Origin: an uncultured delta proteobacterium
GTDB lineage: Bacteria; Myxococcota_A; Polyangia; Polyangiales; Polyangiaceae
NCBI GenBank assembly: GCA_963782055.1
Contig: CAWAIF010000003.1
Coordinates: forward strand, 6,759,948-6,823,947
Length of the DNA stretch: 64,000 nucleotides
Direction: 5' to 3'
In this document: positions 1 through 64,000 of the stretch, piece after piece
How the letters are laid out: each line of letters opens with the position of its first letter
Position numbering within the stretch: position 1 is the stretch's first letter
Made by a program: the position numbers and the translations under genes
Notes under the pieces: model-generated
What the model was told of the DNA's origin: nothing
Seen by the model: the letters and a program-made list of their open reading frames with translations, nothing else
The model's database searches: none

Positions 1-685
1 TCTCGGTCCCGCGCACCGGGCCGGCGCTCCACAGCAACCACTTGCAGGAGCCGTCCTTGCAGATCGTGCGGGTCTCGAAGGAGAGAGTCGCCCGGCCCCC
101 GCGCAGCTCCTCCGTCCGCGCGGCCATCGCCTCCTGGTCGTCGGGGTGCACGAGCTCGGTCCACGGCCTGGCGCGCAGCTCCTCCGGCGTCCACCCGAGC
201 GTGCGCTCCCACGCAGCGTTGAGCCGCTTGAAGGACCCGTCGAACCCGGCGATGCACAGCATGTCCGGCGAGAGGGCGAAGAAGCTCTCCGCCTCCGCCC
301 GCAGCCGCCGGCGCTCCAGCGCGCGCTCGATCGCCACCGAGAGCGCCTCGAAGTCCAGGGGCTTCTCCAGGTAATTGTCGGCGCCGGCGCGCATCGCCCG
401 GACGGCGGAGGCGATCTGCCCGCTGCCCGTCATGACGATGACCGGGATCTCCGGCAGCTTCGCCTGGAGGACGTCCAGCACGCCGTAGCCATCCAGCTTC
501 GGCAGACCGAGGTCGGTCAGGACCAGATCGGGGCGCTGCCCCCGGGCCATGGCCACGGCCTGCTCGCCGTCCTGCGCGCTCAGGACCTCGCAGCCGATCA
601 GCTCCAGGAAGCGACCGAGCGCACGCGACGTGGACGGGTCGTCCTCCACGACGAGGACACGGTGCCTGGTTTCTCGCTGGGTCAT
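1..685 (-). CDS. Response regulator receiver fused to a PAS domain, partial (C-terminus runs off window start)
   Basis: Reverse translation from ATG 685-683 gives MTQRETRHRVLVVEDDPSTSRALGRFLELIGCEVLSA...DLGLPKLDGYGVLDVL (CheY-like REC with D/K signature), then a PAS-like segment. No stop before position 1. Confidence 0.75.
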   Translation of the reverse strand, partial: MTQRETRHRVLVVEDDPSTSRALGRFLELIGCEVLSAQDGEQAVAMARGQRPDLVLTDLGLPKLDGYGVLDVLQAKLPEIPVIVMTGSGQIASAVRAMRAGADNYLEKPLDFEALSVAIERALERRRLRAEAESFFALSPDMLCIAGFDGSFKRLNAAWERTLGWTPEELRARPWTELVHPDDQEAMAARTEELRGGRATLSFETRTICKDGSCKWLLWSAGPVRGTE

Positions 686-841
686 GTCCCGCCACGGTCC
701 CCGGACAGCGAAAGGCTCGACTGATCCGAAAGGGATAGTAGCGCCTTGCAAGGAACCTGCTAATAAATGACGCGCTCAGTTCCTCCTTTGCAGTCCGGCC
801 CGGGGCCCCTCCCGGCCGGCCGGCCGGCCCCCCCCTTCGCG

Positions 842-864
842 CGCACGCAACAGTTACGCGTGCG
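842..864 (-). terminator. Hairpin (7-bp stem cgcacgc/gcgtgcg, 9-nt loop) overlapping the stop codon of the SPW gene
   Basis: Inverted repeat seen directly. It is followed by a (GGCC)4 palindrome and a C8 tract at 811-834. Confidence 0.3.
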
Positions 865-1207
865 GTCTGAACACCGTGGCCACCCGCGGTAGCGCCAGCA
901 CCGCGATGATCGCGACGGCGGCGCCGACGATCCACGCGTTCCAGGCCGCGGAGGACATCGCCCACGCGAAGGCGAAGACCCACGGGGCGAAGAACGTCCA
1001 GGTGCCTAGGGCGATGTTGAGGCCCTCACCGGCGCGAGAGGCTGGTCGGTAGAGTGACCAGAGACCGGTCACCGCGATGAGCGCCCCCAGGGCCCAGGCG
1101 TTGTAGCCGGCCGCGCTGCCTGCGTAGCCGAAGATCCATGTGGACACGACCAGCCAGACGCCGAGCACGACGTTGACCCAATCCTGCCACCGAGTCCATG
1201 CTTTCAT
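854..1207 (-). CDS. SPW-repeat small integral membrane protein
   Basis: 117 aa, two hydrophobic repeats each with W-rich TM segments (VWLVVSTWIFGY..., WTFFAPWVFAFAW). Confidence 0.55.
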   Translation of the reverse strand: MKAWTRWQDWVNVVLGVWLVVSTWIFGYAGSAAGYNAWALGALIAVTGLWSLYRPASRAGEGLNIALGTWTFFAPWVFAFAWAMSSAAWNAWIVGAAVAIIAVLALPRVATVFRPHA

Positions 1208-1442
1208 GACTTCCTTCTCCTTCCTCCTTCACGCAGCGCTCGCGCGTTGCGCTGGCTAGGAGAGGTCGAAGCATCACGCATGCCGCGCGACACCCTCGCC
1301 GCTCGAGCCGCGCACAATCCGCCATCCTTCCGCGCACCAGCATCCGCTCGTGCTCGCCGCCGGTCGAGCCCGCTTCGGGCGCCTCCACGGCGCGCCGCCG
1401 CACTCCATTCGCCCGAGCCGTACGGCGCGGGGCGTTCGTCGC

Positions 1443-4343
1443 TCACTCCCGCGCGCCCGCCGCCCCGATCCGCTCGTCGATGAGGTCCAGTAGCTCCCGC
1501 GGGGGTACCGGCTTCTCCAGGTGCCTGTTGGCCACTCTGTCCAGGAAGGCACGCGCCTCCGCTGTGAACGCGCCGCCGGTGAGGAACACGACCTTGCTCG
1601 CCTCCTCGGGAGCCTTGGCGGCGAGCTGCGCGAAGAAGTCCATGCCCGACACCACCGGCATCATCAGATCGCACAGGATGACGTCGAACCGGGAGGTGGT
1701 CGCCATCTGCACGGCGGCGACCGGGCTCTGCGTCACCGTCACCTCGTGCGCGGAGAGCACGCGCTTGAGGGCACGCAGCACCATCTCCTCGTCGTCGATG
1801 GCGAGGACGCGGCCGCGCCGCACGCGCTCGACCGCCGCCGGAGCCTCCGCCAGCGTCGCCATGGCCGCCTCCTGCGCCGCGGGCAACGCCACGCGGAAGG
1901 TGGTGCCCTCCCCTTCGGCGCTGGTGACGTGGATCAGCCCGCCCATCGACGTCACGATGCGGTGGCAGATCGCCAGCCCCAACCCGGTCCCCACGCCGCG
2001 CGGCTTGGTCGTCACGAAGGGCGTGAACAGGCACGCGAGCAGATCGGGCGGCATGCCGCACCCGGTGTCGGCGACCTCGACCCACACCCGCTTCTCCGCT
2101 GCGTCGAAGCCCGTCGTGACGGTGAGCGTGTTGCAGTTGGCGGCGCCCTGCGGCATCGCCTGTGCGGCGTTCACGATGAGGTTGAGGAACACCTGTCCCA
2201 GACGCGACTCGTTACCCATCACCGCCCGGACCCTCCCGTACCGCCGCACGAGCTGGGCGCGGTGGCGGATCTCGTTCCAGGCCATGCGCAGCGAGGACTC
2301 GAGCACTTGCTCGACGTCCACCTCCCCCCGCGCGTCGTCCTCCCCACGCGAGAAGAGCTTCAGATCCTTGACGATGTGGCGCACGCGCTCCGCCGCCTCT
2401 TGCGCGTCGGCGATCGCCGGCCCGAGATCCGCCGGGCGGGGTTGGTCCACCTCCCAGCCCGCGACGTCCTGCGCTGCGCAGCCCAGGTTCGCCAGGACGA
2501 CGGCGAGCGGGTTGTTGATCTCGTGAGCGACTCCCGCGGCGAGCATGCCCACCGAGGCCATGCGGTCGGAGATCATGAGCTGCGTCTGCGCCTGCTTCTC
2601 CGCGCTCACGTCGCGGAAGACGGCGACGGCGCCGCCGATCGCCCGCTGCGGCGTCCAGAGTGGAAGCGCGTTCACGCTCAGCCACGCACCCTGCGTCGCG
2701 CCCTGCTTCCGCATGAAGAGCTCGCGTCGCTCCACGCGCTCGCCGCGCAGCGCCTGAGCGAGAGGGCGCTCGGCGGCCGCCACCGGTCTGGAGCCGTCCG
2801 CGTCGAACAGCTCGAAGCGTGCCGGCCGCTCCGCCGCCTGGCCGCTGACCGGTCCCTCCTCGACGATGGCCTCCGCCGCCGTGTTCCAGTGCGTGAAGCG
2901 CCCTTCGGGATCGACGGCGACCACCCCGTCGGTGATCCCGTCCAGGATGGACTCCAGCAGCGCCGCGTTCTGCTTCGCGGCGCGCTCCGCCTCGGCGTGG
3001 CCGGCGAAGCTCCGAGCGAGCGCCAGCGCCAGGGCGATCTGGTTACCCACGCCCTCGGCGAAGGCGATGCGATCGGGCTCGTGCGGCCGCTCCGTCGTGA
3101 TCTCCAGCAGCAGGGCCCCGACGAGCTCGCCGGCCACCGCGAGCGGTACGAGCATCGCTCCTGTCGCCAGTCCTCGCGCTGCGCCCTCGGAAGGGGTGAG
3201 CAGGCGTGTCTTGCCTCCGGCGAGCAGAGCCCGGAGCTCGTCGTCGTGGAAGGCGCTGGCGAGCTGCTGGGTCGAGCGATCCCCGAAGACGCGCGTCCGC
3301 CCCTGCCCCGCGCCGAAGACGTACAGCACCCCCCGGGAGACGCCGCCCGCGTCCATGCACGCCGCCAGGGCGGCGTCGAGCGCCGCGCCGGCGTCGCGCC
3401 CCTGGGCGAGCGCCGCCGAGATGCCGCTGAGCACCGAGAGCTCCGCGGAGAGCGACGCGCATCGCTGCACCAGCCCGGCGTTGAGCGCCACCTGCTTCTC
3501 GAGCTGCCGGATCACCCGCCGCGCCCGCTCCTGCTCGATCTCCGGGGTGGAGGAGACGGGCGGCACCGTGGACGGCGCGCGCTCGACGTGGAGCACCCTG
3601 CGCGCCGCGTCGACCAGCTCGCGCAGCTCCGGGGTGCGAACGACCAGATCGTCGGCACCGACGCGACGCGCCAGCTCACGGTCGTCCGCCTCCACGTAGC
3701 TGTTGGTCAACAGGACCAGCGGCACCGCCTCCAGCGCCGGATCGTTGCGGAAGTGCTGGCAGAGCCCGAAGCCGTCCAGCCGGGGCATCATCACGTCGGA
3801 GATCACGATGTCGGGCTTGCGCTCGCGCGCCTGCTCCAGACCGTCCTGGCCGTCGCACGCCGTGACGATGGCGAACCCGTAGCGCGCCAGACGGTGCGCG
3901 ACGAGCTTGAGCTGGAGCGCGTCGTCGTCCACCAGGAGCGCCCGCCGGCCCGCGCCGAAGGGCTCCGCGGGCTCGTCGCTCGGCAGGTGCGCGCGCACGA
4001 TCTGGATCAGCCGCGACGGCTCGACGGGCTTGGTGATCACGTCGCTGAAGCCCGTGGCGCCGATACGCGCCTCCTCCAGCTTGGACACGAAGCCGGAGCA
4101 CGCGAGGATCGGCACGTCGCGTCCTTCCGGGAGCTGCCGCAGCCTCGTGAGCAGGTCGAACCCGCTGCCGTCGGGCAGCACGAGGTCGAGCAGCACCAGG
4201 TCGGGCCGCTGGCGGATGCGCTCCAGCGCCTCCTCCCCGCTGCCGGCGACGAGCACGGCGTAGCCGCGAGACTCCAGCGCGAAGCGCACCATCTTGCGGG
4301 TGATGGCGTTGTCCTCGACCAGCAGCACCGAGCGGCCGGTCAC
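1443..4343 (-). CDS. Hybrid sensor histidine kinase/response regulator (REC-REC-GAF-PAS-HisKA-HATPase-REC)
   Basis: N-terminal REC domains (LLVEDN...DLVLLDLVLPDGSG; LLVDDD...DIVISDVMMPRLDG), H-box VAHEINNPLA, G-box GTGLGLAI, C-terminal REC (VLAIDDEE...DVILCDLMMP). Start proposed at GTG 4343, giving a GTGA overlap with the stop of the upstream RR at 4340-4342. The ORF-track start at 4424 would overlap the RR gene by 85 nt. Confidence 0.85.
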   Translation of the reverse strand: MTGRSVLLVEDNAITRKMVRFALESRGYAVLVAGSGEEALERIRQRPDLVLLDLVLPDGSGFDLLTRLRQLPEGRDVPILACSGFVSKLEEARIGATGFSDVITKPVEPSRLIQIVRAHLPSDEPAEPFGAGRRALLVDDDALQLKLVAHRLARYGFAIVTACDGQDGLEQARERKPDIVISDVMMPRLDGFGLCQHFRNDPALEAVPLVLLTNSYVEADDRELARRVGADDLVVRTPELRELVDAARRVLHVERAPSTVPPVSSTPEIEQERARRVIRQLEKQVALNAGLVQRCASLSAELSVLSGISAALAQGRDAGAALDAALAACMDAGGVSRGVLYVFGAGQGRTRVFGDRSTQQLASAFHDDELRALLAGGKTRLLTPSEGAARGLATGAMLVPLAVAGELVGALLLEITTERPHEPDRIAFAEGVGNQIALALALARSFAGHAEAERAAKQNAALLESILDGITDGVVAVDPEGRFTHWNTAAEAIVEEGPVSGQAAERPARFELFDADGSRPVAAAERPLAQALRGERVERRELFMRKQGATQGAWLSVNALPLWTPQRAIGGAVAVFRDVSAEKQAQTQLMISDRMASVGMLAAGVAHEINNPLAVVLANLGCAAQDVAGWEVDQPRPADLGPAIADAQEAAERVRHIVKDLKLFSRGEDDARGEVDVEQVLESSLRMAWNEIRHRAQLVRRYGRVRAVMGNESRLGQVFLNLIVNAAQAMPQGAANCNTLTVTTGFDAAEKRVWVEVADTGCGMPPDLLACLFTPFVTTKPRGVGTGLGLAICHRIVTSMGGLIHVTSAEGEGTTFRVALPAAQEAAMATLAEAPAAVERVRRGRVLAIDDEEMVLRALKRVLSAHEVTVTQSPVAAVQMATTSRFDVILCDLMMPVVSGMDFFAQLAAKAPEEASKVVFLTGGAFTAEARAFLDRVANRHLEKPVPPRELLDLIDERIGAAGARE

Positions 4344-4720
4344 GTCGTGCCGCCCTTCAGCAGCCGCGAGAGCATGGCCGGGAGGGCGCGCGTGTCGATG
4401 GGTTTGGTCACGTACCCCTCGCACCCTGCGTCGCGTGCCCGCTGCTCGTCGCCCTTCATCGCGTACGCGGTGAGCGCGATCACCAGGACGTCACGCGTCT
4501 CCGGACTGGCCTTGAGCCGCCGCGTCAGCTCGTAGCCGTCCATGCCCGGCATCTGCAGGTCCATGAGCACCAGGCGCGGGCGGAAGTCACCCAGCACCTG
4601 CAGCGCCTCCTCTGCGCTCGCGGCGGTCCGCACCTCGTAGCCGCGGTTGCGCAGCAGGAAGGTCACCAGCTTGGTGTTCTCGGCGTTGTCGTCCACGACC
4701 AGGATCGGCTCGCTGGCCAT
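4340..4720 (-). CDS. Single-domain CheY-like response regulator
   Basis: 126 aa, ILVVDDN...LVLMDLQMPGMDGYEL...TAYAMKGDE. ATG at 4720 lies 1 nt after the upstream HK stop at 4722-4724. Confidence 0.85.
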   Translation of the reverse strand: MASEPILVVDDNAENTKLVTFLLRNRGYEVRTAASAEEALQVLGDFRPRLVLMDLQMPGMDGYELTRRLKASPETRDVLVIALTAYAMKGDEQRARDAGCEGYVTKPIDTRALPAMLSRLLKGGTT

Positions 4721-4721
4721 G

Positions 4722-6746
<2,025 letters not shown>

Positions 6747-6784
6747 GCGCCCTCCGAGTGCGGCGCCGTCGGCCGCCGAGCCGT

Positions 6785-6800
6785 TATCCTCATGAGGATA
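6785..6800. promoter_or_regulatory. Perfect 16-bp palindrome TATCCTCATGAGGATA, 39-54 nt upstream of the HK operon start codon
   Basis: Verified as its own reverse complement. Candidate operator. Confidence 0.35.
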
Positions 6801-6835
6801 GTGCGCGGCGGCGCCGAGTCAAACGACTTCGTCGA

Positions 6836-6853
6836 CTACACCCTAGGGTGTAG
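6836..6853. promoter_or_regulatory. Perfect 18-bp palindrome CTACACCCTAGGGTGTAG (SalI site adjacent) upstream of the HK operon
   Basis: Verified as its own reverse complement. Second candidate operator, 36 bp from the first. Confidence 0.35.
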
Positions 6854-7089
6854 GCCAGCCGCGCAAGTCCTCGGACGGCCCGCCGGCGAGCGCCATCCGA
6901 TGAGCGCGACCAGCGTGAGGATCTGGATGGTGGTGGCGGCGGCGGCATCGGCGGGGTCAGCCGCCGCATCACGTCCCTCCGCGAGCGACGGTCCGCTCGC
7001 CGTCGATCTTCCCGCCCCTTCCGCCGGGCCTACTCGAAGGGTTTGGCCCAACGATTGGCCCAGCGGGAGCGGAGAACTCCGGGGAAAGC

Positions 7090-7111
7090 CCCGGAAATGG
7101 GTGGAGGCGCT
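7090..7111. repeat. Distal direct repeat (att copy B) of the ssrA 3' end: GTGGAGGCGCTGGGAGTCGAAC
   Basis: 22/22 nt identical to the tmRNA 3' end at 25574-25595 (minus-strand gene), no CCA. Identity stops after ...GTCGAAC. Confidence 0.55.
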
Positions 7112-7517
7112 GGGAGTCGAACTGTGGACGCGGACGTTTGCCAGGCCGGCGATGTCGCTCGTCTTTCACGCGGAAGCGTTCGATTCCCTTCGCCTTTCCC
7201 GCGTCGCGGGTCTCCACGCGGTTCGACGCCGGTCGACATGGATCGACCAGGGTCGTGGAGACATTCTGGAAACGTGTACTGTGCACGCATTCTCCGGCAC
7301 TCCACCGCACGGAAACCGCCGAAGAGGTGTAGGCTGAGCCCATGGCGTGTCCTCGGTCGTCGCGGTGTCGCAAGCGCGAATGCGGCGCCCCGTGATGAGC
7401 GACAATTGTTCCTGCAGGTCGACGACAACTATTCCTGCAGGTCGGTCGCCGTCCTGACGGCACGTGCGAGGCTGCGGTCCGGTGCTGCGGGCCGGCCCCG
7501 GGGCTCCAGGAGCTCCG

Positions 7518-9005
7518 ATGGTCACGGACGAGCAGGTCAGGCTGTTGAGGAAGAAGATGTCCGAAGGAAAGACGATCGCGTCCGCCGCGGCGGCAGCGGG
7601 GCTCTGCGAGCGCAGCGCCTACACCTGGAAGCAGGGGGCGCTGCCGAGCGAGAGCAAGGAGCCACGGGCTTGGCGCACGCGCACCGACCCGTTCGCGGGG
7701 GTCTGGGACTCCGAGATCACCCCGCTGCTCGCATCCGACGAGCACGGTGTGCTGGAGGGGACGACGGTGCTGGCGGAGCTGCGCCGACGCCACGGTGAGC
7801 AGTACGGCCCCTCGCTCCTGCGCACGTTGCAGCGGCGCATGCACGAGTGGCGTGCCCTGCACGGCCCGGGCAAGGAGGTGATGTTCGAGCAGCGGCACGA
7901 GGCCGGACGCGAGGGCTCGTTCGACTTCACCGACGCCTCCGAGCTCGGCGTCACCATCGCCGGCGAGGCGTTCCCGCACCTGTTCTTCCAGCTCGTGCTG
8001 AGCTTCAGCAAGTGGCGCTGGGTCGGGCTCGCGTTCTCCGAGACCTTCGAAGCGCTCGTGCGCGGGCTCCAGGGCGCGCTCTGGGAACTCGGCGGCGTCC
8101 CGCGCGTCTGGCGCAGCGACAACCTCTCGGCCGCGACGCACCAGATCCCCGGCGGGGGACGTGAGCTCAATCGCCGCTTCGCCGACGTCCTCGACCACTA
8201 CGGCGCGAAGTCGACGCGGATCGAGCCCGGGGAGTCTCACCAAAATGGCGTCGCCGAGAAGGCCCACGACGTGCTGAAGTCGGCGCTGCGCCAGGAGCTG
8301 GTTGTGCGCGGGAGCCGCGACTTCCCCTCGGTCGAGGCGTACATGGAGCTCGTCGAGAAGGTCCGCGGCGGGATCAACGACGGCAAGTCCGCGGCGCTGC
8401 TGGCCGAGGAGCGAGAGCGCCTTCTCCCGCTCCCGCGCACGCGGCTGCCCGAGTACACGAAGTACACCGCGACGGTGCGGCAGTGGAGCACGATCCACTT
8501 CGCTCACCGTGTCTACTCGGTGCCCTCGCGGCTCATCGGCTGCGAGGTCGAGGTCCGGCAGTATCCCGACCTCGTCGAGGTCTACTACCGCGACCGCACC
8601 AAGCCGACCGCCACGATGCCGCGCATCCGCGGAGACCGCTACCACCAGGTCGACTACCGGCACGTCATCTGGTCGCTGGTGCGCAAGCCGGGCGCGTTCG
8701 CGCGCTACCGTTTCCGCGAGGAGCTGTTCCCCTCGCTCGTCTTCCGTCGCGCTTACGACGCGCTCGTCGAGGCGCATGGCGACCGCGCCGACGTCGAGTA
8801 CGTGCGCATCCTTCACCTCGCCGCGAGCACGATGCAGGCCGACGTCGAGAAGGTCCTGCAGGCCCTGCTCGCGCGCGGCGAGAGGCCGGACTTCATCACG
8901 GTCAAGGCGCTCGCCGCGCCCGAAAGCCCCACGATCCCCGTCGTGCACATCCCGCCGCCAGACCTCTCCGTCTACGACCGTCTGATCGGGGGCGAAGCAT
9001 CATGA
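7518..9005 (+). CDS. istA: IS21-family transposase IstA (HTH + DDE integrase core)
   Basis: MVTDEQVRLLRKKMSEGKTIAS..., core ...EAFPHLFFQLVLSFSKWRWV...RVWRSDNLSAATHQ...GESHQNGVAEKAH. AGGAG Shine-Dalgarno 7 nt upstream of ATG 7518. Stop TGA 9003-9005 overlaps istB ATG (ATGA). Confidence 0.85.
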   Translation: MVTDEQVRLLRKKMSEGKTIASAAAAAGLCERSAYTWKQGALPSESKEPRAWRTRTDPFAGVWDSEITPLLASDEHGVLEGTTVLAELRRRHGEQYGPSLLRTLQRRMHEWRALHGPGKEVMFEQRHEAGREGSFDFTDASELGVTIAGEAFPHLFFQLVLSFSKWRWVGLAFSETFEALVRGLQGALWELGGVPRVWRSDNLSAATHQIPGGGRELNRRFADVLDHYGAKSTRIEPGESHQNGVAEKAHDVLKSALRQELVVRGSRDFPSVEAYMELVEKVRGGINDGKSAALLAEERERLLPLPRTRLPEYTKYTATVRQWSTIHFAHRVYSVPSRLIGCEVEVRQYPDLVEVYYRDRTKPTATMPRIRGDRYHQVDYRHVIWSLVRKPGAFARYRFREELFPSLVFRRAYDALVEAHGDRADVEYVRILHLAASTMQADVEKVLQALLARGERPDFITVKALAAPESPTIPVVHIPPPDLSVYDRLIGGEAS

Positions 9006-9781
9006 CCGCCTTCACGCTGGACATGGGCACCCGCCTGCGCGAGCTGTGCGCGGGCTTCAGGCTTCCGACCTTCGCGACCGAGGTGGTCCGTCGCCTCACC
9101 GACGCGGGTCACGAGGCCGCACTGCCGACCCTGCTCGAGGTCCTCGAGGCCGAGGCCGACGAGCGCGGACAGCGTCGTACCGGGCGGCTCCTCAAGGCCT
9201 CGCGCTTGCCCCCCGGCAAGACGCTCGACACACTCGACCGCGCCCGGCTCCCGCGCGCCGTCCTCGCGAAACTCGACGAGCTCGCCACCGGCGCCTTCCT
9301 CGACCGCGCGCACAACGTCCTCTGCTTCGGCCTGCCCGGACGCGGCAAGACCCACGCCGCAGCCGCGCTCGGCCACGCGCTCGCGGGGCGAGGCCACTCC
9401 GTCCTCTTCGCGCCCACCTTCCGCCTCGTGCAGGAGCTGCTCGCAGCCAAGCGCGACCTCGACCTGCCGCGTGCCCTGCGCCGCCTCGATGCCTTCGAGC
9501 TCTTGATCCTCGACGACATCGGCTACGTCCAGCAGAGCGCCGACGAGGTCGAGGTTCTCTTCACCTTGATGGCCGAGCGCTACGAGCGTCGCTCCATCCT
9601 CATCACGAGCAACCTCGTCTTCGGCGAGTGGGATCGGATCTTCAAGAATCCCATGACCACCGCCGCCGCCATCGATCGCCTCGTGCACCACTCGGCGATC
9701 CTGGAATTCTCAGGACGCAGCAAGCGTGCCGACGACGCCGAGTCCCGCTCGAAGAAGGGACCCTCCGAGGCGACCACGTGA
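9002..9781 (+). CDS. istB: IS21-family ATP-binding helper protein IstB
   Basis: Walker A GLPGRGKTH, Walker B LLILDDIGY, ...SILITSN. ATGA overlap with istA. Confidence 0.85.
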   Translation: MTAFTLDMGTRLRELCAGFRLPTFATEVVRRLTDAGHEAALPTLLEVLEAEADERGQRRTGRLLKASRLPPGKTLDTLDRARLPRAVLAKLDELATGAFLDRAHNVLCFGLPGRGKTHAAAALGHALAGRGHSVLFAPTFRLVQELLAAKRDLDLPRALRRLDAFELLILDDIGYVQQSADEVEVLFTLMAERYERRSILITSNLVFGEWDRIFKNPMTTAAAIDRLVHHSAILEFSGRSKRADDAESRSKKGPSEATT

Positions 9782-10434
9782 CGACAACTACCGAGGGCCA
9801 GCGACAACTACGCGACGACGACAACTACACGAGGCACGAACCATGAACCTGGCGACCACCTGCAAGAATAGTTGTCGCCACCATGCAGGGATAGTTGATG
9901 TCCATCAGGCGCCTCCTCGTCTCCTCGTCAGCTCGCGTCGTCTTGTAGCTCCGTCACCCGTGTAGCTTGCTCGTCACATCGTCGCGCCGGGACGCTCGAC
10001 GTCTAGCACCTGGTCGGTCACCGCGACGAACCCTCTCGAGCCCCACAGCAGAAACACCCAGGTTGTGACTGACGGATCATCCGCGCTCGCGAGCCAATAC
10101 TCGAATGAGCCCGGCCACGAACCATGGCTCGTGAGTGTTGGTTGAAACGCGCGAACGAGGTGCAGCGGCATCATCGCGACGTCGATTGGCGTATCGTTTG
10201 GCAGTCGCGAGCCAAATTCCTTCCAATACAGACCGCAGACCCATTTCTGGCTCCCCCGCCGAATCCGTGGGTTGACGTGAAGCGGATCGCTCGGCGCTCG
10301 TCACGGGGCTCGCATCGCGGGAGCGTGTGGGCGTCCCGCCCGCGAGCCTCGCGCCGAGCGCCGGTCGTTGGGGCTGGAAGGGAAGGATGCATCGTGCAAG
10401 GAAGACGGCATCTAACCTCCAACCCCCTCGCACG

Positions 10435-11691
10435 ATGCACCTTCAATCTATCCTGCGCCGGCTGCAGCCGCAGCCCGGATTCGTCTACGACAAGATCACC
10501 TGGGCCGGGACGCCCACGCGGCCAGCGCTGCACGTCCACGTTCGACCTCGCCGCGGGTCCCTTGCCGTGTGCTCGCACTGCTACCGGAAGCGGCGCGGCT
10601 ACGACCACGGGCCGCCGCGCCTGTTCACCTTCGTGCCGCTCTGGGGCATCGCGGTGTTGTTCGTCTATGCGATGCGCCGCGTGGACTGTCCGCGTTGCGG
10701 CGTTACGGTGGAGCTGGTGCCCTGGGCCTCCGGCAAGAGCCAGGCGACGCACGCGTTCGTGTGGTTCGTCGCGAGCTGGGCGCGGGTGCTCTCGTGGACG
10801 GAGGTGGCGCGCCGCTTCCACTCGAGCTGGGACACCGTCTTCCGCTGCGTCGAGCACGCGGTACAGTGGGGCCTCGAGCATCGCAGCCTCGATGGCATCC
10901 GGTCCATCGGCGTCGACGAGCTGGCCTGGAAGAAGGGGCAGAAGTACCTCACCGTCGTCTACCAGCTCGACCACGGCTGCCGCCGCCTGCTCCACATCGC
11001 CCGCGACCGCACCGCCGCGAGCTTCCATTCCTTCTTCGACATGCTCGGCGAGGAGCGCACCAAGGCTATCGCCTTCGTGGCCAGCGACATGTGGCGTGCC
11101 TTCCTCAGCGTCGTGCAGGCCCGCTGCTCCGTCGTCCTCCACGTGCTCGACCGCTTCCACGTCGCCAAGCTCCTCGGCGAGGCCGTCGACACCGTGCGGC
11201 GCGACGAGGTCCGCGCCCTGCGCGCCACCGGACGCCACCCCCTGCTCACCAAGACCCGCTGGCTCCTGCTCAAGCGGCCCAAGAACCTCCGGCGTGGCGA
11301 GCGCCTCCGGCTGCGCGAGCTCGTCCGCATCAACCTTCGCTCCGTCCGTGCCTACCTGCTCAAGGAGCAGTTCCAGCACTTCTGGACCTACACCTCCGTC
11401 GCCGGGGCCGGGCGCTTCCTCGACGGCTGGACCACCATGGCCTTGCGGTCCCGCCTCGCGCCCTTTGCGAAGTTCGCGCGCACCCTCCGGAGCCACCGAC
11501 GCGAGCTGCTCAACTGGTTCCTCGCCCGAGGCGAGTTCGCCGCGGGCGCCACCGAGGGATTCAACAACAAGGCGCGAGTTACGACCCGAAAGGCGTACGG
11601 CTTCCGCAGCCCAAGGCACGCCGAAATCGCTCTGTATCATGCGCTTGGTGCCCTACCCGAGCCGCCTTGGCTCACCCACAGATTCTGCTGA
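10435..11691 (+). CDS. ISL3-family transposase
   Basis: zf-ISL3-like CSHCYRKRRGYDHG...CPRCG, DDE_Tnp_ISL3-like core (IGVDELAWKKGQKYLTVVYQLDHG..., ...RKAYGFRS). The ORF track's upstream extension to 10327 is probably leader. The 3' end overlaps the convergent HNH-like gene by 39 nt. Confidence 0.75.
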   Translation: MHLQSILRRLQPQPGFVYDKITWAGTPTRPALHVHVRPRRGSLAVCSHCYRKRRGYDHGPPRLFTFVPLWGIAVLFVYAMRRVDCPRCGVTVELVPWASGKSQATHAFVWFVASWARVLSWTEVARRFHSSWDTVFRCVEHAVQWGLEHRSLDGIRSIGVDELAWKKGQKYLTVVYQLDHGCRRLLHIARDRTAASFHSFFDMLGEERTKAIAFVASDMWRAFLSVVQARCSVVLHVLDRFHVAKLLGEAVDTVRRDEVRALRATGRHPLLTKTRWLLLKRPKNLRRGERLRLRELVRINLRSVRAYLLKEQFQHFWTYTSVAGAGRFLDGWTTMALRSRLAPFAKFARTLRSHRRELLNWFLARGEFAAGATEGFNNKARVTTRKAYGFRSPRHAEIALYHALGALPEPPWLTHRFC

Positions 11692-12117
11692 GGAGGCCCA
11701 TTTCTTCAGCACACGATCGATCCGCGGCCATTCGATTTTCTGCGTTAGGCGTCGACCAAGGTGAAGACCATCCGCTGAACGAAGATCGACCACCTCGAAG
11801 CCACGCTCGATGGATCGTCGGAGGCCATAATCTTTCCTCAAACCACGCATCGCCGTCGGGTAGATACGCTGGCCCGTTGCGGACAGTACGGTCTCGCTCA
11901 GGCTCAACAAGCCACGAAGGTAGTCCTCGTCCTTCTTCGGACCCTCATTGCATGGCCGACAGCTTGGAACGATGAGCTTGTCCAAGTCGCTCGGCCGCGG
12001 CTCGGGGAAGAACTGACGTCCGACGCAATGCTCTTGATCACGCGCAGCGCCCGAGAGACTTGTGCCGCAGTACGTGCACACAATCGACGTCGTGGATGCG
12101 GTCAACGCGCCTTTCAT
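11653..12117 (-). CDS. Small HNH-like (zinc-ribbon betabetaalpha-Me) nuclease-domain protein, 154 aa; third gene of the coupled operon
   Basis: MKGALTASTTSIVCTYCGTSLSGAARDQEHCVGRQFFPEPRPSDLDKLIVPSCRPCNEGPKKDE. CxxCG ... EH ... CxxCN spacing fits the HNH fold. ATG 12117-12115 overlaps the TGA of the DUF4238 gene (ATGA read on minus strand, tcat at 12114-12117). The Arg-rich 242-aa N-terminal extension in the ORF track (to 12381) overlaps the DUF4238 gene in another frame and is rejected. Confidence 0.6.
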   Translation of the reverse strand: MKGALTASTTSIVCTYCGTSLSGAARDQEHCVGRQFFPEPRPSDLDKLIVPSCRPCNEGPKKDEDYLRGLLSLSETVLSATGQRIYPTAMRGLRKDYGLRRSIERGFEVVDLRSADGLHLGRRLTQKIEWPRIDRVLKKWASSAESVGEPRRLG

Positions 12118-13280
12118 TTGCGTTCGTGCGAAGCACCCTCTGCAGGCCGCGCCTTCGCCGCCGCGGCGACCTGTTGCTCGAGGAAATCTCCGTACTCGTG
12201 CGCAAACGCCAACAGCGTCGGATTTCGGACCGGAACGGCCGGACCGTCGTAGTCCGCGTACGAGTGGCCGTCGATCACGCGCGCGAACGACAGCTTCCCG
12301 CCGATGCGCACCTCGGTCTTCGTCACGACGACGAACTGACTCATCTTCCCGTCCGGGCGCTGCGTGATTGGACTCGTCCACCTCTTATGCTGGTGCATCG
12401 GTGGATGCGCTCGGCGGCGACGCTGCACCAACTCGAGATGCTCGGTCGTCATGCGTGCCAACGAGAAGTACATGCACGTGATCGCGTTCACGGCTTGCAT
12501 CTGGTTCAAGTGCTCGACGTCCTTCGGGCCTGCGCGACAGACCAAACTTTTCCCACCGTACTCGTAGACGCTGGGGTCGAAGACCGCGAGCACAACACTC
12601 GGCGACAGCGGCATGAAGAGCTGCAACCCCTTGAGTGCGATTCCAGTGCTCGTGGGGTAGCGCTTCAGGACGTCATGGTGTTCGGCGAACTGGTTGTACG
12701 CAACCACCGGATGATCGGCGATCACGAATCCTGGCGTGCGGTCGGTCGTGATGAACTTGACGGCGAGGTCGTAAAACAGTGGCGTACTCTTGGCGGCTTG
12801 CCAGATCGCTTCCCCTTGCGGCTCGGTGTAGCCGATCTTCACGAGATCGACGTCCTCGGGTGTGACCTCGGACTTCTTGTTGAGCGCGATCGTGCCCTTC
12901 ATCGCCGGCTTCAACATGGAGTCGACGAAAGCGTTCAGCCGTTCAGCTGCTCCCTTGGTGCGCGCGAGCTGGTAGGCCATGAAGAACCGAAGCGGATCAA
13001 TCGCTTCCTCGGTGAGGCTCTCGAGATGTTCCCGCGAGAGATCGCCGAGCAGGCGAGAGACCTTCGCCTCCTCGTCAGCGAATGATTTCTCCATGATGTT
13101 GTCGGCGCCGTAGAAGTAGTCCGCGTAGCACTGCTGCTTGAGTGGCGCGTTGTCGATGCGCTTTCCGTCCTCGAGGACGATGAGCGAGATTCGATGTCCG
13201 TCGGCCGAGAACTTCCGCAACACGAACCGTGGCACATAGTGCTGCCGCTTCGTCTCTCCTTTTCGTGCCGTAGTGGTCAT
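12114..13280 (-). CDS. DUF4238-family protein (N-terminal KRQHYVPRFVLRKF motif), 388 aa; second gene of the coupled operon
   Basis: The N-terminal HYVP(Q/R)F motif is the hallmark I associate with Pfam DUF4238. Lower GC (~58%) than surroundings. ATG 13280-13278 overlaps the TGA of the upstream 598-aa gene (tcat at 13277-13280). Confidence 0.75.
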   Translation of the reverse strand: MTTTARKGETKRQHYVPRFVLRKFSADGHRISLIVLEDGKRIDNAPLKQQCYADYFYGADNIMEKSFADEEAKVSRLLGDLSREHLESLTEEAIDPLRFFMAYQLARTKGAAERLNAFVDSMLKPAMKGTIALNKKSEVTPEDVDLVKIGYTEPQGEAIWQAAKSTPLFYDLAVKFITTDRTPGFVIADHPVVAYNQFAEHHDVLKRYPTSTGIALKGLQLFMPLSPSVVLAVFDPSVYEYGGKSLVCRAGPKDVEHLNQMQAVNAITCMYFSLARMTTEHLELVQRRRRAHPPMHQHKRWTSPITQRPDGKMSQFVVVTKTEVRIGGKLSFARVIDGHSYADYDGPAVPVRNPTLLAFAHEYGDFLEQQVAAAAKARPAEGASHERK

Positions 13281-15073
13281 TTCGGAGCCTCGGGTGTTGA
13301 TTTCGCTTCATGTGGCGGCGGCTGCGTCGCGACGAGCGCGAACAACACGCAGAGCCGTAGCGCCAACCACCAGACGTACGCGGCGGTCGTGGACCGACAT
13401 TGGTCGTCGTCCAGCAACCCGTGAGCTTCGAGATGGCGAAGGTTCGACCCGAATCGTTCGATGAGGAGCCCGCGAAGGTCGAACACGACGTCTTCGCCAA
13501 AGATCTGCTTCACGAGCTCGAGGCCGAGGAGGTGATCGAGTTGGTGGCCGTCCTGGATTCCCTCGCTGTCCAAACCGAACCCGCGACCACCATTCTGCTC
13601 GACCACGAATCGGAGTGAGTTCTCGAGTTGAGGCACGAGAAGCGCCGTCGCGAGCATGAAGTCGCCGCGCAGTCCGGCTGCAAGACCGCGCGCAAAGCGA
13701 ACGTCATGCCCCGGCGGAAGGAACGGGCTATGTCGCACGATCTGAGAAAGATCCTCGTCTCGGACGTGGTGCTCTTCGCAGATCGCGCGACGTGCGGGTT
13801 CGAGCAGACACGCGGTGAGATGCTGGAGCATGCGCGCGTGGTCGAACATCAAAGGCTCCAGCGCTTCCTTTTCCGAAAGACCGGGTGCAGGCTGACGAAG
13901 CCCCGTCGTGCGGCCCGTCTTCGCATCCACGACGGACGTCGCGAAGAGGTATCGCATCGGTGATTCGCGCGCGCTGTCCATCACGACCTGCTTGAGCCCG
14001 GCAACGCTGGGAGACCGCGTCAACGTCGCGAGCGCGATGAGAGCGTCGGTCACCGTGGGTTTCCCGCGAACAGCCGCAATCGCTTGCTTGACCTCCTCGG
14101 TGAGGTCGACGCTCGCGCTGTACTCACGAAAATCGCGGACCGATCGCTGCTGATACTCGCGCATCGTCTTCAGGAGCTCCTCGACGCGAGCGGCCTGATT
14201 GCCGACACGGCGGAGGGCTTCGATGGCCTTCTGCATATGCATGGCCGCAACGCCGTTGCCGCCAGCGTTGGCTGTGACGTCCGCAAGCGAGACGAGCGCT
14301 TCCACGCTTGCGATCCGCGCTGCTCGTGCAGCGGGCGCGTCTTTCGCAAGGTCGAACCAACGCGCCGCGATGTTGTACAGCGTTTCAGCTCGCAGTCCGT
14401 CGTGCGCGGCATTGGCGTCCGCGCCGATCGCCATCGCGAGCTTGCCGTACTTCTGAGCATCCCCGAGACGATGTTCGAGCAACAGCTCCATGAGCTTTGC
14501 CGACAGATAAAGCGGGTCCTTGCCTCCGAGCCGATCGAGAAGGAGTTCGATGTGCGCGACGACAGCGGTGAAAGGCGCGTTCCTTTTTCCAAGCGACGCT
14601 GCCAGACGAAGAGCACGCTGAATGCGCCAAAAACATCCGCACCAGTTCGTTGGATCTTCGAGTCGCACAGCGGACTCGAGGTATGCGGTCACCGCGGCTT
14701 CGGCCGCTTTCCGGTCGTGACGTCGAAGCCACAGCACGTCACCGACACGAGCGCGCAACTCCGCGTCGGTGTCCGTCGCGAGCAACGGCACGAGCGAGTC
14801 GAGTTGTTCGCCCGTGAGTGCGTCGATTCGATCGCGAGGTGCCAGCACGTCGTCGCCCTCCTCGCGGAGGAACGGCTCGCAGACGTCGCTCAGGAGAAGC
14901 AGTTCCGCTTTTTGTGTGGCGTCATTGGCGTCGTTTGCCGCGCGCCGGAACCCGACCGCGTACTGGTAACACTCCTTCGGGTTCGCGGCGTCGACGACTT
15001 CGCGCCAAGCAACGGTAGTAGCCTCGGACGGCGCGGTCATGGCGCACCTGCCGACGTCGCAGACCCGGTCCAA
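13277..15073 (-). CDS. Large alpha-helical protein (598 aa) with C-terminal HEPN-like Rx4H motif (ERFGSNLRHLEAHGLL); first gene of the coupled operon
   Basis: Long ORF. C-terminal ...FGEDVVFDLRGLLIERFGSNLRHLEAHG matches the R-x4-6-H HEPN RNase signature with the downstream AHG typical of Abi/HEPN proteins. The rest has no recognisable catalytic motif. Start may be ATG 15073 or the internal MTAPSE at about 15040. Confidence 0.65.
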   Translation of the reverse strand: MDRVCDVGRCAMTAPSEATTVAWREVVDAANPKECYQYAVGFRRAANDANDATQKAELLLLSDVCEPFLREEGDDVLAPRDRIDALTGEQLDSLVPLLATDTDAELRARVGDVLWLRRHDRKAAEAAVTAYLESAVRLEDPTNWCGCFWRIQRALRLAASLGKRNAPFTAVVAHIELLLDRLGGKDPLYLSAKLMELLLEHRLGDAQKYGKLAMAIGADANAAHDGLRAETLYNIAARWFDLAKDAPAARAARIASVEALVSLADVTANAGGNGVAAMHMQKAIEALRRVGNQAARVEELLKTMREYQQRSVRDFREYSASVDLTEEVKQAIAAVRGKPTVTDALIALATLTRSPSVAGLKQVVMDSARESPMRYLFATSVVDAKTGRTTGLRQPAPGLSEKEALEPLMFDHARMLQHLTACLLEPARRAICEEHHVRDEDLSQIVRHSPFLPPGHDVRFARGLAAGLRGDFMLATALLVPQLENSLRFVVEQNGGRGFGLDSEGIQDGHQLDHLLGLELVKQIFGEDVVFDLRGLLIERFGSNLRHLEAHGLLDDDQCRSTTAAYVWWLALRLCVLFALVATQPPPHEAKSTPEAPK

Positions 15074-15542
15074 ACTGACAGAGACCTACGGGAAATCGTG
15101 GACGATGCGGAGCATCGAACGCCCAACAATTGGGCACGAGAAGACTTTTTCATCGCTTCGACCGACGACTGGTTTGCGTACCCGGAAGATCCGGTTGGCG
15201 TATGTGCAGTCGGTCACGATGGACGTTGGCTCCATCGACGACGCGGAGCAAGACTCGGTCGACGCAATTACATTCGCCAACGCGGAAAAAGAACTGTGAA
15301 GGGAGCCTTCTTCGGGCGCGATGGCCCGGACCCTCATGGTCGACGCGCAGAGGCCTTACGCGGTCGGCCCGGGAGCGTACGGGATTTGAGCGCGGTTTTC
15401 CACGAGCCTCGAGCCCTCGGGGCACCGCCGCCGGCGGTGTGGTGGTGCGCCTGAACGTCGCATGGCGGCCGCGGCGGCGGGCGGAGCGCCGGTTTCCACG
15501 GGATTTTCGCCTCGCGCGCGCACCGGTCCGTGACCGAGGGCG

Positions 15543-16671
15543 TCAGGCGGCGACGATGGCGCCGGCGATGCGGCGGATGACGGCGCTGCGGTAGTAGGGC
15601 GGAGCGCGGGCGGGCGCGCGCGGCGGGACGTCGTGTGGCTCGCCGAGCCCCTCGAGAAACCTCCGGATGCCGCGCGGCTCCTGCACCATCGCGACGAGCT
15701 TCATGCGGCCCTCGCACTTCGGGCACTTCTGCACGTCCACCGCGAAGGTGCGGGCCATGAGCTCCGCCCACGGCCAGTAGCGGGAGCGCTTCGGCTTGTC
15801 GTCGTCCTGCGCTGTCGCCGGCGCGGAGGCGGGCGGGCGGCGGACGATCTTCGGGCGCACTTTGCTGGCGGAGGCGAGCACGCCGGCGTAGCGGACGGTG
15901 TGGAAGCGCGGCGCGGGGACGGCGGCGCAGAGGCGCAAGAGGAGCGAGAGCGGGTCCATGTCGACAGCGACGGGTCCCCTGTCGCCTGGCCGCCGAAGGC
16001 GGACAGCTGCGACGGGGCTGGCCGTCGGAGAAAGGCTTCTTGAGCGCGATGCGCACCAGGTTGTCCGGTCCTCGGGCGATGCGCTCCTGGGCGACGGGCG
16101 GGCGCAGGATGTAGCGCAGGAGCGCCTCGCGCCCGGCGGCGTCGAGGGCGCCGGCGCGGGTGGCGGCGTGCAGGTTGAAGCCCTCGTCCTGGGCGCAGAG
16201 CTCGGCGCGCGAGGAGCCCGTGCCGAAGCTCGCGCCGCGGCGGAGCGCGGGGCCGGCGGGCGGGTGGCCGCGCACGCTGGTGAGCATGGGCTGCACGTCC
16301 TCGTCGTCGGCACGCTCCTCGGCGCGGGCGAGCAGGCGCTCGATGCGGCGGCGAGCGCGGGCGAGCACCTCGGCAACCTCGCTACCGCGCAGGTGGCCGA
16401 GGGCGCGGAAGCGCGGCTCGCCGTCCACCTCGACGTAGCCGCCGTCCAGGAAGACGGCGTGCACGTGCGGGTTGAGCTTGAGATCGCTCGAGGTGCGCTG
16501 CACGACGGCGACGCAGCCGCTCGCGCCCGCCCGCTTCTTGTAGAACGCAACCACCGTCGCGAGGAAGGCGCGCGTCACCTTGCCGAGCAGCGGGGCGTTG
16601 TAGGCGAGGCGATGCCGGATGGCGTGCGGCATGGTGAGCACCCACTGCCGCAGCGGGGCCTCCGGCAGCAC
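15543..16671 (-). pseudogene. IS91-family (HUH/Y2 rolling-circle) transposase, N-terminally truncated and frameshifted
   Basis: Across two frames: ...VLPEAPLRQWVLTMPHAIRHRLAY...LNPHVHAVFLDGGY (HUH)...GFNLHAATR...LLRYILRPPVAQERI...VRIALKKPFSDG, then in another frame ...FHTVRYAGVLASASKVRP...RYWPWAELMARTFAVDVQKCPKCEGRMKLVAMVQEPRGIRRFLEGLG (IS91 C-terminus). No start codon or Zn-finger N-terminus. Confidence 0.65.
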
Positions 16672-17415
16672 GACGTGATCGCCGCGGAGGACACGCGCCA
16701 CACGCGCAAGCTGCTCACGCACCACGGCGTCACCGGCAAGGAGCTCGTCGCGCTGCACGCCCACTCCACCGGGCGCGACGTGGCGAGGCTGGTGGAGCCG
16801 CTGCGCGGCGGGGAGTCGGTGGCGCTGGTGACCGACGCCGGCACGCCCGGCGTGAGCGATCCCGGCGACGCCCTGGTGCGCGGGGCGATCGAGGCGGGCG
16901 TGCGCGTCGTGCCGGTGCCGGGGCCGAGCGCGGTGCTCGCCGCGCTGGTGGCGAGCGGTCTGGGCACGGGCGGCGCCTTCCGCTTCCTCGGCTTCCTCCC
17001 GCGGTCGGGGACGGAGCGGGAGGAGGCGCTGGGCCGCGCGGCGGCGACGCCGGAGCCGGTGGTCCTCTACGAGGCGCCGGGACGTGTGCAAGATACACTG
17101 ATCGATCTGGCGCGCGCGACGCCCGCGCGGCGCGGGTGCGTCGCGCGGGAGCTCACCAAGGTGCACGAGGAGCTCACGCGCGGGACGCTGGAGGAGCTCG
17201 CGGCCGACACGCGCGAGTGGCGCGGGGAGGTGGTCATCGTGCTCGGCCCGCACCACGCGGCGGAGGCGGCGGTGGACGACGCCTCGCTGGACGTTCGCAT
17301 CGCGGAGGAGCTGGCGCGCGGCGAGCCGGCGCGCCGCATCGCCGAGCGCCTGGCCGCGTGGAGCGGGCGGCCGAAGCGCGAGGTGTACGAGCGCGTCCTG
17401 CGGAGGAAGAAGTAG
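16672..17415 (+). pseudogene. rsmI: rsmI (16S rRNA 2'-O-ribose C1402 methyltransferase), 5'-truncated; about 40 N-terminal codons including the GTLYxVxTPIGN SAM-loop are missing
   Basis: DVIAAEDTRHTRKLLTHHGVTGKELVALHAHSTGRD...ESVALVTDAGTPGVSDPG...VRVVPVPGPSAVLAALVASGL...FLGFLP...PVVLYEAPGRV...ARELTKVHEE aligns along the whole E. coli RsmI from the AAEDTR box. The preceding frame lacks the conserved N-terminal motif and abuts the IS91 fragment on the opposite strand. Confidence 0.7.
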
Positions 17416-17486
17416 GCTGGTATCCTCCCGCGGTGCGACCCGCCCTCGCTCTGCCCGCGGCCGCCTGCTCGGCGCCGCCGGATCCG

Positions 17487-17990
17487 TCAGGCGGCCCCGA
17501 CCACGGCGTGACGCTCTACGTGCACCAGTACGGCAGCGCAGCGTACACACCGAACGGCGAGACCACGAGCTGGGCCGGGATCTCGTACGTCTACGACCCG
17601 CTCGGGAATCTCCGCCAGGTGCAGTACGCCGATGTCCACGATGGCCTGCGCGAAGGTGGCGTTGTACTGCTCGACGTCGCGCCCCCTGCCAGACCGCTTC
17701 ACGATGGTCCTGGGGCGGTCGAAGACGGCCATCAGGGGCAACCCGCCGAAGGCGACGAAGTGGCGCGCCAGGCAGCGCACGACCGTCTCGACGCGCTCGT
17801 TGTCGACGAGGGAGACGCCGACGAAGCGTCGAGTACTTCAGGCGCGAGGCGAAGAAGACGAAGGTGACGTCGACGTGCCCGAAGTCATGCTGCGAGAGCT
17901 CGCCGGGCAGGCCCTCGAAGCGCACGACGGGGGCAGCGCGGGGTGGGCGGACGCCGGCGACCAGGGCGTAGAAGGCCGACTTGTGGCCCG
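17487..17990 (-). pseudogene. IS21-family IstA fragment (two frames)
   Basis: ...VRFEGLPGELSQHDFGHVDVTFVFFASRLKYS... (compare the RHEAGREGSFDFTDASELGVTIAGEAFPHLFFQLVLSFSKW of the intact copy) and FGGLPLMAVFDRPRTIVKRSG...QYNATFAQAIVDIGV in a second frame. Confidence 0.5.
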
Positions 17991-18085
17991 CGTACCCCGC
18001 CTCGGTCGCGCCCACCACGACCTGCCCTTCTGACTGCGCTCCTCGATTCTCGTGCTCGACGCTCCCTCCATCTTCGTGACCACGC

Positions 18086-18640
18086 TCACTTGGGTGGCCG
18101 CGAGCGCTCCCAGCGCGCGAGGGCGTCAGCCTCGGCGCGACGCACCGTGCGCCAAGCGAGCCCGTACTTGGTCGCGACGTGCGAGAGCGGCATCGAGTAG
18201 GCGTCGAGCGCGAGGTGGTGCTGCAGCCTCGTCGTCTGCCGCTGCTTCGGCTCCGCCCAGGGCAGTCTGTCGGTCGCGTGGGCACCGCAGCGCGGACACT
18301 TCACACGCACGGGCGCGTACTCGATCCGTGCACGCCGGCCGGCCCACGGCAGGTCCTCCCACCGTCGCGTCTTGCGACGCTCGTGGGTGCGGCCCGTCAC
18401 GATCGTCATGCACTGCCCGCAGCGCGGCGACCACCGCCGCACGAGCGACAGCACGAGCACGGCGCCCGCGGGGACATCGAAGCCGGCCACCGACTCGATG
18501 CGCTCCCCCGTCCGCGTCTCCCATCTCGCTTCATGCACGTTGAAACCTCGAAACCCGACAATCTCTGTGAGAATCTCTCGTCGCTGACCCAGCGCGGCGT
18601 GCTCCCGGTTGTTTGCACATCCAAGAGATCGCCACGGCAA
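18086..18640 (-). pseudogene. ISL3-family transposase N-terminal fragment (zf-ISL3 + HTH), truncated after about 184 aa
   Basis: ...WSPRCGQC...VRVKCPRCGAHATDRLPWAEPKQRQTTRLQHHLALDAYSMPLSHVATKYGLAWRTVRR. Same architecture as the intact ISL3 at 10435 but a different sequence. The DDE domain is absent. Confidence 0.6.
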
Positions 18641-18848
18641 TTCGGCCGCGTCGATGGGTCAGCACTCTCTCTACGCGAGGTCGGAAATGCCGCCCCTTTC
18701 ACGCGCTCGATCGGTGGTCACGCCAGCCCCCATTCGGCCGAAAAGCGGGAAAACCGCGCTCAATTCCCCTACGCTCCCGCCCCCAAATCGTGACGCCGAT
18801 ATAGCCCTCGTCACTTGACGCCACCCTGCGTCCGGGTACCTTGATCGG

Positions 18849-20321
18849 ATGCGGCACAATCTCCTTGCTTTTATCGCCTTGGCGCACGCCGCAACGATTG
18901 GCGCTGGCTGTGCGGTCGACGAAGGCAGTGCGGAGTCGCAAGCCGAGCCCTTGTCGGCGGCGGCCGCGGTCCAGACCTACATCGACACCACATTCTATTC
19001 CGATGCCGACATCCAGTATTCCTTCGCCACGACCGCAGGCGAGAAGGTGGACTGCATCGACTTCTACTCGCAGCGGTCGGTGCGCTCGCAGCTCGCGCGA
19101 GGCGCGTGGGTGCCTGACCCCGCCAGCCTGCCCGATCCGCCACCCATGCCGGGTTCCATCCCGAAGCCCCACAAGCCAGCCGGCGCATCCGTCGCGTTCG
19201 ACGGGACACTCGACGCAAACGGCCACGCCCAAAAGTGCCCGGCAGGAACCGTGCCCACCATGCGCCCGACGGTCAAGGCCATCGCGGCGGCTGGGGGCTT
19301 GGACGCCTACCGGAGCCGGCGCCCGCCGCTCCCTATGAAGGATCCGAACCAGGATCCCATTCAGCACGACTGCTACCACCAGTTCTCGCCGGGCCCCGGT
19401 TACGATCACGCTGCTGGCGTGCATATGCCGGTCGGGACCTACTATGGAGCCCTCTCATTCCTTTCGATCAATCAACCATACGTGTACAACACAAGCACTG
19501 AACACAGTCTGTCTGAGATCTGGATACAAACGGGCGATTGTGAGAGCTGGACATCTTATAATGACCCCGACAATTGCACGACTGGTGGCAATGGCGACGC
19601 CGTGCAGTCGCTCGAGGTAGGCTGGATGGTCGGGGACGACAGTCTATGGTCGAATGAACCGCAAGCTCCGCACCTGTTCGTATTCATTACGCAAGACGGA
19701 TATGATACCAAGTGGTGCTTTTCAGGGTCCTCCTACTGTTATACGGATTATCCCTACGGCAACTCCACAGCTGATGCTTGGGTCATTGCGCCCGGCGCGC
19801 CCTTTACCCTAAATCAGTCCCTGGGCCAGTACGTGCAACCGCTCGGGTCAGACCCCGCGGAGATGGCGATCCAGGTATGGAACGGCACCACCCACGGATA
19901 TCCCGCCTGGTTCGTATGGATTGATGGTCAGCTCCTCGGCTGGTATCCGGCCGACACCTTTGCCGGACAGATGCAATCGTCCGCAAGTTACATACAAGCG
20001 GGTGGCGAAGTTTATGACAGTTGGCCCAACAACGCTCACACCACAACACAGTTGGGGACGGGAATCTTTCCCTCCGTGCCACCGCCGGCCCAGACCTACC
20101 AAATGTGCTCGTACCAACGAAACCTCAGCTACATCGACTCTGGAAGCAACTATAATGACATGGCTCTCGGTTTTATTACCACGCCGCCTGCCGAGCTGGA
20201 CGACAATCGTCTGGGGATCTGCGGCTACGACGCGGGCGACTACGGATACGGCCTCGACCTAGGCGACCTGCCATCAGGTTGGGGATCGAGCTTCTCCTTC
20301 GGTGGCAACGAGATATTTTGA
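18849..20321 (+). CDS. Neprosin (DUF239, glutamic peptidase G3)-like secreted lipoprotein with N-terminal activation-peptide region
   Basis: Lipoprotein signal LAFIALAHAATIGAGC. Motifs SLEVGWMVGDD...PHLFVFITQDGYDTKWCF...GYPAWFVWIDGQLLGWYPADTFAG...ASYIQAGGEVY match DUF239 conserved blocks as I recall them (EVGW..., ...GWWL..GYWP..LF, ...GGEV). GC drops to about 50% across the gene. Confidence 0.7.
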   Translation: MRHNLLAFIALAHAATIGAGCAVDEGSAESQAEPLSAAAAVQTYIDTTFYSDADIQYSFATTAGEKVDCIDFYSQRSVRSQLARGAWVPDPASLPDPPPMPGSIPKPHKPAGASVAFDGTLDANGHAQKCPAGTVPTMRPTVKAIAAAGGLDAYRSRRPPLPMKDPNQDPIQHDCYHQFSPGPGYDHAAGVHMPVGTYYGALSFLSINQPYVYNTSTEHSLSEIWIQTGDCESWTSYNDPDNCTTGGNGDAVQSLEVGWMVGDDSLWSNEPQAPHLFVFITQDGYDTKWCFSGSSYCYTDYPYGNSTADAWVIAPGAPFTLNQSLGQYVQPLGSDPAEMAIQVWNGTTHGYPAWFVWIDGQLLGWYPADTFAGQMQSSASYIQAGGEVYDSWPNNAHTTTQLGTGIFPSVPPPAQTYQMCSYQRNLSYIDSGSNYNDMALGFITTPPAELDDNRLGICGYDAGDYGYGLDLGDLPSGWGSSFSFGGNEIF

Positions 20322-20336
20322 GACACAGGATAGCAC

Positions 20337-20666
20337 ATGTCGTATTCCAGCAAGATCATCCCTCCCTCGATGATGGTGTTGGTGTTCTTGGCATCCTCGG
20401 GTTGTAATGCCCAGGTGCTTCCACCGATGCCTGACGCAAGCAACCTCGATGCTGACACCGACGCGGCTGACGGGATGGCCCGCGAAGACGCTCAGCCCGA
20501 GGATGCTGATACCGATGCGCCACTGGAGATCCTTGACGGGGGATGTCCAAAGACTGTGCCATGCAATACGCCGCCCAACGTGGCGTGTAGAAATCGTTGC
20601 GTGTTACTTCACTGTGTGAACGGTCTTTGGAAGATTGTGCCCGACAGCGGCGTGCCTTGCCCATGA
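20337..20666 (+). CDS. Small Cys-rich lipoprotein (109 aa) in the same low-GC islet
   Basis: Signal and lipobox VLVFLASSGC, acidic linker, C-terminal C-x4-C...C-x3-C-x4-C cluster. 13 bp downstream of the neprosin-like gene. Confidence 0.5.
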   Translation: MSYSSKIIPPSMMVLVFLASSGCNAQVLPPMPDASNLDADTDAADGMAREDAQPEDADTDAPLEILDGGCPKTVPCNTPPNVACRNRCVLLHCVNGLWKIVPDSGVPCP

Positions 20667-20899
20667 CGACACGTGTCGTAGTCGCTGATCTCGGGCGATC
20701 ATAACGTCTCGCGAGCATAGGAAAGCCTATGCGCGATCGGTGAGCATAGGAAAGGGTGTAGTTCTCATCGTGACGCCTTCGCCCGCGGTTTTCGCGGTGG
20801 ACTCTGCGGCTTGATCGCGAGGACGTTCGCGAGGACGGTGACGTCGGCGTGAAAGGTCGCCGCGACGAGGGCCCACGCTTTGTCGAAGCATCTCTACGC

Positions 20900-21080
20900 C
20901 GGGGGGAGCGTCGGCAGCAGCACGAGGTACACCGTGTGCGCTTCCCCGTCGGTCAGCGCGGGCGAGCAGGCGCTCGATGCGGCGGCGCGCTCTGGCGAGG
21001 ACCTCGGCGACCTCGGTGCCGCGCAGGTGGCCGAGGGCGCGGAAGCGCGGCTCGCCGTCCACCTCGACGTAGCCGGATCC
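20900..21080 (-). pseudogene. Second partial copy of the IS91-family transposase (about 180 bp, near-identical to 16280-16450)
   Basis: Nucleotide repeat seen directly. Encodes GYVEVDGEPRFRALGHLRGTEVAEVLARARRRIERLLARA. Confidence 0.55.
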
Positions 21081-21134
21081 CGACGCTCTATGGACATTCT
21101 GGCGGCAGAGGAGGGGTTGTGTCCCGGAGGTCGA

Positions 21135-22625
21135 GCCATGACCCCGAGGGGCATGGCCAGATCCTTTGGACATAACGTGGCGGAATGATGGAAATAAATC
21201 GGGCGCCTTTCTCGTTGTTCGGTTGCGACACCAACAAGGAGAGGACGCCCGATGACGACGAGAGCTACCCGAGCCACGAGCAGCCGTCCAGACCCGAGCG
21301 AAGAGGCGAGCGCGGTGGAGGAGCAGCTGCAGCGGACCTTCACGCCGGCGGTCATCGACGAGCTTCGGGGCCGCACCGGCTACAACCCGCGGCAGCGGCG
21401 CGCCACCGCGTTCCGCCTGGTGCTCACGGTCGTCGAGGGGTTCCTCGCGGGCCAGACGCTGTCGTTCGAGTCGCTGCGGGCGATCTTCGTGAGGCGCTTC
21501 GGCTTCATGCGCCCGTGCCCGTTCCAGAAGCGGTTCAAGCAGGAGTCGGCGGCGGCGTTCTTCCGCGCGGCGCTCGAGCACCTCGTGGCGTCGGTGACGA
21601 AGGCGGCGGGCCTGGAGCTGAGCGGGCCGCTCGCCCGCTTCGAGGACGTGCGGGTCTACGACGGTACGGGGCAGCGCGTGCCACCGCGCGGGCGCGAGCT
21701 GCTGCCGGGATGCACCAAGGGCAAGGCCGGCACCAAGTGGGTGATGGGCTACAGCATCAAGACCGGCCTGCTCGAGCACGGCGTCTCCGACGCGGAGACC
21801 GCGTCGGAGACGCCGCTGTGGCGGAAGCTGGTCCCGAGCTTCACGCGCGGGGTGCTCTACCTCTTCGACCTCGGCTTTTTCGAGCGCGCTCTGTTCACGC
21901 AGGCGAAGGCTGCCGGCGCGCACGTGCTGATGCGCCTCAAGACCACGGCGAAGGTACGCGTGACCGCGCACATCTCGGAGAACGGCCACACCCCGCTCCA
22001 CAACTGGTCGCTTGGCTACTACCTGCAGAGCGTGTCGCGCAAGCGCGGGACGATCTTCGACCTCGACGTGACGTGGGGCAAGGGCAAGGACACCGTCGCA
22101 TTGCGGCTCGTGGGACTCGCGCACAAGTCGACCGTCATCCGCTGGTACCTGACCACCGTGCCGCGCAGCGTGCTCTCGCCACGGCAGATCATCCAGACCT
22201 ACCGACTCCGCTGGCTGATCGAGCTGCTCTTTCGCGAGCTGAAGCAGACCGCCGACCTCGGCCGCTCCTTCACCGCCGATCCCCACGCGATCAAGGCGCT
22301 CACCTACGGCGCGATGCTCGCCCACGCGCTCGTGCGCTCGGTCAGGATCCAGGCTGCACTCGCGCGCGACGTCCCTCTCGAGCAACTGCGCCCCCTGGCG
22401 ACGTTGCACGTCGTGCGCGCCTACGCGCGGGACCTGGTCGACGCCCTCGTCTCCCTGAGCACCGCCGCGTGGACTGCCGTCGTGACCACCGTGGGCGCGG
22501 CACTCGTCGCTCTGGCACGCGAACGACAACCTTCACGCTCCAGGAAACGAATCGCCCTCAAACTTGGGGCGATCGGTGCTTAAGAGATCGGGCATGCCCC
22601 GAGGGGCCGGGGCAATACATCCAGA
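21135..22625 (+). mobile_element. IS4-family insertion sequence
   Basis: Terminal inverted repeats containing CCCCGAGGGGCATGGCCAGATC (left) and its near-reverse-complement GATCGGGCATGCCCCGAGGGG (right). Encloses the IS4 transposase gene. Confidence 0.6.
21252..22583 (+). CDS. IS4-family (DDE_Tnp_1) transposase
   Basis: 443 aa. ...VLYLFDLGFF..., ...YRLRWLIELLFRELKQ... typical IS4 C-terminal block. Confidence 0.8.
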   Translation: MTTRATRATSSRPDPSEEASAVEEQLQRTFTPAVIDELRGRTGYNPRQRRATAFRLVLTVVEGFLAGQTLSFESLRAIFVRRFGFMRPCPFQKRFKQESAAAFFRAALEHLVASVTKAAGLELSGPLARFEDVRVYDGTGQRVPPRGRELLPGCTKGKAGTKWVMGYSIKTGLLEHGVSDAETASETPLWRKLVPSFTRGVLYLFDLGFFERALFTQAKAAGAHVLMRLKTTAKVRVTAHISENGHTPLHNWSLGYYLQSVSRKRGTIFDLDVTWGKGKDTVALRLVGLAHKSTVIRWYLTTVPRSVLSPRQIIQTYRLRWLIELLFRELKQTADLGRSFTADPHAIKALTYGAMLAHALVRSVRIQAALARDVPLEQLRPLATLHVVRAYARDLVDALVSLSTAAWTAVVTTVGAALVALARERQPSRSRKRIALKLGAIGA

Positions 22626-23262
22626 CCCCAGTCTGCAGGCCGCACCCCCAGTAGTCGCATTCCAACGCGCTATCAAGGTTACATGCCGAGCCAAGCTTCG
22701 GCCGTGGAACGGGGCAGCCAGGCACTGGAGCCTCGCACGACCACTTCATCACGGAACCCCCGTCCGCGCTGTTACCCACCTTGGCGCACCCGCAGAAACC
22801 CTCCGTGTACGAGCACAGCGCCGGGTCCGTCGGAGCACACGCCTGGCCGCGCGGGACGGACGCGAAGTCGATGGCGCACTTCGAGTCGTTGGGCGCGGTA
22901 GGACACGAGGCGTCGGCGACTCCAACGGCCCTTGGAGTCCATGTGCCGGCGTCGTCGCAAACGTAGAGCGTATTGCAAGCCAGGTTCGGATCCTCTCCGT
23001 ACTCGCATACCTTGAGAAGAGACATGCAACTGCCGCCGTCACACCCCCCTCTCGGTGGCACACAAGGTGCCCCAGCTTCAGGCGGACTCGGCGGACAGCT
23101 GAAAGTGCGGGCGTCCACTGAAGCGGAGTCCATCGCAGCTCCGTCATCGCCACGGTCAGCGGCGACATCCATACCCGCATCGTTGCTAGTGGACGACTGG
23201 TTCAAGCAGCCTACAAGCGCCATAGCAGCGGCGAACACCAAGTAGCGGCCCCGAGCAATCAT
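22558..23262 (-). CDS. Cys-rich secreted lipoprotein; 3' end lies inside the IS4 right inverted repeat and is probably altered by the insertion
   Basis: Signal MIARGRYLVFAAAMALVGC. About 20 Cys. The last codons (...GPSGHARSLKHRSPQV) are encoded by IS4 terminal sequence. Confidence 0.5.
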   Translation of the reverse strand: MIARGRYLVFAAAMALVGCLNQSSTSNDAGMDVAADRGDDGAAMDSASVDARTFSCPPSPPEAGAPCVPPRGGCDGGSCMSLLKVCEYGEDPNLACNTLYVCDDAGTWTPRAVGVADASCPTAPNDSKCAIDFASVPRGQACAPTDPALCSYTEGFCGCAKVGNSADGGSVMKWSCEAPVPGCPVPRPKLGSACNLDSALECDYWGCGLQTGVWMYCPGPSGHARSLKHRSPQV

Positions 23263-23451
23263 CTTCCCCTCCGCTCCTACCACGTCGCCAACGAGCTACC
23301 GTTGACCGGCAAGAAACCTGCTGTGAGGTCCGTCCATCCATGCCAACCAAAGTCCCAAATCGCCTGAGAAAACCGACCGTTACTGGTCGGGGCCGACACC
23401 ATCACGCGCTGATCCCCCATGCCAACGGCCGCCGGGCTGCCGACGAAAGGG

Positions 23452-24964
23452 TCTCTGCTTAGCGGCCGGAAGACGGCCCGCGGCCCGGGCGTGACGTCGA
23501 CCGTCGGAGGACTCGCCGGCTAGTGGGCAAAGACAGACGGCGGCGGCTTGCCGTGGAGGTGACTTTCGTACAGCCCGATGACGAAGCCCCGAAGCGGGAG
23601 CCGGCACTTGCGCCGCGTCTGCGTGATGCTCATCCAGTGCGCCAGGGTGGCGCTGCCGGCGGCCGAGCGCGTTCCGCCGGTCATCGCGCGGTGCCGCCCG
23701 TGGGCGCGGATGTCGCGTTCGGTCGCGTTGTTCGTGGCCGGGACGTCGGGGCGGTCGATGAAGAGCGTCACCCCCACCTTGTGTTCGTCGAGGCGCTCCT
23801 GCAGCCGGACGATGTCCGGGAACTCCACGAAGTTGGGGCTGCTGATGAGATGGCCGAGGCGGGTGCGCGCGCCCCTGCGCTGTCCGGGGTCGCCGCTCGC
23901 CGCGGCCTCCTTGCCGGCCACGTAGAATGCAATCAGCCGGTCGCGGAACTCCTCGGTCGCGGCGCACGGGGTGAGCTCGGCGATCTTCTTCGCCTCGCGG
24001 ATGGTGTGCGCACCGCAGTAGGCGTGGGTCCAGCCGTCGTGACTCGTGTACACGCCGTAGAAGTCGGTGCACAGGACTCCTTTGAAGCTCGCGCCGAGCA
24101 TCGACTCGGCGACCCACGCGCCGCGCGACAGCTCGGCGCGGAAGACCGAGACGCGGTCGGTGCGCATCAGCCACATCCAACCCGGCACGCCGTCCTGTCG
24201 ATGGCCGCTCTCGTCGAGGCCCGCCACGGGCGATGCGCGCACCGCGTCGACCAGCTCGTCGTAGCTCGGCGCCGAGCGGCGTCGCAATCGGTCGAACATC
24301 TGCGCCAGGCCGCCCGTCGTGATCGAGATGCCGAGCCACTGTCCGAGGAACGCACTGATCTTGCCCAGCGGCATGTCGCGCTCGAAGCGCAGGTCCAGCG
24401 CCATCGCCTGCACGTTGGGGCCGAACGACACCGCGGCGACGCTCTTGCCCGCCGCCGGCGCGCCCGGCAGCTTCGCGACCACGCGCTTGTGGCACACCTC
24501 GCAGCTGCCGACGTGCGCCACGTGATGCGTCTGCCGCGGCTGCACCACTGGGATGTCGGTGACGACTGTGCTGTCCGTCTCGCCCGTCGCCACGACTGCC
24601 CCGCCACAGCTGCACGTCGCCGGCATCTCGTGCACGACTTCGTCGTCGACCTGGGCCGGTGCGGCGGGCCGCGATCCGACATGGCCCACCTTGCGGCCGC
24701 GCGGCTTGCCCGAGGGCGCCCGCCGACCCTCGGAGCGCGACGTCCGCCGCTTCCCGCGCTCCCGGAACCCGCGCTTCCACTCCTCGATCTCCTTGCGCAG
24801 CTTCGCCAGCTCTTCGCGAAGCGCGGCGTTCTCCTGCTCCAGCTCCTGGATCCGCTGCTCGGGCGTCACGTGATCCGGGATGCTCCCGATCAGGTCCCAT
24901 GGAAAGAACTTCTCGCATCAGGAACGAAGAATGGACCCACAGTGTGCGACACCGCTAAGCAGAC
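23452..24964 (-). mobile_element. IS66-family single-ORF element inserted into an integrase gene
   Basis: Short inverted repeats TCTGCTTAGCGG (23453-23464) and CCGCTAAGCAGA (24950-24961) flank the transposase. Confidence 0.5.
23520..24869 (-). CDS. IS66-family transposase (TnpC-like)
   Basis: N-terminal leucine-zipper (MTPEQRIQELEQENAALREELAKLRKEIEEW), Cys cluster (CSCGG...CEVCHK), DDE core, C-terminal ...HWMSITQTRRKCRLPLRGFVIGLYESHL typical of IS66 TnpC. Confidence 0.8.
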   Translation of the reverse strand: MTPEQRIQELEQENAALREELAKLRKEIEEWKRGFRERGKRRTSRSEGRRAPSGKPRGRKVGHVGSRPAAPAQVDDEVVHEMPATCSCGGAVVATGETDSTVVTDIPVVQPRQTHHVAHVGSCEVCHKRVVAKLPGAPAAGKSVAAVSFGPNVQAMALDLRFERDMPLGKISAFLGQWLGISITTGGLAQMFDRLRRRSAPSYDELVDAVRASPVAGLDESGHRQDGVPGWMWLMRTDRVSVFRAELSRGAWVAESMLGASFKGVLCTDFYGVYTSHDGWTHAYCGAHTIREAKKIAELTPCAATEEFRDRLIAFYVAGKEAAASGDPGQRRGARTRLGHLISSPNFVEFPDIVRLQERLDEHKVGVTLFIDRPDVPATNNATERDIRAHGRHRAMTGGTRSAAGSATLAHWMSITQTRRKCRLPLRGFVIGLYESHLHGKPPPSVFAH

Positions 24965-25114
24965 ACCTGCGACTGCCCCGCGTCGCCCGCGCACCGGCCG
25001 CCGAGGCAACCCCAAACCAGCGGCTTGCCGGTGTAGACACCCGCCTTGTCGGCGACCAGCCGGCCTTGATCGTCGGTGTGGATGGCCGCGCCGTCGCCGT
25101 CGGTGGACCCACTG

Positions 25115-25454
25115 CATCCTCTACGCCGACGAAGGCCGCGAGCTCACCAACAAGGTGGTCCGCAAGTGGCTGGAGCGGGCGCAGCAGGCGGCGGGGCTGA
25201 CGGCGACGGGAGGGCTGCACCAGCTCAGGCACACCTTCTGCTCCGCCCTGGCAGCGACCGGGGCGCCGCCGAAGGCCATCCAGGAGCTGGCCGGGCACCA
25301 GAACCTCTCCACGACGATGCGGTACATGCACCTGTCCCCGGCCTCGCGGGAGAGCGCCATCGGTCTGCTCGATGTCGCCCGCCAGCGGGCCGGGGACCGG
25401 CGCGGCCGTGGAGATATCCTGGAGACGGGCGGGAGGAGGCCCGAAACCCCGTGA
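25115..25454 (+). pseudogene. Tyrosine recombinase (phage-type integrase) C-terminal catalytic fragment; 5' part disrupted by the IS66 element
   Basis: ...LHQLRHTFCSALAATGAPPKAIQELAGHQNLSTTMRYMHLSP... (R-H-R-Y catalytic region, HxLRHT and Y-box). Stop lies 5 nt before att copy A. Confidence 0.65.
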
Positions 25455-25459
25455 AATAG

Positions 25460-25480
25460 TGGTGGAGGCGCTGGGAGTCG
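25460..25480. repeat. Proximal direct repeat (att copy A) of the ssrA 3' end: TGGTGGAGGCGCTGGGAGTCG
   Basis: 21/21 nt identical to 25574-25594, including the CCA-complement. Lies next to the integrase 3' end. Confidence 0.6.
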
Positions 25481-25537
25481 CACGTTGCTGGACGCCGTGC
25501 ACCGGGTCCCCCCCGTGAACGAGTCCAGCAACGTCGA

Positions 25538-25559
25538 CGACCGAGCATCGGCCTGAAGC
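25538..25559 (-). terminator. 9-bp stem hairpin (GCCUGAAGC-GAG-GCUUCAGGC) immediately 3' of tmRNA
   Basis: Inverted repeat seen directly. Sits between ssrA and att copy A. Confidence 0.4.
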
Positions 25560-25573
25560 CTCGCTTCAGGCAG

Positions 25574-25929
25574 TGGTGGAGGCGCTGGGAGTCGAACCCA
25601 GGTCCGAAAACGCATCCCTCCTGCTTCTACGTGCGTAGCCGGTCTATTGAATCGCTCCGCGCCGCGCCAGCCGGCAGGCTCGCCGTAGAGCTATTCACCT
25701 GTTTGATCTCGCCTCGCGCCCGGTGAACCGACGTCCGGCCAGCCAACTTGGTCGCGCCCTTCCCGAGGCGTTGGCGGGCCTCTGGGTTGGACGGCTCTCA
25801 GTGCTTTTTAGGCAGCGAGGGCGATTGCGTTATCGTTCGCAATTGTTTTTTCCGCGCGTTTTTACGTGTACCCGCGGGTCACGGCACGCTGCAAGGACTT
25901 CAGCGTCCCCGTCGAAACCGGTCGCCCCC
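25574..25929 (-). ncRNA. ssrA: tmRNA (SsrA), 356 nt; tag reading frame GCG-AAC-GAU-AAC-GCA-AUC-GCC-CUC-GCU-GCC-UAA = (A)ANDNAIALAA
   Basis: The reverse complement starts GGGGGCGACCGGUUUCGACGGGGAC (canonical tmRNA 5' end) and ends ...GGACCUGGGUUCGACUCCCAGCGCCUCCACCA (T-arm + acceptor + CCA). The acceptor stem pairs 5' GGGGGCG with 3' CGCCUCC, including the G3:U wobble (alanine identity). Tag peptide and stop codon read directly. Confidence 0.92.
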
Positions 25930-25949
25930 TTTCGTTTGCGACCTACCGC

Positions 25950-25977
25950 AAGTTAGGCGCTCGGCGCCCCGCGTCAA
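25950..25977 (-). promoter_or_regulatory. Candidate ssrA promoter TTGACG-N16-TAACTT, about 20 nt upstream of the mature 5' end
   Basis: Hexamers read on the minus strand. Spacing is consistent with sigma70-type promoters. Confidence 0.4.
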
Positions 25978-26127
25978 GGGACGCGTGACGCCGGCCCGAG
26001 CTGACGGCGCCCGGACCGCTTCCGGAAGAGCCCCCGCGCCGGCGGGGCCACCACTTCTCCTCGGCGATGGACTCCGGGGAGGCCGCAGCGGAGGCCCACT
26101 TGGGGAGGGGCCCGCGTGCCGCACCTC

Positions 26128-26979
26128 TCAGGGCAGCATGATCCGACCGGGCGCGTTCACACCCTGGCCCGTGTTCGTGCCGGACTCGGTGTGGCAGCCG
26201 TCGCAGTCCCCGCTCGTCTGCGGCGTGACCATGTCCCGCTCCCGGCCCTGGTAGGTCACCCTCGCCGTGTAGGGCATGGCGATGGACTTCGTCGTGTAGA
26301 AGTTGCCCGACGAGTTGACGCCCATCACGGTCTTGTTGTTGTTCGCGTCGGTGATGGTTATGTACACGCCGGAGATGCCGGCGGCGGACCCCGCGCCGAT
26401 GCAGTCGTCAGGCTCGTGGGCGGTCGGGTAGACCGTGCCACCCGCGGTCATGCCCGGCCCGTGGCACCCGACGCACGTCCGGCCCGGGGCCATCGTCTGC
26501 CCGCTGAAGCCGTTCCACGTCTTGCCGCTGGTGCAGGTGCTCGCCGTGTCGAAGGGGGTCGGCCCGGGATCGCTCGTGGCGCAGGTGCCCGCCGGGTAGC
26601 CCGCCTGGATCCAGTTGTTGATCGTGTCGATGTCCGACTGCGCCACGCCCGCCATCGGCAGCGGGGGCATCGGCGCGCTGGAGGCGGTCATCCGCACCAC
26701 CGCGCGCTCCGCGACGGTCTGCGACGAGTCCACCGACGAGGTGGCCATGAGGTCGTCGCGCGTGACGAGCGGGATGGGCGCGCCGGCCGTCGGCGTCGCC
26801 GCGTGACACATCTGGCAGTTGTTCAGCAGGACGGTGCTCACGTCGCAAGGCAGGCCGCTCGTGCCGGAGGTGTCGGGGGTGCCGGCGTCGTCGCCCGATG
26901 TGGCGCCGTTGTCCGCGTAGCAACCGAAGAAAGCCGCGCCGAGCAGCGCCGACGCCAAGAACAAACGGTATTTCTTCAT
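26128..26979 (-). CDS. c-type cytochrome-like lipoprotein with three CxxCH haem-binding motifs
   Basis: Signal and lipobox MKKYRLFLASALLGAAFFGC. CQMCH, CVGCH, CDGCH. Confidence 0.7.
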   Translation of the reverse strand: MKKYRLFLASALLGAAFFGCYADNGATSGDDAGTPDTSGTSGLPCDVSTVLLNNCQMCHAATPTAGAPIPLVTRDDLMATSSVDSSQTVAERAVVRMTASSAPMPPLPMAGVAQSDIDTINNWIQAGYPAGTCATSDPGPTPFDTASTCTSGKTWNGFSGQTMAPGRTCVGCHGPGMTAGGTVYPTAHEPDDCIGAGSAAGISGVYITITDANNNKTVMGVNSSGNFYTTKSIAMPYTARVTYQGRERDMVTPQTSGDCDGCHTESGTNTGQGVNAPGRIMLP

Positions 26980-27050
26980 AAAAAGCGACCCTCGGGCATG
27001 TCTGTACCCCCAACCGTGTCCGATCAGGCAAGCCCGCGCACACCGGGGAC

Positions 27051-36856: not shown

Positions 36857-37252
36857 ATGATGGAAGCGATCCGGCGCGTCTACTCGGGGGCGGAGTGGGA
36901 GAAGAAGGTGGGCTACTGCCGCGCCGTCGCCATCGGCCCGAACGTGTGGGTCGGCGGCACCGCGCCCGTCGCGCCCGGGGGCGGCACCCACGCGCCCGGT
37001 GACGCCTACGCGCAGGCCCGGCGGTGCTTCGCGATCATCGAGGCGGCGCTGCGCGAGCTGGGCGGGAGCCTCGCCGACGTCGTGCGCACGCGGATGTACG
37101 TGACCGACATCTCCCGCTGGCCGGAGATCGGCCGCGCGCACGCCGAGTGCGTGGGGCAGAACCCGCCGGCCGCGACGATGGTGGAGGTGCGGCGCCTCAT
37201 CGACCCGGACATGATCGTGGAGATCGAGGTCGACGCATATCTCGCGCGCTGA
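36857..37252 (+). CDS. RidA/YjgF-family enamine/imine deaminase
   Basis: 131 aa. ...RTRMYVTD...VEIEV typical C-terminus. Confidence 0.8.
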   Translation: MMEAIRRVYSGAEWEKKVGYCRAVAIGPNVWVGGTAPVAPGGGTHAPGDAYAQARRCFAIIEAALRELGGSLADVVRTRMYVTDISRWPEIGRAHAECVGQNPPAATMVEVRRLIDPDMIVEIEVDAYLAR

Positions 37253-37326
37253 GGCTTTGGGGTAGGCTCCGGTGCCTGGCCCCGCCGGCGTTCGGCGCGG
37301 GCCCTCGCCGACGCGGGAGGTACGCG

Positions 37327-38940
<1,614 letters not shown>

Positions 38941-38961
38941 GCCGCCGCGGCGCCTGAGTCC

Positions 38962-39432
38962 TCAGGCGGCCTCGATGAGCAGGCCGAAGGCAGCCACGCC
39001 CCGCGAGCGCAGCTGGCGACGGAGCGGCTCCTTGCGCGCGGGCGCGCCGAGCAGACCGGAGACCACCGTGGCAGACCACTCGTCCAGCATCTCGGTGCCG
39101 CAGGCGGAGAAGTCGGGCTCCTCGCCGGCGATGGCGGAGCGCCACGCCTGCGCGGTGCGCACCAGCCCTCCGTCGCGGACCGCCTGACCGGCGTCGCCCC
39201 GCGCGAGCAGGCGCGCGGTGACGAGCGCGTCGACCGTGGCGTCGTCCAGATCGCGCACGTCCAGGCGCTCGAGGCCGAGCATGCCGGGCAGCGCCTCGAC
39301 CAGGTCGGCGCGCGCGCCGGCGGTGAGGGCGACGTCGCGGAGGGTCTGGAGGTAGACGGCGAAGAAGTCCGGCGCGGGCGGCGCCGGCTCGGAGGACACC
39401 TCCGGCATCGGCGGCGCGGCGGCGGAGGCCAT
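38962..39432 (-). CDS. Hypothetical acidic/Pro-rich protein (start uncertain; may extend to about 39770)
   Basis: Open frame with a plausible C-terminal domain. Contains a G7/C7 homopolymer at 39427-39433. Confidence 0.35.
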   Translation of the reverse strand: MASAAAPPMPEVSSEPAPPAPDFFAVYLQTLRDVALTAGARADLVEALPGMLGLERLDVRDLDDATVDALVTARLLARGDAGQAVRDGGLVRTAQAWRSAIAGEEPDFSACGTEMLDEWSATVVSGLLGAPARKEPLRRQLRSRGVAAFGLLIEAA

Positions 39433-39928
39433 CGGCGGGGGGATGACCGACTCCAGCGTCGCGTGGGCGAAGTCGTCGTCGGAGAAGTCGTCGATGACCA
39501 CGTCCACCGTGTCGTCCTCGATGGGCTCCGCTCCGGCGAGGTCCAGCGCCTGGACGACCTGCACCTCCGGGACCTGCACCTCCGGGGCCTGGAGGGCCGT
39601 GTCCTCCGCGGCGTCGACGGACGCCACCTCCACGACCGGACTCGGCGCTGGCGCCAGCAGGTCGAAGCTCGCCGGCGGCGGACGAACCCGCCAGATCTCC
39701 GGGTTGTCGCAGGGGAATTCGGCCGAGAAGAACTCGTCTATCGGAGGGCTGAGGACACTGCGCACGAGCGATCTCCTTCTCGTCCGGCTTACGCCACCGG
39801 ACAAGGAGGGCCAACAAAGGCGCACCTGGGATCGCGGAGCGGGGGCGCTTCGGATGCGGCGCGCCACGCGGGGATTCATCCCGCGCTCGAGCTGAATACG
39901 GCCGTGGTGGCGCGCATCGCCTGAGTCC

Positions 39929-40546
39929 ATGACCCAACGGCACCGCGCGCGTGCGCGCCACTTCCTCGCCTCGCTTCTTCTCCTCTGCCTCTCCCTCCTG
40001 ACCACCGCCGCCTTCGCCGACGATCGCCCCCACCACCGGCCGCTCGCGTGGGGCCCCACCCACCCGGTCGCCATCGGGGGGCGCACGCTCGTGCGGGGCG
40101 GCGACGGCTACGTCCAGGCCGGCCTCGGCGGCATGGTGCGACTGCGACCCTTCGACCTGGTGCGCGTCGAGCTCTACTTCGACAACTACTTCGGCCAGAA
40201 CGGTGACGCCATCCGCCACGATCACGAGGTCGGCACCTCGCTGCAGCTCGCGCTCATCCACACGCCGCGCTTCACCGCGTACCCGCTCGTCGGCGCCTGC
40301 GCGATGCTCGCCATGCTGGAGCCCGGGCAAGGCAACCCCGGCGTGAGCGACGTGCGCTTCGGCGTCCACGCGGGCATCGGCGCCGAGCTGGCGCTGGGCG
40401 AGGGCTTCGCCCTGCTCGCGCAGGTGGAGACGGTGGGCTACGTGGGCCACCCGATGACCGCCTACTCGTGGACCGCGCGCGTGGAGCGCAACATGGCGAT
40501 CTACGGCGTGGGCGAGGGCCTGGTCGCGCTCAACTACTGGTTCTGA
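39929..40546 (+). CDS. Small outer-membrane beta-barrel protein (C-terminal ...LNYWF)
   Basis: Signal peptide ...TTAAFA. Terminal Phe. Amphipathic beta pattern. Confidence 0.6.
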   Translation: MTQRHRARARHFLASLLLLCLSLLTTAAFADDRPHHRPLAWGPTHPVAIGGRTLVRGGDGYVQAGLGGMVRLRPFDLVRVELYFDNYFGQNGDAIRHDHEVGTSLQLALIHTPRFTAYPLVGACAMLAMLEPGQGNPGVSDVRFGVHAGIGAELALGEGFALLAQVETVGYVGHPMTAYSWTARVERNMAIYGVGEGLVALNYWF

Positions 40547-41685
40547 TGCGCCTGCCACGCGGTGCCGCGCTCGTCGCGGCGATGGCGGTGGGCGTCGTCC
40601 GGGCGAGCGTCGCGCCGGCGGGTGCGGCGCTCGGCTGCTCGGCGAGCGCGGTGGACGCCGAGCCCACCGACGCGAGCTGCGGCGGGTGTCACGCGGACAT
40701 CGCCGCGCGCTTCGCCACCTCCGCGCACGCCCGGGCGAGCGACTCGCCGGTCTTCGTCGCGCTGCGCGCCCGCGCCACGCCGGAGCAGCAGACGTTCTGC
40801 GACCGCTGCCACGCGCCGCACCAGGCGGAGGGCGAGCGCGGGGTGGGGTGCGTGACGTGCCACCGCGCGGTGGGCAACGAGGACACCCAGAACGGCCTGC
40901 TCATCGACGGGGCGAGCGACACCATGGGCGGGCCGTACGCCGACGCCGATCCCGGCGCCGCCCACCGCGCCGCCGCGCGCCCCTTCGTGAGCGCCTCCGA
41001 GCTGTGCGGCACCTGCCACGAGGTCAGCGGGCCCGGCGCCTTCCACGAGACGCCCTTCTCCGAGTGGAGCGCGTCGCCCGCGAAGGCCACCGGCACCACC
41101 TGCGCCGGGTGCCACATGAGCACGGTGCCCGGCAATCCGTCGGCGCCTCCCCTGCGCGAGGCGCTGGTCCCCGGCGGCAAGGCGCGCGAGGTGCGCGATC
41201 ACGCCTTCGCCGGGCCCGAGGATGGCCTGCTCGCCGGCGCCGCCACGGTCACGGTGACGGTCGCCGATCACGCGGCGGATCACGAAGACGTGAGCGTCCA
41301 CGTGGTGAGCCGTCTGCTCGGTCACGCGCTGCCCACCGGCGCGCGCTTCCTCCGCGACGTGCACGTGAGCGTGACGGCGACCGACGAGCTCGGGGGCGAG
41401 CACGCGCTGGAGCCGGAGTCGCTCTCCGACGCGATGACCGACGCGAAGGGCGCGCCCACCTTCGACCCTCTGGCCGCGGCGTCGCAGACGGTGCGGGCGA
41501 TCCCCGCGGGCGGCACCCTGGACTTCACGCGGCAGGTGCCGGCGGCGTTCGGCGGCGCGCGCGTCGTGTCGGTGACGGCGCGCCTGGTGTGGCGTCGCTA
41601 CGATCCCGCGGTGCTCGCGGCGCTGGGGCTGGACACCTCCCTCGGCGAGGAGGTCCCCGTCTCGGAGGGCCGCGCCGACCTTTGA
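40546..41685 (+). CDS. Multihaem c-type cytochrome (five CxxCH motifs)
   Basis: CGGCH, CDRCH, CVTCH, CGTCH, CAGCH. Signal peptide. ATG overlaps the upstream TGA (TGATG). Confidence 0.75.
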   Translation: MRLPRGAALVAAMAVGVVRASVAPAGAALGCSASAVDAEPTDASCGGCHADIAARFATSAHARASDSPVFVALRARATPEQQTFCDRCHAPHQAEGERGVGCVTCHRAVGNEDTQNGLLIDGASDTMGGPYADADPGAAHRAAARPFVSASELCGTCHEVSGPGAFHETPFSEWSASPAKATGTTCAGCHMSTVPGNPSAPPLREALVPGGKAREVRDHAFAGPEDGLLAGAATVTVTVADHAADHEDVSVHVVSRLLGHALPTGARFLRDVHVSVTATDELGGEHALEPESLSDAMTDAKGAPTFDPLAAASQTVRAIPAGGTLDFTRQVPAAFGGARVVSVTARLVWRRYDPAVLAALGLDTSLGEEVPVSEGRADL

Positions 41686-41700
41686 CCCGTCAACGAACGA

Positions 41701-43281
41701 TCACTTCGGCATGTCGCACGCGAGGCCCGTCTCGAAGACCGCGGGGGCGAGGCCGCGGTCGTCGCGGAAGATGACGAGCACCGTGCCGTCCGGCGCGAAC
41801 GCCGCGCGCGGGGCGATGCTGTCTCCCGGGGCCGCGGTCACCCGCGCCGGCGGCCCCAGCGAGGTGAGGTCCGCCCAGAGCGTGCGCGTGTAAAGCTCGT
41901 AGCCCTGGTTGTTGTCCCTGTCGTCGGCGTAGACGAAGAGCACCCTGTCGCCCAGGGGGATGAGCGCGGAGTCGCGCGACTCGCCGGGGCTCACCGCGAT
42001 GTCCGTCGGCGGCACGATGATGGAGCCGTCACCGCCGACGACGGTGCCGTACACGGTCCGCTTGCCCGCGCGCGGGTCGAAGAAGCTGACGACGTAGCTG
42101 GTGCGGTTGAAGACGATGTCCGGCCCCGCCCCCTGCAGTCCGCCGGACGTCAGGATGGTGGGCTCGGCCTTCGGCGAGAGGGTGAAGTCGAGCGGCTGGA
42201 ACAGCACGCCGTGGGTCGTCGCGTCGCCACGCACCCAGGTCAGGCCCAGCTCCTTGCGGCCCGCCGCGAGCGCCGGACCCTGCTCGTTCGACTTGCCGGG
42301 GGTGAGCTTCACGATGTCGCCGATCAACCGCCCGTCGAGTGCGATGCGCTGGCCCTCGATGGTGAAGGTGCCGCCGCCCACCTCCTCCTGCCACACCAGG
42401 TCGAACTCGCTGCCGGTCCACACCAGGCTCGGGTAGATGGAGAAGCCCGAGGAGACGGTGATGCGCTCGTCGCCGGGCGCCATCTTGGCGCCGGAGGGAT
42501 CGAGCAGGGCGAAGTAGATCTCGAAGTTGCCGTCGCGGCGATCGCCCCACGCGATGCCGTAGCGGTCGCCCGTCCACGCGACCGCGGTGCCGCTCCCCGC
42601 GGCGACGGTTCCGGTCAGGACGGTGGAGGCGTTGGTCGGCTTGCCGAGCGCGTCGAGCGGCAAGAGATACGGCAGGAGCTGATCGCCCTGCGAGGCGTCG
42701 TACGTCGCCAGCAAGCGCACGTTGCCGGTGCCGCCGCGCACGAGGCTGTCCGGCTCCGCCCAGTCGAACCCCGGCGCGGAGAGCTGCGTCTCGGCGCCGG
42801 GGCTGGGGGTGTAGCGCGCGCCGTTGTCGACGATGCCGTCGCAGTCGTTGTCGATCCCGTCGCACACCTCCTTGTTGCCGGGGAAGGCGCGCGGGTCGGT
42901 GTCGTCGCAGTCGTCACCGCAGGAGCCGGGCGCGCCGGGGTCGAAGCCGGCCTTCGGCGCGTGGTGCCCGTCGCCGTCGAGGTCCAGCGTCTGCCCGGTG
43001 AAGATGCAGTTGCCCGTCTTCTTGTCGCAGCTGTCGTCGGTGCAAGGGTCGCTGTCGTCGCACGTCTTGTGCGCCACCTCGACGCACTGGCGGTCGACGC
43101 ACTTCACCGTCTTGCAGAGATCGTCGTGGCGGCAGTCGGAGTCGCGCACGCAGACCACGAGGCCGGTGCGCGATCCGCAGCCTCCGTCCATGCACGCGAG
43201 GACGATCGCCGCGACGGCGGCGGCGCCGCCCAGCGCGCCCCGTCCTGTTCGCCCTAGCCTCGCCGCGCCGCTCACAGACAT
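41701..43281 (-). CDS. Lipoprotein with myxobacterial 'putative metal-binding motif' Cys repeats (CDGIDNDCDGxVD)
   Basis: Signal and lipobox, repeated C-x-D-x-D-C modules, then a beta-rich domain. The ORF-track N-terminal extension to 43713 is rejected. Confidence 0.65.
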   Translation of the reverse strand: MSVSGAARLGRTGRGALGGAAAVAAIVLACMDGGCGSRTGLVVCVRDSDCRHDDLCKTVKCVDRQCVEVAHKTCDDSDPCTDDSCDKKTGNCIFTGQTLDLDGDGHHAPKAGFDPGAPGSCGDDCDDTDPRAFPGNKEVCDGIDNDCDGIVDNGARYTPSPGAETQLSAPGFDWAEPDSLVRGGTGNVRLLATYDASQGDQLLPYLLPLDALGKPTNASTVLTGTVAAGSGTAVAWTGDRYGIAWGDRRDGNFEIYFALLDPSGAKMAPGDERITVSSGFSIYPSLVWTGSEFDLVWQEEVGGGTFTIEGQRIALDGRLIGDIVKLTPGKSNEQGPALAAGRKELGLTWVRGDATTHGVLFQPLDFTLSPKAEPTILTSGGLQGAGPDIVFNRTSYVVSFFDPRAGKRTVYGTVVGGDGSIIVPPTDIAVSPGESRDSALIPLGDRVLFVYADDRDNNQGYELYTRTLWADLTSLGPPARVTAAPGDSIAPRAAFAPDGTVLVIFRDDRGLAPAVFETGLACDMPK

Positions 43282-43757
43282 GCCGAGTAGCCGGGGACGT
43301 CGATCGGCTCGCAGACGAAGCCCTGCGAACACGCGTGCTTGCCCAGCTCGCAGAGGCGCGCGCACTGCGTGTCCGCGCCGGTGATGAGGCACACGAAGCC
43401 GCTCGCGCACGAGCCCTTGTTGCCGCAGTCGGCCCCCTGCGTGCCCGAGCCCTCCGGAAGACAGAAGGACCCGTAGACCTCCGACTGGCACTTCTGGTCC
43501 GGCGGCAGCACCGCCGGGTAGCAGCCCTCGCCCGGACCGCAGCCGTTGCCGGTGAAGACATCGCACTCGTTGAGCTGGGGTGGCGCCGACGCGTCGGGGC
43601 ACCGCGGATCCACGTACCCGTTGCCGCCATCCGACCGGACGCTGCCGTCCCGGCCGTACGTCCCGCCATCGGTGTCCACGCTGGTGTCGTCGCCGGTGAC
43701 CTTGCCCCCGCATGCCGCGAGCGGGAGCGCCACCACCAGGAGAGAAGCAAGCCTCAT
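43272..43757 (-). CDS. Cys-rich lipoprotein
   Basis: MRLASLLVVALPLAACGG. 14 Cys. Stop lies 7 nt from the downstream gene start. Confidence 0.55.
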   Translation of the reverse strand: MRLASLLVVALPLAACGGKVTGDDTSVDTDGGTYGRDGSVRSDGGNGYVDPRCPDASAPPQLNECDVFTGNGCGPGEGCYPAVLPPDQKCQSEVYGSFCLPEGSGTQGADCGNKGSCASGFVCLITGADTQCARLCELGKHACSQGFVCEPIDVPGYSACL

Positions 43758-44037
43758 CGTTTCCTCACGTCCCGGAACCGCGGGCCAAGGTTGCCACGCC
43801 GCAGCGCGGCGTGCACCCATCGCGTGGGGGCTGGCGTCGCGGTGACGCCGGCGGCCCCCCGGACGTTGGCCCGCGCCGCCGGATGTCCGCCTGCTTGCGA
43901 TCCACCGACCGGGCTTGACAGCGGCGTGACCCGTCCTATGCTTCTGGTCGTCCGCAGGCGAAGACGCGTCGTTTTCACCGCGGATTTCTTTTCCACAAGC
44001 AGTGACCAAAGAACCAATACGGTCATCTGGAGACACC

Positions 44038-44793
44038 ATGAGAATCCAGGAGCGACTCGCCGAGCGGTTCGTGGGGCAGCTCATCGCCAGCCCCGCAGGC
44101 CGGGCCCACATGCTCAATCAGATCGCCGAGGCCGAGGGCACCGACGAGGGCGCCCTGTTCGAGCGGCTCGAGGCCAAAGCGGACGACGCGAAGCTCGCCC
44201 ACATGATCCGCCGCCACCAGGAGGACGAGCAGCGGCACGCCCGGCTGTTCCACGAGTGCCTGGAGCGGACCGGGGTGTCGATGCCCCCCGTCCCCGACCA
44301 CCTGAAGCTGCTCGGCCGCATCGACCAGGCGCTCGGCCGCGATCCGAAGACGCCCCCGCGCATCGAGACGCGCGAGGACGTGATGCGGACATACCTGGTG
44401 CTGCAGGTCATCGAGGAGCGCGCCACGGTGCAGTTCGCCCTCTTCGGGCCGCTCTTCCGGCGCATCGATCCCGAGACCTCCCGCGTCTTCGAGGAGGTCG
44501 CGCGCGACGAGGCGCGTCACCTGCGCTACTGCCACGCCATCTCCAGGCGCTACGCCCCCGACGAGGCGACGCGTCTGCGCGAGCTCGCCCGCCTGCGCGA
44601 GATCGAGGCGCGCTGCTTCGCCGACAACAGCCGGGCCAACGTGGAGTGGATCTTCGCCCACGGCTACGTCCGCCTCTCGCCCGCGGAGCGGCTCTTCTGG
44701 CGATCGGTCGGCGCGCTGAACGCGCGGCTCGGTCGCGGGCAGCCCACCGGCTACGAGCGCGCACCCGAAGGCGCCGTGGCGCTCGCGGCCTGA
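44038..44793 (+). CDS. Ferritin-like di-iron protein
   Basis: Two E-x-x-H motifs (EDEQRHARLF, ARDEARHLRY) in helical context. Confidence 0.6.
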   Translation: MRIQERLAERFVGQLIASPAGRAHMLNQIAEAEGTDEGALFERLEAKADDAKLAHMIRRHQEDEQRHARLFHECLERTGVSMPPVPDHLKLLGRIDQALGRDPKTPPRIETREDVMRTYLVLQVIEERATVQFALFGPLFRRIDPETSRVFEEVARDEARHLRYCHAISRRYAPDEATRLRELARLREIEARCFADNSRANVEWIFAHGYVRLSPAERLFWRSVGALNARLGRGQPTGYERAPEGAVALAA

Positions 44794-45147
44794 TCCGCGT
44801 CGAGCCGGCGGCGCGGAGAAAAGTGGCGCGGGGGCTCCCGCTCGTGGTAGACGCGCGCCGTCATGTTCCAGTTCTCGCAGCCCAAGCGGCAGCCGAAGGT
44901 GTGGGGCCGCGACATCGCGACCCGCAAGCCGCGCTCGGTGTGGGACCGCATGCTCGGCAAGAAGGACGACGACGACGACGACATGCCCGGGCCGAACGCG
45001 GGGGCCACGCTGTTCCCGCTGTTCACGCCCCGCGGCCCCGCCGCCGCCTGACCGGCCTCCCGCGCGGCCAGCCCACCGATCGCCGCCGTCTCCGGGCCAG
45101 CCCACGACTCTTGTCGCCTCGCGCCGGGTGTGCCAAGAGGCTCGCCC

Positions 45148-45639
45148 ATGCGACGACTGACCATCAGCGGCTACGCCTGCACCGAGACCCTCCGCCTCCT
45201 CATCGCCATGGCGTGGGCCGACGGCCGCCTGGACGACAGCGAGAAGGCCGGCGTGCGCGGCGCCGCCGAGGTGCTGAACTTGAGCAAGGAGTTCCGCGAC
45301 AAGCTGGACGAGGCGCTCGCCGCCCCCATCCCGGTCGAGCAGATCCTCCTGGAGGACCTCAGCCCGCGCGACAAGGCGTTCGCCTTCGTGGCCGCCGCGT
45401 GGCTCAGCGGCGTGGATCAGGACGTGGACGACAAGGAGAAGGCCCTGCTGGAGAAGCTGGCGCTGCAGGTGGGCCTCGCGGCCGAGCAGCGCACCGAGCT
45501 CGAGGCGATCGCCCGCGATCTGCAGGCCCCCCCGGGCGATGGCCGCAAGTGGGGCGACGAGGTGGTCGGCCTCTTCAAGGCGATCCCCGCGCGCCTGGAG
45601 AAGGCGGCCCCCGGCGACATCGAGGTCACCTTCGAGTGA
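45148..45639 (+). CDS. TerB-like (tellurite-resistance TerB / DjlA N-domain fold) protein
   Basis: ...LLIAMAWADGRLDDSEKAGV...LSPRDKAFAFVAAAWLSGVDQDVDDKEKALLEKLA two TerB-type repeats. Confidence 0.6.
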   Translation: MRRLTISGYACTETLRLLIAMAWADGRLDDSEKAGVRGAAEVLNLSKEFRDKLDEALAAPIPVEQILLEDLSPRDKAFAFVAAAWLSGVDQDVDDKEKALLEKLALQVGLAAEQRTELEAIARDLQAPPGDGRKWGDEVVGLFKAIPARLEKAAPGDIEVTFE

Positions 45640-45727
45640 CCAGGGCGTCCCACGCCCACGCCGCCAGCCGAAGGAAGGTCGCGCGCGGAGGGAAGGCCGC
45701 GGCCACCCGCGGTGTACAGTCGGGGGG

Positions 45728-47377
45728 ATGAACGAGCCGGACGACCGAACCATCCTCCACGTGAAGAGGAGGAGCGAGCCGCCGGAGCCCACCCGGGCGT
45801 CCGCCGAGCCCATTCACGGGATCGAGGACGTCGAGGGCCTCGCCGCGGAGTTCCGCAGGCCGGCGCCCGAGCGGCTGGACGTGGAGGGGGTGCTCGCCTC
45901 CGGCGGGATGGGGGCGGTGCACGTGGTGGTGGACCGCGCCATCGGCCGCCGCATGGCGATGAAGACGATGCACGCGATGCTGCGCGACGACACGCGCATG
46001 CTCCGCATGTTCCTGCGCGAGGCGCGGACGAACGGGCAGCTCGACCACCCGAACATCGTCCCCGTCTACGACGTCGGGCAACGCGAGGACGGCGGGCTGT
46101 ACTTCACCATGAAGCTGGTGGAGGGGCGGACGCTCAAGGACCTCATCAAGGCGCTGCCCGAGGGCGCCATCGACCCGCACGTGCTCTTCAACCTGCTCGA
46201 CGTGGTGGTGAAGGTGTGCGACGCGCTCGCCTTCGCCCACAGCCGCGGCGTCGTGCACTGCGACATCAAGCCGGCCAACGTCATGGTCGGCGACTTCGGC
46301 GAGGTGTACCTGATGGACTGGGGCATCGCGCGGCTCCAGGGCTCCGGCGCCGATCGCGCTTCCATGCCCGACGCCGGCGAGGCCGCGCAGGCGCCCGCGC
46401 CCGGAGAGTCGGGCCACACCGGCGACGCGGTGCTGGGCACCGCCGCGTACATGTCGCCGGAGCAGGCGGAGGGCAGCCGCTTCATGCTGGACGCGCGGTC
46501 GGACGTGTTCTCGGTGGGCGCGCTGCTCTACGAGATCCTGGTGCGCCGCCCGCCTTACCGCGCGGAGAGTCACGAGGAGACGCTCGCCCTCGCGCGCACC
46601 GCCGGCTACGTGCGGCCGAGCGAGGCCGCCGGCGAGGCGCGCGTGCCGCCGGAGGTGGAGCGCATCGTGCTCAAGGCGATGGCGCGGCACCGCAGCGATC
46701 GCTACGCCGACACCGACGCCCTCAAGGCCGACCTGCTCCGCTACATGCGCGGCGGCGCGGAGTTCCCGCAGACGAGCTTCCCGCGCGGCGCGGTGATGGT
46801 GCGCGAGGGCGACCCGGGCAACTCGGCGTACATCATCGTCTCCGGGCGCGCCGAGGTCCGCAAGAAGATGGGCGGCGTGGACCAGGTCCTCAAGACGCTA
46901 GGCGCCGGCGAGGTGTTCGGCGAGATGGCGGTGCTCACCGAGAGCCCGCGCACCGCCACGGTGGTCGCGGTGGAGGACACGACGGTGCTGGTGGTGACCA
47001 GCGCGGTGCTCGGGCAGGAGCTCGACCTGCTCAAGCCGTGGATGGCCCGGCTGATGCACACCCTCGCCGAGCGCTTCCGCGATCTGTACACGACCAAGCG
47101 CGTCACGCTGAGCGGCGGCCCGAGCGCGCCGCGCCTCGCCAACCAGCTCCTGATGCACCTGCAGGTGTGGGGCAACAAGGGCGAGGACGGCACGACACGC
47201 GGGCGGTGGTCGGAGATGGCGCGCGAGGTGGAGGCGCAGATGGGCGCGGCGCCGCACACCGTGCACATGGTCGTCGCGCGCTACCCGGGGATCGAGCTGG
47301 ACCTGGAGCACGACGAGCTGATCCTGCGCGACGCCGGCGCGTTCGCCGAGCGCGTGCGCGCGGACCTGGGTGCGTGA
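45728..47377 (+). CDS. Ser/Thr protein kinase fused to a C-terminal cyclic-nucleotide-binding domain
   Basis: VAIK-like AMKTM, HRDLKPxN variant VHCDIKPANVM, DFG, ...YMSPEQ. C-terminal FGEMAVL...RTATVVAV cNMP-binding signature. Confidence 0.85.
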   Translation: MNEPDDRTILHVKRRSEPPEPTRASAEPIHGIEDVEGLAAEFRRPAPERLDVEGVLASGGMGAVHVVVDRAIGRRMAMKTMHAMLRDDTRMLRMFLREARTNGQLDHPNIVPVYDVGQREDGGLYFTMKLVEGRTLKDLIKALPEGAIDPHVLFNLLDVVVKVCDALAFAHSRGVVHCDIKPANVMVGDFGEVYLMDWGIARLQGSGADRASMPDAGEAAQAPAPGESGHTGDAVLGTAAYMSPEQAEGSRFMLDARSDVFSVGALLYEILVRRPPYRAESHEETLALARTAGYVRPSEAAGEARVPPEVERIVLKAMARHRSDRYADTDALKADLLRYMRGGAEFPQTSFPRGAVMVREGDPGNSAYIIVSGRAEVRKKMGGVDQVLKTLGAGEVFGEMAVLTESPRTATVVAVEDTTVLVVTSAVLGQELDLLKPWMARLMHTLAERFRDLYTTKRVTLSGGPSAPRLANQLLMHLQVWGNKGEDGTTRGRWSEMAREVEAQMGAAPHTVHMVVARYPGIELDLEHDELILRDAGAFAERVRADLGA

Positions 47378-47403
47378 TCGAACCGTTCGCCCGGTGAGCC
47401 TCC

Positions 47404-48120
47404 TCAGCGACGCGTGCCGGTGACCAGCAGCGCGCGGCGGTAAGGCTCGGGGAAGACACCTCGCTCCATCTCCACGTCGAAGCCGTGCGCATCGAGCAGC
47501 GCACGCACGCCCGGCCAGGTGAAGGTGAGGTAGTACATGACGAACTGCGGCTTCCAGAGGGCGTTGCGCACGTGCATCACCGCGTTGAAGCCGCGCGCCG
47601 CCCACCACGCGGCGGTGGTCGGCGGCGGCACCTCGGTGGTGACGAAGACGAAGCGGCCGCCGGGCACCAGCGCGCGGCGCACCGACTCGACGAAGCGCGG
47701 CTCGTCGCGGGGAAGGATGTGGCCGAAGGCGCCGACGCAGGTGACCACGTCGAACTCGGCGTCGAAGGGCATGTCCAGGACGTCGCCCTGCACCAGCTCC
47801 ACCTTCGCGTCGCCCGGCGCGTTCTGCATGTGCAACCGGGCCTGCTCCAGCATGCCGGGGCTGCCGTCGATGCCCACCACGCGGTCGCGACAGAGCGAGC
47901 GCAGGTGCCACATCGCGGCGCCGGTGCCGCAGCACGCGTCGAGGGCCGCGCCGAGCGAGCCGGGCCGGCCCACCCTCCGCGCCATCGCCTCCAGGATCGC
48001 GTCGGGCGTGCGGAAGGGGGTGTGATCGAACTTGGGGGCGAGCAGATCGTAGCCGCGCTCGGTCGACGAAAGCGCCTGCCGGGCCAGCTCCAGGAGGGTG
48101 GGTCCTTCGGGGTGAAACAT
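47404..48120 (-). CDS. Class I SAM-dependent methyltransferase
   Basis: Motif I LDACCGTGA, ...DVVTCVGAFGHI... The ORF-track start at 48288 is probably a leader. Confidence 0.7.
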   Translation of the reverse strand: MFHPEGPTLLELARQALSSTERGYDLLAPKFDHTPFRTPDAILEAMARRVGRPGSLGAALDACCGTGAAMWHLRSLCRDRVVGIDGSPGMLEQARLHMQNAPGDAKVELVQGDVLDMPFDAEFDVVTCVGAFGHILPRDEPRFVESVRRALVPGGRFVFVTTEVPPPTTAAWWAARGFNAVMHVRNALWKPQFVMYYLTFTWPGVRALLDAHGFDVEMERGVFPEPYRRALLVTGTRR

Positions 48121-48309
48121 TTGCGTTTCCGGTGGCGGTCCCCCTCCAGACTCCCCAATCTGCGCGGGCAACCGGCAGATCATTAGCATGCTCATCGACC
48201 ACCGGGCGCGGCGGGTGGGGGTGGGGGCGGGTGACGATGCGGCGACAACTTGCGAGGCGCGGCCGTCGAGGGGTGACAGCAGAGGCAAATTGGGTTAGGG
48301 CGCTCCTAC

Positions 48310-50145
48310 ATGTCGCACCGCACTCTCTTCGCCGTGTTTCTGGGCCTCTCCCTCACCGCGGGGCTCTACGCCTGCTCCGGCGACGACAACGCCACGACGG
48401 ATGGCGGCGCCGACGTGAACGTCCCCGACGCGTCCAAAGACGTGAGCGTTCTGCCCGACAGCGGCGGCGACGCGACGCTGACCGATGGCGGCTCCGACGC
48501 CACGTCGGACGCATCGGACGGGGGCCTCAACAGCACGTCGCTGCAGATCCAGGCGGTGCGCGACGCGGCCGACCAGACGGCGAACGTCGCCGACGGCGGC
48601 GACGCGGGCGACGCGGGCGACGCGAGCGACGACGGAGGCGACGCCGGCTCGCTGAACCTGCCTGTGGACCACGCCATCGTTACCTATGTCCACGCCGCGA
48701 TCGGCAACGACGTGGCGGGCTTCTTCGTCCAGGCGGAGAAGACAGGCCCGGCGCTGTTCGTCGCGGTCGACCCGTCGACCCTGAACCCCCTGCCGGTCGC
48801 CGGCGACGACGTCTCCTTCGTGGTGGACTCCGTCGGGCTGGTCGGCACGCTGCGCGAGGCGACAGCCATCAGCAGCTTCGCGCGCAACGCGCAGAACCAG
48901 CCCCTCTCCGCCCTGCTGCAGGATCTCTCCAGCGCCACCGACGTCGTCAACGCGCTCGACTCCTACGAGAGCGAGTACGTCACGATGAAGGGGACGATCG
49001 CCGCCGACTTCGCCTACGCGGGCAGCGGCTTCGTGAGCGCGCAGCTCGACACCGCGGGCGTCTCCGGCAACGCCAACATGAAGCTGCGCCTGCCCGCGAC
49101 GGTGCAGTCGAGCGTGGACGTGGGCAAGGGCTGCAGCCTGACGCTCACCGGCGCGATGTGGCGCTACAACACGCAGGCGCAGCCCTCCGGCTGGGTCGAG
49201 AGCGATCTGAACGGCATCACCTGCCCCGCGCCGAAGGTGGTGAGCGCGGTGGCCACCAGCGCCACGAGCGTGGTCGTGACCTTCGACCGCAACCTGGACG
49301 CCGTCACGGTCACGGGCGACGGCTCGCAGTTCAGCTTCGACAACGGGCTGACCGCTTCGGCCGCGTCCCTCACCGCGCCGAAGGAGGTGACGGTGACGAC
49401 GAGCACGCAGACGGCGAGCACCACCTACACGGTGACGGTCGCCGGTACGCTGAAGGACATGCTGGGCACCGGCGTCGACCAGGCGGCCAACACCGCGACC
49501 TTCACCGGCTACGTCAAGATCGCCGTGCTCCGCCTCAACGAGGTGAACCCCAACATCGGCGGGAGCAAGGACCTCATCGAGCTGCGCGTCATCACCGACG
49601 GCAACCTGAACGGCATCGACATCTACCAGGACCCCGGCGCCAACAGTAACAACAAGATCCTCGCCACGCTGCCCGACCTGGACGTGGCGGTCGACGATCT
49701 CATCGTCGTTCACCTCAACGACGGGAACGTGACCTCCGAGACCACGACGAAGACCGACTGCACCGACGCGGCCTGCTACTCCGGCGCGTGGGACATCGCG
49801 GGCGGCAGCAGCGGCATCGTCTACGCCGGCACGGCGCTCGCGGTGCGCAACCCGGACACCACCATCCAGGACGCCGTGGCCTTCAGCAAGGGCTCGGGCT
49901 CGGCGGGCTACTTCCTCGACACCCTCACCTTCCTTCAGAGCGCCGGCCAGTGGCTGCCGGCGGACTGCGGGGGGCAGACCTGCACGTTCAACACCACCCC
50001 CAGCGCGGACGACATCACCGCCAACTGGAGCAGCGTGGGCAACAGCGCGACGGGCGACAGCATCGGGCGCGTGAAGTCGTCCGACAACGACGACCAGAAC
50101 GACTGGGCCGTCGGGACGAGCACCTTCGGAGCCGCCAACCCCTGA
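48310..50145 (+). CDS. Secreted lipoprotein with lamin-tail domain (LTD) and Ig-like domain
   Basis: Signal and lipobox LTAGLYACSG. ...IAVLRLNEVNPN...DLIELRV...VVHLNDG LTD signature. Confidence 0.65.
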   Translation: MSHRTLFAVFLGLSLTAGLYACSGDDNATTDGGADVNVPDASKDVSVLPDSGGDATLTDGGSDATSDASDGGLNSTSLQIQAVRDAADQTANVADGGDAGDAGDASDDGGDAGSLNLPVDHAIVTYVHAAIGNDVAGFFVQAEKTGPALFVAVDPSTLNPLPVAGDDVSFVVDSVGLVGTLREATAISSFARNAQNQPLSALLQDLSSATDVVNALDSYESEYVTMKGTIAADFAYAGSGFVSAQLDTAGVSGNANMKLRLPATVQSSVDVGKGCSLTLTGAMWRYNTQAQPSGWVESDLNGITCPAPKVVSAVATSATSVVVTFDRNLDAVTVTGDGSQFSFDNGLTASAASLTAPKEVTVTTSTQTASTTYTVTVAGTLKDMLGTGVDQAANTATFTGYVKIAVLRLNEVNPNIGGSKDLIELRVITDGNLNGIDIYQDPGANSNNKILATLPDLDVAVDDLIVVHLNDGNVTSETTTKTDCTDAACYSGAWDIAGGSSGIVYAGTALAVRNPDTTIQDAVAFSKGSGSAGYFLDTLTFLQSAGQWLPADCGGQTCTFNTTPSADDITANWSSVGNSATGDSIGRVKSSDNDDQNDWAVGTSTFGAANP

Positions 50146-50249
50146 CCCGCGGGGCGTCCGCGCGTCGCGGCCCCACACCCCGGCGTCCGGCACGCCGGCA
50201 CGTCTCTCGCCGCCACCCGCCTCGCCCGGATCCCTGATAACCTCGACCC

Positions 50250-51557
50250 GTGCGCTTGCGTTCGAGTCTTGGAGTGCTCGTTGCGGCCGCGTCCTGCGCG
50301 TCGCTCTTCGTGGCGTTCTGCAACGTCTACACGCCGGACCTCGTCGAGACCGAGGCCGGGCCTCCCATCCCCGACGGCGGCGGCATCGGCTGGTGGTCCG
50401 GCACGCAGGGGCAGTGCTTCAGCGCGGGCATGCCCAAGCCCGGCGACCGCCCGGGCCCTCAGGGCGGCACCGACGAGGCCCCCATCTACCTGGCGCTGGT
50501 CAACATGCGCCTGGGCTCGCTCAACACCAGCGGCGACAAGGACCCCAACGCCTGGAAGGATCTCGGCCTGGACCTGGACGGCGTGTGCACGCAGTCGCCG
50601 ACGTGCATCATGGACAACCCCATCGTCTCCTGCAAACCGACGGGCGCGGCCATCCCCTACGACGGCAACTACTGCCGCGACAACACCTTCGGCAGCCTGG
50701 AGTACTACGCCGCGACCATCCCGGAGGTGGGCGGCAAGTACGGCCTCAACGACGACGCCTTCAACTGCGGGCTCTGCACCGGCGCGTACAACTTCCTCGT
50801 GCGCATCTCCAACTACAACGGCCAGCCCAACGACGACACCGTGCGCGTCGACTTCTACCCCTCCCCCGGCCTGGACAGCCCGCTGCCCTGGGACTGCGGC
50901 AGCGCCGACTGGAAGAACCACCCGTGCTTCACGCCGGAGATGCCCTGGCTGGTGCGCGACGACAGCGTGACGCAGGCCTCCGGCGGGCCCGCCCTGCCCA
51001 ACGCGGTGCTGGCCGACCCCTCCGCCTACGTGCGTGACGGGTACATCGTCACCAACCTGCCGCAGGACACCCTCTTCTGGTTCCCCTTCATCCAGGGGCG
51101 CAAGGCCAACGTGCCGACACCGTACCCGCTCAAGCTCGCGCAGGCGGTGGTGACCGGCCACCTCCACAAGGCGCAGGACGGCACGTGGGCGATCGACGAC
51201 GGCGTCATCGCGGGGCGCGCGTTCGGCACCGACCTCGTCAAGGGCTTCCGGCTCATCGGCTTCTGCGAGGACGACAAGAACTACACGCTGATGACCAACT
51301 TCCTGAACAACGGGCTGGACATCCTCGCCGACGGCACGGTGGACGCGAACAAGACGTGCGACGCGATGTCGGTGGGCATCGGCTTCTCGGCGAAGCAGGC
51401 GACGGCCGGCAAGCTGCAGCACGTCGACGATCTCACCGAGTGCCCGCAGCTCGACGGCGGGACCGACGGCGGCGGCGACGCGGGGGACGCGGGGGGCACC
51501 GATGGGGGCGCGGCGGACGCGGGCGCCGACGCGCCGGCCGACGCGCTCGGCGAGTGA
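50250..51557 (+). CDS. Secreted hypothetical protein (Cys-rich N-domain)
   Basis: Signal peptide, long ORF with clean codon usage. Confidence 0.55.
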   Translation: MRLRSSLGVLVAAASCASLFVAFCNVYTPDLVETEAGPPIPDGGGIGWWSGTQGQCFSAGMPKPGDRPGPQGGTDEAPIYLALVNMRLGSLNTSGDKDPNAWKDLGLDLDGVCTQSPTCIMDNPIVSCKPTGAAIPYDGNYCRDNTFGSLEYYAATIPEVGGKYGLNDDAFNCGLCTGAYNFLVRISNYNGQPNDDTVRVDFYPSPGLDSPLPWDCGSADWKNHPCFTPEMPWLVRDDSVTQASGGPALPNAVLADPSAYVRDGYIVTNLPQDTLFWFPFIQGRKANVPTPYPLKLAQAVVTGHLHKAQDGTWAIDDGVIAGRAFGTDLVKGFRLIGFCEDDKNYTLMTNFLNNGLDILADGTVDANKTCDAMSVGIGFSAKQATAGKLQHVDDLTECPQLDGGTDGGGDAGDAGGTDGGAADAGADAPADALGE

Positions 51558-51587
51558 TCCCAAGTTTCGTCCGCCCGGTGCGGAAAA

Positions 51588-52976
51588 ATGCGGTATGCAA
51601 GCCTCGCGATGCAGAGGCCAGCTCGTCCGGGGTGGGTGGCGGCCGCGCTGATCGGTAGCTTGCTGACGATCGGGGCGTGCGCGACACAGAATCGGCTGAT
51701 CGTCCACGTCTCGCGGGTGGGCGACAGGACACCTCCGGATGTCGGCGACGACCTCGACCCGCAGCACCTGGACGTCGGCGCCTACACCACCCAGAAGCCG
51801 GGCTTCTACGCCGTCCACGACCCGGACCAGTGGCTCTTCGTGTGGAAGGACCCGCGGCCCGACGCCAAGCCGCCGCCCACGCCGCGCAGCGTCGACCTGG
51901 AGAGCCAGATGATCTTCGTGGCCACCAGCGACGCGCCGGACGCGCAAGGGATGGAGATCTCGCGGGTAGTCCGCACCTCCACCGGCGTGCACGTCTACGT
52001 CAAGGAGACGCTGGCGGGCGAGGGGTGCACCACACCGCCGCGCAAGGCCCCGCCGATGGACATGGTCGCCTTCGCCTCGACCGACGAGGACATCCACGTC
52101 CACGAGGACCGCGAGCGCGCCGACCCGTGCGGGCCGCCCCCGCAGGCGGTGGTGGAGTGCCGCATCGCCGGGTCCGGCGGCGCCGGCGTGAACAAGCTAA
52201 CGGCCTCGCCCGGCCAGAAGATCAGCTGCAACAGCCGCAAGAGCCGCGCGCGGACCGGCGGTATCGTCGACCGCAACTGGTTCTTGCGCAGCGCGCCGCC
52301 CGGCTCGACCTCCGGCCTGACGATCGGCAGGGCCGGTTTGGGCACCACGCTCACGGTGGACGCCTGGGGCCCCTACACCCTGCGCCTCGAGGTGAGCGAC
52401 GAGACCGGGCGCATCGGCAGCGCGGAGGCGCGGGTGTCGGTACCCCCGCCGGGGGATTCCTTCCCCATCCAGCTCGGCTGGACGGCCGATCCGAAGGACG
52501 ACCCGACGACCTTCCCTCGCTTCGAGCTGCACGTCGTGGAGCTCCCGGCCAAGCTCGGCTCGGCGGACGACTGCACCGCCGACGCGCCCCACGACCCCTG
52601 GTGCACCGTCGCCTCCAGCGTGGCGCTGCAGCAGGCGCGCCTCAAGCCCGAGCCGAGGAAGCGCTACCGCGTGGCGGTGAAGTACGTCGACGATCGCTTC
52701 GCCGGCGCGCCCGTCGCGTGCGTGCGCACCTTCCCGCCGGGCAAGCCGCCCTTCCAGACGTGCGAGGACGCGGCGACGGTGCGCAAGGCGGGCGCGGTGT
52801 GGGACCTCGGCGCGCTCGACCCCGACACCGGCACCTTCTACGACGCCAAGCTGCCGAAGCCGCCGGCCCCGCCGCCCCCGCCGCCTCCGCCCGCGGCGAC
52901 CGGCACCGCGGCCGCGCCGAAGACACCCGCCGCGCCGGAGGCGACGGCCGCGCCGAAGACGCCGCCCCACCGCTGA
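51588..52976 (+). CDS. Lipoprotein, hypothetical, Pro-rich C-terminus
   Basis: Signal and lipobox LLTIGACAT. Confidence 0.55.
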   Translation: MRYASLAMQRPARPGWVAAALIGSLLTIGACATQNRLIVHVSRVGDRTPPDVGDDLDPQHLDVGAYTTQKPGFYAVHDPDQWLFVWKDPRPDAKPPPTPRSVDLESQMIFVATSDAPDAQGMEISRVVRTSTGVHVYVKETLAGEGCTTPPRKAPPMDMVAFASTDEDIHVHEDRERADPCGPPPQAVVECRIAGSGGAGVNKLTASPGQKISCNSRKSRARTGGIVDRNWFLRSAPPGSTSGLTIGRAGLGTTLTVDAWGPYTLRLEVSDETGRIGSAEARVSVPPPGDSFPIQLGWTADPKDDPTTFPRFELHVVELPAKLGSADDCTADAPHDPWCTVASSVALQQARLKPEPRKRYRVAVKYVDDRFAGAPVACVRTFPPGKPPFQTCEDAATVRKAGAVWDLGALDPDTGTFYDAKLPKPPAPPPPPPPPAATGTAAAPKTPAAPEATAAPKTPPHR

Positions 52977-52992
52977 TCCGGATCGTCGCCGA

Positions 52993-53853
52993 TCAGGTCG
53001 ACCAGGAGGCCGCGCGGATCGCCCGCTCCTCCTGCCCCAGCGCGCGGATGGCATCCAGCGTCTTGTCCGCCACCTGCCGGAAGACGCGCGGGCTCGGCGG
53101 CGCGTCGAGCAGCGCGCCGAAGTCGACGGGCGCGCCGAACACCACGTGGATGGCGTCGCCCTTGCGGGTGAAGTTGCCCGCCACCTGCTTCGGCAGATCG
53201 TTGCCCAGGCCGTTGATGAAGACCGGGAGCACCGTCACGCGCGACCTGTGGATGATGCGCCCCACGCCGCTCTGCGCGGGGAGCAGGGTGTACGGGTCGT
53301 CCGACTTGTTGCGCGTCCCCTCCGGGTGCACGCCCACGAAGAAGCCGCCGCGGCGCAGCAGGCTGGCGACCTCGTCCAGGCTCGCCACGTTGACGTGCGC
53401 CAGCTTCCGCTCGCGGAAGACGGGCGGGTACATCGCGAAGAAGCTCATGATGCCGTTGACGACGATGCCCGCGGCGCCCTCGTAGAAGAAGTTGGCGCGC
53501 ACCGGGAAGAGAAGGCGGTGCGGCATCCCGCGCTTCACCAGGTACGCGGTGATGACGTACATGTCGAAGAAGCTGCGGTGGTTGGAGACGCAGAGGTAGC
53601 TCTGCGCCGGGTCCAGCTCGCCGATGCGCTCGCGCCCGTGCACGTGCCGGATGTTGCGGGTGCAGACCTCGATCCAGTTGCAGCCGAAGGTGCGCTGCCC
53701 CAGCCGCAGGGCACCGTCCAGCAGGCCGGGCTGCAGGCTCCTGCGCACCAGGCGGATGTGCGCCCGCGCGACGGGCGACAGGTCGACGCTCTCCAGCGCG
53801 TCGGCCCGCGGCTCGCGTGCGGGCGCCGAGATGCTTCCGTTGGCCCCTGACAT
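52993..53853 (-). CDS. 1-acyl-sn-glycerol-3-phosphate acyltransferase (PlsC)-family protein
   Basis: NHRSFFD (HX4D-type block I), ...FPEGTR... GGAGGA Shine-Dalgarno 8 nt upstream of ATG 53853. Confidence 0.75.
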   Translation of the reverse strand: MSGANGSISAPAREPRADALESVDLSPVARAHIRLVRRSLQPGLLDGALRLGQRTFGCNWIEVCTRNIRHVHGRERIGELDPAQSYLCVSNHRSFFDMYVITAYLVKRGMPHRLLFPVRANFFYEGAAGIVVNGIMSFFAMYPPVFRERKLAHVNVASLDEVASLLRRGGFFVGVHPEGTRNKSDDPYTLLPAQSGVGRIIHRSRVTVLPVFINGLGNDLPKQVAGNFTRKGDAIHVVFGAPVDFGALLDAPPSPRVFRQVADKTLDAIRALGQEERAIRAASWST

Positions 53854-53872
53854 TCCGTGTATCCTCCGGCCC

Positions 53873-54289
53873 ATGGCGTTCTGGCTGATCAAGAGCGAGC
53901 CATACAAGTACCCGTTCGAGCGGCTGGTCCAAGACGGTAACGCGGTGTGGGACGGCGTCCGTAGCTTCGAGGCGCGCAACAACCTGCGCGCCATGAAGAA
54001 GGGGGACCTCGCTCTGTATTATCACTCCAACGAGGGGAAAGAGATCGTCGGTATCGCGCGGGTCACGCGGGAGGCGTACCCCGACCCCACCGCCAAGGAG
54101 GGCGAACAGTGGAGCGTCGTGGACTTCGCGCCGGTGAAGGCGCTCGCGACGCCGGTGACCCTCGCCCAGGTGCGCGAGAAGAAGAAGCTCGCGAGCATGG
54201 CGCTCATCAAGCGGTCGCGGCTGAGCGTGGCGCCGGTGACGCGCGGCGAGTTCGAACAGGTCCTGACGATGGGCAAGACGAAGCTGTGA
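53873..54289 (+). CDS. EVE (PUA-like) domain protein
   Basis: MAFWLIKSEPYKYPFERL...WDGVRSFEARNNLRAMKKGDLALYYHS...IVGIARV typical EVE. Confidence 0.7.
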   Translation: MAFWLIKSEPYKYPFERLVQDGNAVWDGVRSFEARNNLRAMKKGDLALYYHSNEGKEIVGIARVTREAYPDPTAKEGEQWSVVDFAPVKALATPVTLAQVREKKKLASMALIKRSRLSVAPVTRGEFEQVLTMGKTKL

Positions 54290-54308
54290 TCGCGGGCGGG
54301 AGCGAGTC

Positions 54309-55931
54309 ATGACCGAGGTCGACAAGATCATCCGCATGCTCCAGGACGGGTCGGTGGAGAAGCGCATCGCCGCGGCCATCGTCCTGGGCGAGCTCAAGGT
54401 GAGGAAGCCCCAGGCGACGGAGGGCTTCCTGAAGCTGATGGACAGCGGGGTGCCGGTGCTGCAGCGCCACGCGCTGGAGGCGCTCACCGCCACGGGCCAG
54501 GGCAAGAAGGTGGCGCAGCGCGCCTTCGACCTGCTCGGCTCGCACGTGGAGGACGTCAAGCGCGCGGCCACCGCCGCCATCCGCAGCCTGGGGGAGGACG
54601 GCGTGCCGCTCATCCGCGCGCGCATGCCGAGCGCCACGCCGGAGCAGCGGCGCGTGCTGGACGCCGTGCTCGCCGACCTGGGCGGCAAGGAGGCCTTCAC
54701 CACGCTGCTGCACGGCCTCGCCTCCAGCGAGGGGGAGGCCGCCAAGGCCGTCGCCCTCGCGGTGCGCCAGCGGGTGAAGGAGGCGGGCGCTCGCGAGCGC
54801 CACAGCTACCTCGCCGAGACGGAGAAGTACCTCAAGGCGCAGAAGAAGGGCGAGGCGCGCACCAGCGCGGTGGCCGCCGCGATCAAGATCCTCGGCTACC
54901 TGGAGGATGCGCAGGCGGTCCCCACCCTCCTCGCCTACGCCACCTCCAAGACCGAGCCGCCCCTCGTCCGGCAGGAGGCGCTCATCGCCCTGCGCTTCGC
55001 GCTGAAGGACGGCAAGACGAGCGCCAAGGTGACCGGCGCGCTCATCGACGCGGCGGAGGCGCCCGATCGCGCCCTCGCGCACACCGCGCTGCACACCCTC
55101 GGCTCGCTGGCGCTGCCGCCCACCGTGATGCCCCGCTTCCAGAAGCTGCTCGCGCACGAGGACACCGACCGCGTGCGCTTCGCCGCCGCGTACCTCGCGG
55201 CGCAGAAGAGCGAGGCCGCGACCCGCGCGCTGATCCACGTCCTCTGCACGCAAGACCGCCGCCGGGCGGAGATCGTGGCGGAGCTGCTCACCGGGCGGGC
55301 GGACGCGGCCACCGCCCTCGCCAAGGCCCTGCTGGACACCAAGGACGCCGACCGCGGGTGGCTCATTCGCAAGGTGCTCGGCGCCGCGGACGTGGCGAAG
55401 AAGATCTCCCCCGCGGTGCGCAAGCAGCTCCTGGATGCGGCGGAGAAGCGCATCCTCGCGGGCAACCGCGGCTGGGAGGCGCTGCTCGACGTCGTGCAGG
55501 CGGCCGACCCGGGCGGCGTCGCCGCCTCCCTGCGCGCGCTCGCGCAGAAGCTCCGGCGCTCCAAGAACGAGGACAAGTGCGGCGTGGTGCTGCGCCTGCT
55601 CCTGCGGAGCGACAAGGCCACCGACGACGACCGCTTCGCCCTCGCCGCGATCGAGCTCAAGCAGGGCGTCAAGGACACGCGCCCCGCCCTGCGGGCCGGC
55701 GACCCCGCGCTGCAGCGGCTGAGGACCTTGCTGTCGCGTGGCTACGAGGTAGGTGCCGCACTGCGCAAAGACCGCTCGCTGGAGCTGGACCACCTCTATT
55801 ACGTGGGGTTTCACTTCGCCGAGGACGGCCACCCCGTCGGCGAGGAGCTGCTCTCCTACGTGGTGAACAAGGGCGGCCGCACCAAGGTGGGCAAGATGGC
55901 GAAGAACAAGCTCGCCCTGCTCGAGGCCTGA
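54309..55931 (+). CDS. HEAT/PBS-lyase repeat protein
   Basis: Repeated about 30-aa helical units (...RIAAAIVLGEL..., ...RQEALIALRFAL...). Confidence 0.65.
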   Translation: MTEVDKIIRMLQDGSVEKRIAAAIVLGELKVRKPQATEGFLKLMDSGVPVLQRHALEALTATGQGKKVAQRAFDLLGSHVEDVKRAATAAIRSLGEDGVPLIRARMPSATPEQRRVLDAVLADLGGKEAFTTLLHGLASSEGEAAKAVALAVRQRVKEAGARERHSYLAETEKYLKAQKKGEARTSAVAAAIKILGYLEDAQAVPTLLAYATSKTEPPLVRQEALIALRFALKDGKTSAKVTGALIDAAEAPDRALAHTALHTLGSLALPPTVMPRFQKLLAHEDTDRVRFAAAYLAAQKSEAATRALIHVLCTQDRRRAEIVAELLTGRADAATALAKALLDTKDADRGWLIRKVLGAADVAKKISPAVRKQLLDAAEKRILAGNRGWEALLDVVQAADPGGVAASLRALAQKLRRSKNEDKCGVVLRLLLRSDKATDDDRFALAAIELKQGVKDTRPALRAGDPALQRLRTLLSRGYEVGAALRKDRSLELDHLYYVGFHFAEDGHPVGEELLSYVVNKGGRTKVGKMAKNKLALLEA

Positions 55932-56020
55932 AAGGGCCCGCGGCGCCGCCCCGGCCATGGGGAAAAGAGGCCCCCGACCGTCGAAAAGCTTGACGCGGCA
56001 AGCCTTCGCGAAAACCATCG

Positions 56021-56947
<927 letters not shown>

Positions 56948-56951
56948 CCTC

Positions 56952-57750
56952 TCACATCTCGACCTTCAGCCCCTTCGCGATCGCGGGCTGGAGCATCGAG
57001 TAGTTGGTGATGGGCGTGCCCTGGATGTTCAGGTTCTTCAGTCCCTTGGCGCCCTTGAGCGGGGTCAGGTCCTTGATGGCGGTGTTCTGGATGCTCACCT
57101 TCTGCAGCTTCGTCAGGCCCGCCAGCGGCGTCAGATCGGTGATGGGGGTGTCGTCGAGCGAGAGCTCCGTCAGGTCCCCCATCTTGGCGATGGGGGTGAG
57201 GTCGGTCACCTGCGTGTGAGACAGGTCCAGCCTGTCCATGTGCACCAGCTTCTCCAGCGGCTTGATGTTGGAGACCTTGTTGCCCGTCGCGCGCAGGGAG
57301 ACCATCGTCGTCAGGTCGGCGATGGGCTCGAGGTCGTCCAGGCCGCCCTGACCGATGAACAGGTCGTGGATGCCTGTGAACTTGGGCATCAGGCACGGGT
57401 TCAGCTCGTCGATCGGACCGTACTTGGTGAGGTTGAGCGACTTGATGGTCTTCAGCTCGCCCATGCCGATCGCGCCCTTCGGCTTCTGCAGCTTGAGGCG
57501 GACCTCCTTCTCGAGCGCATCGTCGCCCTCGAAGTCGACGACCTGCGTGCTGTCGCACTTCCACTCCTTCTTCTTCGGCGGAGGCGGCAGGGGCGGCGGC
57601 GTGTCGACCGCTGCCGCGCTGGCCGCGGCGGCCGCGGCGGCTGCGGCCGCGGAGGCCGCGGAGGCCGCCGGGTCGACCGTCGCCTTCTTGTCGTCGTCAC
57701 AACCCAGCACCGTCGCCGCCGCGATGCAGATCAGGAGGAGCGCACGCTTC
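56952..57750 (-). CDS. Leucine-rich-repeat lipoprotein
   Basis: MKRALLLICIAAATVLGC. poly-Ala/Pro linker. Repeated LxxLxLxxTxIxDLTPL units. The ORF-track extension to 59402 is rejected. Confidence 0.7.
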
Positions 57751-57833
57751 ATGGGCGCCCATCCTAAACCCAAAGGGGCGACCCCGAGCAAGAGACCTAG
57801 GCGGCGGCAAGGTGTGTCATTCTCCGCCCCGTC

Positions 57834-59177
57834 GTGACCCAGTCTCAGCCGGAGCCCCTGCGCGACGAGAGGCTGCGCGCCGTCAGTCCACTCGCCCTTC
57901 GGGCCGTCGGCCCGCGCCAGGCGCGGGACCTCAGCCGGCGTGCGGTGGTCGCGGCGTGGGCGCGGCGGCGCCCGCTTCGCAGCGCGCCGGACATCGTGGT
58001 GATCGTGGGGCTGATGCTGCTCGCGGGTCACGGCGCGTGGCGCGCCGCGTCGGTGGCCGCGGTCTTCCTCGTCGTCCTCGCGGTGAAGGTCGGCACCGCG
58101 CGCCGCGCGACCCGAGGACTGGCGACCACGCGCTCGGTGCTGGCGTCGCACGTGGTCTCCCTCCTCGGCCATGGCGTCGCGGCGGCGCTCACCGGCGGTA
58201 TCCTCAGCCCGCTCGTCCCGGGCGTGCTCGCCCACGCGGCCGCCGGGCTCATCGTCTTCGGCCGCGGCGACGAGAGCCGCGCGTCCATCGGCGTCTCCGC
58301 CGCGCTGATCGTGGCGCTGTGCTTCGTCCCGCGCGCCTGGGCCTACCCGGCGATGACGAGCGTCTTCTACGTGCTGCTGCTGGCGTACTCGGTCCTCTCC
58401 GCCCTGGTGACGATGCGCGCCGTGGCCAACGACGTGAGCGACGCCTACCGCCAGGCGCGCGCCGCGGCCGACCGCCTGCGCGAGGAGGTGCTGCTGGCGG
58501 CGAGCGAGCGCGCCAGCCGGCTGGAGACCATCAGCTCGAAGGTCGCCCACGAGCTGAAGAACCCGCTCTCGGCCATCAAGGGCCTGCTCAAGCTCGTGGA
58601 CCGCAGCCCCGGGGACGACAAGACACACGAGCGGCTGGACGTGATGCAGCGGGAGGTCGCCCGGATGGAGACCATCCTGCGCGACTACCTCTCCTTCTCG
58701 CGGCCGCTGGAGGACCTGCGCACCCAGCCGGTGGAGCTGGGGGTGCTCTGCGACGACGTCATCGCGGTGCTGGAGGCGCGCGCGGAGGCCGCGGGCGTGA
58801 ACCTCGCGCGGGGGCCATCGACGTGGACCATCGTCGGGGACCCGCGGCGCCTCAAGGAGGCGTTGCTCAACCTCGTCGGCAACGCGGTGGACGCCACGCC
58901 GGCGGGCGGCAGCGTGCGCGTCACGGTGCGCGAGCAGGACGGCGGCGCGCGCATCGTCATCGAGGACAGCGGCAAGGGCATGAGCGAGCAGGAGCTGCAG
59001 CGCCTCGGCACCCCCTTCTTCACCACGCGCGAGGGAGGCACCGGCCTGGGCGTGGTGCTGGCGAGGGCCATCGTCACCCAGCACGGCGGCACGCTCGACT
59101 ACGAGAGCGAGCTGGGGAAGGGGACGCGGGCAATCATCCGCCTCCCCTTCCGCCCGAGCCCTCCGCCCGACGCGTAG
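57834..59177 (+). CDS. Membrane sensor histidine kinase
   Basis: Multiple TM helices. H-box KVAHELKNPLSAI. N/G boxes (NLVGNAVDA, GTGLGV). Confidence 0.8.
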   Translation: MTQSQPEPLRDERLRAVSPLALRAVGPRQARDLSRRAVVAAWARRRPLRSAPDIVVIVGLMLLAGHGAWRAASVAAVFLVVLAVKVGTARRATRGLATTRSVLASHVVSLLGHGVAAALTGGILSPLVPGVLAHAAAGLIVFGRGDESRASIGVSAALIVALCFVPRAWAYPAMTSVFYVLLLAYSVLSALVTMRAVANDVSDAYRQARAAADRLREEVLLAASERASRLETISSKVAHELKNPLSAIKGLLKLVDRSPGDDKTHERLDVMQREVARMETILRDYLSFSRPLEDLRTQPVELGVLCDDVIAVLEARAEAAGVNLARGPSTWTIVGDPRRLKEALLNLVGNAVDATPAGGSVRVTVREQDGGARIVIEDSGKGMSEQELQRLGTPFFTTREGGTGLGVVLARAIVTQHGGTLDYESELGKGTRAIIRLPFRPSPPPDA

Positions 59178-59481
59178 CGGAGGGACCGCGTGGGGAGCGA
59201 CCCCGCCCAGTTCACATCGTCTCAGTCCGCACCTTGATGCTGACCACCTGGTAAAGCCGCTTCGTCGCGGGGAATGGGCTGCGGGACATCCGCGAGCAGA
59301 ATCCGGACGCCGTGCCGGTCGAGACCACTGCGCATGCGATGCCGCAAGATTCTTTGCGGCGGTGCGCGTCCAGGAGGTGGCGCGCCCACACACCCCGACC
59401 ACAACTGCAATCTATCGACGACGTATATTGACAAGCCACGCTTCCTCGTCCAGGGTGGCTCGGGCGAGGAGGCCGCCATGA

Positions 59482-59505
59482 GCAAGCAAGCAAGCAAGCA
59501 AGCAA
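59482..59505 (+). repeat. (GCAA)6 tetranucleotide tract between a strong SD+ATG (59465-59480) and the sedolisin reading frame
   Basis: Counted directly: GCAA x6, then GCG. GAGGAGG lies 6 nt upstream of ATG 59478. Confidence 0.8.
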
Positions 59506-59577
59506 GCGCAAGTTTCGGACCTTGGGGGCCGGCCTTGTCCAGCTCCAGGCAACGCGCGCCGGCGCTCCCCGCCCATC

Positions 59578-62500
59578 GTGCTGCTGCTTCTCACGATCGT
59601 GGTCGCGCTTGCCTGCAACGCGGCGCCGCCGGTCGTAGGCGTCTCCTCCGCCCCGCTCCTGCCGCTGCCGAACGTGCTCCTCGCGGAGAAGAAGCTCACC
59701 ATCGGCCCGTACACCAGCGTCTCCGGTGGTGACGTCGTCGTGCGCCAGATCGAGCCGCTGCCGCCCGATGGGCCGGCCCAGCTTGTCATCGGCAACGCGG
59801 CCCACGTCGGCACCGACGCGGGGTGCACCGCCAGCGACAACCTCATCGCGACCTCGGTCACCGTCGGCTCGGGCGCGTGCGCGGGCGATCTCCAGACCAG
59901 CTCCCTCACCAACAATGGCGGCACCGTCGGCTCGCAGTCGGCCTTCCCGGTCGCGCCGCTCCCTCCGCTCGCCATCGCGCCGCTTCCCGTGACCGGCGCC
60001 GTGGTCGATGTGGCGTCCAACACGACGCTCGCGCTCGCGCCGGGCACCTACGGTGACGTGCGCGTCCGTCACGGCGCCACGCTCCAGCTGTCCACGGGCA
60101 GCTACCAGCTCGCGAGCGTGCACATCGACGACACGGGGACCCTCACGACGACCGCAGCTGCGGTGAGCGTGACCGTCTCGGGGGATTTCGTGACCGGCCG
60201 GAATGCGATCGTACAACCAGGGGCGAGCCTGACGGCGGGCGAGCTCGATATCACCGCGGGCGGCACGCACGCCGACGTCGGTCGTAGCTCGACGATCACG
60301 GCCGTCCTCACCGCCCCGCGCGCGACCCTCACGCTGGAGCAGAGCGTCGTCGCCACGGGCGCGTTTGCCGGGTTCAACATCACCGTTGGCGATCACGTGA
60401 CGGTCACCTTCCAGGACGGGTTGCCGCAAGCTCCGGTGGGCACCCAGCTCCTGTCCGGATACTACGGGCAAAAGCTCGACGGCTCGTTCGGGGCCACGAG
60501 CCCGGTCCCGGCGGCCACCAACGTGGTGATAGACGTCGGTCTCCCGCTTCGCAACGCCGCCGCGCTGCAGACGTTCCTGCACGACGTCTCGGATCCGACG
60601 AGCCCGACGTTCCGCCAGTTCATCTCGCCGGCCACCTTCGACTCGCTGTATGGAGCGACGGCCGACGACTACGCGCTCTTGCTCCGATGGGCAGGCGACA
60701 ACGGGCTCATCGTCCTTCGCACTTTTCCCGACAACCTACTCGTCACGTTGAGCGGGACGGCGGCGCAGGTCGAGCACGCGCTCTATACCAACCTGATCTA
60801 CCGGGAGGATGCGTCGGGCGCGCAGACCTTCGTCGCCGTTGACCGGGAGCCCTCCCTGGATCTGACACCGACGGTGGACTGGGTCGGCGGAGTGAACGAC
60901 TGGAGCCCGGTGACCTACTATTCCGACTGTGAATGGACTGCCTCGCCGTTCGGGAGCGACGACGTGACCGGACAGGGGCTCGGTCCCTGGGAGTTCACGA
61001 CGGAGATCCCGGCGATGACCGCGAACGACATCCGCGAGGCGTACCTGGGCGTGAACACGGGCTGCTCGCCGCTCACCGGCGCGGGCGAGACCGTCGGGAT
61101 CCTGGAGGGCAACACCTTCAACCAGAGCGACATCGATGCCTACGTCGCGGCCCAGTCCGCCGACGTCACCATCACGTCGAACCCGCCGACGCTCGTTGAT
61201 ATCGGAGGGCTCGATGCAGTTCAGGGCGAGGCAACGCTCGACATCCAGGCCGTGATGGCGATGGCGCCCGAGGCGCACATCATCATGTACCGCGGCTCAC
61301 AGGTCGGCCATGAGTACGATGACACGTTGATGCAGGTCGCGACCGACAACCTGGTGACGGTCTTCACCAGCTCACTGGCCTACGCGGCCAACACGAAGAC
61401 CCAGCAGGCTCTCGAGAAGATGGCCTCCCAGGGCATCAGCGTCTTCCAGGCCGCGGGCGACTCCGGGGACGAAGGCGATCCGGACGGGGAGACCAACAAC
61501 CGGAAGATGGATAATCAGACGCTGGTCGGAGGCACCGAGCTCACGCTCGGGCCGGTGGCGCAGACCGGGACGCGCGATGGCAAGCCCATCTATACGTACA
61601 CGCCGCCCTACCACCTGAACGAGACGACGTGGAACCAGGGCTGCTCCGCCTTCACGGTGCTCGGAGGCAGCCAGGGGATAGTCCGAAACCCCCTTGCGTC
61701 CGACATCACGGGCGGCGGCATCATGGATGGCGTCGGGCTGGGCACACCCTGCTTTGACCCCGCCAACGTGCTCTGCGGACCGATCGCCATCCCGGACTAC
61801 CAGGCCAACACGCCCGGCGTGGTCACCGGGCCGCTCAGCTTCAACCAGGACGGCAGCGTGGACGTCCACGGGGGGAATGGGGCCTCGGCCTCGTTCCGGA
61901 ACTTCCCGGACGTGGCCATCAGCGCCGCCGGGTTCCAGCACATCATCACGCCAGACGGTGGTTCGCAGCGGGTTGTGTCCATCTCTGGCACGAGCCTCTC
62001 GGCGCCTCTATGGGCAGGTTTCGCCGCCCTCGCCGCCCAGCGCGCGCATAAACGCAATGTCCTCCCACCGGGCATGGGCCTCGGCTTCCTCAACCGCACG
62101 CTCTACGCCATCGGCGGGACGAAGGGGCAATCGCAGGATCTTTACACCCAGTCCTTCCACGACATCGCGGACGGCGTGAACAACCAGGGCGACGACGCCG
62201 TGACCACCTTCCCCAACAACCAGGGCCTCGGGCATGCGTCGGTCGTCGGGTACGATCTCACGACGGGCTGGGGCTCGCCGACCTGCGGGCTGCTGGATCT
62301 GATCAGCTCCAGCACGCCGCTGAGCCCACAGGTCACCTTCAGCTCCCTCGTTGCGCACGTCTCCAGCGGCACGGACGGCGTCAACGATGAGAGTTCGATT
62401 CAGCTCACCCTTCACGTAAACGACGTGGTGTGGAACTTTCCGCTGAAGCCCCAGGCGGACGTAGGGTGGAAGGATGGGGGGACCGCGCACGTCTTCTCCT

Positions 62501-63291
62501 TCGCGCTGCCGATGCCCATCACCCAGGACAACGTCACGGGGGCGGAGCTGACGCTCTTCCAGAACGGCCAGGGCGGCATCACCGCCGACAACTGGGACGT
62601 GGGCGGCCTGCAGGTGGAGCTCACGGGCGCGAGCGATCCCAACGTCTCCTCCGCGTGTACCCTCGACCTCAGCGGGAACGGGGACTGCGACCACACCCAG
62701 CCCAGCTGCAACCCCAACGGGACGCTCGCCGACACCAGCGACACAGGCGTCGTGCGGCTGAGCGAGAACGACGGGTGCGGGACGCTGCCGTGCTCCAGCG
62801 GGCAGGGGGGCATCGTGTTCTTCGGGAGCGATCCGCTGAACGGGCGATGCCCGGCGTTCGCCGGAACCGGCGCGATCACCCAGTTCGACCACCTGGAGTT
62901 CGTGATCGGCACGGGCGACGACGATCTGCGCGCGGATAGTGAGCTCGACTACGCCGTGTTCGACTCGAATAATGGGCCGCTAGCGAACGGGGCACTTCAC
63001 ATGGCCAATTCGGAGCCGCTCTGGGACAACTACACTGAGCACGGCGCGCCCGCTCTCGCGATGCCCATCTCGCCCATGAACGTAGCCGATGCGAGTACCA
63101 TCCGGCTCCAGTTCACGCCCGGCGGTGGCGTCGACGAGTGGCACATGGAGTCGCTGCAGATCTACGGGCGTTCCGACAATAGCGAGGCGGGCCAGTACGT
63201 GTGCCTCTTCAAGGGCAACGGTACTCCCGAGCAAGTGTTCAACAGCGGGAGCAGCACGCTTACCGTGACGGTCGGCTCCGGCTGCCCTTGA
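59578..63291 (+). CDS. Secreted sedolisin (S53) family serine peptidase with pro-kumamolisin-type activation domain and C-terminal beta-rich extension
   Basis: Pro-domain (...FRQFISPATFDSLYGAT...LIVL...VTLSGT). Catalytic-domain blocks incl. ...ATLDIQAVMAMAP... and Ser motif SGTSLSAPLWAGFAALA. Annotated start is GTG 59578, which gives a signal peptide without a charged n-region. Confidence 0.8.
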   Translation: MLLLLTIVVALACNAAPPVVGVSSAPLLPLPNVLLAEKKLTIGPYTSVSGGDVVVRQIEPLPPDGPAQLVIGNAAHVGTDAGCTASDNLIATSVTVGSGACAGDLQTSSLTNNGGTVGSQSAFPVAPLPPLAIAPLPVTGAVVDVASNTTLALAPGTYGDVRVRHGATLQLSTGSYQLASVHIDDTGTLTTTAAAVSVTVSGDFVTGRNAIVQPGASLTAGELDITAGGTHADVGRSSTITAVLTAPRATLTLEQSVVATGAFAGFNITVGDHVTVTFQDGLPQAPVGTQLLSGYYGQKLDGSFGATSPVPAATNVVIDVGLPLRNAAALQTFLHDVSDPTSPTFRQFISPATFDSLYGATADDYALLLRWAGDNGLIVLRTFPDNLLVTLSGTAAQVEHALYTNLIYREDASGAQTFVAVDREPSLDLTPTVDWVGGVNDWSPVTYYSDCEWTASPFGSDDVTGQGLGPWEFTTEIPAMTANDIREAYLGVNTGCSPLTGAGETVGILEGNTFNQSDIDAYVAAQSADVTITSNPPTLVDIGGLDAVQGEATLDIQAVMAMAPEAHIIMYRGSQVGHEYDDTLMQVATDNLVTVFTSSLAYAANTKTQQALEKMASQGISVFQAAGDSGDEGDPDGETNNRKMDNQTLVGGTELTLGPVAQTGTRDGKPIYTYTPPYHLNETTWNQGCSAFTVLGGSQGIVRNPLASDITGGGIMDGVGLGTPCFDPANVLCGPIAIPDYQANTPGVVTGPLSFNQDGSVDVHGGNGASASFRNFPDVAISAAGFQHIITPDGGSQRVVSISGTSLSAPLWAGFAALAAQRAHKRNVLPPGMGLGFLNRTLYAIGGTKGQSQDLYTQSFHDIADGVNNQGDDAVTTFPNNQGLGHASVVGYDLTTGWGSPTCGLLDLISSSTPLSPQVTFSSLVAHVSSGTDGVNDESSIQLTLHVNDVVWNFPLKPQADVGWKDGGTAHVFSFALPMPITQDNVTGAELTLFQNGQGGITADNWDVGGLQVELTGASDPNVSSACTLDLSGNGDCDHTQPSCNPNGTLADTSDTGVVRLSENDGCGTLPCSSGQGGIVFFGSDPLNGRCPAFAGTGAITQFDHLEFVIGTGDDDLRADSELDYAVFDSNNGPLANGALHMANSEPLWDNYTEHGAPALAMPISPMNVADASTIRLQFTPGGGVDEWHMESLQIYGRSDNSEAGQYVCLFKGNGTPEQVFNSGSSTLTVTVGSGCP

Positions 63292-63299
63292 GCGGCGAA

Positions 63300-63653
63300 A
63301 TGTCGTGCCCGAACCGATGGCTCCACCCCGTCTATTGCGCGATCGCTTCAGTCGCGCTTGTGGCGTGTGGTGGGCGGACGGACCTTGGTCACGACCAGCT
63401 TCATGACGCCGGCGACGTGCTCGATGGCGGCGCCCCTGTGGACGCGGCGGTGCCCGACGTCGTCGCCACACCCTACTGCGCCACGCGCGTAGGCCCCGTG
63501 CCGTCCTGCGACGCAGGTGCCGACGCAGGGTACGTCATGCGATGCATCAAGGGAACAGAGTGTCGGTTATTCTTGGGTGTATGGGGTTGCTGTTACCCGA
63601 ATTACAGGGGCTGTGTCAACGCTACTCCTACGGATGCGCCAGGTTGTCAATGA
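63300..63653 (+). CDS. Cys-rich small lipoprotein
   Basis: MSCPNRWLHPVYCAIASVALVACGG. Confidence 0.5.
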   Translation: MSCPNRWLHPVYCAIASVALVACGGRTDLGHDQLHDAGDVLDGGAPVDAAVPDVVATPYCATRVGPVPSCDAGADAGYVMRCIKGTECRLFLGVWGCCYPNYRGCVNATPTDAPGCQ

Positions 63654-63877
63654 TGGCGGCGAGCACGAGCGTAGCCCCGGGTGGGACCGTCCAGCTCCAG
63701 TTCACGCCGGGTGGCGGCGTCGACGAGTGGCACATGGAGTCGCTGCAGGTCTACGGGCGCTCGGATGCCGAATCGGGCCAGTACGTCTGTCTTTTCAAGG
63801 GCAATGGCACTCCAGAGCAAGTGTTCAACAGCGGAAGCACCACGCTCACCGTGACGGTCGGCACCGGCTGCCCCTGA
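63650..63877 (+). CDS. Stand-alone copy (75 aa) of the sedolisin C-terminal domain (...QLQFTPGGGVDEWHMESLQVYGRSD...YVCLFKGNGTPEQVFNSGSTTLTVTVGTGCP)
   Basis: About 85% aa identity to sedolisin residues about 1165-1237. ATG overlaps the upstream TGA (ATGA). Confidence 0.5.
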   Translation: MMAASTSVAPGGTVQLQFTPGGGVDEWHMESLQVYGRSDAESGQYVCLFKGNGTPEQVFNSGSTTLTVTVGTGCP

Positions 63878-63892
63878 GCCCGACGATGTCGA

Positions 63893-64000
63893 ACCGCGAC
63901 TGGAAGCTAGCGGCGCACCCCATCTGTCGTGCGATCGTGGCAGTTGCACTTGCCGTATGTGCATGTGGCGGCCGGACAGATCTTGGCCGCGGCGAGGTTG
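63893..64000 (+). CDS. Second copy of the small lipoprotein gene (partial, runs off window)
   Basis: MSNRDWKLAAHPICRAIVAVALAVCACGGRTDLG parallels 63300-63653. Confidence 0.4.

Follow-up and report, generated by a model that had tools for sequence, protein, structure and literature searches.

Genomic islands integrated at ssrA, the tmRNA gene, are a well-known and ordinary kind of event. In the Islander database (Hudson, Lau and Williams, 2015; PMC4383910, which cites the “Traffic at the tmRNA gene” of Williams, 2003), this gene is the most enriched integration target; island ends are marked by a tDNA and its displaced fragment, tandem arrays occur, and the commonest attP class has an identity block reaching the T-stem and T-loop. 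Tandem ssrA islands are also described from Dehalococcoides, with 20-bp repeats of the ssrA 3′ end downstream of the gene (PMC3146451). Some of these islands have no genes for integration and are perhaps fixed, or mobilisable only in cis; for a cis-mobilisable element, excision by a related integrase supplied in trans is possible in principle (concept cited in PMC3146451).

The locus described here, found in a 64-kb stretch of DNA (the window) from a 7.0-Mb genome, has features of both. As in Islander islands, there is an intact tmRNA gene, a displaced and directly oriented piece of its 3′ end, and a tyrosine integrase at one end, and the identity block belongs to the class just mentioned; unlike them, the integrase is a remnant of about 100 codons and 58% of the island is IS-derived. 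As in Dehalococcoides, the 3′ end of ssrA recurs as several direct repeats and the insertion point is in the T-loop, but there the enzyme is a serine recombinase (DsiB) and the cargo is rdhA, whereas here a tyrosine integrase is found in a myxobacterium-like host. The intact attL/attR-type repeats and the lack of a working integrase recall cis-mobilisable elements, though nothing seen at this locus points to mobility or to a helper integrase.

The tmRNA gene itself had been called unambiguous in the original prediction, and both programs proposed there for checking it agree. ARAGORN finds a single, one-piece tmRNA gene at 25574-25929 on the minus strand, with the tag ANDNAIALAA followed by a stop; against Rfam RF00023 it scores 179.5 bits (gathering score 47) and matches model positions 1-374 without truncation, i.e., over its full length. 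The acceptor stem joins GGGGGCG (5′) to CGCCUCC (3′), which includes the predicted G3:U, and ACCA comes next. Covariance-model score, G3:U with CCA, and a stop-terminated tag frame are thus all as they should be for a tmRNA.

The terminal sequence GGTGGAGGCGCTGGGAGTCG occurs exactly three times, always on the plus strand (7100-7119, 25461-25480, and 25575-25594), against a chance expectation of about 0.03 matches even with three mismatches allowed. When the three copies are aligned, as had been suggested, each of the two extra ones proves to match the ssrA copy exactly over 23 nt. [quoted passage not shown] For copy B, at the far end, the repeat is real, but it lies at 7100-7122 (plus strand; identical to 25575-25597), 10 nt from the predicted 7090-7111, and is 23 rather than 22 nt long; it covers the last base of the 5′ T-stem, the T-loop, the 3′ T-stem, the acceptor strand, and ACC. 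No further degenerate copies of the ssrA 3′ end are present in the 64-kb window. Both fragments share one strand and lie 3′ of ssrA, at distances of 93 bp and 18.4 kb, which is the arrangement by which Islander recognizes an island: an intact tDNA with a direct 3′ fragment of the same tDNA on its 3′ side. Copy B is accordingly best read as the displaced ssrA 3′ fragment marking the far end of the island, and the last 23-26 nt of the present ssrA as a regenerated att core.

Next to copy A is the 3′ remnant of a tyrosine integrase gene, its last ~100 codons (25113-25454, plus strand). It matches PF00589 at positions 95-170 of 172 (Pfam, E = 7e-17), and scores far below the cut-offs of the NCBIfam Xer and integron models. 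Of the catalytic residues, HxxR and the Tyr (in RYMH) are retained, while the first Arg and all N-terminal parts are gone; with profile positions 1-94 missing, the catalytic set R..K..HxxR..H/W..Y is incomplete. The gene is convergent with ssrA, and, as predicted, copy A begins 5 nt after its stop (TGA, 25452-25454). A full-length homologue aligns to the window only at 25116-25427: the 5′ part of the gene (~265 codons) is absent from the whole 64 kb, which also contains no second integrase. The original prediction had an IS66 element inserted into this gene; since no N-terminal part is found in the window, such an insertion is conjectural. Between the right end of IS66 and the remnant lie about 145-148 bp (24968-25112) in which no coding signal and no homology were found, and the IS66 element has no target-site duplication.

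Homologous integrases, 56-58% identical in the C-terminal domain, were found in Myxococcus virescens (L009) and Anaeromyxobacter oryzae (L010). The first has its stop 23 nt from a tRNA-Pro gene, and a direct repeat of 25 nt lies at a distance of 5.2 kb; the second has its stop 8 nt from a tRNA-Lys gene, and its direct repeat, of 23 nt, lies at a distance of 4.3 kb. In both, as here, integrase gene and target RNA gene converge and the repeat extends from the 3′ end of the RNA gene into the T-loop, and in both the integrase has also decayed (it is split in L009 and a 132-aa fragment in L010). They differ in their tRNA targets and in being 4-5 kb islands with no IS load, rather than an IS-laden 18 kb at ssrA. 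The Islander requirement for an integrase is answered weakly by a remnant of ~100 codons, with homologues that are island integrases beside tRNA genes.

Between the copies the island measures 18,335 bp (7123-25457), and its GC content is 67.0%, compared to 71.2% in each flank. The cargo lies at 0.60-0.64, against 0.714 ± 0.019 for 2-kb windows of the backbone, and third-position GC is about 0.7-0.8 in cargo genes and 0.91-0.96 in backbone genes; composition thus differs from the backbone, as Islander expects of an island. The integrase-far arm, between copy B and the first IS element (7123-7383), is 64% GC. On the left, a hybrid histidine kinase gene (4722-6746, minus strand; Pfam) borders the island and forms a cluster with a response regulator and a second hybrid kinase (1443-4720). 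These three genes are syntenic in a distant Myxococcota MAG (L018), at 49-61% identity, and so belong to the backbone; the left flank of copy B would be the region that ancestrally lay downstream of ssrA. Scans of genomes and metagenomes turned up neither a close relative nor a genome with the site empty. This DNA was found in just one other sample, Logan ERR11571143, where it is 99.94% identical and has the same IS66/integrase/ssrA junction. Taken with the exact direct repeats, the integrase remnant, and the layout of the homologues, the GC values support the predicted attL/attR-type insertion into the 3′ end of ssrA.

About 58% of the island (10.6 kb) is IS-derived, and every family named in the original prediction was found: IS21, ISL3 (two), IS91 fragments, IS4, and IS66. 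All transposase homology found lies within 7384-24967 (from tblastn of the island's IS families against the whole window, and Pfam searches of the larger flanking ORFs). The IS21-family element (7384-9916, plus strand; istA 7464-9005, istB 9002-9781) conforms to its family, with 178 bits for IS21 in NCBIfam (cut-off 160), 224 for IstB (cut-off 200; also matched in Pfam), and 59-nt multi-repeat terminal inverted repeats. An intact ISL3-family transposase gene follows (10327-11691, plus strand, 454 aa; Pfam DDE_Tnp_ISL3, E = 2e-66; NCBIfam NF033550, 266 bits, cut-off 180), with no clear terminal inverted repeats around it. The IS4-family element (21142-22606, plus strand; transposase 21252-22583, 443 aa) matches Pfam DDE_Tnp_1 and NCBIfam NF033592 (164 bits, cut-off 115) and has 17-nt imperfect inverted repeats. 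An IS66-family element is expected to have a DDE transposase, terminal inverted repeats, and a target-site duplication of 8 bp, with tnpA and tnpB in classical members; the one here (23450-24967, minus strand) has a single ORF (23520-24869, 449 aa; Pfam DDE_Tnp_IS66; NCBIfam NF033517, 219 bits, cut-off 180) and 16-bp terminal inverted repeats, but neither tnpA and tnpB nor the duplication; its single-ORF layout is in keeping with the ISBst12 subgroup.

The remaining IS material is fragmentary. A 3.4-kb mosaic (15352-18797, minus strand) is bounded by 50-nt inverted repeats (15352-15401 and 18748-18797) and contains, by Pfam and NCBIfam, an ISL3 transposase N-terminus (18086-18658, minus strand), an IS21 transposase fragment (17487-17837, minus strand), a 5′-truncated rsmI (about 16660-17415, plus strand), and an IS91/ISCR-like transposase with a frameshift and a truncated N-terminus (15543 to about 16650, minus strand); the junction was taken from translations. 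A second IS91 fragment of 123 nt (20953-21075, minus strand) is 93% identical to 16319-16441. The IS91 fragments fall below the curated cut-off, and are called IS91-derived here rather than an element. The GC of the mosaic (0.73) is host-like or higher and it carries a fragment of a housekeeping-type gene, rsmI; part of the 18 kb may have come separately from the integrase.

The spacer separating ssrA from copy A (25481-25573, minus strand) is 93 bp long, slightly more than the 90 first reported. The 9-bp-stem hairpin noted there is present (25551-25571, 2 nt after CCA), together with a second, larger one (~25477-25538) that includes a perfect 12-bp inverted repeat (25482-25493 and 25523-25534); the stretch folds at -65.9 kcal/mol (z = -5.27). 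It has no gene or coding content and no detectable homology. Another hairpin, with an 8-bp stem, lies 3 nt after copy B (7077-7096, minus strand), in a position matching hairpins after ssrA at two other loci (L003 and L004). A hairpin thus directly follows CCA at the present ssrA, at copy B, and at the ssrA genes of relatives, which suggests that the one at 7077-7096 is the original hairpin downstream of ssrA. The spacer itself implies a second recombination event, of which it may be the leftover, now supplying the hairpin after ssrA. With no gene content, the origin of this 93-bp “second element” is a matter of conjecture. It is also not a member of a tandem array as Islander defines one, being a 93-bp unit that has an ssrA fragment but no integrase or any other gene.

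We consider it likely that the locus is a degenerate ssrA-integrated island, formed by integrase-mediated insertion and a second recombination at the core, followed by loss of the integrase and colonization by IS elements. An element with a tyrosine integrase, and with an attP that duplicated the final ~23 nt of the tmRNA gene, would have recombined with the segment of ssrA from the T-loop to the 3′ end. This would have restored an intact ssrA and moved the original 3′ fragment (copy B), with the old hairpin, 18.3 kb away, leaving the integrase gene at the ssrA-proximal end, where it is convergent with ssrA and has its stop at 5 nt distance from the core. The same core would then have recombined a second time, and copy A would have arisen as 93 bp with a further core were set between ssrA and the integrase end. 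Since the final order is identical whether an element enters the regenerated gene or the displaced fragment, it does not reveal which of the two events came first. Later, ~265 integrase codons would have been lost and at least six IS-derived segments would have entered, leaving an att-flanked relic with no functional integrase that presumably can no longer excise by itself. “Immobilised” and “IS sink,” the terms of the original prediction, are reasonable inferences from it.

How much of the 18 kb the integrase delivered is a separate matter. It may have brought an island of only ~5-8 kb, like the 4-5 kb islands of the homologous integrases, the rest and some cargo coming later by IS insertion and by IS91/ISCR-type or composite-transposon capture; or two or more islands may have accreted and lost their internal att copies. 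This seems to us quite conceivable, if somewhat short of an even chance. The 10.6 kb of IS-derived DNA, the truncated rsmI beside an IS91/ISCR-like fragment within the 50-nt inverted repeats, and the variation in GC between cargo blocks (0.60 to 0.64) all fit, but internal att copies or another integrase are absent from the window, and such accretion extends the integration model above rather than excluding it.

Had there been a single integration, the 114-bp unit (the spacer and one core) would have come from a local duplication, or from the same island recombining at a secondary site. This would suit the spacer's lack of coding content and detectable homology, and the CT shared by copy A and the ssrA core. 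It appears improbable: the 93 bp copy nothing else in the window, which rules out a simple tandem duplication, and the integrases of the homologues directly adjoin an intact tDNA, indicating that new DNA was inserted here. Still more speculative, and in our view very improbable, is the idea that this unit is a self-contained miniature cassette with att flanks, which T-loop-targeting integrases would move in trans and which would restore a hairpin where an integrase-convergent island has removed the usual one. That the short copies belong to a repeat dispersed through the genome, or match by chance, with site-specific integration playing no part, is scarcely credible, even allowing that the 64 kb examined are a small part of the 7.0-Mb genome: they match the ssrA terminus exactly, in one orientation and all 3′ of ssrA, an integrase stop is 5 nt away from one of them, and 0.03 matches would be expected by chance. 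Among 185,579 species representatives the 23-mer occurs at six loci, of which five are confirmed tmRNA gene ends and the sixth sits at a contig end.

Reading the locus as an ssrA-integrated island leaves the current understanding of integration at tmRNA genes unchanged. Its main value is for annotation, in setting the exact borders of foreign DNA (7123-25457) in a myxobacterium-like genome of 71% GC, of a kind that is poorly sampled. It also indicates that ssrA serves as an integration site in this lineage, for an integrase family whose targets elsewhere are tRNA-Pro and tRNA-Lys genes, and it provides an island relic with both accumulated IS elements and a candidate defense gene.

The latter belongs to a low-GC (62%) cluster of three ORFs (11653-15073, minus strand; from Pfam, PADLOC, and ORF text). 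The “HEPN-like” and “HNH” labels of the original prediction are tentative: the first gene (13277-15073, minus strand) encodes a DUF7380/DUF4209 protein by Pfam, which matches the PADLOC candidate PDC-S39 (E = 4e-163), and the small CxxC..H..CxxC ORF (11653 to about 12120, minus strand) has no Pfam match. Between them is a DUF4238 protein gene (12114-13280, minus strand; Pfam). A neprosin-like protein of 490 aa (18849-20321, plus strand; PF03080, E = 1.5e-17) is encoded in a 60% GC islet (18798-20952); against the activation-peptide model it scores 23.8 bits, below the gathering score of 39.2. The last cargo gene (22558-23283, minus strand) encodes, from its translation, a putative Cys-rich lipoprotein of 241 aa with no family match in Pfam or PADLOC; its 3′ end overlaps the right end of the IS4 element.

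The window contains a single tmRNA gene, ssrA (25574-25929, minus strand), called by ARAGORN with the tag ANDNAIALAA* and matched end to end by Rfam model RF00023 (179.5 bits; gathering score 47); in its acceptor stem, 5′ GGGGGCG pairs with CGCCUCC, giving a G3:U pair, and ACCA follows. This Infernal/ARAGORN-type check agrees with the original prediction, which had taken the gene and its tag to be unambiguous.

The 20-mer GGTGGAGGCGCTGGGAGTCG, from the 3′ end of ssrA, occurs exactly three times in the window, always on the plus strand (at 7100, 25461, and 25575); chance would give ~0.03 matches, even if three mismatches are tolerated. The two displaced copies can be extended: copy A (25458-25480, plus strand) is identical to 25572-25594, its RNA strand reading CGACU-CCCAG-CGCCUCC-ACCA-CU, and copy B (7100-7122, plus strand) is identical to 25575-25597, reading G-UUCGACU-CCCAG-CGCCUCC-ACC. 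Both blocks of identity therefore begin in or at the T-loop and reach the 3′ end. The three direct copies proposed earlier are thus all present and exact, but copy B had been placed at 7090-7111, 10 nt off. Short-word BLAST found no further degenerate copy of the ssrA 3′ region in the 64 kb. At 7098-7103, copy B reads ...CCUCCACC-C-AU, vs. ...CCUCCACCA in ssrA and copy A, so that the displaced fragment departs from them at the final A of CCA, by either one extra C or an A-to-C change.

In known cases, a regenerated tDNA and a displaced fragment mark the ends of an island; among the targets of integration, the tmRNA gene shows the strongest enrichment, and tandem arrays are known (PMC4383910). 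In the window, a tyrosine integrase remnant can be read in a plus-strand frame (...ILYADEGRELTNKVVRKWLERAQQAAGLTATGGLHQLRHTFCS...GHQNLSTTMRYMHLSP...GDILETGGRRPETP*), with copy A 5 nt past its TGA (25452-25454), as had been reported. Its relatives in the protein collection are for the most part from Myxococcota, and two loci with homologous integrases are informative. In Myxococcus virescens (L009), the integrase stops 23 nt short of the 3′ terminus of tRNA-Pro, a gene convergent with it; the 3′ part of that tRNA (CCA to T-loop) recurs as a direct copy of 25 nt, 5.2 kb off on the integrase-distal side. In Anaeromyxobacter oryzae (L010), 8 nt separate tRNA-Lys from the end of an integrase fragment of 132 aa, and the 23-nt copy lies 4.3 kb off. 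The order of integrase, near repeat, and far repeat is the same as that of integrase remnant, copy A, and copy B, and this geometry ties the integrase family to T-loop/3′-end att sites. Together, the exact direct copies, the remnant, and the L009/L010 layout support the core interpretation, integrase-mediated insertion into the ssrA 3′ end; the sequence observation itself is confirmed, with corrected coordinates. It brings no new principle: compared with the published cases (PMC4383910; PMC3146451), the host lineage is new and the insertion sequence (IS) load unusually heavy.

The integrase gene had been thought to be interrupted by IS66, which is not supported. The remnant matches Pfam Phage_integrase at profile positions 95-170 of 172 only, and the full-length L009 homologue (~370 aa, in two ORFs) aligns to the window solely at 25116-25427, corresponding to its last ~100 residues; with this query, no N-terminal piece was detectable anywhere in the window. 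The right inverted repeat of IS66 ends at 24967, with the first integrase-homologous codon 148 bp further on, and the element has no target-site duplication. These observations make the gene a 3′ relic. Members of the family (P0002-P0120, L009, L010) share a conserved C-terminal GDI(L/V)ET motif; many in the databases are C-terminal pieces of 100-220 aa, although many of the short ones come from contigs of ~1 kb and may simply run off the end of the contig. The integrase is also split in L009 and a 132-aa fragment in L010, both complete genomes, so decayed tDNA islands may be common in Myxococcota.

Between copy A and ssrA is a spacer of 93 bp (25481-25573), previously given as 90, with two predicted hairpins (overall z = -5.27). 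The 9-bp-stem hairpin already described lies at 25551-25571, 2 nt beyond the CCA of ssrA; the second, which had been overlooked, is long and formed around a perfect 12-bp inverted repeat. At L009 and L010, fresh integration leaves the integrase abutting an intact RNA gene; judging from this layout, the 93 bp and one core repeat between integrase and ssrA must have come from an additional event. Arrays of ssrA 3′-end repeats, some of whose members lack an integrase, are known in Dehalococcoides (PMC3146451). The spacer may be an arm of a second element, now providing the hairpin after ssrA. A coding role for the spacer, as the end of a second integrase, was considered and rejected: a frame “TLLDAVHRV...*” recalls the family's “..AIxLLD..”, but the conserved GDI(L/V)ET motif is missing. 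Neither hairpin found a match when used as a query against viral contigs.

In two Polyangiales MAGs, too, the CCA of ssrA is directly followed by a hairpin, and there is one (7077-7096, 8-bp stem) 3 nt after copy B; the sequence left of copy B is accordingly read as the probable ancestral ssrA downstream region. The left neighbors of copies B and A (7077-7099 and 25436-25459) are alike (GCCCCG-GAAAT-G vs. ACCCCGTGAAATAG). This could be chance, or could reflect a likeness between the attP arm of the island and the native sequence downstream of ssrA.

The island interval (7123-25457; 18,335 bp) is ~58% IS-derived (~10.6 kb), and each of the IS families and fragments first listed was identified. 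From the left, an IS21 (istA and istB, 59-nt inverted repeats; 7384-9916) is followed by an intact ISL3 transposase gene (10327-11691) and a low-GC cluster of three minus-strand ORFs (11653-15073): a DUF7380/DUF4209 protein, a DUF4238 protein, and a small CxxC..H..CxxC ORF, its end clipped by ISL3. No Pfam match lies behind the HNH label earlier attached to this cargo. The DUF7380/DUF4209 protein matches the PADLOC defense candidate PDC-S39 (E = 4e-163), and the cluster may be a multi-gene defense candidate; DUF4209 relatives are scattered over plasmids of many phyla, no PDC-S39 relatives were found in viral contigs, and the island has no DNA-level match to plasmids.

Next is a 3.4-kb mosaic (15352-18797; GC 0.73, above that of the remaining island) flanked by 50-nt inverted repeats (80% complementary). 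It contains an ISL3 N-terminus, an IS21 fragment, a frameshifted and shortened IS91/ISCR-like transposase, and a 5′-incomplete rsmI (TIGR00096, 178.9 bits; cut-off 167.9) missing ~30 N-terminal codons, and looks like a housekeeping-gene fragment captured within an IS shell. A plus-strand neprosin-like ORF (PF03080; 18849-20321), which also matches the activation-peptide model below its cut-off, lies in a 60% GC islet. The island also holds a second IS91 fragment (123 nt), an IS4 that clips a Cys-rich lipoprotein gene, and the IS66 element, with one ORF. Its GC content is 0.670, vs. 0.712 in both flanks; the non-IS cargo is at 0.60-0.64, vs. 0.714 ± 0.019 in 2-kb backbone windows. A search of the whole window found no homologues of the island transposases outside the interval, and none of ten large ORFs right of ssrA that were compared with Pfam is a transposase.

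The window belongs to a 7.0-Mb contig from a Polyangiales-like organism. Only one other sample, Logan ERR11571143, has this DNA (99.94% identical, with the same IS66/integrase/ssrA junction): its contigs L007/L008 match 24939-29598 with three mismatches over 4660 bp. The contig of this independent assembly stops 29 nt into the right end of IS66, which points to several IS66 copies in that genome. Exact searches with window proteins gave either no match or this one Logan contig, with the same structure. In the genome contig collection, the 23-mer was found at just six distant loci, without a related integrase or common gene order, and genome and metagenome scans brought up nothing but distant ssrA genes and one probably chimeric contig. 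The latter, the one metagenome match to the tag region (L016; Ga0222742_1001100), has an ssrA (~2340-2630) with an identical tag-coding 30-mer, 78% identical overall, whose last ~60 nt are missing and which runs into 2.3 kb of AT-rich DNA resembling that of eukaryotes; the contig is therefore probably a chimeric assembly, and was dropped as an informative relative. Viral contigs matched the core at prophage/ssrA junctions of unrelated organisms, and once by chance in a 1380-aa ORF. In viral contig L013 (IMGVR_UViG_3300044448_007918), the tmRNA model matches 81 nt (7453-7533; 62.8 bits), which cover the tRNA-like ends only and bear the identical 20-nt 3′ core; ARAGORN does not call this stretch a tmRNA gene.

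Histidine-kinase homologues of the left flank are at most 62% identical. The kinase/regulator/kinase cluster there is syntenic in a distant Myxococcota MAG (L018; 49-61% identity), evidence that it belongs to the backbone; ssrA does not adjoin the kinases in L018 or at a second locus with a kinase homologue, L017. To the right of ssrA, a 698-aa minus-strand ORF (26128-28224) proved to be a high-GC artifact merging two true minus-strand genes: a 283-aa cytochrome-c-motif lipoprotein (26128-26979), with no homologues at E ≤ 1e-10, and a separate 394-aa gene (27051-28235). Another backbone gene, on the plus strand 5 kb from ssrA (30896-33013), encodes a protein with a vault repeat match of 27.3 bits, under the Pfam cut-off of 28.8, and a major-vault-protein shoulder domain (PF11978, E = 4e-27).

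Follow-up and report, generated by a model that had tools for sequence, protein, structure and literature searches.

What is the low-GC gene pair that interrupts an otherwise GC-rich region of a Polyangiaceae genome, and do its two products belong together? The window (the whole 64,000-nt stretch that was analysed) has a mean GC of 0.70 with an SD of 0.033 over 1.8-kb stretches, and a first-pass annotation had pointed to a two-ORF islet at 18849-20666. Both ORFs are present as it described. The neprosin-family gene (18849..20321, + strand) encodes 490 amino acids, predicted from PF03080, PDB and Foldseek matches to form a glutamic peptidase-type lipoprotein zymogen, and the partner lipoprotein gene (20337..20666, + strand) encodes 109 amino acids, recognised by the PS51257 rule, phmmer and Cys spacing. 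The peptide blocks that had been quoted for the 490-aa product were also found in its sequence. The intergenic gap (20322-20336) measures 15 nt, not 13 bp as first given. Sequence inspection found an AGGA Shine-Dalgarno motif within this gap at 20327..20330 (+), 6 nt before the ATG of the small ORF, and no such motif before its internal ATGs at 20370 and 20373. The pair would form an operon, with the two genes predicted to be co-transcribed. No sigma-70-type promoter or terminator was found in 18500-21300 by a scan limited, for promoters, to the sigma-70 consensus, and RNA folding after the stop of the small ORF and across the intergenic gap was no better than in shuffled sequences (z -0.99 and -0.36, respectively).

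The GC dip over the pair is real: no other 1.8-kb stretch of the window has a lower GC. The measured GC is 0.596 rather than ~50% (the lowest 300-nt window reaches 0.53), which places the islet ~3 SD below the window mean, and the dip does not start at 18849: the first ~550 nt of the neprosin-family gene have 67% GC, the fall begins at ~19400, and GC is 56% from there onward. GC3 shows the anomaly more clearly than raw GC, being 0.71 in the neprosin-family gene and 0.64 in the small ORF vs 0.90-0.97 in ordinary genes of the window. Within the neprosin-family gene, GC3 is 0.82 in the pro-domain and 0.65 in the catalytic domain. A mosaic gene was considered and set aside; recombination within the gene is not demonstrated, because per-domain identities revealed no differing nearest relatives for the two halves.

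Profile and structure searches supported the proposed assignment of the 490-aa protein to the DUF239/neprosin family. PF03080 was matched at 64.1 bits (cut-off 22; E 1.5e-17), and all 19 clade members match this model. Neprosin sequences in the PDB were matched with E 6e-9 by the single sequence and E 3e-20 by the clade profile. A predicted model of the 490-aa protein, of moderate confidence (pLDDT 58, pTM 0.69, built from 11 sequences), had the neprosin zymogen 7zu8_A as its best Foldseek match (E 8e-19, TM 0.65). The top five matches were all neprosin structures (E 8e-19 to 4e-14, target-normalised TM 0.65-0.68), and the next match had an E of 9e-5. By sequence and by predicted model, the 490-aa protein is a member of the neprosin family with a beta-sandwich fold. 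Its catalytic domain (19392..20318, +; residues 182-490) was delimited by residue mapping to neprosin, clade invariance and verified codons. The domain is very acidic (pI 4.05, net charge -29, 3 Lys+Arg in 309 residues); this acid-protease-like composition is clade-wide and common to mature neprosin, and it is only suggestive of an acidic pH optimum.

The reference enzyme is neprosin of Nepenthes x ventrata, a glutamic prolyl endopeptidase with PF14365 and PF03080 (PDB 7ZU8, 7ZVA, 7ZVB and 7ZVC), in which E188, E297, H134, W175, T186 and Y214 were demonstrated to be catalytic or essential (PMC9343461). The two catalytic Glu residues were located in the 490-aa protein: phmmer, hmmsearch and MAFFT all align E256 (GAG, 19614-19616) and E387 (GAA, 20007-20009) with neprosin E188 and E297, and both are clade-invariant. 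The supporting residues H187, W225, S254 and Y285, corresponding to neprosin H134, W175, T186 and Y214, respectively, are invariant across the clade as well. The position of the essential Q173 of neprosin is E223 here (Q in six and E in five of the 11 clade members), and neprosin Y136 falls in a gap of the MAFFT mapping. Subsite residues are also changed relative to neprosin (Q192 to M260, Y194 to G262, E293 to Q383, and Y208 to F). The 490-aa protein would act as a glutamic peptidase, and prolyl specificity cannot be assumed for it because its subsite residues differ from those of neprosin.

The lipoprotein rule PS51257 of PROSITE, which asks for a basic n-region, an uncharged h-region and a lipobox that ends in Cys at position 15-35, fits both products and most relatives, consistent with the earlier description of both as lipoproteins, which is a prediction from sequence. 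The signal peptide of the 490-aa protein (18849..18911, +) reads MRHNLLAFIALAHAATIGAG and then C21, which is invariant in the 11-sequence clade alignment. Its lipobox is ...ATIGAG before C21, with R2 in the n-region, and that of the 109-aa protein is ...FLASSG before C23, with K6. A pro-domain of the neprosin activation-peptide type is predicted at 18969..19391 (+; approximately residues 41-181), ending at P181, which the MAFFT mapping aligns with the neprosin maturation site between P128 and S129. An activation peptide had been suggested for this region, and the assignment is less firm than that of the family. The Neprosin_AP profile (PF14365) was matched over positions 1-116 of 120 at a sub-threshold 23.8 bits (cut-off 39.2); a match at E <= 0.01 was obtained for 10 of the 19 clade members. 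With Foldseek, the predicted model aligned with the zymogen structure over 417 columns vs 263-279 for the mature enzyme. The clade profile scored only 1.8 bits over the neprosin pro-domain in the PDB sequence search.

In the plant zymogen, K118 forms a salt bridge with the catalytic Glu and serves as a Lys plug for latency, a feature that does not define the family. K118 is not conserved in the clade, where its position is I171 in the 490-aa protein and I, L, F, N, E, Q, A or G across the members, and the adjacent Q119 is invariant (Q172 here). From its N-terminus, the 490-aa protein would comprise a Sec/Lsp signal whose lipobox ends at Cys21, a short acidic linker, the pro-domain at ~41-181 and the catalytic domain at 182-490. 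Cleavage of the Pro-rich linker between P181 and G182 (...FSPGP181|G182YDH...) should activate the enzyme and also free it from the membrane, because the lipid anchor is on the pro-domain side. This suggests that activation would occur by release from the membrane.

The 490-aa protein thus resembles neprosin in its predicted two-domain zymogen, its beta-sandwich, its Glu-Glu dyad with supporting His, Trp, Thr/Ser and Tyr, its Pro-rich maturation linker, and its mature domain, which is very acidic and contains few Lys and Arg residues. Unlike neprosin, it is bacterial and predicted to be lipid-anchored via the pro-domain end, is only ~18-22% identical, does not conserve the K118 plug, has Glu for Q173 and changed S1, S3 and S3' residues, contains an insertion bracketed by Cys residues (C231-C243), extends further at the C-terminus, and is encoded beside a dedicated downstream partner gene. 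The eqolysins (MEROPS G1; scytalidoglutamic peptidase, PDB 2IFR) share the beta-sandwich and an acid-active glutamic mechanism (Foldseek E 8e-4), whereas their dyad is Gln-Glu rather than Glu-Glu and their sequence similarity is far lower. Cross-mutants are inactive (PMC9343461).

The family is rare: 20 relatives were found among 5.8 billion proteins, a search of 185,579 species genomes gave one locus, and a metagenome scan gave 11. The profile for the locus scan was built from the 11 full-length clade sequences, the 19-sequence alignment being too ragged. Vertically inherited homologues with the GC of the host were looked for, and the nearest relatives were instead rare metagenomic sequences, whose identity does not exceed 56-58% and whose contigs have 59-67% GC; in its host genome, the pair has a foreign composition. 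One member of the clade carries a fused malectin domain, and the gene of the closest relative (locus L011) is broken into two pieces, of 342 aa and 99 aa, which may reflect an indel error in long reads. Outside this clade, RefSeq annotates a "neprosin family prolyl endopeptidase" or "neprosin family protein" on Novosphingobium and Streptomyces plasmids (NC_015579.1, NZ_CP009295.1 and CP090840.1). These copies share the Pfam family, are bacterial and lie on mobile DNA, the Novosphingobium copy adjoining an IS21 element on a conjugative plasmid. They differ in being ~24% identical to the 490-aa protein and of a different clade, and also in their neighbourhood, where a 1161-aa hypothetical protein is encoded downstream and the annotation lists neither a Cys-module nor a YWTD-propeller gene. 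No experimental characterisation of these plasmid members was found in the literature searched. Bacterial neprosin-family genes are thus already known, as RefSeq annotates them, and the conserved partner is what is new.

The 109-aa product consists of a signal with lipobox to C23 (20337-20405, +), an acidic linker of residues 24-66 (20406-20534) and a six-Cys module of residues 67-109 (20535-20663). The linker has a net charge of -11 and the module a pI of 8.3, and the product may be described as a ~43-residue acidic tether bearing a mildly basic 43-residue six-Cys module. No relatives of this ORF were found in Pfam, NCBIfam, PADLOC or PDB sequences, and no resemblance to any known inhibitor emerged from them. 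Neither the ORF nor a module alignment gave a match in word-indexed searches. Among 1.84 billion representatives, no relative was detectable outside synteny; two phmmer hits were rejected as chance resemblance, being Cys-free phage-fibre-like repeats (VVNGAWDKVTPE). An AlphaFold model from the single sequence (pLDDT 51, pTM 0.26) was unusable for a fold search.

Synteny gave a different result. When 2,369 ORFs in 194 kb were searched by phmmer with the 109-aa query, only L011 (E 2.5e-10) and L008 (E 9e-4) were matched, both directly 3' of neprosin homologues. An HMM of the module also matched downstream ORFs in L014 and L011, both of which had been left out of HMM building. All matches of the small protein and the module HMM lie directly 3' of neprosin homologues and share their strand, the peptidase and partner genes being separated by -14 to +17 nt. 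The L011 orthologue keeps the overall build and the Cys spacing (C6C7C3C4C14C, vs C5C7C3C4C14C in the 109-aa protein), and the L011 pair is also compositionally foreign (GC3 0.70/0.69 vs 0.87-0.90). The small gene is uncalled in L011, and the partner gene is missing from protein collections. Loci with a Cys module are the window, L011, L008 (identical in L009, L010 and L012), L004 and L014. L002 and the distant homologues lack the partner. Of nine independent loci in the closer clade, five have an adjacent YWTD-propeller lipoprotein, and eight have either a Cys-module protein downstream or a propeller lipoprotein; tblastn and HMM search found no propeller remnant in the window. The partnership, which the first-pass annotation had flagged as pure inference, gains support from this synteny: the 109-aa protein, judged by gene order, is a genuine conserved partner of the neprosin homologue, because a Cys-module lipoprotein, orthologous or related, lies directly downstream in 5/9 of these loci. 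Its role is most likely that of a dedicated binding partner in the same compartment, serving as latency factor or inhibitor; alternatively, it may be a tether or folding helper. Genes for secreted proteases are found next to genes for exported inhibitors in Pseudomonas (AprA/AprI) and in Serratia or Erwinia (serralysin/Inh). As in those systems, a small exported protein is encoded here beside a protease, in the compartment that the protease transits. Those are metalloproteases with soluble periplasmic inhibitors, whereas here there are two lipoproteins and inhibition is hypothesised, and no sequence or detectable structural similarity to AprI/Inh-type inhibitors was found.

IS fragments lie on both sides of the islet, as had been noticed, with ISL3 upstream and an IS91-type fragment downstream. 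The truncated ISL3 transposase (18086..18640, -) retains only the N-terminal Zn-ribbon and HTH (HTH_Tnp_ISL3 43.8 bits, Zn_ribbon_ISL3 20.7 bits). The right arm of a 50-nt inverted repeat (18748..18797; left arm 15352-15401) closes a 3.4-kb composite of IS fragments and ends 51 bp before the ATG of the neprosin-family gene; because this IS-type repeat ends so close upstream, the native promoter of the pair may be gone. The 16-nt core of the repeat occurs exactly twice in the window, and no ISL3-type inverted repeat recurs on the right side of the islet. Downstream, a 123-nt fragment of IS91 type (Y2 transposase; 20953..21075, -) is 93% identical to 16319-16441, a copy inside an ORF that scores 46.7 bits on Y2_Tnp, and the independent short-read contig L001 breaks inside this fragment. 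It is followed by an intact IS4-type DDE transposase gene (21252..22583, +; DDE_Tnp_1 67.5 bits) with a host-like GC3 of 0.91, and by a gene for a 241-aa Cys-rich lipoprotein (22558..23283, -) that has a lipobox and matches L004_274, the partner-type protein of L004 (BLASTP E 1.3e-9). Because its GC3 is 0.70, the 241-aa lipoprotein possibly belongs to the same cargo as the pair.

These elements lie within a larger island. Genomic islands integrated at ssrA, the tmRNA gene, are a known class, and the tmRNA gene of the window (25574..25929, -; ARAGORN; Rfam RF00023, 179.5 bits) is the island integration site. An att-like copy of its 3' end at 7097..7122 (+), a 26-nt repeat with two mismatches and a chance expectation of 0.00, marks the left edge of the ~18.5-kb island, and further att copies of the tmRNA 3' end lie at 25572-25597 and 25458-25483. 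GC is 0.60-0.70 inside the island vs 0.70-0.75 outside. The island carries defence cargo and mobile elements and has been rearranged by at least five IS types. It resembles ssrA islands in its 3'-end direct repeats at both edges, a tyrosine-recombinase gene by ssrA, its lower GC and its defence cargo. It differs in that its integrase is only a C-terminal fragment (25026-25454, +; Phage_integrase 61.9 bits) and that it is heavily IS-rearranged; as a unit, it has probably lost its mobility. A megablast search of the island against plasmids gave no match. The horizontal acquisition proposed earlier is supported by the foreign GC3, the IS fragments on both sides and the att repeats, as well as by the rarity of the family and the equally foreign composition of the L011 pair. 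On this composition and these repeats, the pair is foreign cargo within an IS-riddled ~18.5-kb island at the tmRNA gene.

Taken as a whole, we consider it probable that the pair is a horizontally acquired two-gene operon in a tmRNA island, which would encode a lipoprotein zymogen of neprosin type and its Cys-module partner. These loci often encode Cys-rich lipoproteins that have acidic linkers (win_241, L007_188 and L005_572), and the small ORF could be merely one of many such myxobacterial-style proteins that happens to lie near a correctly identified peptidase, with no functional coupling between the two. The loci without the partner (L002 and the distant homologues) fit this explanation, as does the similarity beyond L011, which is only a motif of ~20-50 residues. 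Against it, the matches to the small protein and to the module HMM among the 2,369 ORFs all adjoin neprosin homologues downstream at short gaps, the L011 orthologue preserves Cys spacing and build, and the GC3 of the small ORF follows the peptidase gene, not the host, both here and in L011; we therefore regard coincidence as unlikely, while giving it real weight. Somewhat behind it in likelihood is the idea that the pair is silent, decaying cargo, in which IS activity severed the promoter and a former third gene, the YWTD propeller. The inverted repeat 51 bp upstream, the promoter-like and terminator-like sites not found in 18500-21300, the fragmentary integrase and the split gene of the L011 relative would all agree with decay, and the propeller gene that follows the small gene in L008 is absent here, where IS91 and IS4 elements are encountered within 290 bp. 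Against this, both ORFs are full length with all clade-invariant residues and Cys intact, the Shine-Dalgarno motif is still present, and an indel error in long reads may account for the L011 split. Furthermore, the promoter scan covered the sigma-70 consensus only, and outward-reading promoters in IS elements are common.

Two other explanations change what the 490-aa protein or the pair would be. Galectins, GH16 enzymes and alginate lyases share the fold at low scores, one clade member carries a malectin fusion, and the essential Q173 is Glu here, all of which might describe a non-catalytic, lectin-like beta-sandwich binder rather than a peptidase. However, the clade shows no variation in the two catalytic Glu residues or in the residues that hydrogen-bond to them, a predicted pro-domain is retained, and the neprosin matches beat the lectin-type ones by ~14 orders of magnitude in Foldseek, so that a binder is very improbable. 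We give equally little credence to a toxin and immunity protein. In Myxococcus, SitA and SitI form a lipoprotein toxin/immunity pair passed between kin by outer-membrane exchange, and the present pair recalls it in that both products are lipoproteins, the small gene is directly 3' of the enzyme gene, the DNA is mobile with a patchy, rare distribution, and the host is probably a myxobacterium. Known SitI proteins are cytoplasmic because SitA toxins act in the cytoplasm, unlike the lipoprotein partner here; in addition, neither SitA escort domains nor any toxin or defence model shows similarity to the pair, the pro-domain predicted for the enzyme is of the classical zymogen kind, and the set often includes the YWTD propeller as a third lipoprotein. 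Returning to the operon of zymogen and partner, a more specific version can be formulated, in which the 109-aa module would dock in the acidic active-site cleft and replace the lost lysine plug. The basic six-Cys module would then act in trans as a dedicated regulator of a glutamic peptidase. Together with the YWTD propeller, it would form a mobile release-on-activation protease module, tethered at the surface and moving between myxobacteria, and the GC3 step at the boundary between pro-domain and catalytic domain would mark the swap-in of a foreign cassette of catalytic domain plus partner. This version is doubtful, and we place it below both coincidence and decay in likelihood.

To our knowledge, neprosin is the sole characterised member of its peptidase family. 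It is under development for oral use as an enzyme in coeliac disease (PMC9343461, PMC13269764), and its orthologues were described as plant-restricted, with an origin by horizontal transfer proposed (PMC9343461). A bacterial clade with a predicted complete zymogen architecture offers concrete sequences for testing the origin of the family, and it would be a source of enzymes with different subsites and a different latency mechanism, possibly also a different pH range. The conserved small gene, which was uncalled in L011 and was recoverable by synteny, also holds a lesson for annotation. The new element is the conserved partner genes. Were the small Cys-module lipoprotein to bind or inhibit the enzyme, this would open the protein control of glutamic peptidases, an unexplored question, and if the module indeed acts as a plug, it would be, as far as we know and in the literature searched, the first proteinaceous inhibitor for any glutamic peptidase.

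The islet consists of two ORFs on the + strand, as the first-pass annotation had claimed: 18849-20321 encodes a 490-aa neprosin-family lipoprotein zymogen (large protein), and 20337-20666 encodes a 109-aa Cys-rich lipoprotein (small protein). The gap between them, reported earlier as 13 bp, is 15 nt. AGGA is located 6 nt ahead of the ATG of the small ORF (20337), and this spacing favours the 109-aa form. The proposed neprosin (DUF239) assignment was confirmed by a PF03080 match of 64.1 bits (cut-off 22). The large protein and the profile of its clade, the closest relatives, also matched neprosin crystal structures (E 6e-9 and E 3e-20, respectively). We recovered residue numbering of Nepenthes x ventrata neprosin from PDB alignments and the structure paper (PMC9343461), and judged conservation in 11 full-length clade sequences. 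The two expected catalytic Glu are present; E188 and E297 of neprosin correspond to E256 and E387, which are invariant in the clade. Neprosin H134, W175, T186 and Y214 correspond to H187, W225, S254 and Y285, which are also invariant. The essential Q173 is E223 (Q or E in the clade), the latency plug K118 is I171 (variable in the clade), and Q192, Y194 and E293 are replaced by M260, G262 and Q383, respectively. In a Foldseek search of the PDB with an AlphaFold model of moderate confidence (pLDDT 58, pTM 0.69), all top five matches were neprosin structures, the zymogen being best (E 8e-19, TM 0.65). The PF03080 score, the residue mapping and the Foldseek matches thus establish that the large protein belongs to the neprosin family, a conclusion that covers neither post-proline specificity nor acid optimum. 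Its mature domain is very acidic (pI 4.05, net charge -29, 3 Lys+Arg in 309 residues), as in the whole clade and plant neprosin.

An activation peptide had also been proposed. PF14365 aligned over nearly its full profile, but its score of 23.8 bits was below the cut-off of 39.2. The Foldseek alignment covered 417 columns with the zymogen and 263-279 with mature neprosin, which suggests from the model that the N-terminal half of the large protein resembles the pro-domain too. P181|G182 aligns with the neprosin maturation site, and the linker ...PGxG(Y/W)DH... is conserved. Both islet proteins and most relatives satisfy the PROSITE PS51257 lipoprotein rule, Cys21 of the large protein is invariant in the clade, and the predicted anchor is N-terminal to the pro-domain. 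Activation cleavage at the pro-domain/catalytic linker would therefore also free the catalytic domain from the membrane.

The GC anomaly of the islet is real, although GC over the islet is 0.596 rather than ~50% as first estimated, with a minimum of 0.53 in a 300-nt window. The islet is the lowest-GC 1.8-kb stretch in the 64-kb window (mean 0.70, SD 0.033). The drop, described earlier as spanning 18849-20666, lies within the large gene, at about nt 19400, and not at its start. The genes of homologues have a GC content 2.5-6 points lower than that of their own flanks, so part of the raw dip comes from the amino-acid composition of the family. The anomaly is better revealed by GC3, which is 0.71 in the large gene and 0.64 in the small gene against 0.90-0.97 in ordinary genes of the window, and this gap far exceeds the family-intrinsic shortfall. 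Within the large gene, GC3 is 0.82 in codons 1-183 and 0.65 beyond. The change point is best placed at codon 183 (nt 19398; permutation p ~0.003, maximised over positions), which coincides with the predicted pro-domain/catalytic-domain boundary. Five of six homologues had no significant change point; the one in the L003 homologue, at the 3' end, was marginal (p 0.036), and the step in the L011 homologue was weaker. Per-domain identities did not reveal different nearest relatives for the two halves. The step at codon 183 hints at a mosaic gene but does not demonstrate one. Directly past the small ORF stop is a perfect 12-nt palindrome, CGACACGTGTCG (20667-20678), followed by a 13-nt direct repeat, GAGCATAGGAAAG (20713-20725 and 20742-20754), whose first copy forms a GCATAGG/CCTATGC hairpin. 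Folding energy of this region (20667-20754) was no better than that of shuffles (z -0.99).

The flanks contain the truncated ISL3 and IS91 pieces noted previously. On the upstream side, the arms of a 50-nt inverted repeat, at 15352-15401 and 18748-18797 (80% complementary overall, with an identical 16-nt core), bound a 3.4-kb composite of IS debris (15352-18797). In this composite are a fragment of ISL3 (N-terminal part), pieces of IS91-type transposase and an rsmI (TP_methylase) fragment (~16.7-17.4 kb, +); it stops 51 bp short of the ATG of the large gene. Downstream, 286 bp past the islet, is a 123-nt IS91-type fragment that is 93% identical to 16319-16441, followed by an intact IS4-type transposase (IS4, 21252-22583), a 241-aa lipoprotein, an IS66 transposase (IS66, 23520-24869) and an integrase C-terminal fragment (25026-25454). 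Short-read contig L001, obtained independently, matches 18634-20985 with 100% identity and breaks off at the repeats on either side. The tmRNA gene is located at 25574-25929 (-), and 26-nt repeats of its 3' end occur at 7097, 25458 and 25572 (chance expectation 0.00). This indicates that the islet is cargo of an ~18.5-kb ssrA-integrated island, whose span agrees with the broad low-GC zone of the window. The island (7097-25929) carries at least five IS types, namely rve/Mu-C (7464-9005), ISL3 (10327-11691), IS91 pieces, IS4 and IS66. Two adjoining genes of lower GC3 (0.80 and 0.73) at 12114-15073 (-) encode a DUF4238 protein and a DUF7380+DUF4209 protein; the latter was matched by PDC-S39, a candidate anti-phage system in PADLOC (E 4e-163), and the two genes probably belong to the island as defence cargo. 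A myxobacterial host is probable, given the 70% GC, relatives in Polyangiaceae and best NCBIfam matches to EspC/EspA-type kinases.

The small protein had no match in Pfam, NCBIfam, PADLOC, PDB or a word-indexed protein search, and no true relative among 1.84 billion representatives; its exact sequence was absent from the protein collection. The two matches among the representatives were phage-fibre repeats without Cys and were rejected. We then searched loci gathered around peptidase homologues (194 kb non-redundant, 2,369 ORFs). phmmer with the 109-aa protein matched only ORFs in L011 (E 2.5e-10) and L008 (E 9e-4), each immediately downstream of a neprosin homologue. The L011 ORF (about 1958-2236) has the same build, a lipobox, an acidic linker and a six-Cys module, and almost identical Cys spacing (C6C7C3C4C14C, versus C5C7C3C4C14C in the islet protein); it is missing from the source annotation. 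A module HMM built without L014 and L011 revealed multi-module proteins directly downstream of the homologues in L004 and L014. Peptidase and partner genes lie -14 to +17 nt apart. A second recurring neighbour, in L003, L007, L008, L005 and L019, is a lipoprotein of ~370-400 aa with YWTD (LDL-receptor class B) repeats (L008_377, 23.4 bits on the repeat model, cut-off 21). Among nine independent closer-clade loci (>=36% identity) with flanking sequence, a Cys-module gene is downstream in five, and eight have a Cys-module or propeller gene; L002 has neither. The window has only the small partner, with no detectable propeller remnant. We infer that the small protein may be a binding, latency or inhibitor partner of the peptidase, which fits their same predicted compartment, its basic Cys module (pI 8.3) against a very acidic enzyme, and the lost Lys plug.

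The 241-aa Cys-rich lipoprotein (22558-23283, -; GC3 0.70) resembles (E 1e-9) L004_274, a 274-aa protein directly downstream of the L004 neprosin homologue. The 3' ends of its gene and of the IS4 transposase ORF overlap, and thus its C-terminus may have been changed by insertion. In L011 (512-2236), the closest relative with flanking DNA, the peptidase gene is split into pieces of 342 aa and 99 aa, owing to a frameshift or to an error in the long reads. L017 (1738-5708) has two neprosin homologues in tandem on one contig, and in P0017, an 849-aa clade member, the peptidase is preceded by a fused malectin domain.

Relatives of the large protein are rare: 20 among 5.8 billion proteins (best 56% identity), with one homologue locus in 185,579 species genomes (a Polyangiaceae MAG) and 11 in a metagenome scan. 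In L003 (region 2931-7535) the homologue sits among IS110 and DDE_5 transposase genes, a transposase gene lies 2.4 kb downstream of the L008 cluster, and the Novosphingobium gene (L023, NC_015579.1) adjoins an IS21 element on a conjugative plasmid. The L011 pair is also compositionally foreign (GC3 0.70/0.69 versus 0.87-0.90). Across several phyla, the family seems to move as cargo associated with IS elements.

Orthologues of neprosin were described as plant-restricted (PMC9343461), and InterPro and Pfam held some 50 bacterial sequences in 2022. RefSeq 'neprosin family prolyl endopeptidase' genes on Novosphingobium and Streptomyces plasmids belong to the same family; their products are ~24% identical to the large protein, and their neighbours are unlike those of the islet. 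The literature searched held no experimental characterisation of a bacterial member. Unlike plant neprosin, the large protein has a lipid anchor ahead of the pro-domain, no Lys plug and altered subsites; the foremost difference from known neprosin is the conserved partner genes. In summary, the analysis supports the first-pass interpretation once its numbers are corrected: the islet encodes a neprosin-type lipoprotein plus a small lipoprotein, acquired as cargo. Bacterial neprosin-family enzymes are known; the partner protein is new and testable.

Follow-up and report, generated by a model that had tools for sequence, protein, structure and literature searches.

The stretch of DNA analysed here as a whole (64 kb; hereafter, the window) carries on its plus strand an intact and strongly coding ORF of 1237 codons (59578..63291), which encodes a lipoprotein of the S53 (sedolisin/kumamolisin-like) type (P0001, 1237 aa). 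The protein contains a pro-kumamolisin activation domain (PF09286, Pro-kuma_activ; 60499..60858 on the plus strand, E = 7e-19) followed by a subtilisin-fold domain (PF00082, E = 5e-7 in Pfam). The catalytic core (61228..61995, plus strand) comprises E551 (61228), D555 (61240), the oxyanion D628 (61459) and S806 (61993), all of them invariant across 11 homologues and aligned with the GEvxLDiE and GTS motifs of kumamolisin. A PDB search with the single protease sequence gave no match; a family profile was needed, and it retrieved pro-kumamolisin 1T1E at E = 9e-49 and TPP1 3EE6 at 1e-26. An activation domain preceding the subtilisin-fold domain and a Glu-Asp-Ser triad with an oxyanion Asp are the marks of the S53 family of MEROPS, shared here with sedolisin, kumamolisin and TPP1; the label "sedolisin", given in an earlier note on this DNA, is upheld by Pfam, the family profile and the invariant catalytic residues. 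Unlike kumamolisin, the protein is 1237 aa long and possesses a beta-helix-like N-terminal region of about 300 residues (weak DUF7305 match) and a C-terminal extension of about 330 residues, and unlike the S53 comparison set it has a lipoprotein-type export signal. Given the intact ORF of 1237 codons and the invariance of its catalytic residues, any inactivation of the gene would be recent or reversible. Two minus-strand ORFs in this region (56952-59402 and 59212-60582) were rejected as shadows of plus-strand genes, except for an LRR gene at about 56952-57800.

A second set of features lies upstream of the annotated start, on the same strand. An ATG at 59478..59480 is the candidate for the native start; at present it reads in the +1 frame relative to the protease ORF. 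It is preceded by a Shine-Dalgarno (SD)-like GAGGAGG (59466..59472, read directly and script-checked) with a 5-nt spacer, CCGCC; the motif and the ATG previously described as GAGGAGG-N6-ATG at 59465-59480 are real, with the correction that GAGGAGG begins at 59466 and the spacer is 5 nt. GAGGAGG followed by ATG at 4-9 nt occurs in just two cases on both strands of the window (128 kb of strand). The -35-like hexamer TTGACA (59428..59433, plus strand), a putative promoter element, is located 50 nt 5' of the ATG and is one of only two copies on the plus strand of the 64 kb. After a 17-nt spacer it is followed by CAGGGT, a weak -10 keeping only A2 and T6, and because of this poor -10 it went uncalled in a consensus promoter/terminator scan of 59000-59800, which returned no call. 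A known leader or riboswitch at 59100-59750 was rejected, as the Rfam scan of this interval yielded no credible match.

Directly behind the ATG, a perfect tetranucleotide tract extends over 59481..59507 (plus strand), readable as (GCAA)6 at 59482-59505 or as (AGCA)6.75; TRF gives (AGCA)6.8 at these positions with 100% matches. Direct reading, a script and TRF thus all bear out the (GCAA)6 previously placed behind this ATG. On its 3' side the (GCAA)6 is followed by GC and then one further GCAA, and the tract encodes SKQA repeats in all frames. A TGA overlapping the ATG (59479..59481, plus strand) closes the protease frame upstream, and this frame is open from 59482 onwards. The tract is the sole non-triplet SSR with at least 6 units in the window, whereas for perfect tetranucleotide tracts of this length or longer a first-order Markov model predicts 3.9e-6 in 64 kb and 4e-4 in 7 Mb; the presence of this tract is far beyond chance. 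Contingency loci are characterized by an uninterrupted tract longer than chance, by a repeat unit that is not a multiple of three and lies between the start codon and a long ORF, and by unit numbers that toggle between a full-length product and an early stop. Here the (GCAA)6 is uninterrupted and longer than chance, it begins 1 nt after ATG 59478 and upstream of the protease ORF, and the toggling is reproduced in silico.

With 6 units, the ATG opens a dead-end ORF of 84 codons (59478..59732, plus strand; stop at 59730-59732), which shares the first 155 nt of the protease ORF and whose codon usage is strongly off-frame 3' of 59578. This overlapping ORF and its +1 frame relative to the sedolisin agree with the earlier description; its length, given there as 85 aa, is 84 codons. 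Simulated tracts of 5, 8 and 11 units yield fused products of 1269, 1273 and 1277 aa with the N-terminus MSKQASKQ..., while 3, 6 and 9 units give products of 80-88 aa and 4, 7 and 10 units products of 50-58 aa, confirming that the loss of one repeat or the gain of two fuses the ATG in frame. Some change in unit number will bring whatever out-of-frame ATG into frame, and fusion as such is uninformative. The absence of an intervening stop, also brought forward earlier, is correct in that the frame is open, but an open 32-codon stretch has a chance expectation of p = 0.68 at this composition.

The annotated start is GTG 59578, the sole start open to an annotator in the protease frame: it is the first ATG/GTG/TTG in this frame downstream of 59482. 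The signal region (59578..59616, plus strand) contains the h-region LLLLTIVVALA and a lipobox Cys at 59614-59616. The GTG product starts with MLLLLTIVVALAC and has zero Lys or Arg, with the lipobox Cys as residue 13; its signal peptide has 12 residues and no n-region or charge, unlike every homologue and window lipoprotein compared. In 4 of 4 homologues (P0008-P0011) and 3 of 3 other lipoproteins of the window (48310, 50250 and 51609), Lys/Arg is present and the Cys lies at residues 16-25. The junction IVVALA↓C fits the lipobox pattern (PROSITE PS00013-type), and its Cys aligns with the lipobox Cys of P0008-P0011, placing the cleavage site at the lipobox VALA↓C as in the homologues and not at an AxA site, as had been assumed. 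The PROSITE lipoprotein rule asks for at least one Lys or Arg in the n-region and for a Cys at residue 15-35. Both possible forms depart from this pattern, the GTG form with its Cys at 13 and no Lys/Arg and the ATG-fused form with Lys/Arg present and its Cys at 45 or 49. We regard the predicted export signal of the GTG-initiated form as defective or abnormal, and the claim of the earlier note that this GTG is the sole protease-frame start and lacks a positively charged n-region is well founded. No SD is present upstream of GTG 59578; its absence is weak evidence, because SD-less starts occur also at other genes of the window and the SD is not universal at gene starts in this genome.

These SD-less starts would also suit an alternative in which GTG 59578 is the true start and the SD-ATG-(GCAA)6 arrangement is an upstream ORF in a 5' leader, or an accident. 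Tract length would then at most tune translation through the run of upstream-ORF ribosomes across the GTG, and no N-terminus would be created. The linker of 72 nt between the tract and the GTG (59506..59577, plus strand) favours this alternative: its protease frame is open (AQVSDLGGRPCPAPGNARRRSPPI), but its codon usage in this frame scores -19.8 bits (24 codons), compared with -14 +/- 15 for non-coding DNA and +18.7 +/- 18.8 for 16 gene starts in the window. Codon usage does not discriminate between the ATG frame and the protease frame of the linker, being non-coding-like in both, and the coding signal sets in only near the GTG, at about 59548-59578. The three linker frames contain 4, 5 and 2 Arg plus Lys residues, and the Arg-rich linker and its open frame are expected from a composition of 70% GC. 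Against the GTG as true start stand the short uncharged signal peptide described above, unlike those of homologues and window lipoproteins, and the unusual arrangement of an 84-codon upstream ORF overlapping the main start by 155 nt. The signal peptide of the ATG-fused form is itself peculiar: its n-region is unusually long (31 residues, with the Cys at 45) and all three linker frames are Arg/Lys-rich; the "textbook" RRR n-region ascribed to it is overstated. A Tat signal was rejected by inspection, because the twin Arg of RRRSPP is not followed by a hydrophobic residue and the hydrophobicity of the h-region is very high.

Further (GCAA)n tracts were collected in a scan of genome contigs, with at least 120 matches listed. 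At least two other Polyangia MAGs carry an in-frame GCAA tract within the signal-peptide n-region of a secreted protein. In the first (L039, JAVEWA010000248.1), (GCAA)10 lies in frame in a 1462-aa Kelch/TSP3 protein starting with MERT(QASK)3Q-VAHHKLRSSPSLGFLVLV...; in the second, a Sandaracinaceae MAG (L120, JAYRVK010000199.1), (GCAA)6 lies in frame in a Cys-rich protein starting with MKQRVRT(QASK)2SPLLALGATL.... Both share with the window locus the repeat unit, the bacterial class Polyangia, the position of the tract behind an ATG (at 11-20 nt in the two MAGs) and before a hydrophobic h-region, and a large secreted or lipid-anchored product. They differ from it in being in frame (ON) in their assemblies and in having linkers of 2-11 residues versus 23, and their Kelch/TSP3 and Cys-rich products are unrelated to the sedolisin. 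We treat L039 and L120 as parallels and not as precedents, the loci themselves being unstudied; by analogy, they make the reading of ATG 59478 as a start codon plausible. The in-frame position of the tract in the signal peptide in both parallels speaks against GTG 59578 as the true start, whereas many of the bacterial (GCAA)n tracts among the matches listed are found in promoters or 5' UTRs and not in ORFs (L024, upstream of a pilin gene, L103, L109 and L119), which is in line with it. On balance, we consider it somewhat unlikely that the GTG is the true start.

The anatomy of the locus can also be compared with the tetranucleotide loci of Haemophilus influenzae (lic1A/lic2A CAAT, hgp CCAA, mod AGTC, GCAA; PMC2651432). 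As in the window, these have a perfect 4-nt tract directly behind the start codon, gains and losses of units put the start codon into or out of phase with a long ORF, the off frames ending early, and the GCAA-encoded N-terminal peptide is hydrophilic and positively charged in a surface or exported target (PMC2651432). Unlike at these loci, the linker between tract and ORF is non-coding-like in the window; moreover, H. influenzae is a host-adapted pathogen, whereas the host here is an apparently free-living relative of Polyangia with 70% GC.

We hypothesize that the locus belongs to this known kind and represents a candidate switch of translation by repeat number, seen here in its OFF state; to this reading we assign a probability slightly under one half (roughly 0.45). 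Judging from the sequence, ATG 59478 is the leading candidate for the native start of the gene for the sedolisin-like lipoprotein, and the (GCAA)n tract would form codons 2-9 and thus lie within the signal-peptide n-region. At 6 units, ribosomes starting at the ATG would read the 84-codon dead-end frame across the GTG, and the protease would either remain unmade or start solely at GTG 59578 and bear a severely impaired export signal, amounting to an OFF or strongly reduced state. Slipped-strand mispairing with a change of -1 or +2 units would give a precursor of 1269 or 1273 aa possessing Lys/Arg, the h-region and the lipobox. The upstream start is supported by the strong SD, TTGACA at -50, the defective signal peptide of the GTG form and the Polyangia parallels, and it is weakened by the non-coding-like codon usage of the linker. 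The switch proposed in the earlier note is partly supported: its geometry and the abnormal GTG signal peptide speak for it, as do the TTGACA and the parallels added here, while its arguments from the n-region, the missing stop and the AxA site lose force and the linker is non-coding-like. We infer the use of the ATG, a useful rate of tract-length change and adaptive switching.

The rate of change bears on whether reversion would be frequent enough. Switching rates in H. influenzae were measured at 17-38 units, versus 6 units in the window, and the linear fit reaches zero near 10 units (PMC3546556). Extrapolated from these data, a 6-unit tract should switch slowly. This invites another explanation, namely that the ATG is native and the 6-unit state is a one-off slippage that left a pseudogene in the making, or a loss of function that arose in the laboratory or in the lineage, with reversion too rare for a switch. 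The near-zero rate extrapolated below about 10 units would fit such an event, as would the occurrence of a sole tract of this kind in 64 kb, which gives no sign of a repeat-controlled gene repertoire. The protease gene also appears to be accessory and dispensable, since no orthologue was found in other genomes: the N-terminal 473 aa had no relative among genome contigs, a search of 5.8 billion proteins returned the protease itself and homologues of at most 44% identity (the best one N-terminally truncated), and its protein cluster has 1 member. However, the 3.7-kb ORF is free of decay, which would require a very recent event; even at 6 units no site of the gene is more mutable than this perfect, unbroken tract, and a 6-unit in-frame tract is retained in L120. 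We find a one-off slippage improbable.

The unit count itself might be at fault if the assembly were wrong or gave the consensus for a mixed population, with 5 or 8 units and an intact gene in the actual genome or genomes. A flank pattern allowing 2-9 units matched no metagenome contig, and exact-product look-ups found no second copy for P0001, the 84-aa and 152-aa upstream ORFs, two alternative protease starts and an AMP-ligase. The look-up for a histidine kinase found the Logan contig L121 (run ERR11571143), which differs from window positions 56601-59193 by 1 mismatch in 2593 nt and ends 285 nt before the ATG. ERR11571143 is an independent read set of the same organism. The break in L121 implies some heterogeneity or low coverage near the locus, and the single 7.0-Mb contig of the source genome implies long reads, both of which leave room for a miscount. 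Long-read errors, though, gather in homopolymers and not in whole 4-nt units, and the genes checked in the window all match their domains over the full length and show no frameshift across more than 10 kb of coding sequence; we consider a wrong or mixed unit count decidedly improbable.

A last explanation would leave the DNA unchanged: ribosomes from the ATG could shift by +1, for example by +4 re-pairing of the peptidyl-tRNA one unit on, yielding a low level of fused protease. Its single point of support is geometric, each codon recurring 4 nt downstream in the +1 frame. Neither a known slippery heptamer nor a stimulatory structure or slow codon is present in the tract, Rfam likewise has no match around it (59100-59750), and recoding at tetranucleotide tracts has no precedent known to us; recoding thus seems extremely improbable.

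For public annotation, the GTG start would give an N-terminus defective in export, and the 5' end of the gene is probably frameshifted at the repeat, which matters for expression and modelling of the protease and for pseudogene counts in the source genome. Repeat-driven phase variation is textbook knowledge for host-adapted pathogens, and to our knowledge free-living soil bacteria of high GC have hardly been studied in this respect; our literature search on tetranucleotide phase variation in myxobacteria found nothing relevant. We further speculate that Polyangia use signal-peptide GCAA tracts as contingency loci to switch costly extracellular goods stochastically, with the window locus OFF and L039 and L120 ON, although such a class-wide role is doubtful. 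If it did extend across Polyangia, a free-living, high-GC, non-pathogenic lineage would possess a repertoire of genes under repeat control, and the switching of goods such as the S53 protease would take place within clonal populations of a social soil bacterium. Should the tract switch as proposed, a relative of the social myxobacteria would turn a shared and costly extracellular protease ON and OFF in a stochastic, heritable manner, which would bear on bet-hedging and cheater dynamics.

The start region of the sedolisin-type (S53) protease gene reads GGGC GAGGAGG CCGCC ATG A (GCAA)6 GC GCAA G on the plus strand, with GAGGAGG at 59466–59472, a 5-nt spacer (CCGCC), the ATG at 59478–59480 and the repeat tract at 59482–59505. 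The earlier note had placed these elements to within one base; its six-nucleotide spacer is one too long. Tandem Repeats Finder calls the tract as (AGCA)6.8 at 59481–59507 with 100% matches. It is real and beyond chance, because a first-order Markov model of the window predicts just 3.9e-6 perfect tetranucleotide repeats with six or more units per 64 kb, and it is the only non-triplet SSR of at least six units there. Across the 128 kb of the two strands, GAGGAGG with an ATG 4–9 nt downstream occurs just twice, a rarity in favour of the ATG as the real start. A tract miscounted or mixed in assembly is very unlikely, as assembly quality appears good, with full-length domain matches for every gene checked.

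The window also contains a (CCGG)4 run followed directly by C8 (812–835), which is self-complementary and offers a homopolymer slippage site as well. It lies between two minus-strand genes, downstream of a membrane protein gene (854–1207) and ~130 nt ahead of the following gene start (~686). A perfect tandem repeat of three copies of a 14-nt unit (CCCCCGCCTTGTGA) at 36808–36849 reaches from the end of a GAF-domain gene (36309–36821) into the spacer that precedes a RidA/L-PSP gene (36857–37252).

A TGA overlapping the ATG (59479–59481, plus strand) closes the protease frame upstream; this frame is open from 59482 onwards, with GTG 59578 as the earliest start codon in it. The frame from ATG 59478 comprises 84 codons and ends at 59732. 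When the locus was rebuilt in silico with 3–11 GCAA units, 5, 8 and 11 units gave fused full-length products of 1269, 1273 and 1277 aa, and all other lengths in this range gave products of 50–88 aa, bearing out the proposal that five or eight units place the ATG in the protease frame. Such fusion is in itself uninformative, since some unit change fuses any out-of-frame ATG. The same applies to two further arguments made for the fused form: 32 codons are free of stops with a probability of 0.68, and the Arg-rich n-region has counterparts in all three frames of the linker between tract and GTG (4, 5 and 2 R/K residues). Translational recoding as a rival explanation is extremely improbable.

The protease ORF (59578–63291, plus strand) is intact and strongly coding, with long N- and C-terminal extensions. 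It contains a pro-kumamolisin activation domain (E = 7e-19) and matches subtilase weakly. A family profile of the protease and ten homologues matched pro-kumamolisin 1T1E (E = 9e-49) and human TPP1 (1e-26), and residues E551, D555, D628 and S806, aligned to the S53 catalytic motifs, are invariant in these proteins, all in support of the sedolisin identity proposed earlier. Cys13 lies in a lipobox (IVVALA↓C) immediately after the hydrophobic stretch and aligns positionally with the lipobox Cys of the four full-length homologues (P0008–P0011). The protease is thus predicted to be a lipoprotein rather than an SPase I substrate, and this lipobox takes the place of the AxA cleavage site suggested before.

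The public 1237-aa model (P0001) is not independent evidence on the start codon, because GTG 59578 was the annotator's sole option. The GTG product begins with MLLLLTIVVALAC, has Cys at position 13, no SD upstream and zero K/R, confirming that this form lacks a positively charged n-region. Each of the four full-length homologues, like three further lipoproteins of the window, possesses n-region K/R and Cys at positions 16–25, which speaks for the ATG as start. On the other side, the ATG-fused signal peptide would have a long n-region of 31 residues and Cys at 45, though in P0010, as annotated, Cys is at 44. Also against the ATG, codon-usage log-odds trained on the window gave the 24 tract-to-GTG codons −19.8 bits (protease frame) and −15.8 bits (ATG frame), compared with +18.7 ± 18.8 for 16 window gene starts and −14 ± 15 for non-coding windows, and the coding signal sets in at about 59548–59578.

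A (GCAA)6 scan over 185,579 species genomes matched at least 120 loci. Among the matches listed, tracts of at least six units are widespread across phyla (Firmicutes, Bacteroidota, Burkholderiales, Streptomyces, Dehalococcoidia, Binatia), three loci belong to Myxococcota, and at ~15 of 120 the tract is preceded by an ATG no more than 30 nt away and followed by a long ORF. In L039 (Polyangia MAG; 6295–6346, minus strand), (GCAA)10 lies in frame 11 nt after the ATG (MERTQASKQASKQASKQVAHHKLRSSPSLGFLVLVMTVTWMLW...) and continues into a 1462-aa Kelch/TSP3 protein; in L120 (Sandaracinaceae MAG; 5692–5736, plus strand), (GCAA)6 lies in frame 20 nt after the ATG (MKQRVRTQASKQASKSPLLALGATLTSTILMGSTC...) of a gene for a Cys-rich secreted protein, which is truncated by the contig edge. 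In both, the tract is located between the ATG and the signal-peptide hydrophobic core; in L002 (Polyangiales MAG), it is apparently intergenic. GCAA tracts coding for Lys-containing SKQA repeats in the signal-peptide n-region are thus recurrent in the class Polyangia, in frame in both L039 and L120, and they are the strongest new support for the window ATG as the native start. The reading with GTG as the true start, and the tract as part of a leader or an upstream ORF, is unlikely, but many other listed tracts speak for it by their place in promoters or 5′ UTRs. Some closely follow TTGACA...TATAAT-like promoters (L103, L109, L052, L073), and others lie in a 5′ UTR, before a Tat-signal protein (L119) or a type IV pilin gene (L024). 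L040, from the cultured strain Roseateles aquatilis CCUG 48205 (69% GC), carries adjoining (GCAA)7 and (TCAA)7 (minus strand, ~1443–1520 in reverse-complement orientation); an ATG lies 31 nt before the pair, and an open frame of 570 codons follows.

Assembly, protein and metagenome-contig searches found no second assembly spanning the window tract. An independent Logan contig (L121, run ERR11571143), a short assembly of the same or a near-identical organism, equals window 56601–59193 except for a single mismatch (position 57354) among 2593 nt; it breaks off 16 nt past the histidine kinase stop, 285 nt short of the ATG. The tetranucleotide tracts of H. influenzae are found at the start codon or shortly behind it, with GCAA coding for a hydrophilic, positively charged peptide (PMC2651432). 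The switching rate there, measured at 17–38 units, rises linearly with tract length and, by the fit u = 2e-5 L − 2e-4, would be zero near 10 units (PMC3546556); on these rates, the 6-unit window tract should be a slow switch at best. A one-off slippage frameshift, effectively irreversible, is distinctly unlikely.

The histidine kinase gene (HisKA, HATPase_c; 57834–59177, plus strand) lies upstream, 300 nt from the ATG, and an Rfam search of the spacer and leader gave no match. One of only two plus-strand TTGACA copies in the window is at 59428, 50 nt upstream of the ATG, and a poor −10 (CAGGGT) comes 17 nt further on. The only two minus-strand copies (63619–63650, 31 nt apart) lie a short way past the protease gene's downstream end, close to a small ORF on the minus strand (63647–63964).

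The databases hold no close relative of the organism: a conserved window acyl-CoA ligase has no match above 75% identity, its best named match being a Polyangiaceae MAG. Gene content is consistent with Myxococcota/Polyangia (Ser/Thr kinase, FHA-GGDEF, MopE-like repeats, MVP-like protein). The MVP-like protein (30989–33013; 674 aa) carries the shoulder and repeat domains of the major vault protein (PF11978, E = 4e-27), a family unusual in bacteria. An insertion-sequence cluster at 7518–24917 comprises IS21-like istA/istB (7518–9781), an ISL3 transposase (10435–11691), an IS4-type DDE transposase (21252–22583) and an IS66 transposase (23520–24869, minus strand), interspersed with DUF4238 and DUF7380/DUF4209 genes and a neprosin-like peptidase (18912–20321).

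Taken from sequence, we tentatively favour, at a probability of roughly 0.45, a candidate translational SSR switch, caught OFF where the protease gene natively begins. According to the earlier note, such switching is not known for secreted proteases of Myxococcota, and our literature search brought up no myxobacterial case of tetranucleotide phase variation. The locus is a candidate new member of a familiar type of system, in a host that is unusual for it.

Follow-up and report, generated by a model that had tools for sequence, protein, structure and literature searches.

The 3′ end of the 64,000-nt stretch of DNA analysed here (the window) carries, all on the + strand, a gene for a large protease, two genes for small Cys-rich lipoproteins and, between the two lipoprotein genes, a short open reading frame (ORF) that copies the tail of the protease gene. 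The protease gene (positions 59578 to 63291) encodes a 1237-aa protein, identical to P0002, in which an N-terminal DUF7305-like region is followed by a pro-kumamolisin activation domain, a catalytic domain and two C-terminal PLAT-like domains. Pfam matches to the activation domain (PF09286, Pro-kuma_activ; E = 7e-19, 68.9 bits against a cut-off of 23.5) and to Peptidase_S8 (PF00082; E = 4.4e-7, 30 bits against a cut-off of 21.8), along with the S53 catalytic Glu, Asp and Ser and the oxyanion Asp that inspection of the translation located in the motifs GEATLD, AAGDSGD and SGTS, bear out the initial annotation of this product, which judged by its sequence is a sedolisin. The Pfam match to DUF7305 is weak, and a search of NCBIfam gave no matches. 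The activation domain, a catalytic domain of subtilase fold and the Glu/Asp/Ser motifs are what this protein has in common with the sedolisin/kumamolisin family (MEROPS S53). In contrast to that family, it is much longer and has the DUF7305-like region, a lipoprotein-type leader and the two PLAT-like domains. To our knowledge, members of the S53 family have not been described with a paired lipoprotein gene, and no paper came up in a literature text search that combined sedolisin with PLAT domain. An (AGCA)n tract occupies positions 59481 to 59507, ahead of the gene, and is a candidate site for phase variation of the sedolisin start. Scans of positions 59000 to 64000 for Rfam families, promoters and terminators returned nothing relevant.

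Eight nucleotides after the sedolisin gene comes lipoprotein gene 1 (63300 to 63653, + strand), which encodes a 117-aa protein with the lipobox LVAC (Cys23), a mature N-terminus that reads CGGRTDLG and eight Cys residues in the mature part. Its stop codon overlaps the start codon of the 75-aa ORF (63650 to 63877, + strand) in the tetranucleotide ATGA; the annotation of the source genome lists this ORF as a gene (P0009). Another 8 nt separate the ORF from lipoprotein gene 2, whose ATG was first placed at 63893 and actually lies at 63886 (63886 to 64000, + strand), so that the first 38 codons are visible before the window ends. Both leaders end in a lipobox by eye (...VALVAC/GGRTDLG with Cys23 in lipoprotein 1 and ...AVCAC/GGRTDLG in lipoprotein 2), as is expected of bacterial lipoproteins, and the motif CGGRTDLG is identical in the two proteins through five synonymous changes. 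With its lipobox kept and this motif preserved, lipoprotein gene 2 looks functional. No strong Shine-Dalgarno motif was seen by eye before the lipoprotein ATGs, and in combination with the succession of junctions along the locus (8 nt, ATGA overlap, 8 nt) this suggests one transcript with coupled translation. The lipoproteins have no family match in Pfam or NCBIfam, a word-index protein search gave no homologues and a motif scan of genome contigs with lipoprotein motifs gave no match. The AF2 model of the mature lipoprotein, computed from a single sequence, reached a pLDDT of 45 and is unusable.

These features are arranged as a direct head-to-tail repeat with a period of 589 bp, in which unit 1 occupies 63075 to 63663 and unit 2 extends from 63664 off the window end at 64000, both on the + strand. 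Unit 1 contains, within its 589 bp, the 3′ end of the sedolisin gene, the 8-nt spacer, lipoprotein gene 1 and 10 further nt, and each unit joins the last 71 codons of the S53 gene, or their copy, to a small lipoprotein gene. A repeat search recovered two in-register blocks, one pairing 63075–63176 with 63664–63765 (83% identity, spacing 589) and the other pairing 63183–63293 with 63769–63879 (88% identity, spacing 586), and the 75-aa ORF matches the sedolisin 3′ end by tblastn with E = 4.5e-38; the similarity is far above chance. Local alignment places a sharp left edge of homology at 63075/63664, upstream of which in-register identity is ~30%, the random level for such composition. Since unit 1 ends exactly where unit 2 starts, we read the arrangement as a 589-bp unit duplicated in tandem, head to tail, with direct copies, a constant period of 589/586 bp and collinear content as in other tandem segmental duplications. 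The diverged duplication of a tail-plus-lipoprotein cassette that was initially proposed therefore stands. The identity of about 85–88% given with it applies to the protease tail (85% of the DNA, 79% of the amino acids) but not to the spacer, in which 2 of 8 bases agree, or to the visible part of the lipoprotein gene, which is 69% identical and differs by two 6-nt indels. The copied unit was also taken to be 75 aa long, whereas 71 codons are homologous and the first five codons of the ORF come from the end of lipoprotein gene 1 and the 10 nt that follow it; the ATG at 63650 accordingly belongs to unit 1. As for the thought that the second copy might be just the 3′ end of a second full sedolisin, it does not describe the locus today, in which lipoprotein gene 1 lies directly upstream of the copy.

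The simplest history for such a repeat has one event: the 589-bp unit would have been duplicated as a partial copy, and the protease-tail fragment would have been non-functional and drifting ever since. The perfectly head-to-tail arrangement is in keeping with it. The substitutions between the two tails are not. Over the core of the fragment there are 16 synonymous and 8 non-synonymous differences from the sedolisin tail, which corresponds to a dN/dS of 0.12 (0.20 over the whole homologous part) at a dS of ~0.49. Non-synonymous changes thus make up 8/24 of the differences in the core and 15/33 in the homologous part, as against a share of ~0.64 expected if the fragment were neutral, and a binomial test against a model with one neutral lineage gave P = 0.001–0.002 for the core and P = 0.013–0.024 for the homologous part. 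All three indels between the units (3, 6 and 6 nt) are in frame. When amino-acid changes were polarised with the related loci L001 and L004, 3 fell on the sedolisin lineage, 5 fell on the fragment lineage and 8 were ambiguous, and so the fragment lineage shows no acceleration. Low dN/dS, in-frame indels and balanced lineages together argue that there has been no neutral drift since the copies diverged; the comparison indicates that selection acted on the protein sequence of the fragment through most of the time since the split. Besides their low non-synonymous share, the copies have too few differences for a history of drift, as a neutral lineage alone should exceed the 33 total differences at this dS, and the changes do not cluster on the fragment lineage. 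We consider a single duplication followed by drift to be improbable. Gene conversion was discounted as the cause of the substitution pattern on the argument that it creates no synonymous bias, and an antisense gene is an unlikely source of the pattern, given a third-position excess in keeping with the + strand frame. Two readings fit the constraint, namely that the fragment is a working mini-protein or that until recently it belonged to a second sedolisin that was complete, and we prefer the latter.

The parent of the fragment is the second of the two PLAT-like domains. A jackhmmer domain table places domain A at residues 912–1067 (62311 to 62778, + strand) and domain B at residues 1093–1237 (62854 to 63288, + strand); the two form an internal repeat of the sedolisin (blastp E = 1e-4), and only the last 71 codons of domain B lie inside the 589-bp repeat. 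To collect relatives, the C-terminal 340 aa of this protein were searched with HMMER against 1.84 billion representatives at E <= 1e-3, and the matches listed comprise 100 relatives, among them the sedolisin of the window (P0002) and the 75-aa ORF (P0009). Complete copies of the domain in these relatives are ~120–180 aa long by jackhmmer, mostly 135–145 aa, and span approximately model positions 5–145. Among the matches listed, the unit usually occurs in tandem (2–6 copies), often at the C-terminus, and is carried by sedolisins, by proteins with an M19 peptidase domain and by many small secreted proteins; P0093 is an example of a free-standing form preceded by a signal peptide. An alignment of 24 family members has T20, D23, W96 and C117 invariant and D94 and C144 conserved in at least 90% of the sequences, which confirms the two conserved Cys residues that had been noticed in the domain. 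The family signature consists of TGxDDLR and DxW, with an extra C-terminal hairpin that is closed by the conserved Cys pair and ends in ...GCP.

The AF2 model of domain B, which is based on a three-sequence alignment, predicts one β-sandwich of ~ten strands (pLDDT 71.5, pTM 0.73). In a Foldseek search with this model, the top 47 PDB matches were all lipoxygenases, alpha-toxins, lipases or Rab6IP1, and the modelled sandwich is superposable on known PLAT domains, as expected for a PLAT/LH2 fold. At the level of sequence, PF01477 (PLAT) gives no Pfam match in the window sedolisin even at E <= 0.1 and exceeds its threshold, among the members scanned, only in the relative P0021 (residues 46–135, 29.1 bits). 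A PDB sequence search with the C-terminal 340 aa produced chance matches only, a word-index protein search with domain B produced P0001 as its sole match and a motif scan of genome contigs with the domain motifs produced none. Of two further metagenome loci, L002 (43% identity) was discarded as a pattern arising by chance in a low-GC sequence interrupted by stop codons, and L003, an equally weak match with the same identity and E-value, was taken as chance too. The domain is therefore best described as a PLAT-like, disulfide-stapled domain of ~140 aa that has no Pfam model of its own and is not a member of PF01477, from whose PLAT/LH2 representatives (clostridial alpha-toxin, lipoxygenases, pancreatic lipase) it differs both in the missing Pfam match and in its own signature and Cys-closed hairpin.

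Measured against this family, the 75-aa ORF is not a domain but the C-terminal half of a PLAT-like β-sandwich of ~140 residues. It covers only model positions 75–145 in the jackhmmer domain table, and its homologous part begins at residue 93 of the AF2 model, which leaves it with about the last five of the ~ten strands and without the invariant T20 and D23 of the TGxDDLR motif. A half sandwich without this motif is unlikely to fold. The ORF also lacks a signal peptide, even though both lipoproteins and the domain it derives from are exported, and among the 100 matches listed it is itself the one protein that consists of a half domain only. The proposal of a mobile C-terminal module thus holds for the family, which is modular in its spread over sedolisins and M19 proteins, its tandem copies and its free-standing form in P0093, but not for the 75-aa unit, whose boundaries do not recur in the relatives and which is most likely a gene remnant and not an autonomous module. 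Two other ways in which the fragment might be expressed were considered. An alternative start at ATG 63542 would give a leader (MHQGNRVSVILGC) with Cys at position 13 and a 5-residue hydrophobic core, and was rejected because this is too short for a lipoprotein leader. Fusion of the fragment to lipoprotein 1 through a −1 frameshift was rejected because the C-terminus of lipoprotein 1 (...GCQ) corresponds to the native C-terminus of the L004 homologue (...GCPK) and no slippery site of the form X XXY YYZ was found by eye in 63540–63653.

The related loci give a view of the protease–lipoprotein neighbourhood in other genomes. L004 holds the closest sedolisin orthologue (P0102) and, alongside it, a 115-aa lipoprotein that is 40% identical to lipoprotein 1 (E = 4e-16), with all eight mature Cys residues aligned; its gene is on the strand opposite to that of the sedolisin, so that the two are convergent. 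In L001, a lipoprotein start (…LLVACGARTELG…PQYC) lies 16 nt after the domain-B ORF, and the homologues in L001 and L004 have the motif ACG[GA]RT in common. The sedolisin orthologue of L001 has lost residues ~183–1048 and has a frameshift, which leaves residues 11–182 and 1049–1237 adjacent in different frames, and yet the lipoprotein gene still follows; this deletion could be an assembly artefact. Beside the more distant sedolisins on L005, L006 and L007, no such lipoprotein neighbour is present (C-terminal-region identities of the distant sedolisins are 37–41% for P0006 and P0007 and 33% for P0012). Presence in L001 and L004 and absence from L005–L007 point to a pair that is conserved within a narrow clade, and so the pairing of domain and lipoprotein put forward in the initial annotation extends to the two closest related loci but not to the other three. 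This conserved neighbourhood suggests that the lipoprotein is a functional partner of the protease, such as an anchor, an inhibitor or a chaperone.

A more specific form of partnership is a docking pair, in which the PLAT-like C-terminal part would bind the lipoprotein and the coupled 75-aa copy would either pair with lipoprotein 2 or compete with the protease. The signs of selection on the fragment (dN/dS of 0.12–0.20, in-frame indels, balanced lineage rates) are compatible with such a role, as are the ATGA start/stop overlap with its conserved 8-nt spacing and the finding that the lipoprotein adjoins the closest orthologues in both orientations. The fold class is suggestive as well, for it includes pancreatic lipase (fold matches 1eth and 1lpa), whose PLAT domain binds the small disulfide-rich protein colipase. 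For the 75-aa copy, however, docking would require half a β-sandwich that lacks the invariant N-terminal motif to meet an exported partner without a signal peptide of its own, when the upstream in-frame ATG at 63542 yields only a 13-residue pseudo-lipobox leader and no second free-standing half-domain appears among the 100 matches listed. We judge the docking pair unlikely. Carried further, the comparison would make the locus a bacterial counterpart of lipase and colipase, with the 8-Cys, lipid-anchored lipoprotein docking on or regulating the sedolisin through the PLAT-like domain and the half-domain ORF serving lipoprotein 2 as a selected piece of interface. The likeness is one of a secreted hydrolase with a C-terminal PLAT-type domain and a separate small disulfide-rich protein, and is an analogy only; the enzyme here is a protease and the partner is lipid-anchored. 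We would give this idea a slim chance.

Selection on the fragment could also be explained without an independent product if the locus were a cassette array. The repeated tail would then be a homology handle for unequal crossing-over, units would come and go and the fragment would periodically become the real 3′ end of a protease gene, exposed to selection as such. Identical runs of ~30 nt between the copies are consistent with this proposal, and so is the order of full gene, small partner, 3′ fragment and second partner, which the locus has in common with the orphan C-terminal/immunity cassettes of CDI, Rhs and myxobacterial Sit systems. Unlike the tips of such polymorphic toxins, the C-terminal pieces in the window are conserved (79% protein and 85% DNA identity) and contain no toxin domain, their partners are exported lipoproteins and Pfam and NCBIfam return no match to a toxin or immunity family. 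A dS of ~0.49 argues that exchange between the copies is rare, and only two units are visible in the window. A cassette array is therefore a doubtful explanation of the locus.

The history that we prefer, and regard as probable, is a tandem duplication of the whole protease–lipoprotein pair followed by the loss of most of the second sedolisin, with present function residing in the two lipoprotein paralogues. The ancestral locus would have consisted of a sedolisin gene, 8 nt and a small Cys-rich lipoprotein gene. This pair would have been duplicated in tandem, and both copies would have diverged under purifying selection before a later, recent deletion removed most of the second sedolisin and left its last 71 codons. 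The remnant tail would now sit between lipoprotein gene 1 and lipoprotein gene 2, and a single protease would be followed by two lipoprotein paralogues that have diverged. The order of these events is one that we infer. Selection on the fragment for most of its history is what a piece of a gene that was once complete should show, and we place the relic ahead of the mini-protein on account of the half sandwich, the lack of a signal peptide, the lack of any other half-domain protein among the matches listed and the deletion in L001, which provides a precedent for sedolisins of this family suffering large internal deletions that spare the 3′ end and the lipoprotein gene. At most, translation of the 75-aa ORF would act as a bridge that brings ribosomes from the first lipoprotein gene on to the second, and keeping the fragment open may matter for that reason. 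Several points weigh against the relic. It requires two events, the annotation of the source genome counts the ORF as a gene, there is an organised look to the ATGA overlap and to the two spacers preserved at 8 nt, and low dN/dS with balanced rates would be equally expected of a functional 75-aa protein.

In terms of annotation, the duplication is routine genome evolution, and the locus should not be recorded as a new mobile module because its free-standing "domain" is most plausibly what remains of a gene. Three by-products of the analysis have modest value. The 75-aa ORF is a truncated fragment with a clear signature of purifying selection, and as such illustrates that low dN/dS is no proof of current function. 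The sedolisin tail leads to a family of ~140-aa PLAT-like, disulfide-stapled domains that are found on sedolisins, on M19-domain proteins and in small secreted proteins. Finally, the narrow yet consistent link between an orphan 8-Cys lipoprotein and a single sedolisin clade offers a testable hypothesis of a protease and its partner, in which the lipoprotein may act as an anchor or an inhibitor.

A perfect tetranucleotide repeat, (AGCA)6.8 (59481-59507), lies in the interval from an ATG at 59478 to the GTG annotated as the sedolisin start, and is the sole repeat with a period below 6 nt in the 64-kb window. Upstream of this GTG the sedolisin frame stays open, and its translation there reads as a proper lipoprotein leader (…ARRRSPPIVLLLLTIVVALAC), but the stretch offers no start codon in that frame. 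Relative to the sedolisin, the ATG at 59478 is shifted by one frame, and gaining one AGCA unit or losing two would correct this. The tract is a candidate slipped-strand phase switch for the sedolisin, or else reflects an assembly error within the repeat.

The sequence immediately before the sedolisin holds, on the minus strand (56952-57830), a leucine-rich-repeat lipoprotein of internalin type (MKRALLLICIAAATVLGC…) and, on the plus strand (57834-59177), a histidine kinase-like ORF. Exported lipoproteins seem to be abundant in the region around the sedolisin. In the first lipoprotein gene downstream of the protease, GC content falls to about 52% across the Cys-rich 3′ third (63520-63650) versus 70% for the genome, and no frame of this third carries a clear GC3 signal. 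An alternative frame, which extends over 63542-63877, is open across this third.

A sedolisin orthologue on Logan contig L001 (700-1870) lacks residues ~183-1048. What remains is the DUF7305-like N-terminus followed by the linker and domain B, with the two parts in different frames, and the lipoprotein gene is retained 3′ of this reduced orthologue. It is either a true deletion pseudogene or an assembly artefact.

The PLAT-like domains of the sedolisin (62311-63288) share the signature TGxDDLR … DxW … C … GC(P) with relatives recovered by protein search (P0003-P0201). Among the members scanned, none matched a Pfam model apart from one domain instance of P0021 (residues 46-135), which passes PF01477 (PLAT) at 29.1 bits. 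Clustered at 50%, the family counts at least 100 representatives and takes in many proteins of ~135 aa labelled hypothetical, whose sources include Haliangium ochraceum, Leekyejoonella antrihumi, Rhodanobacteraceae, and Eremiobacteraceae.
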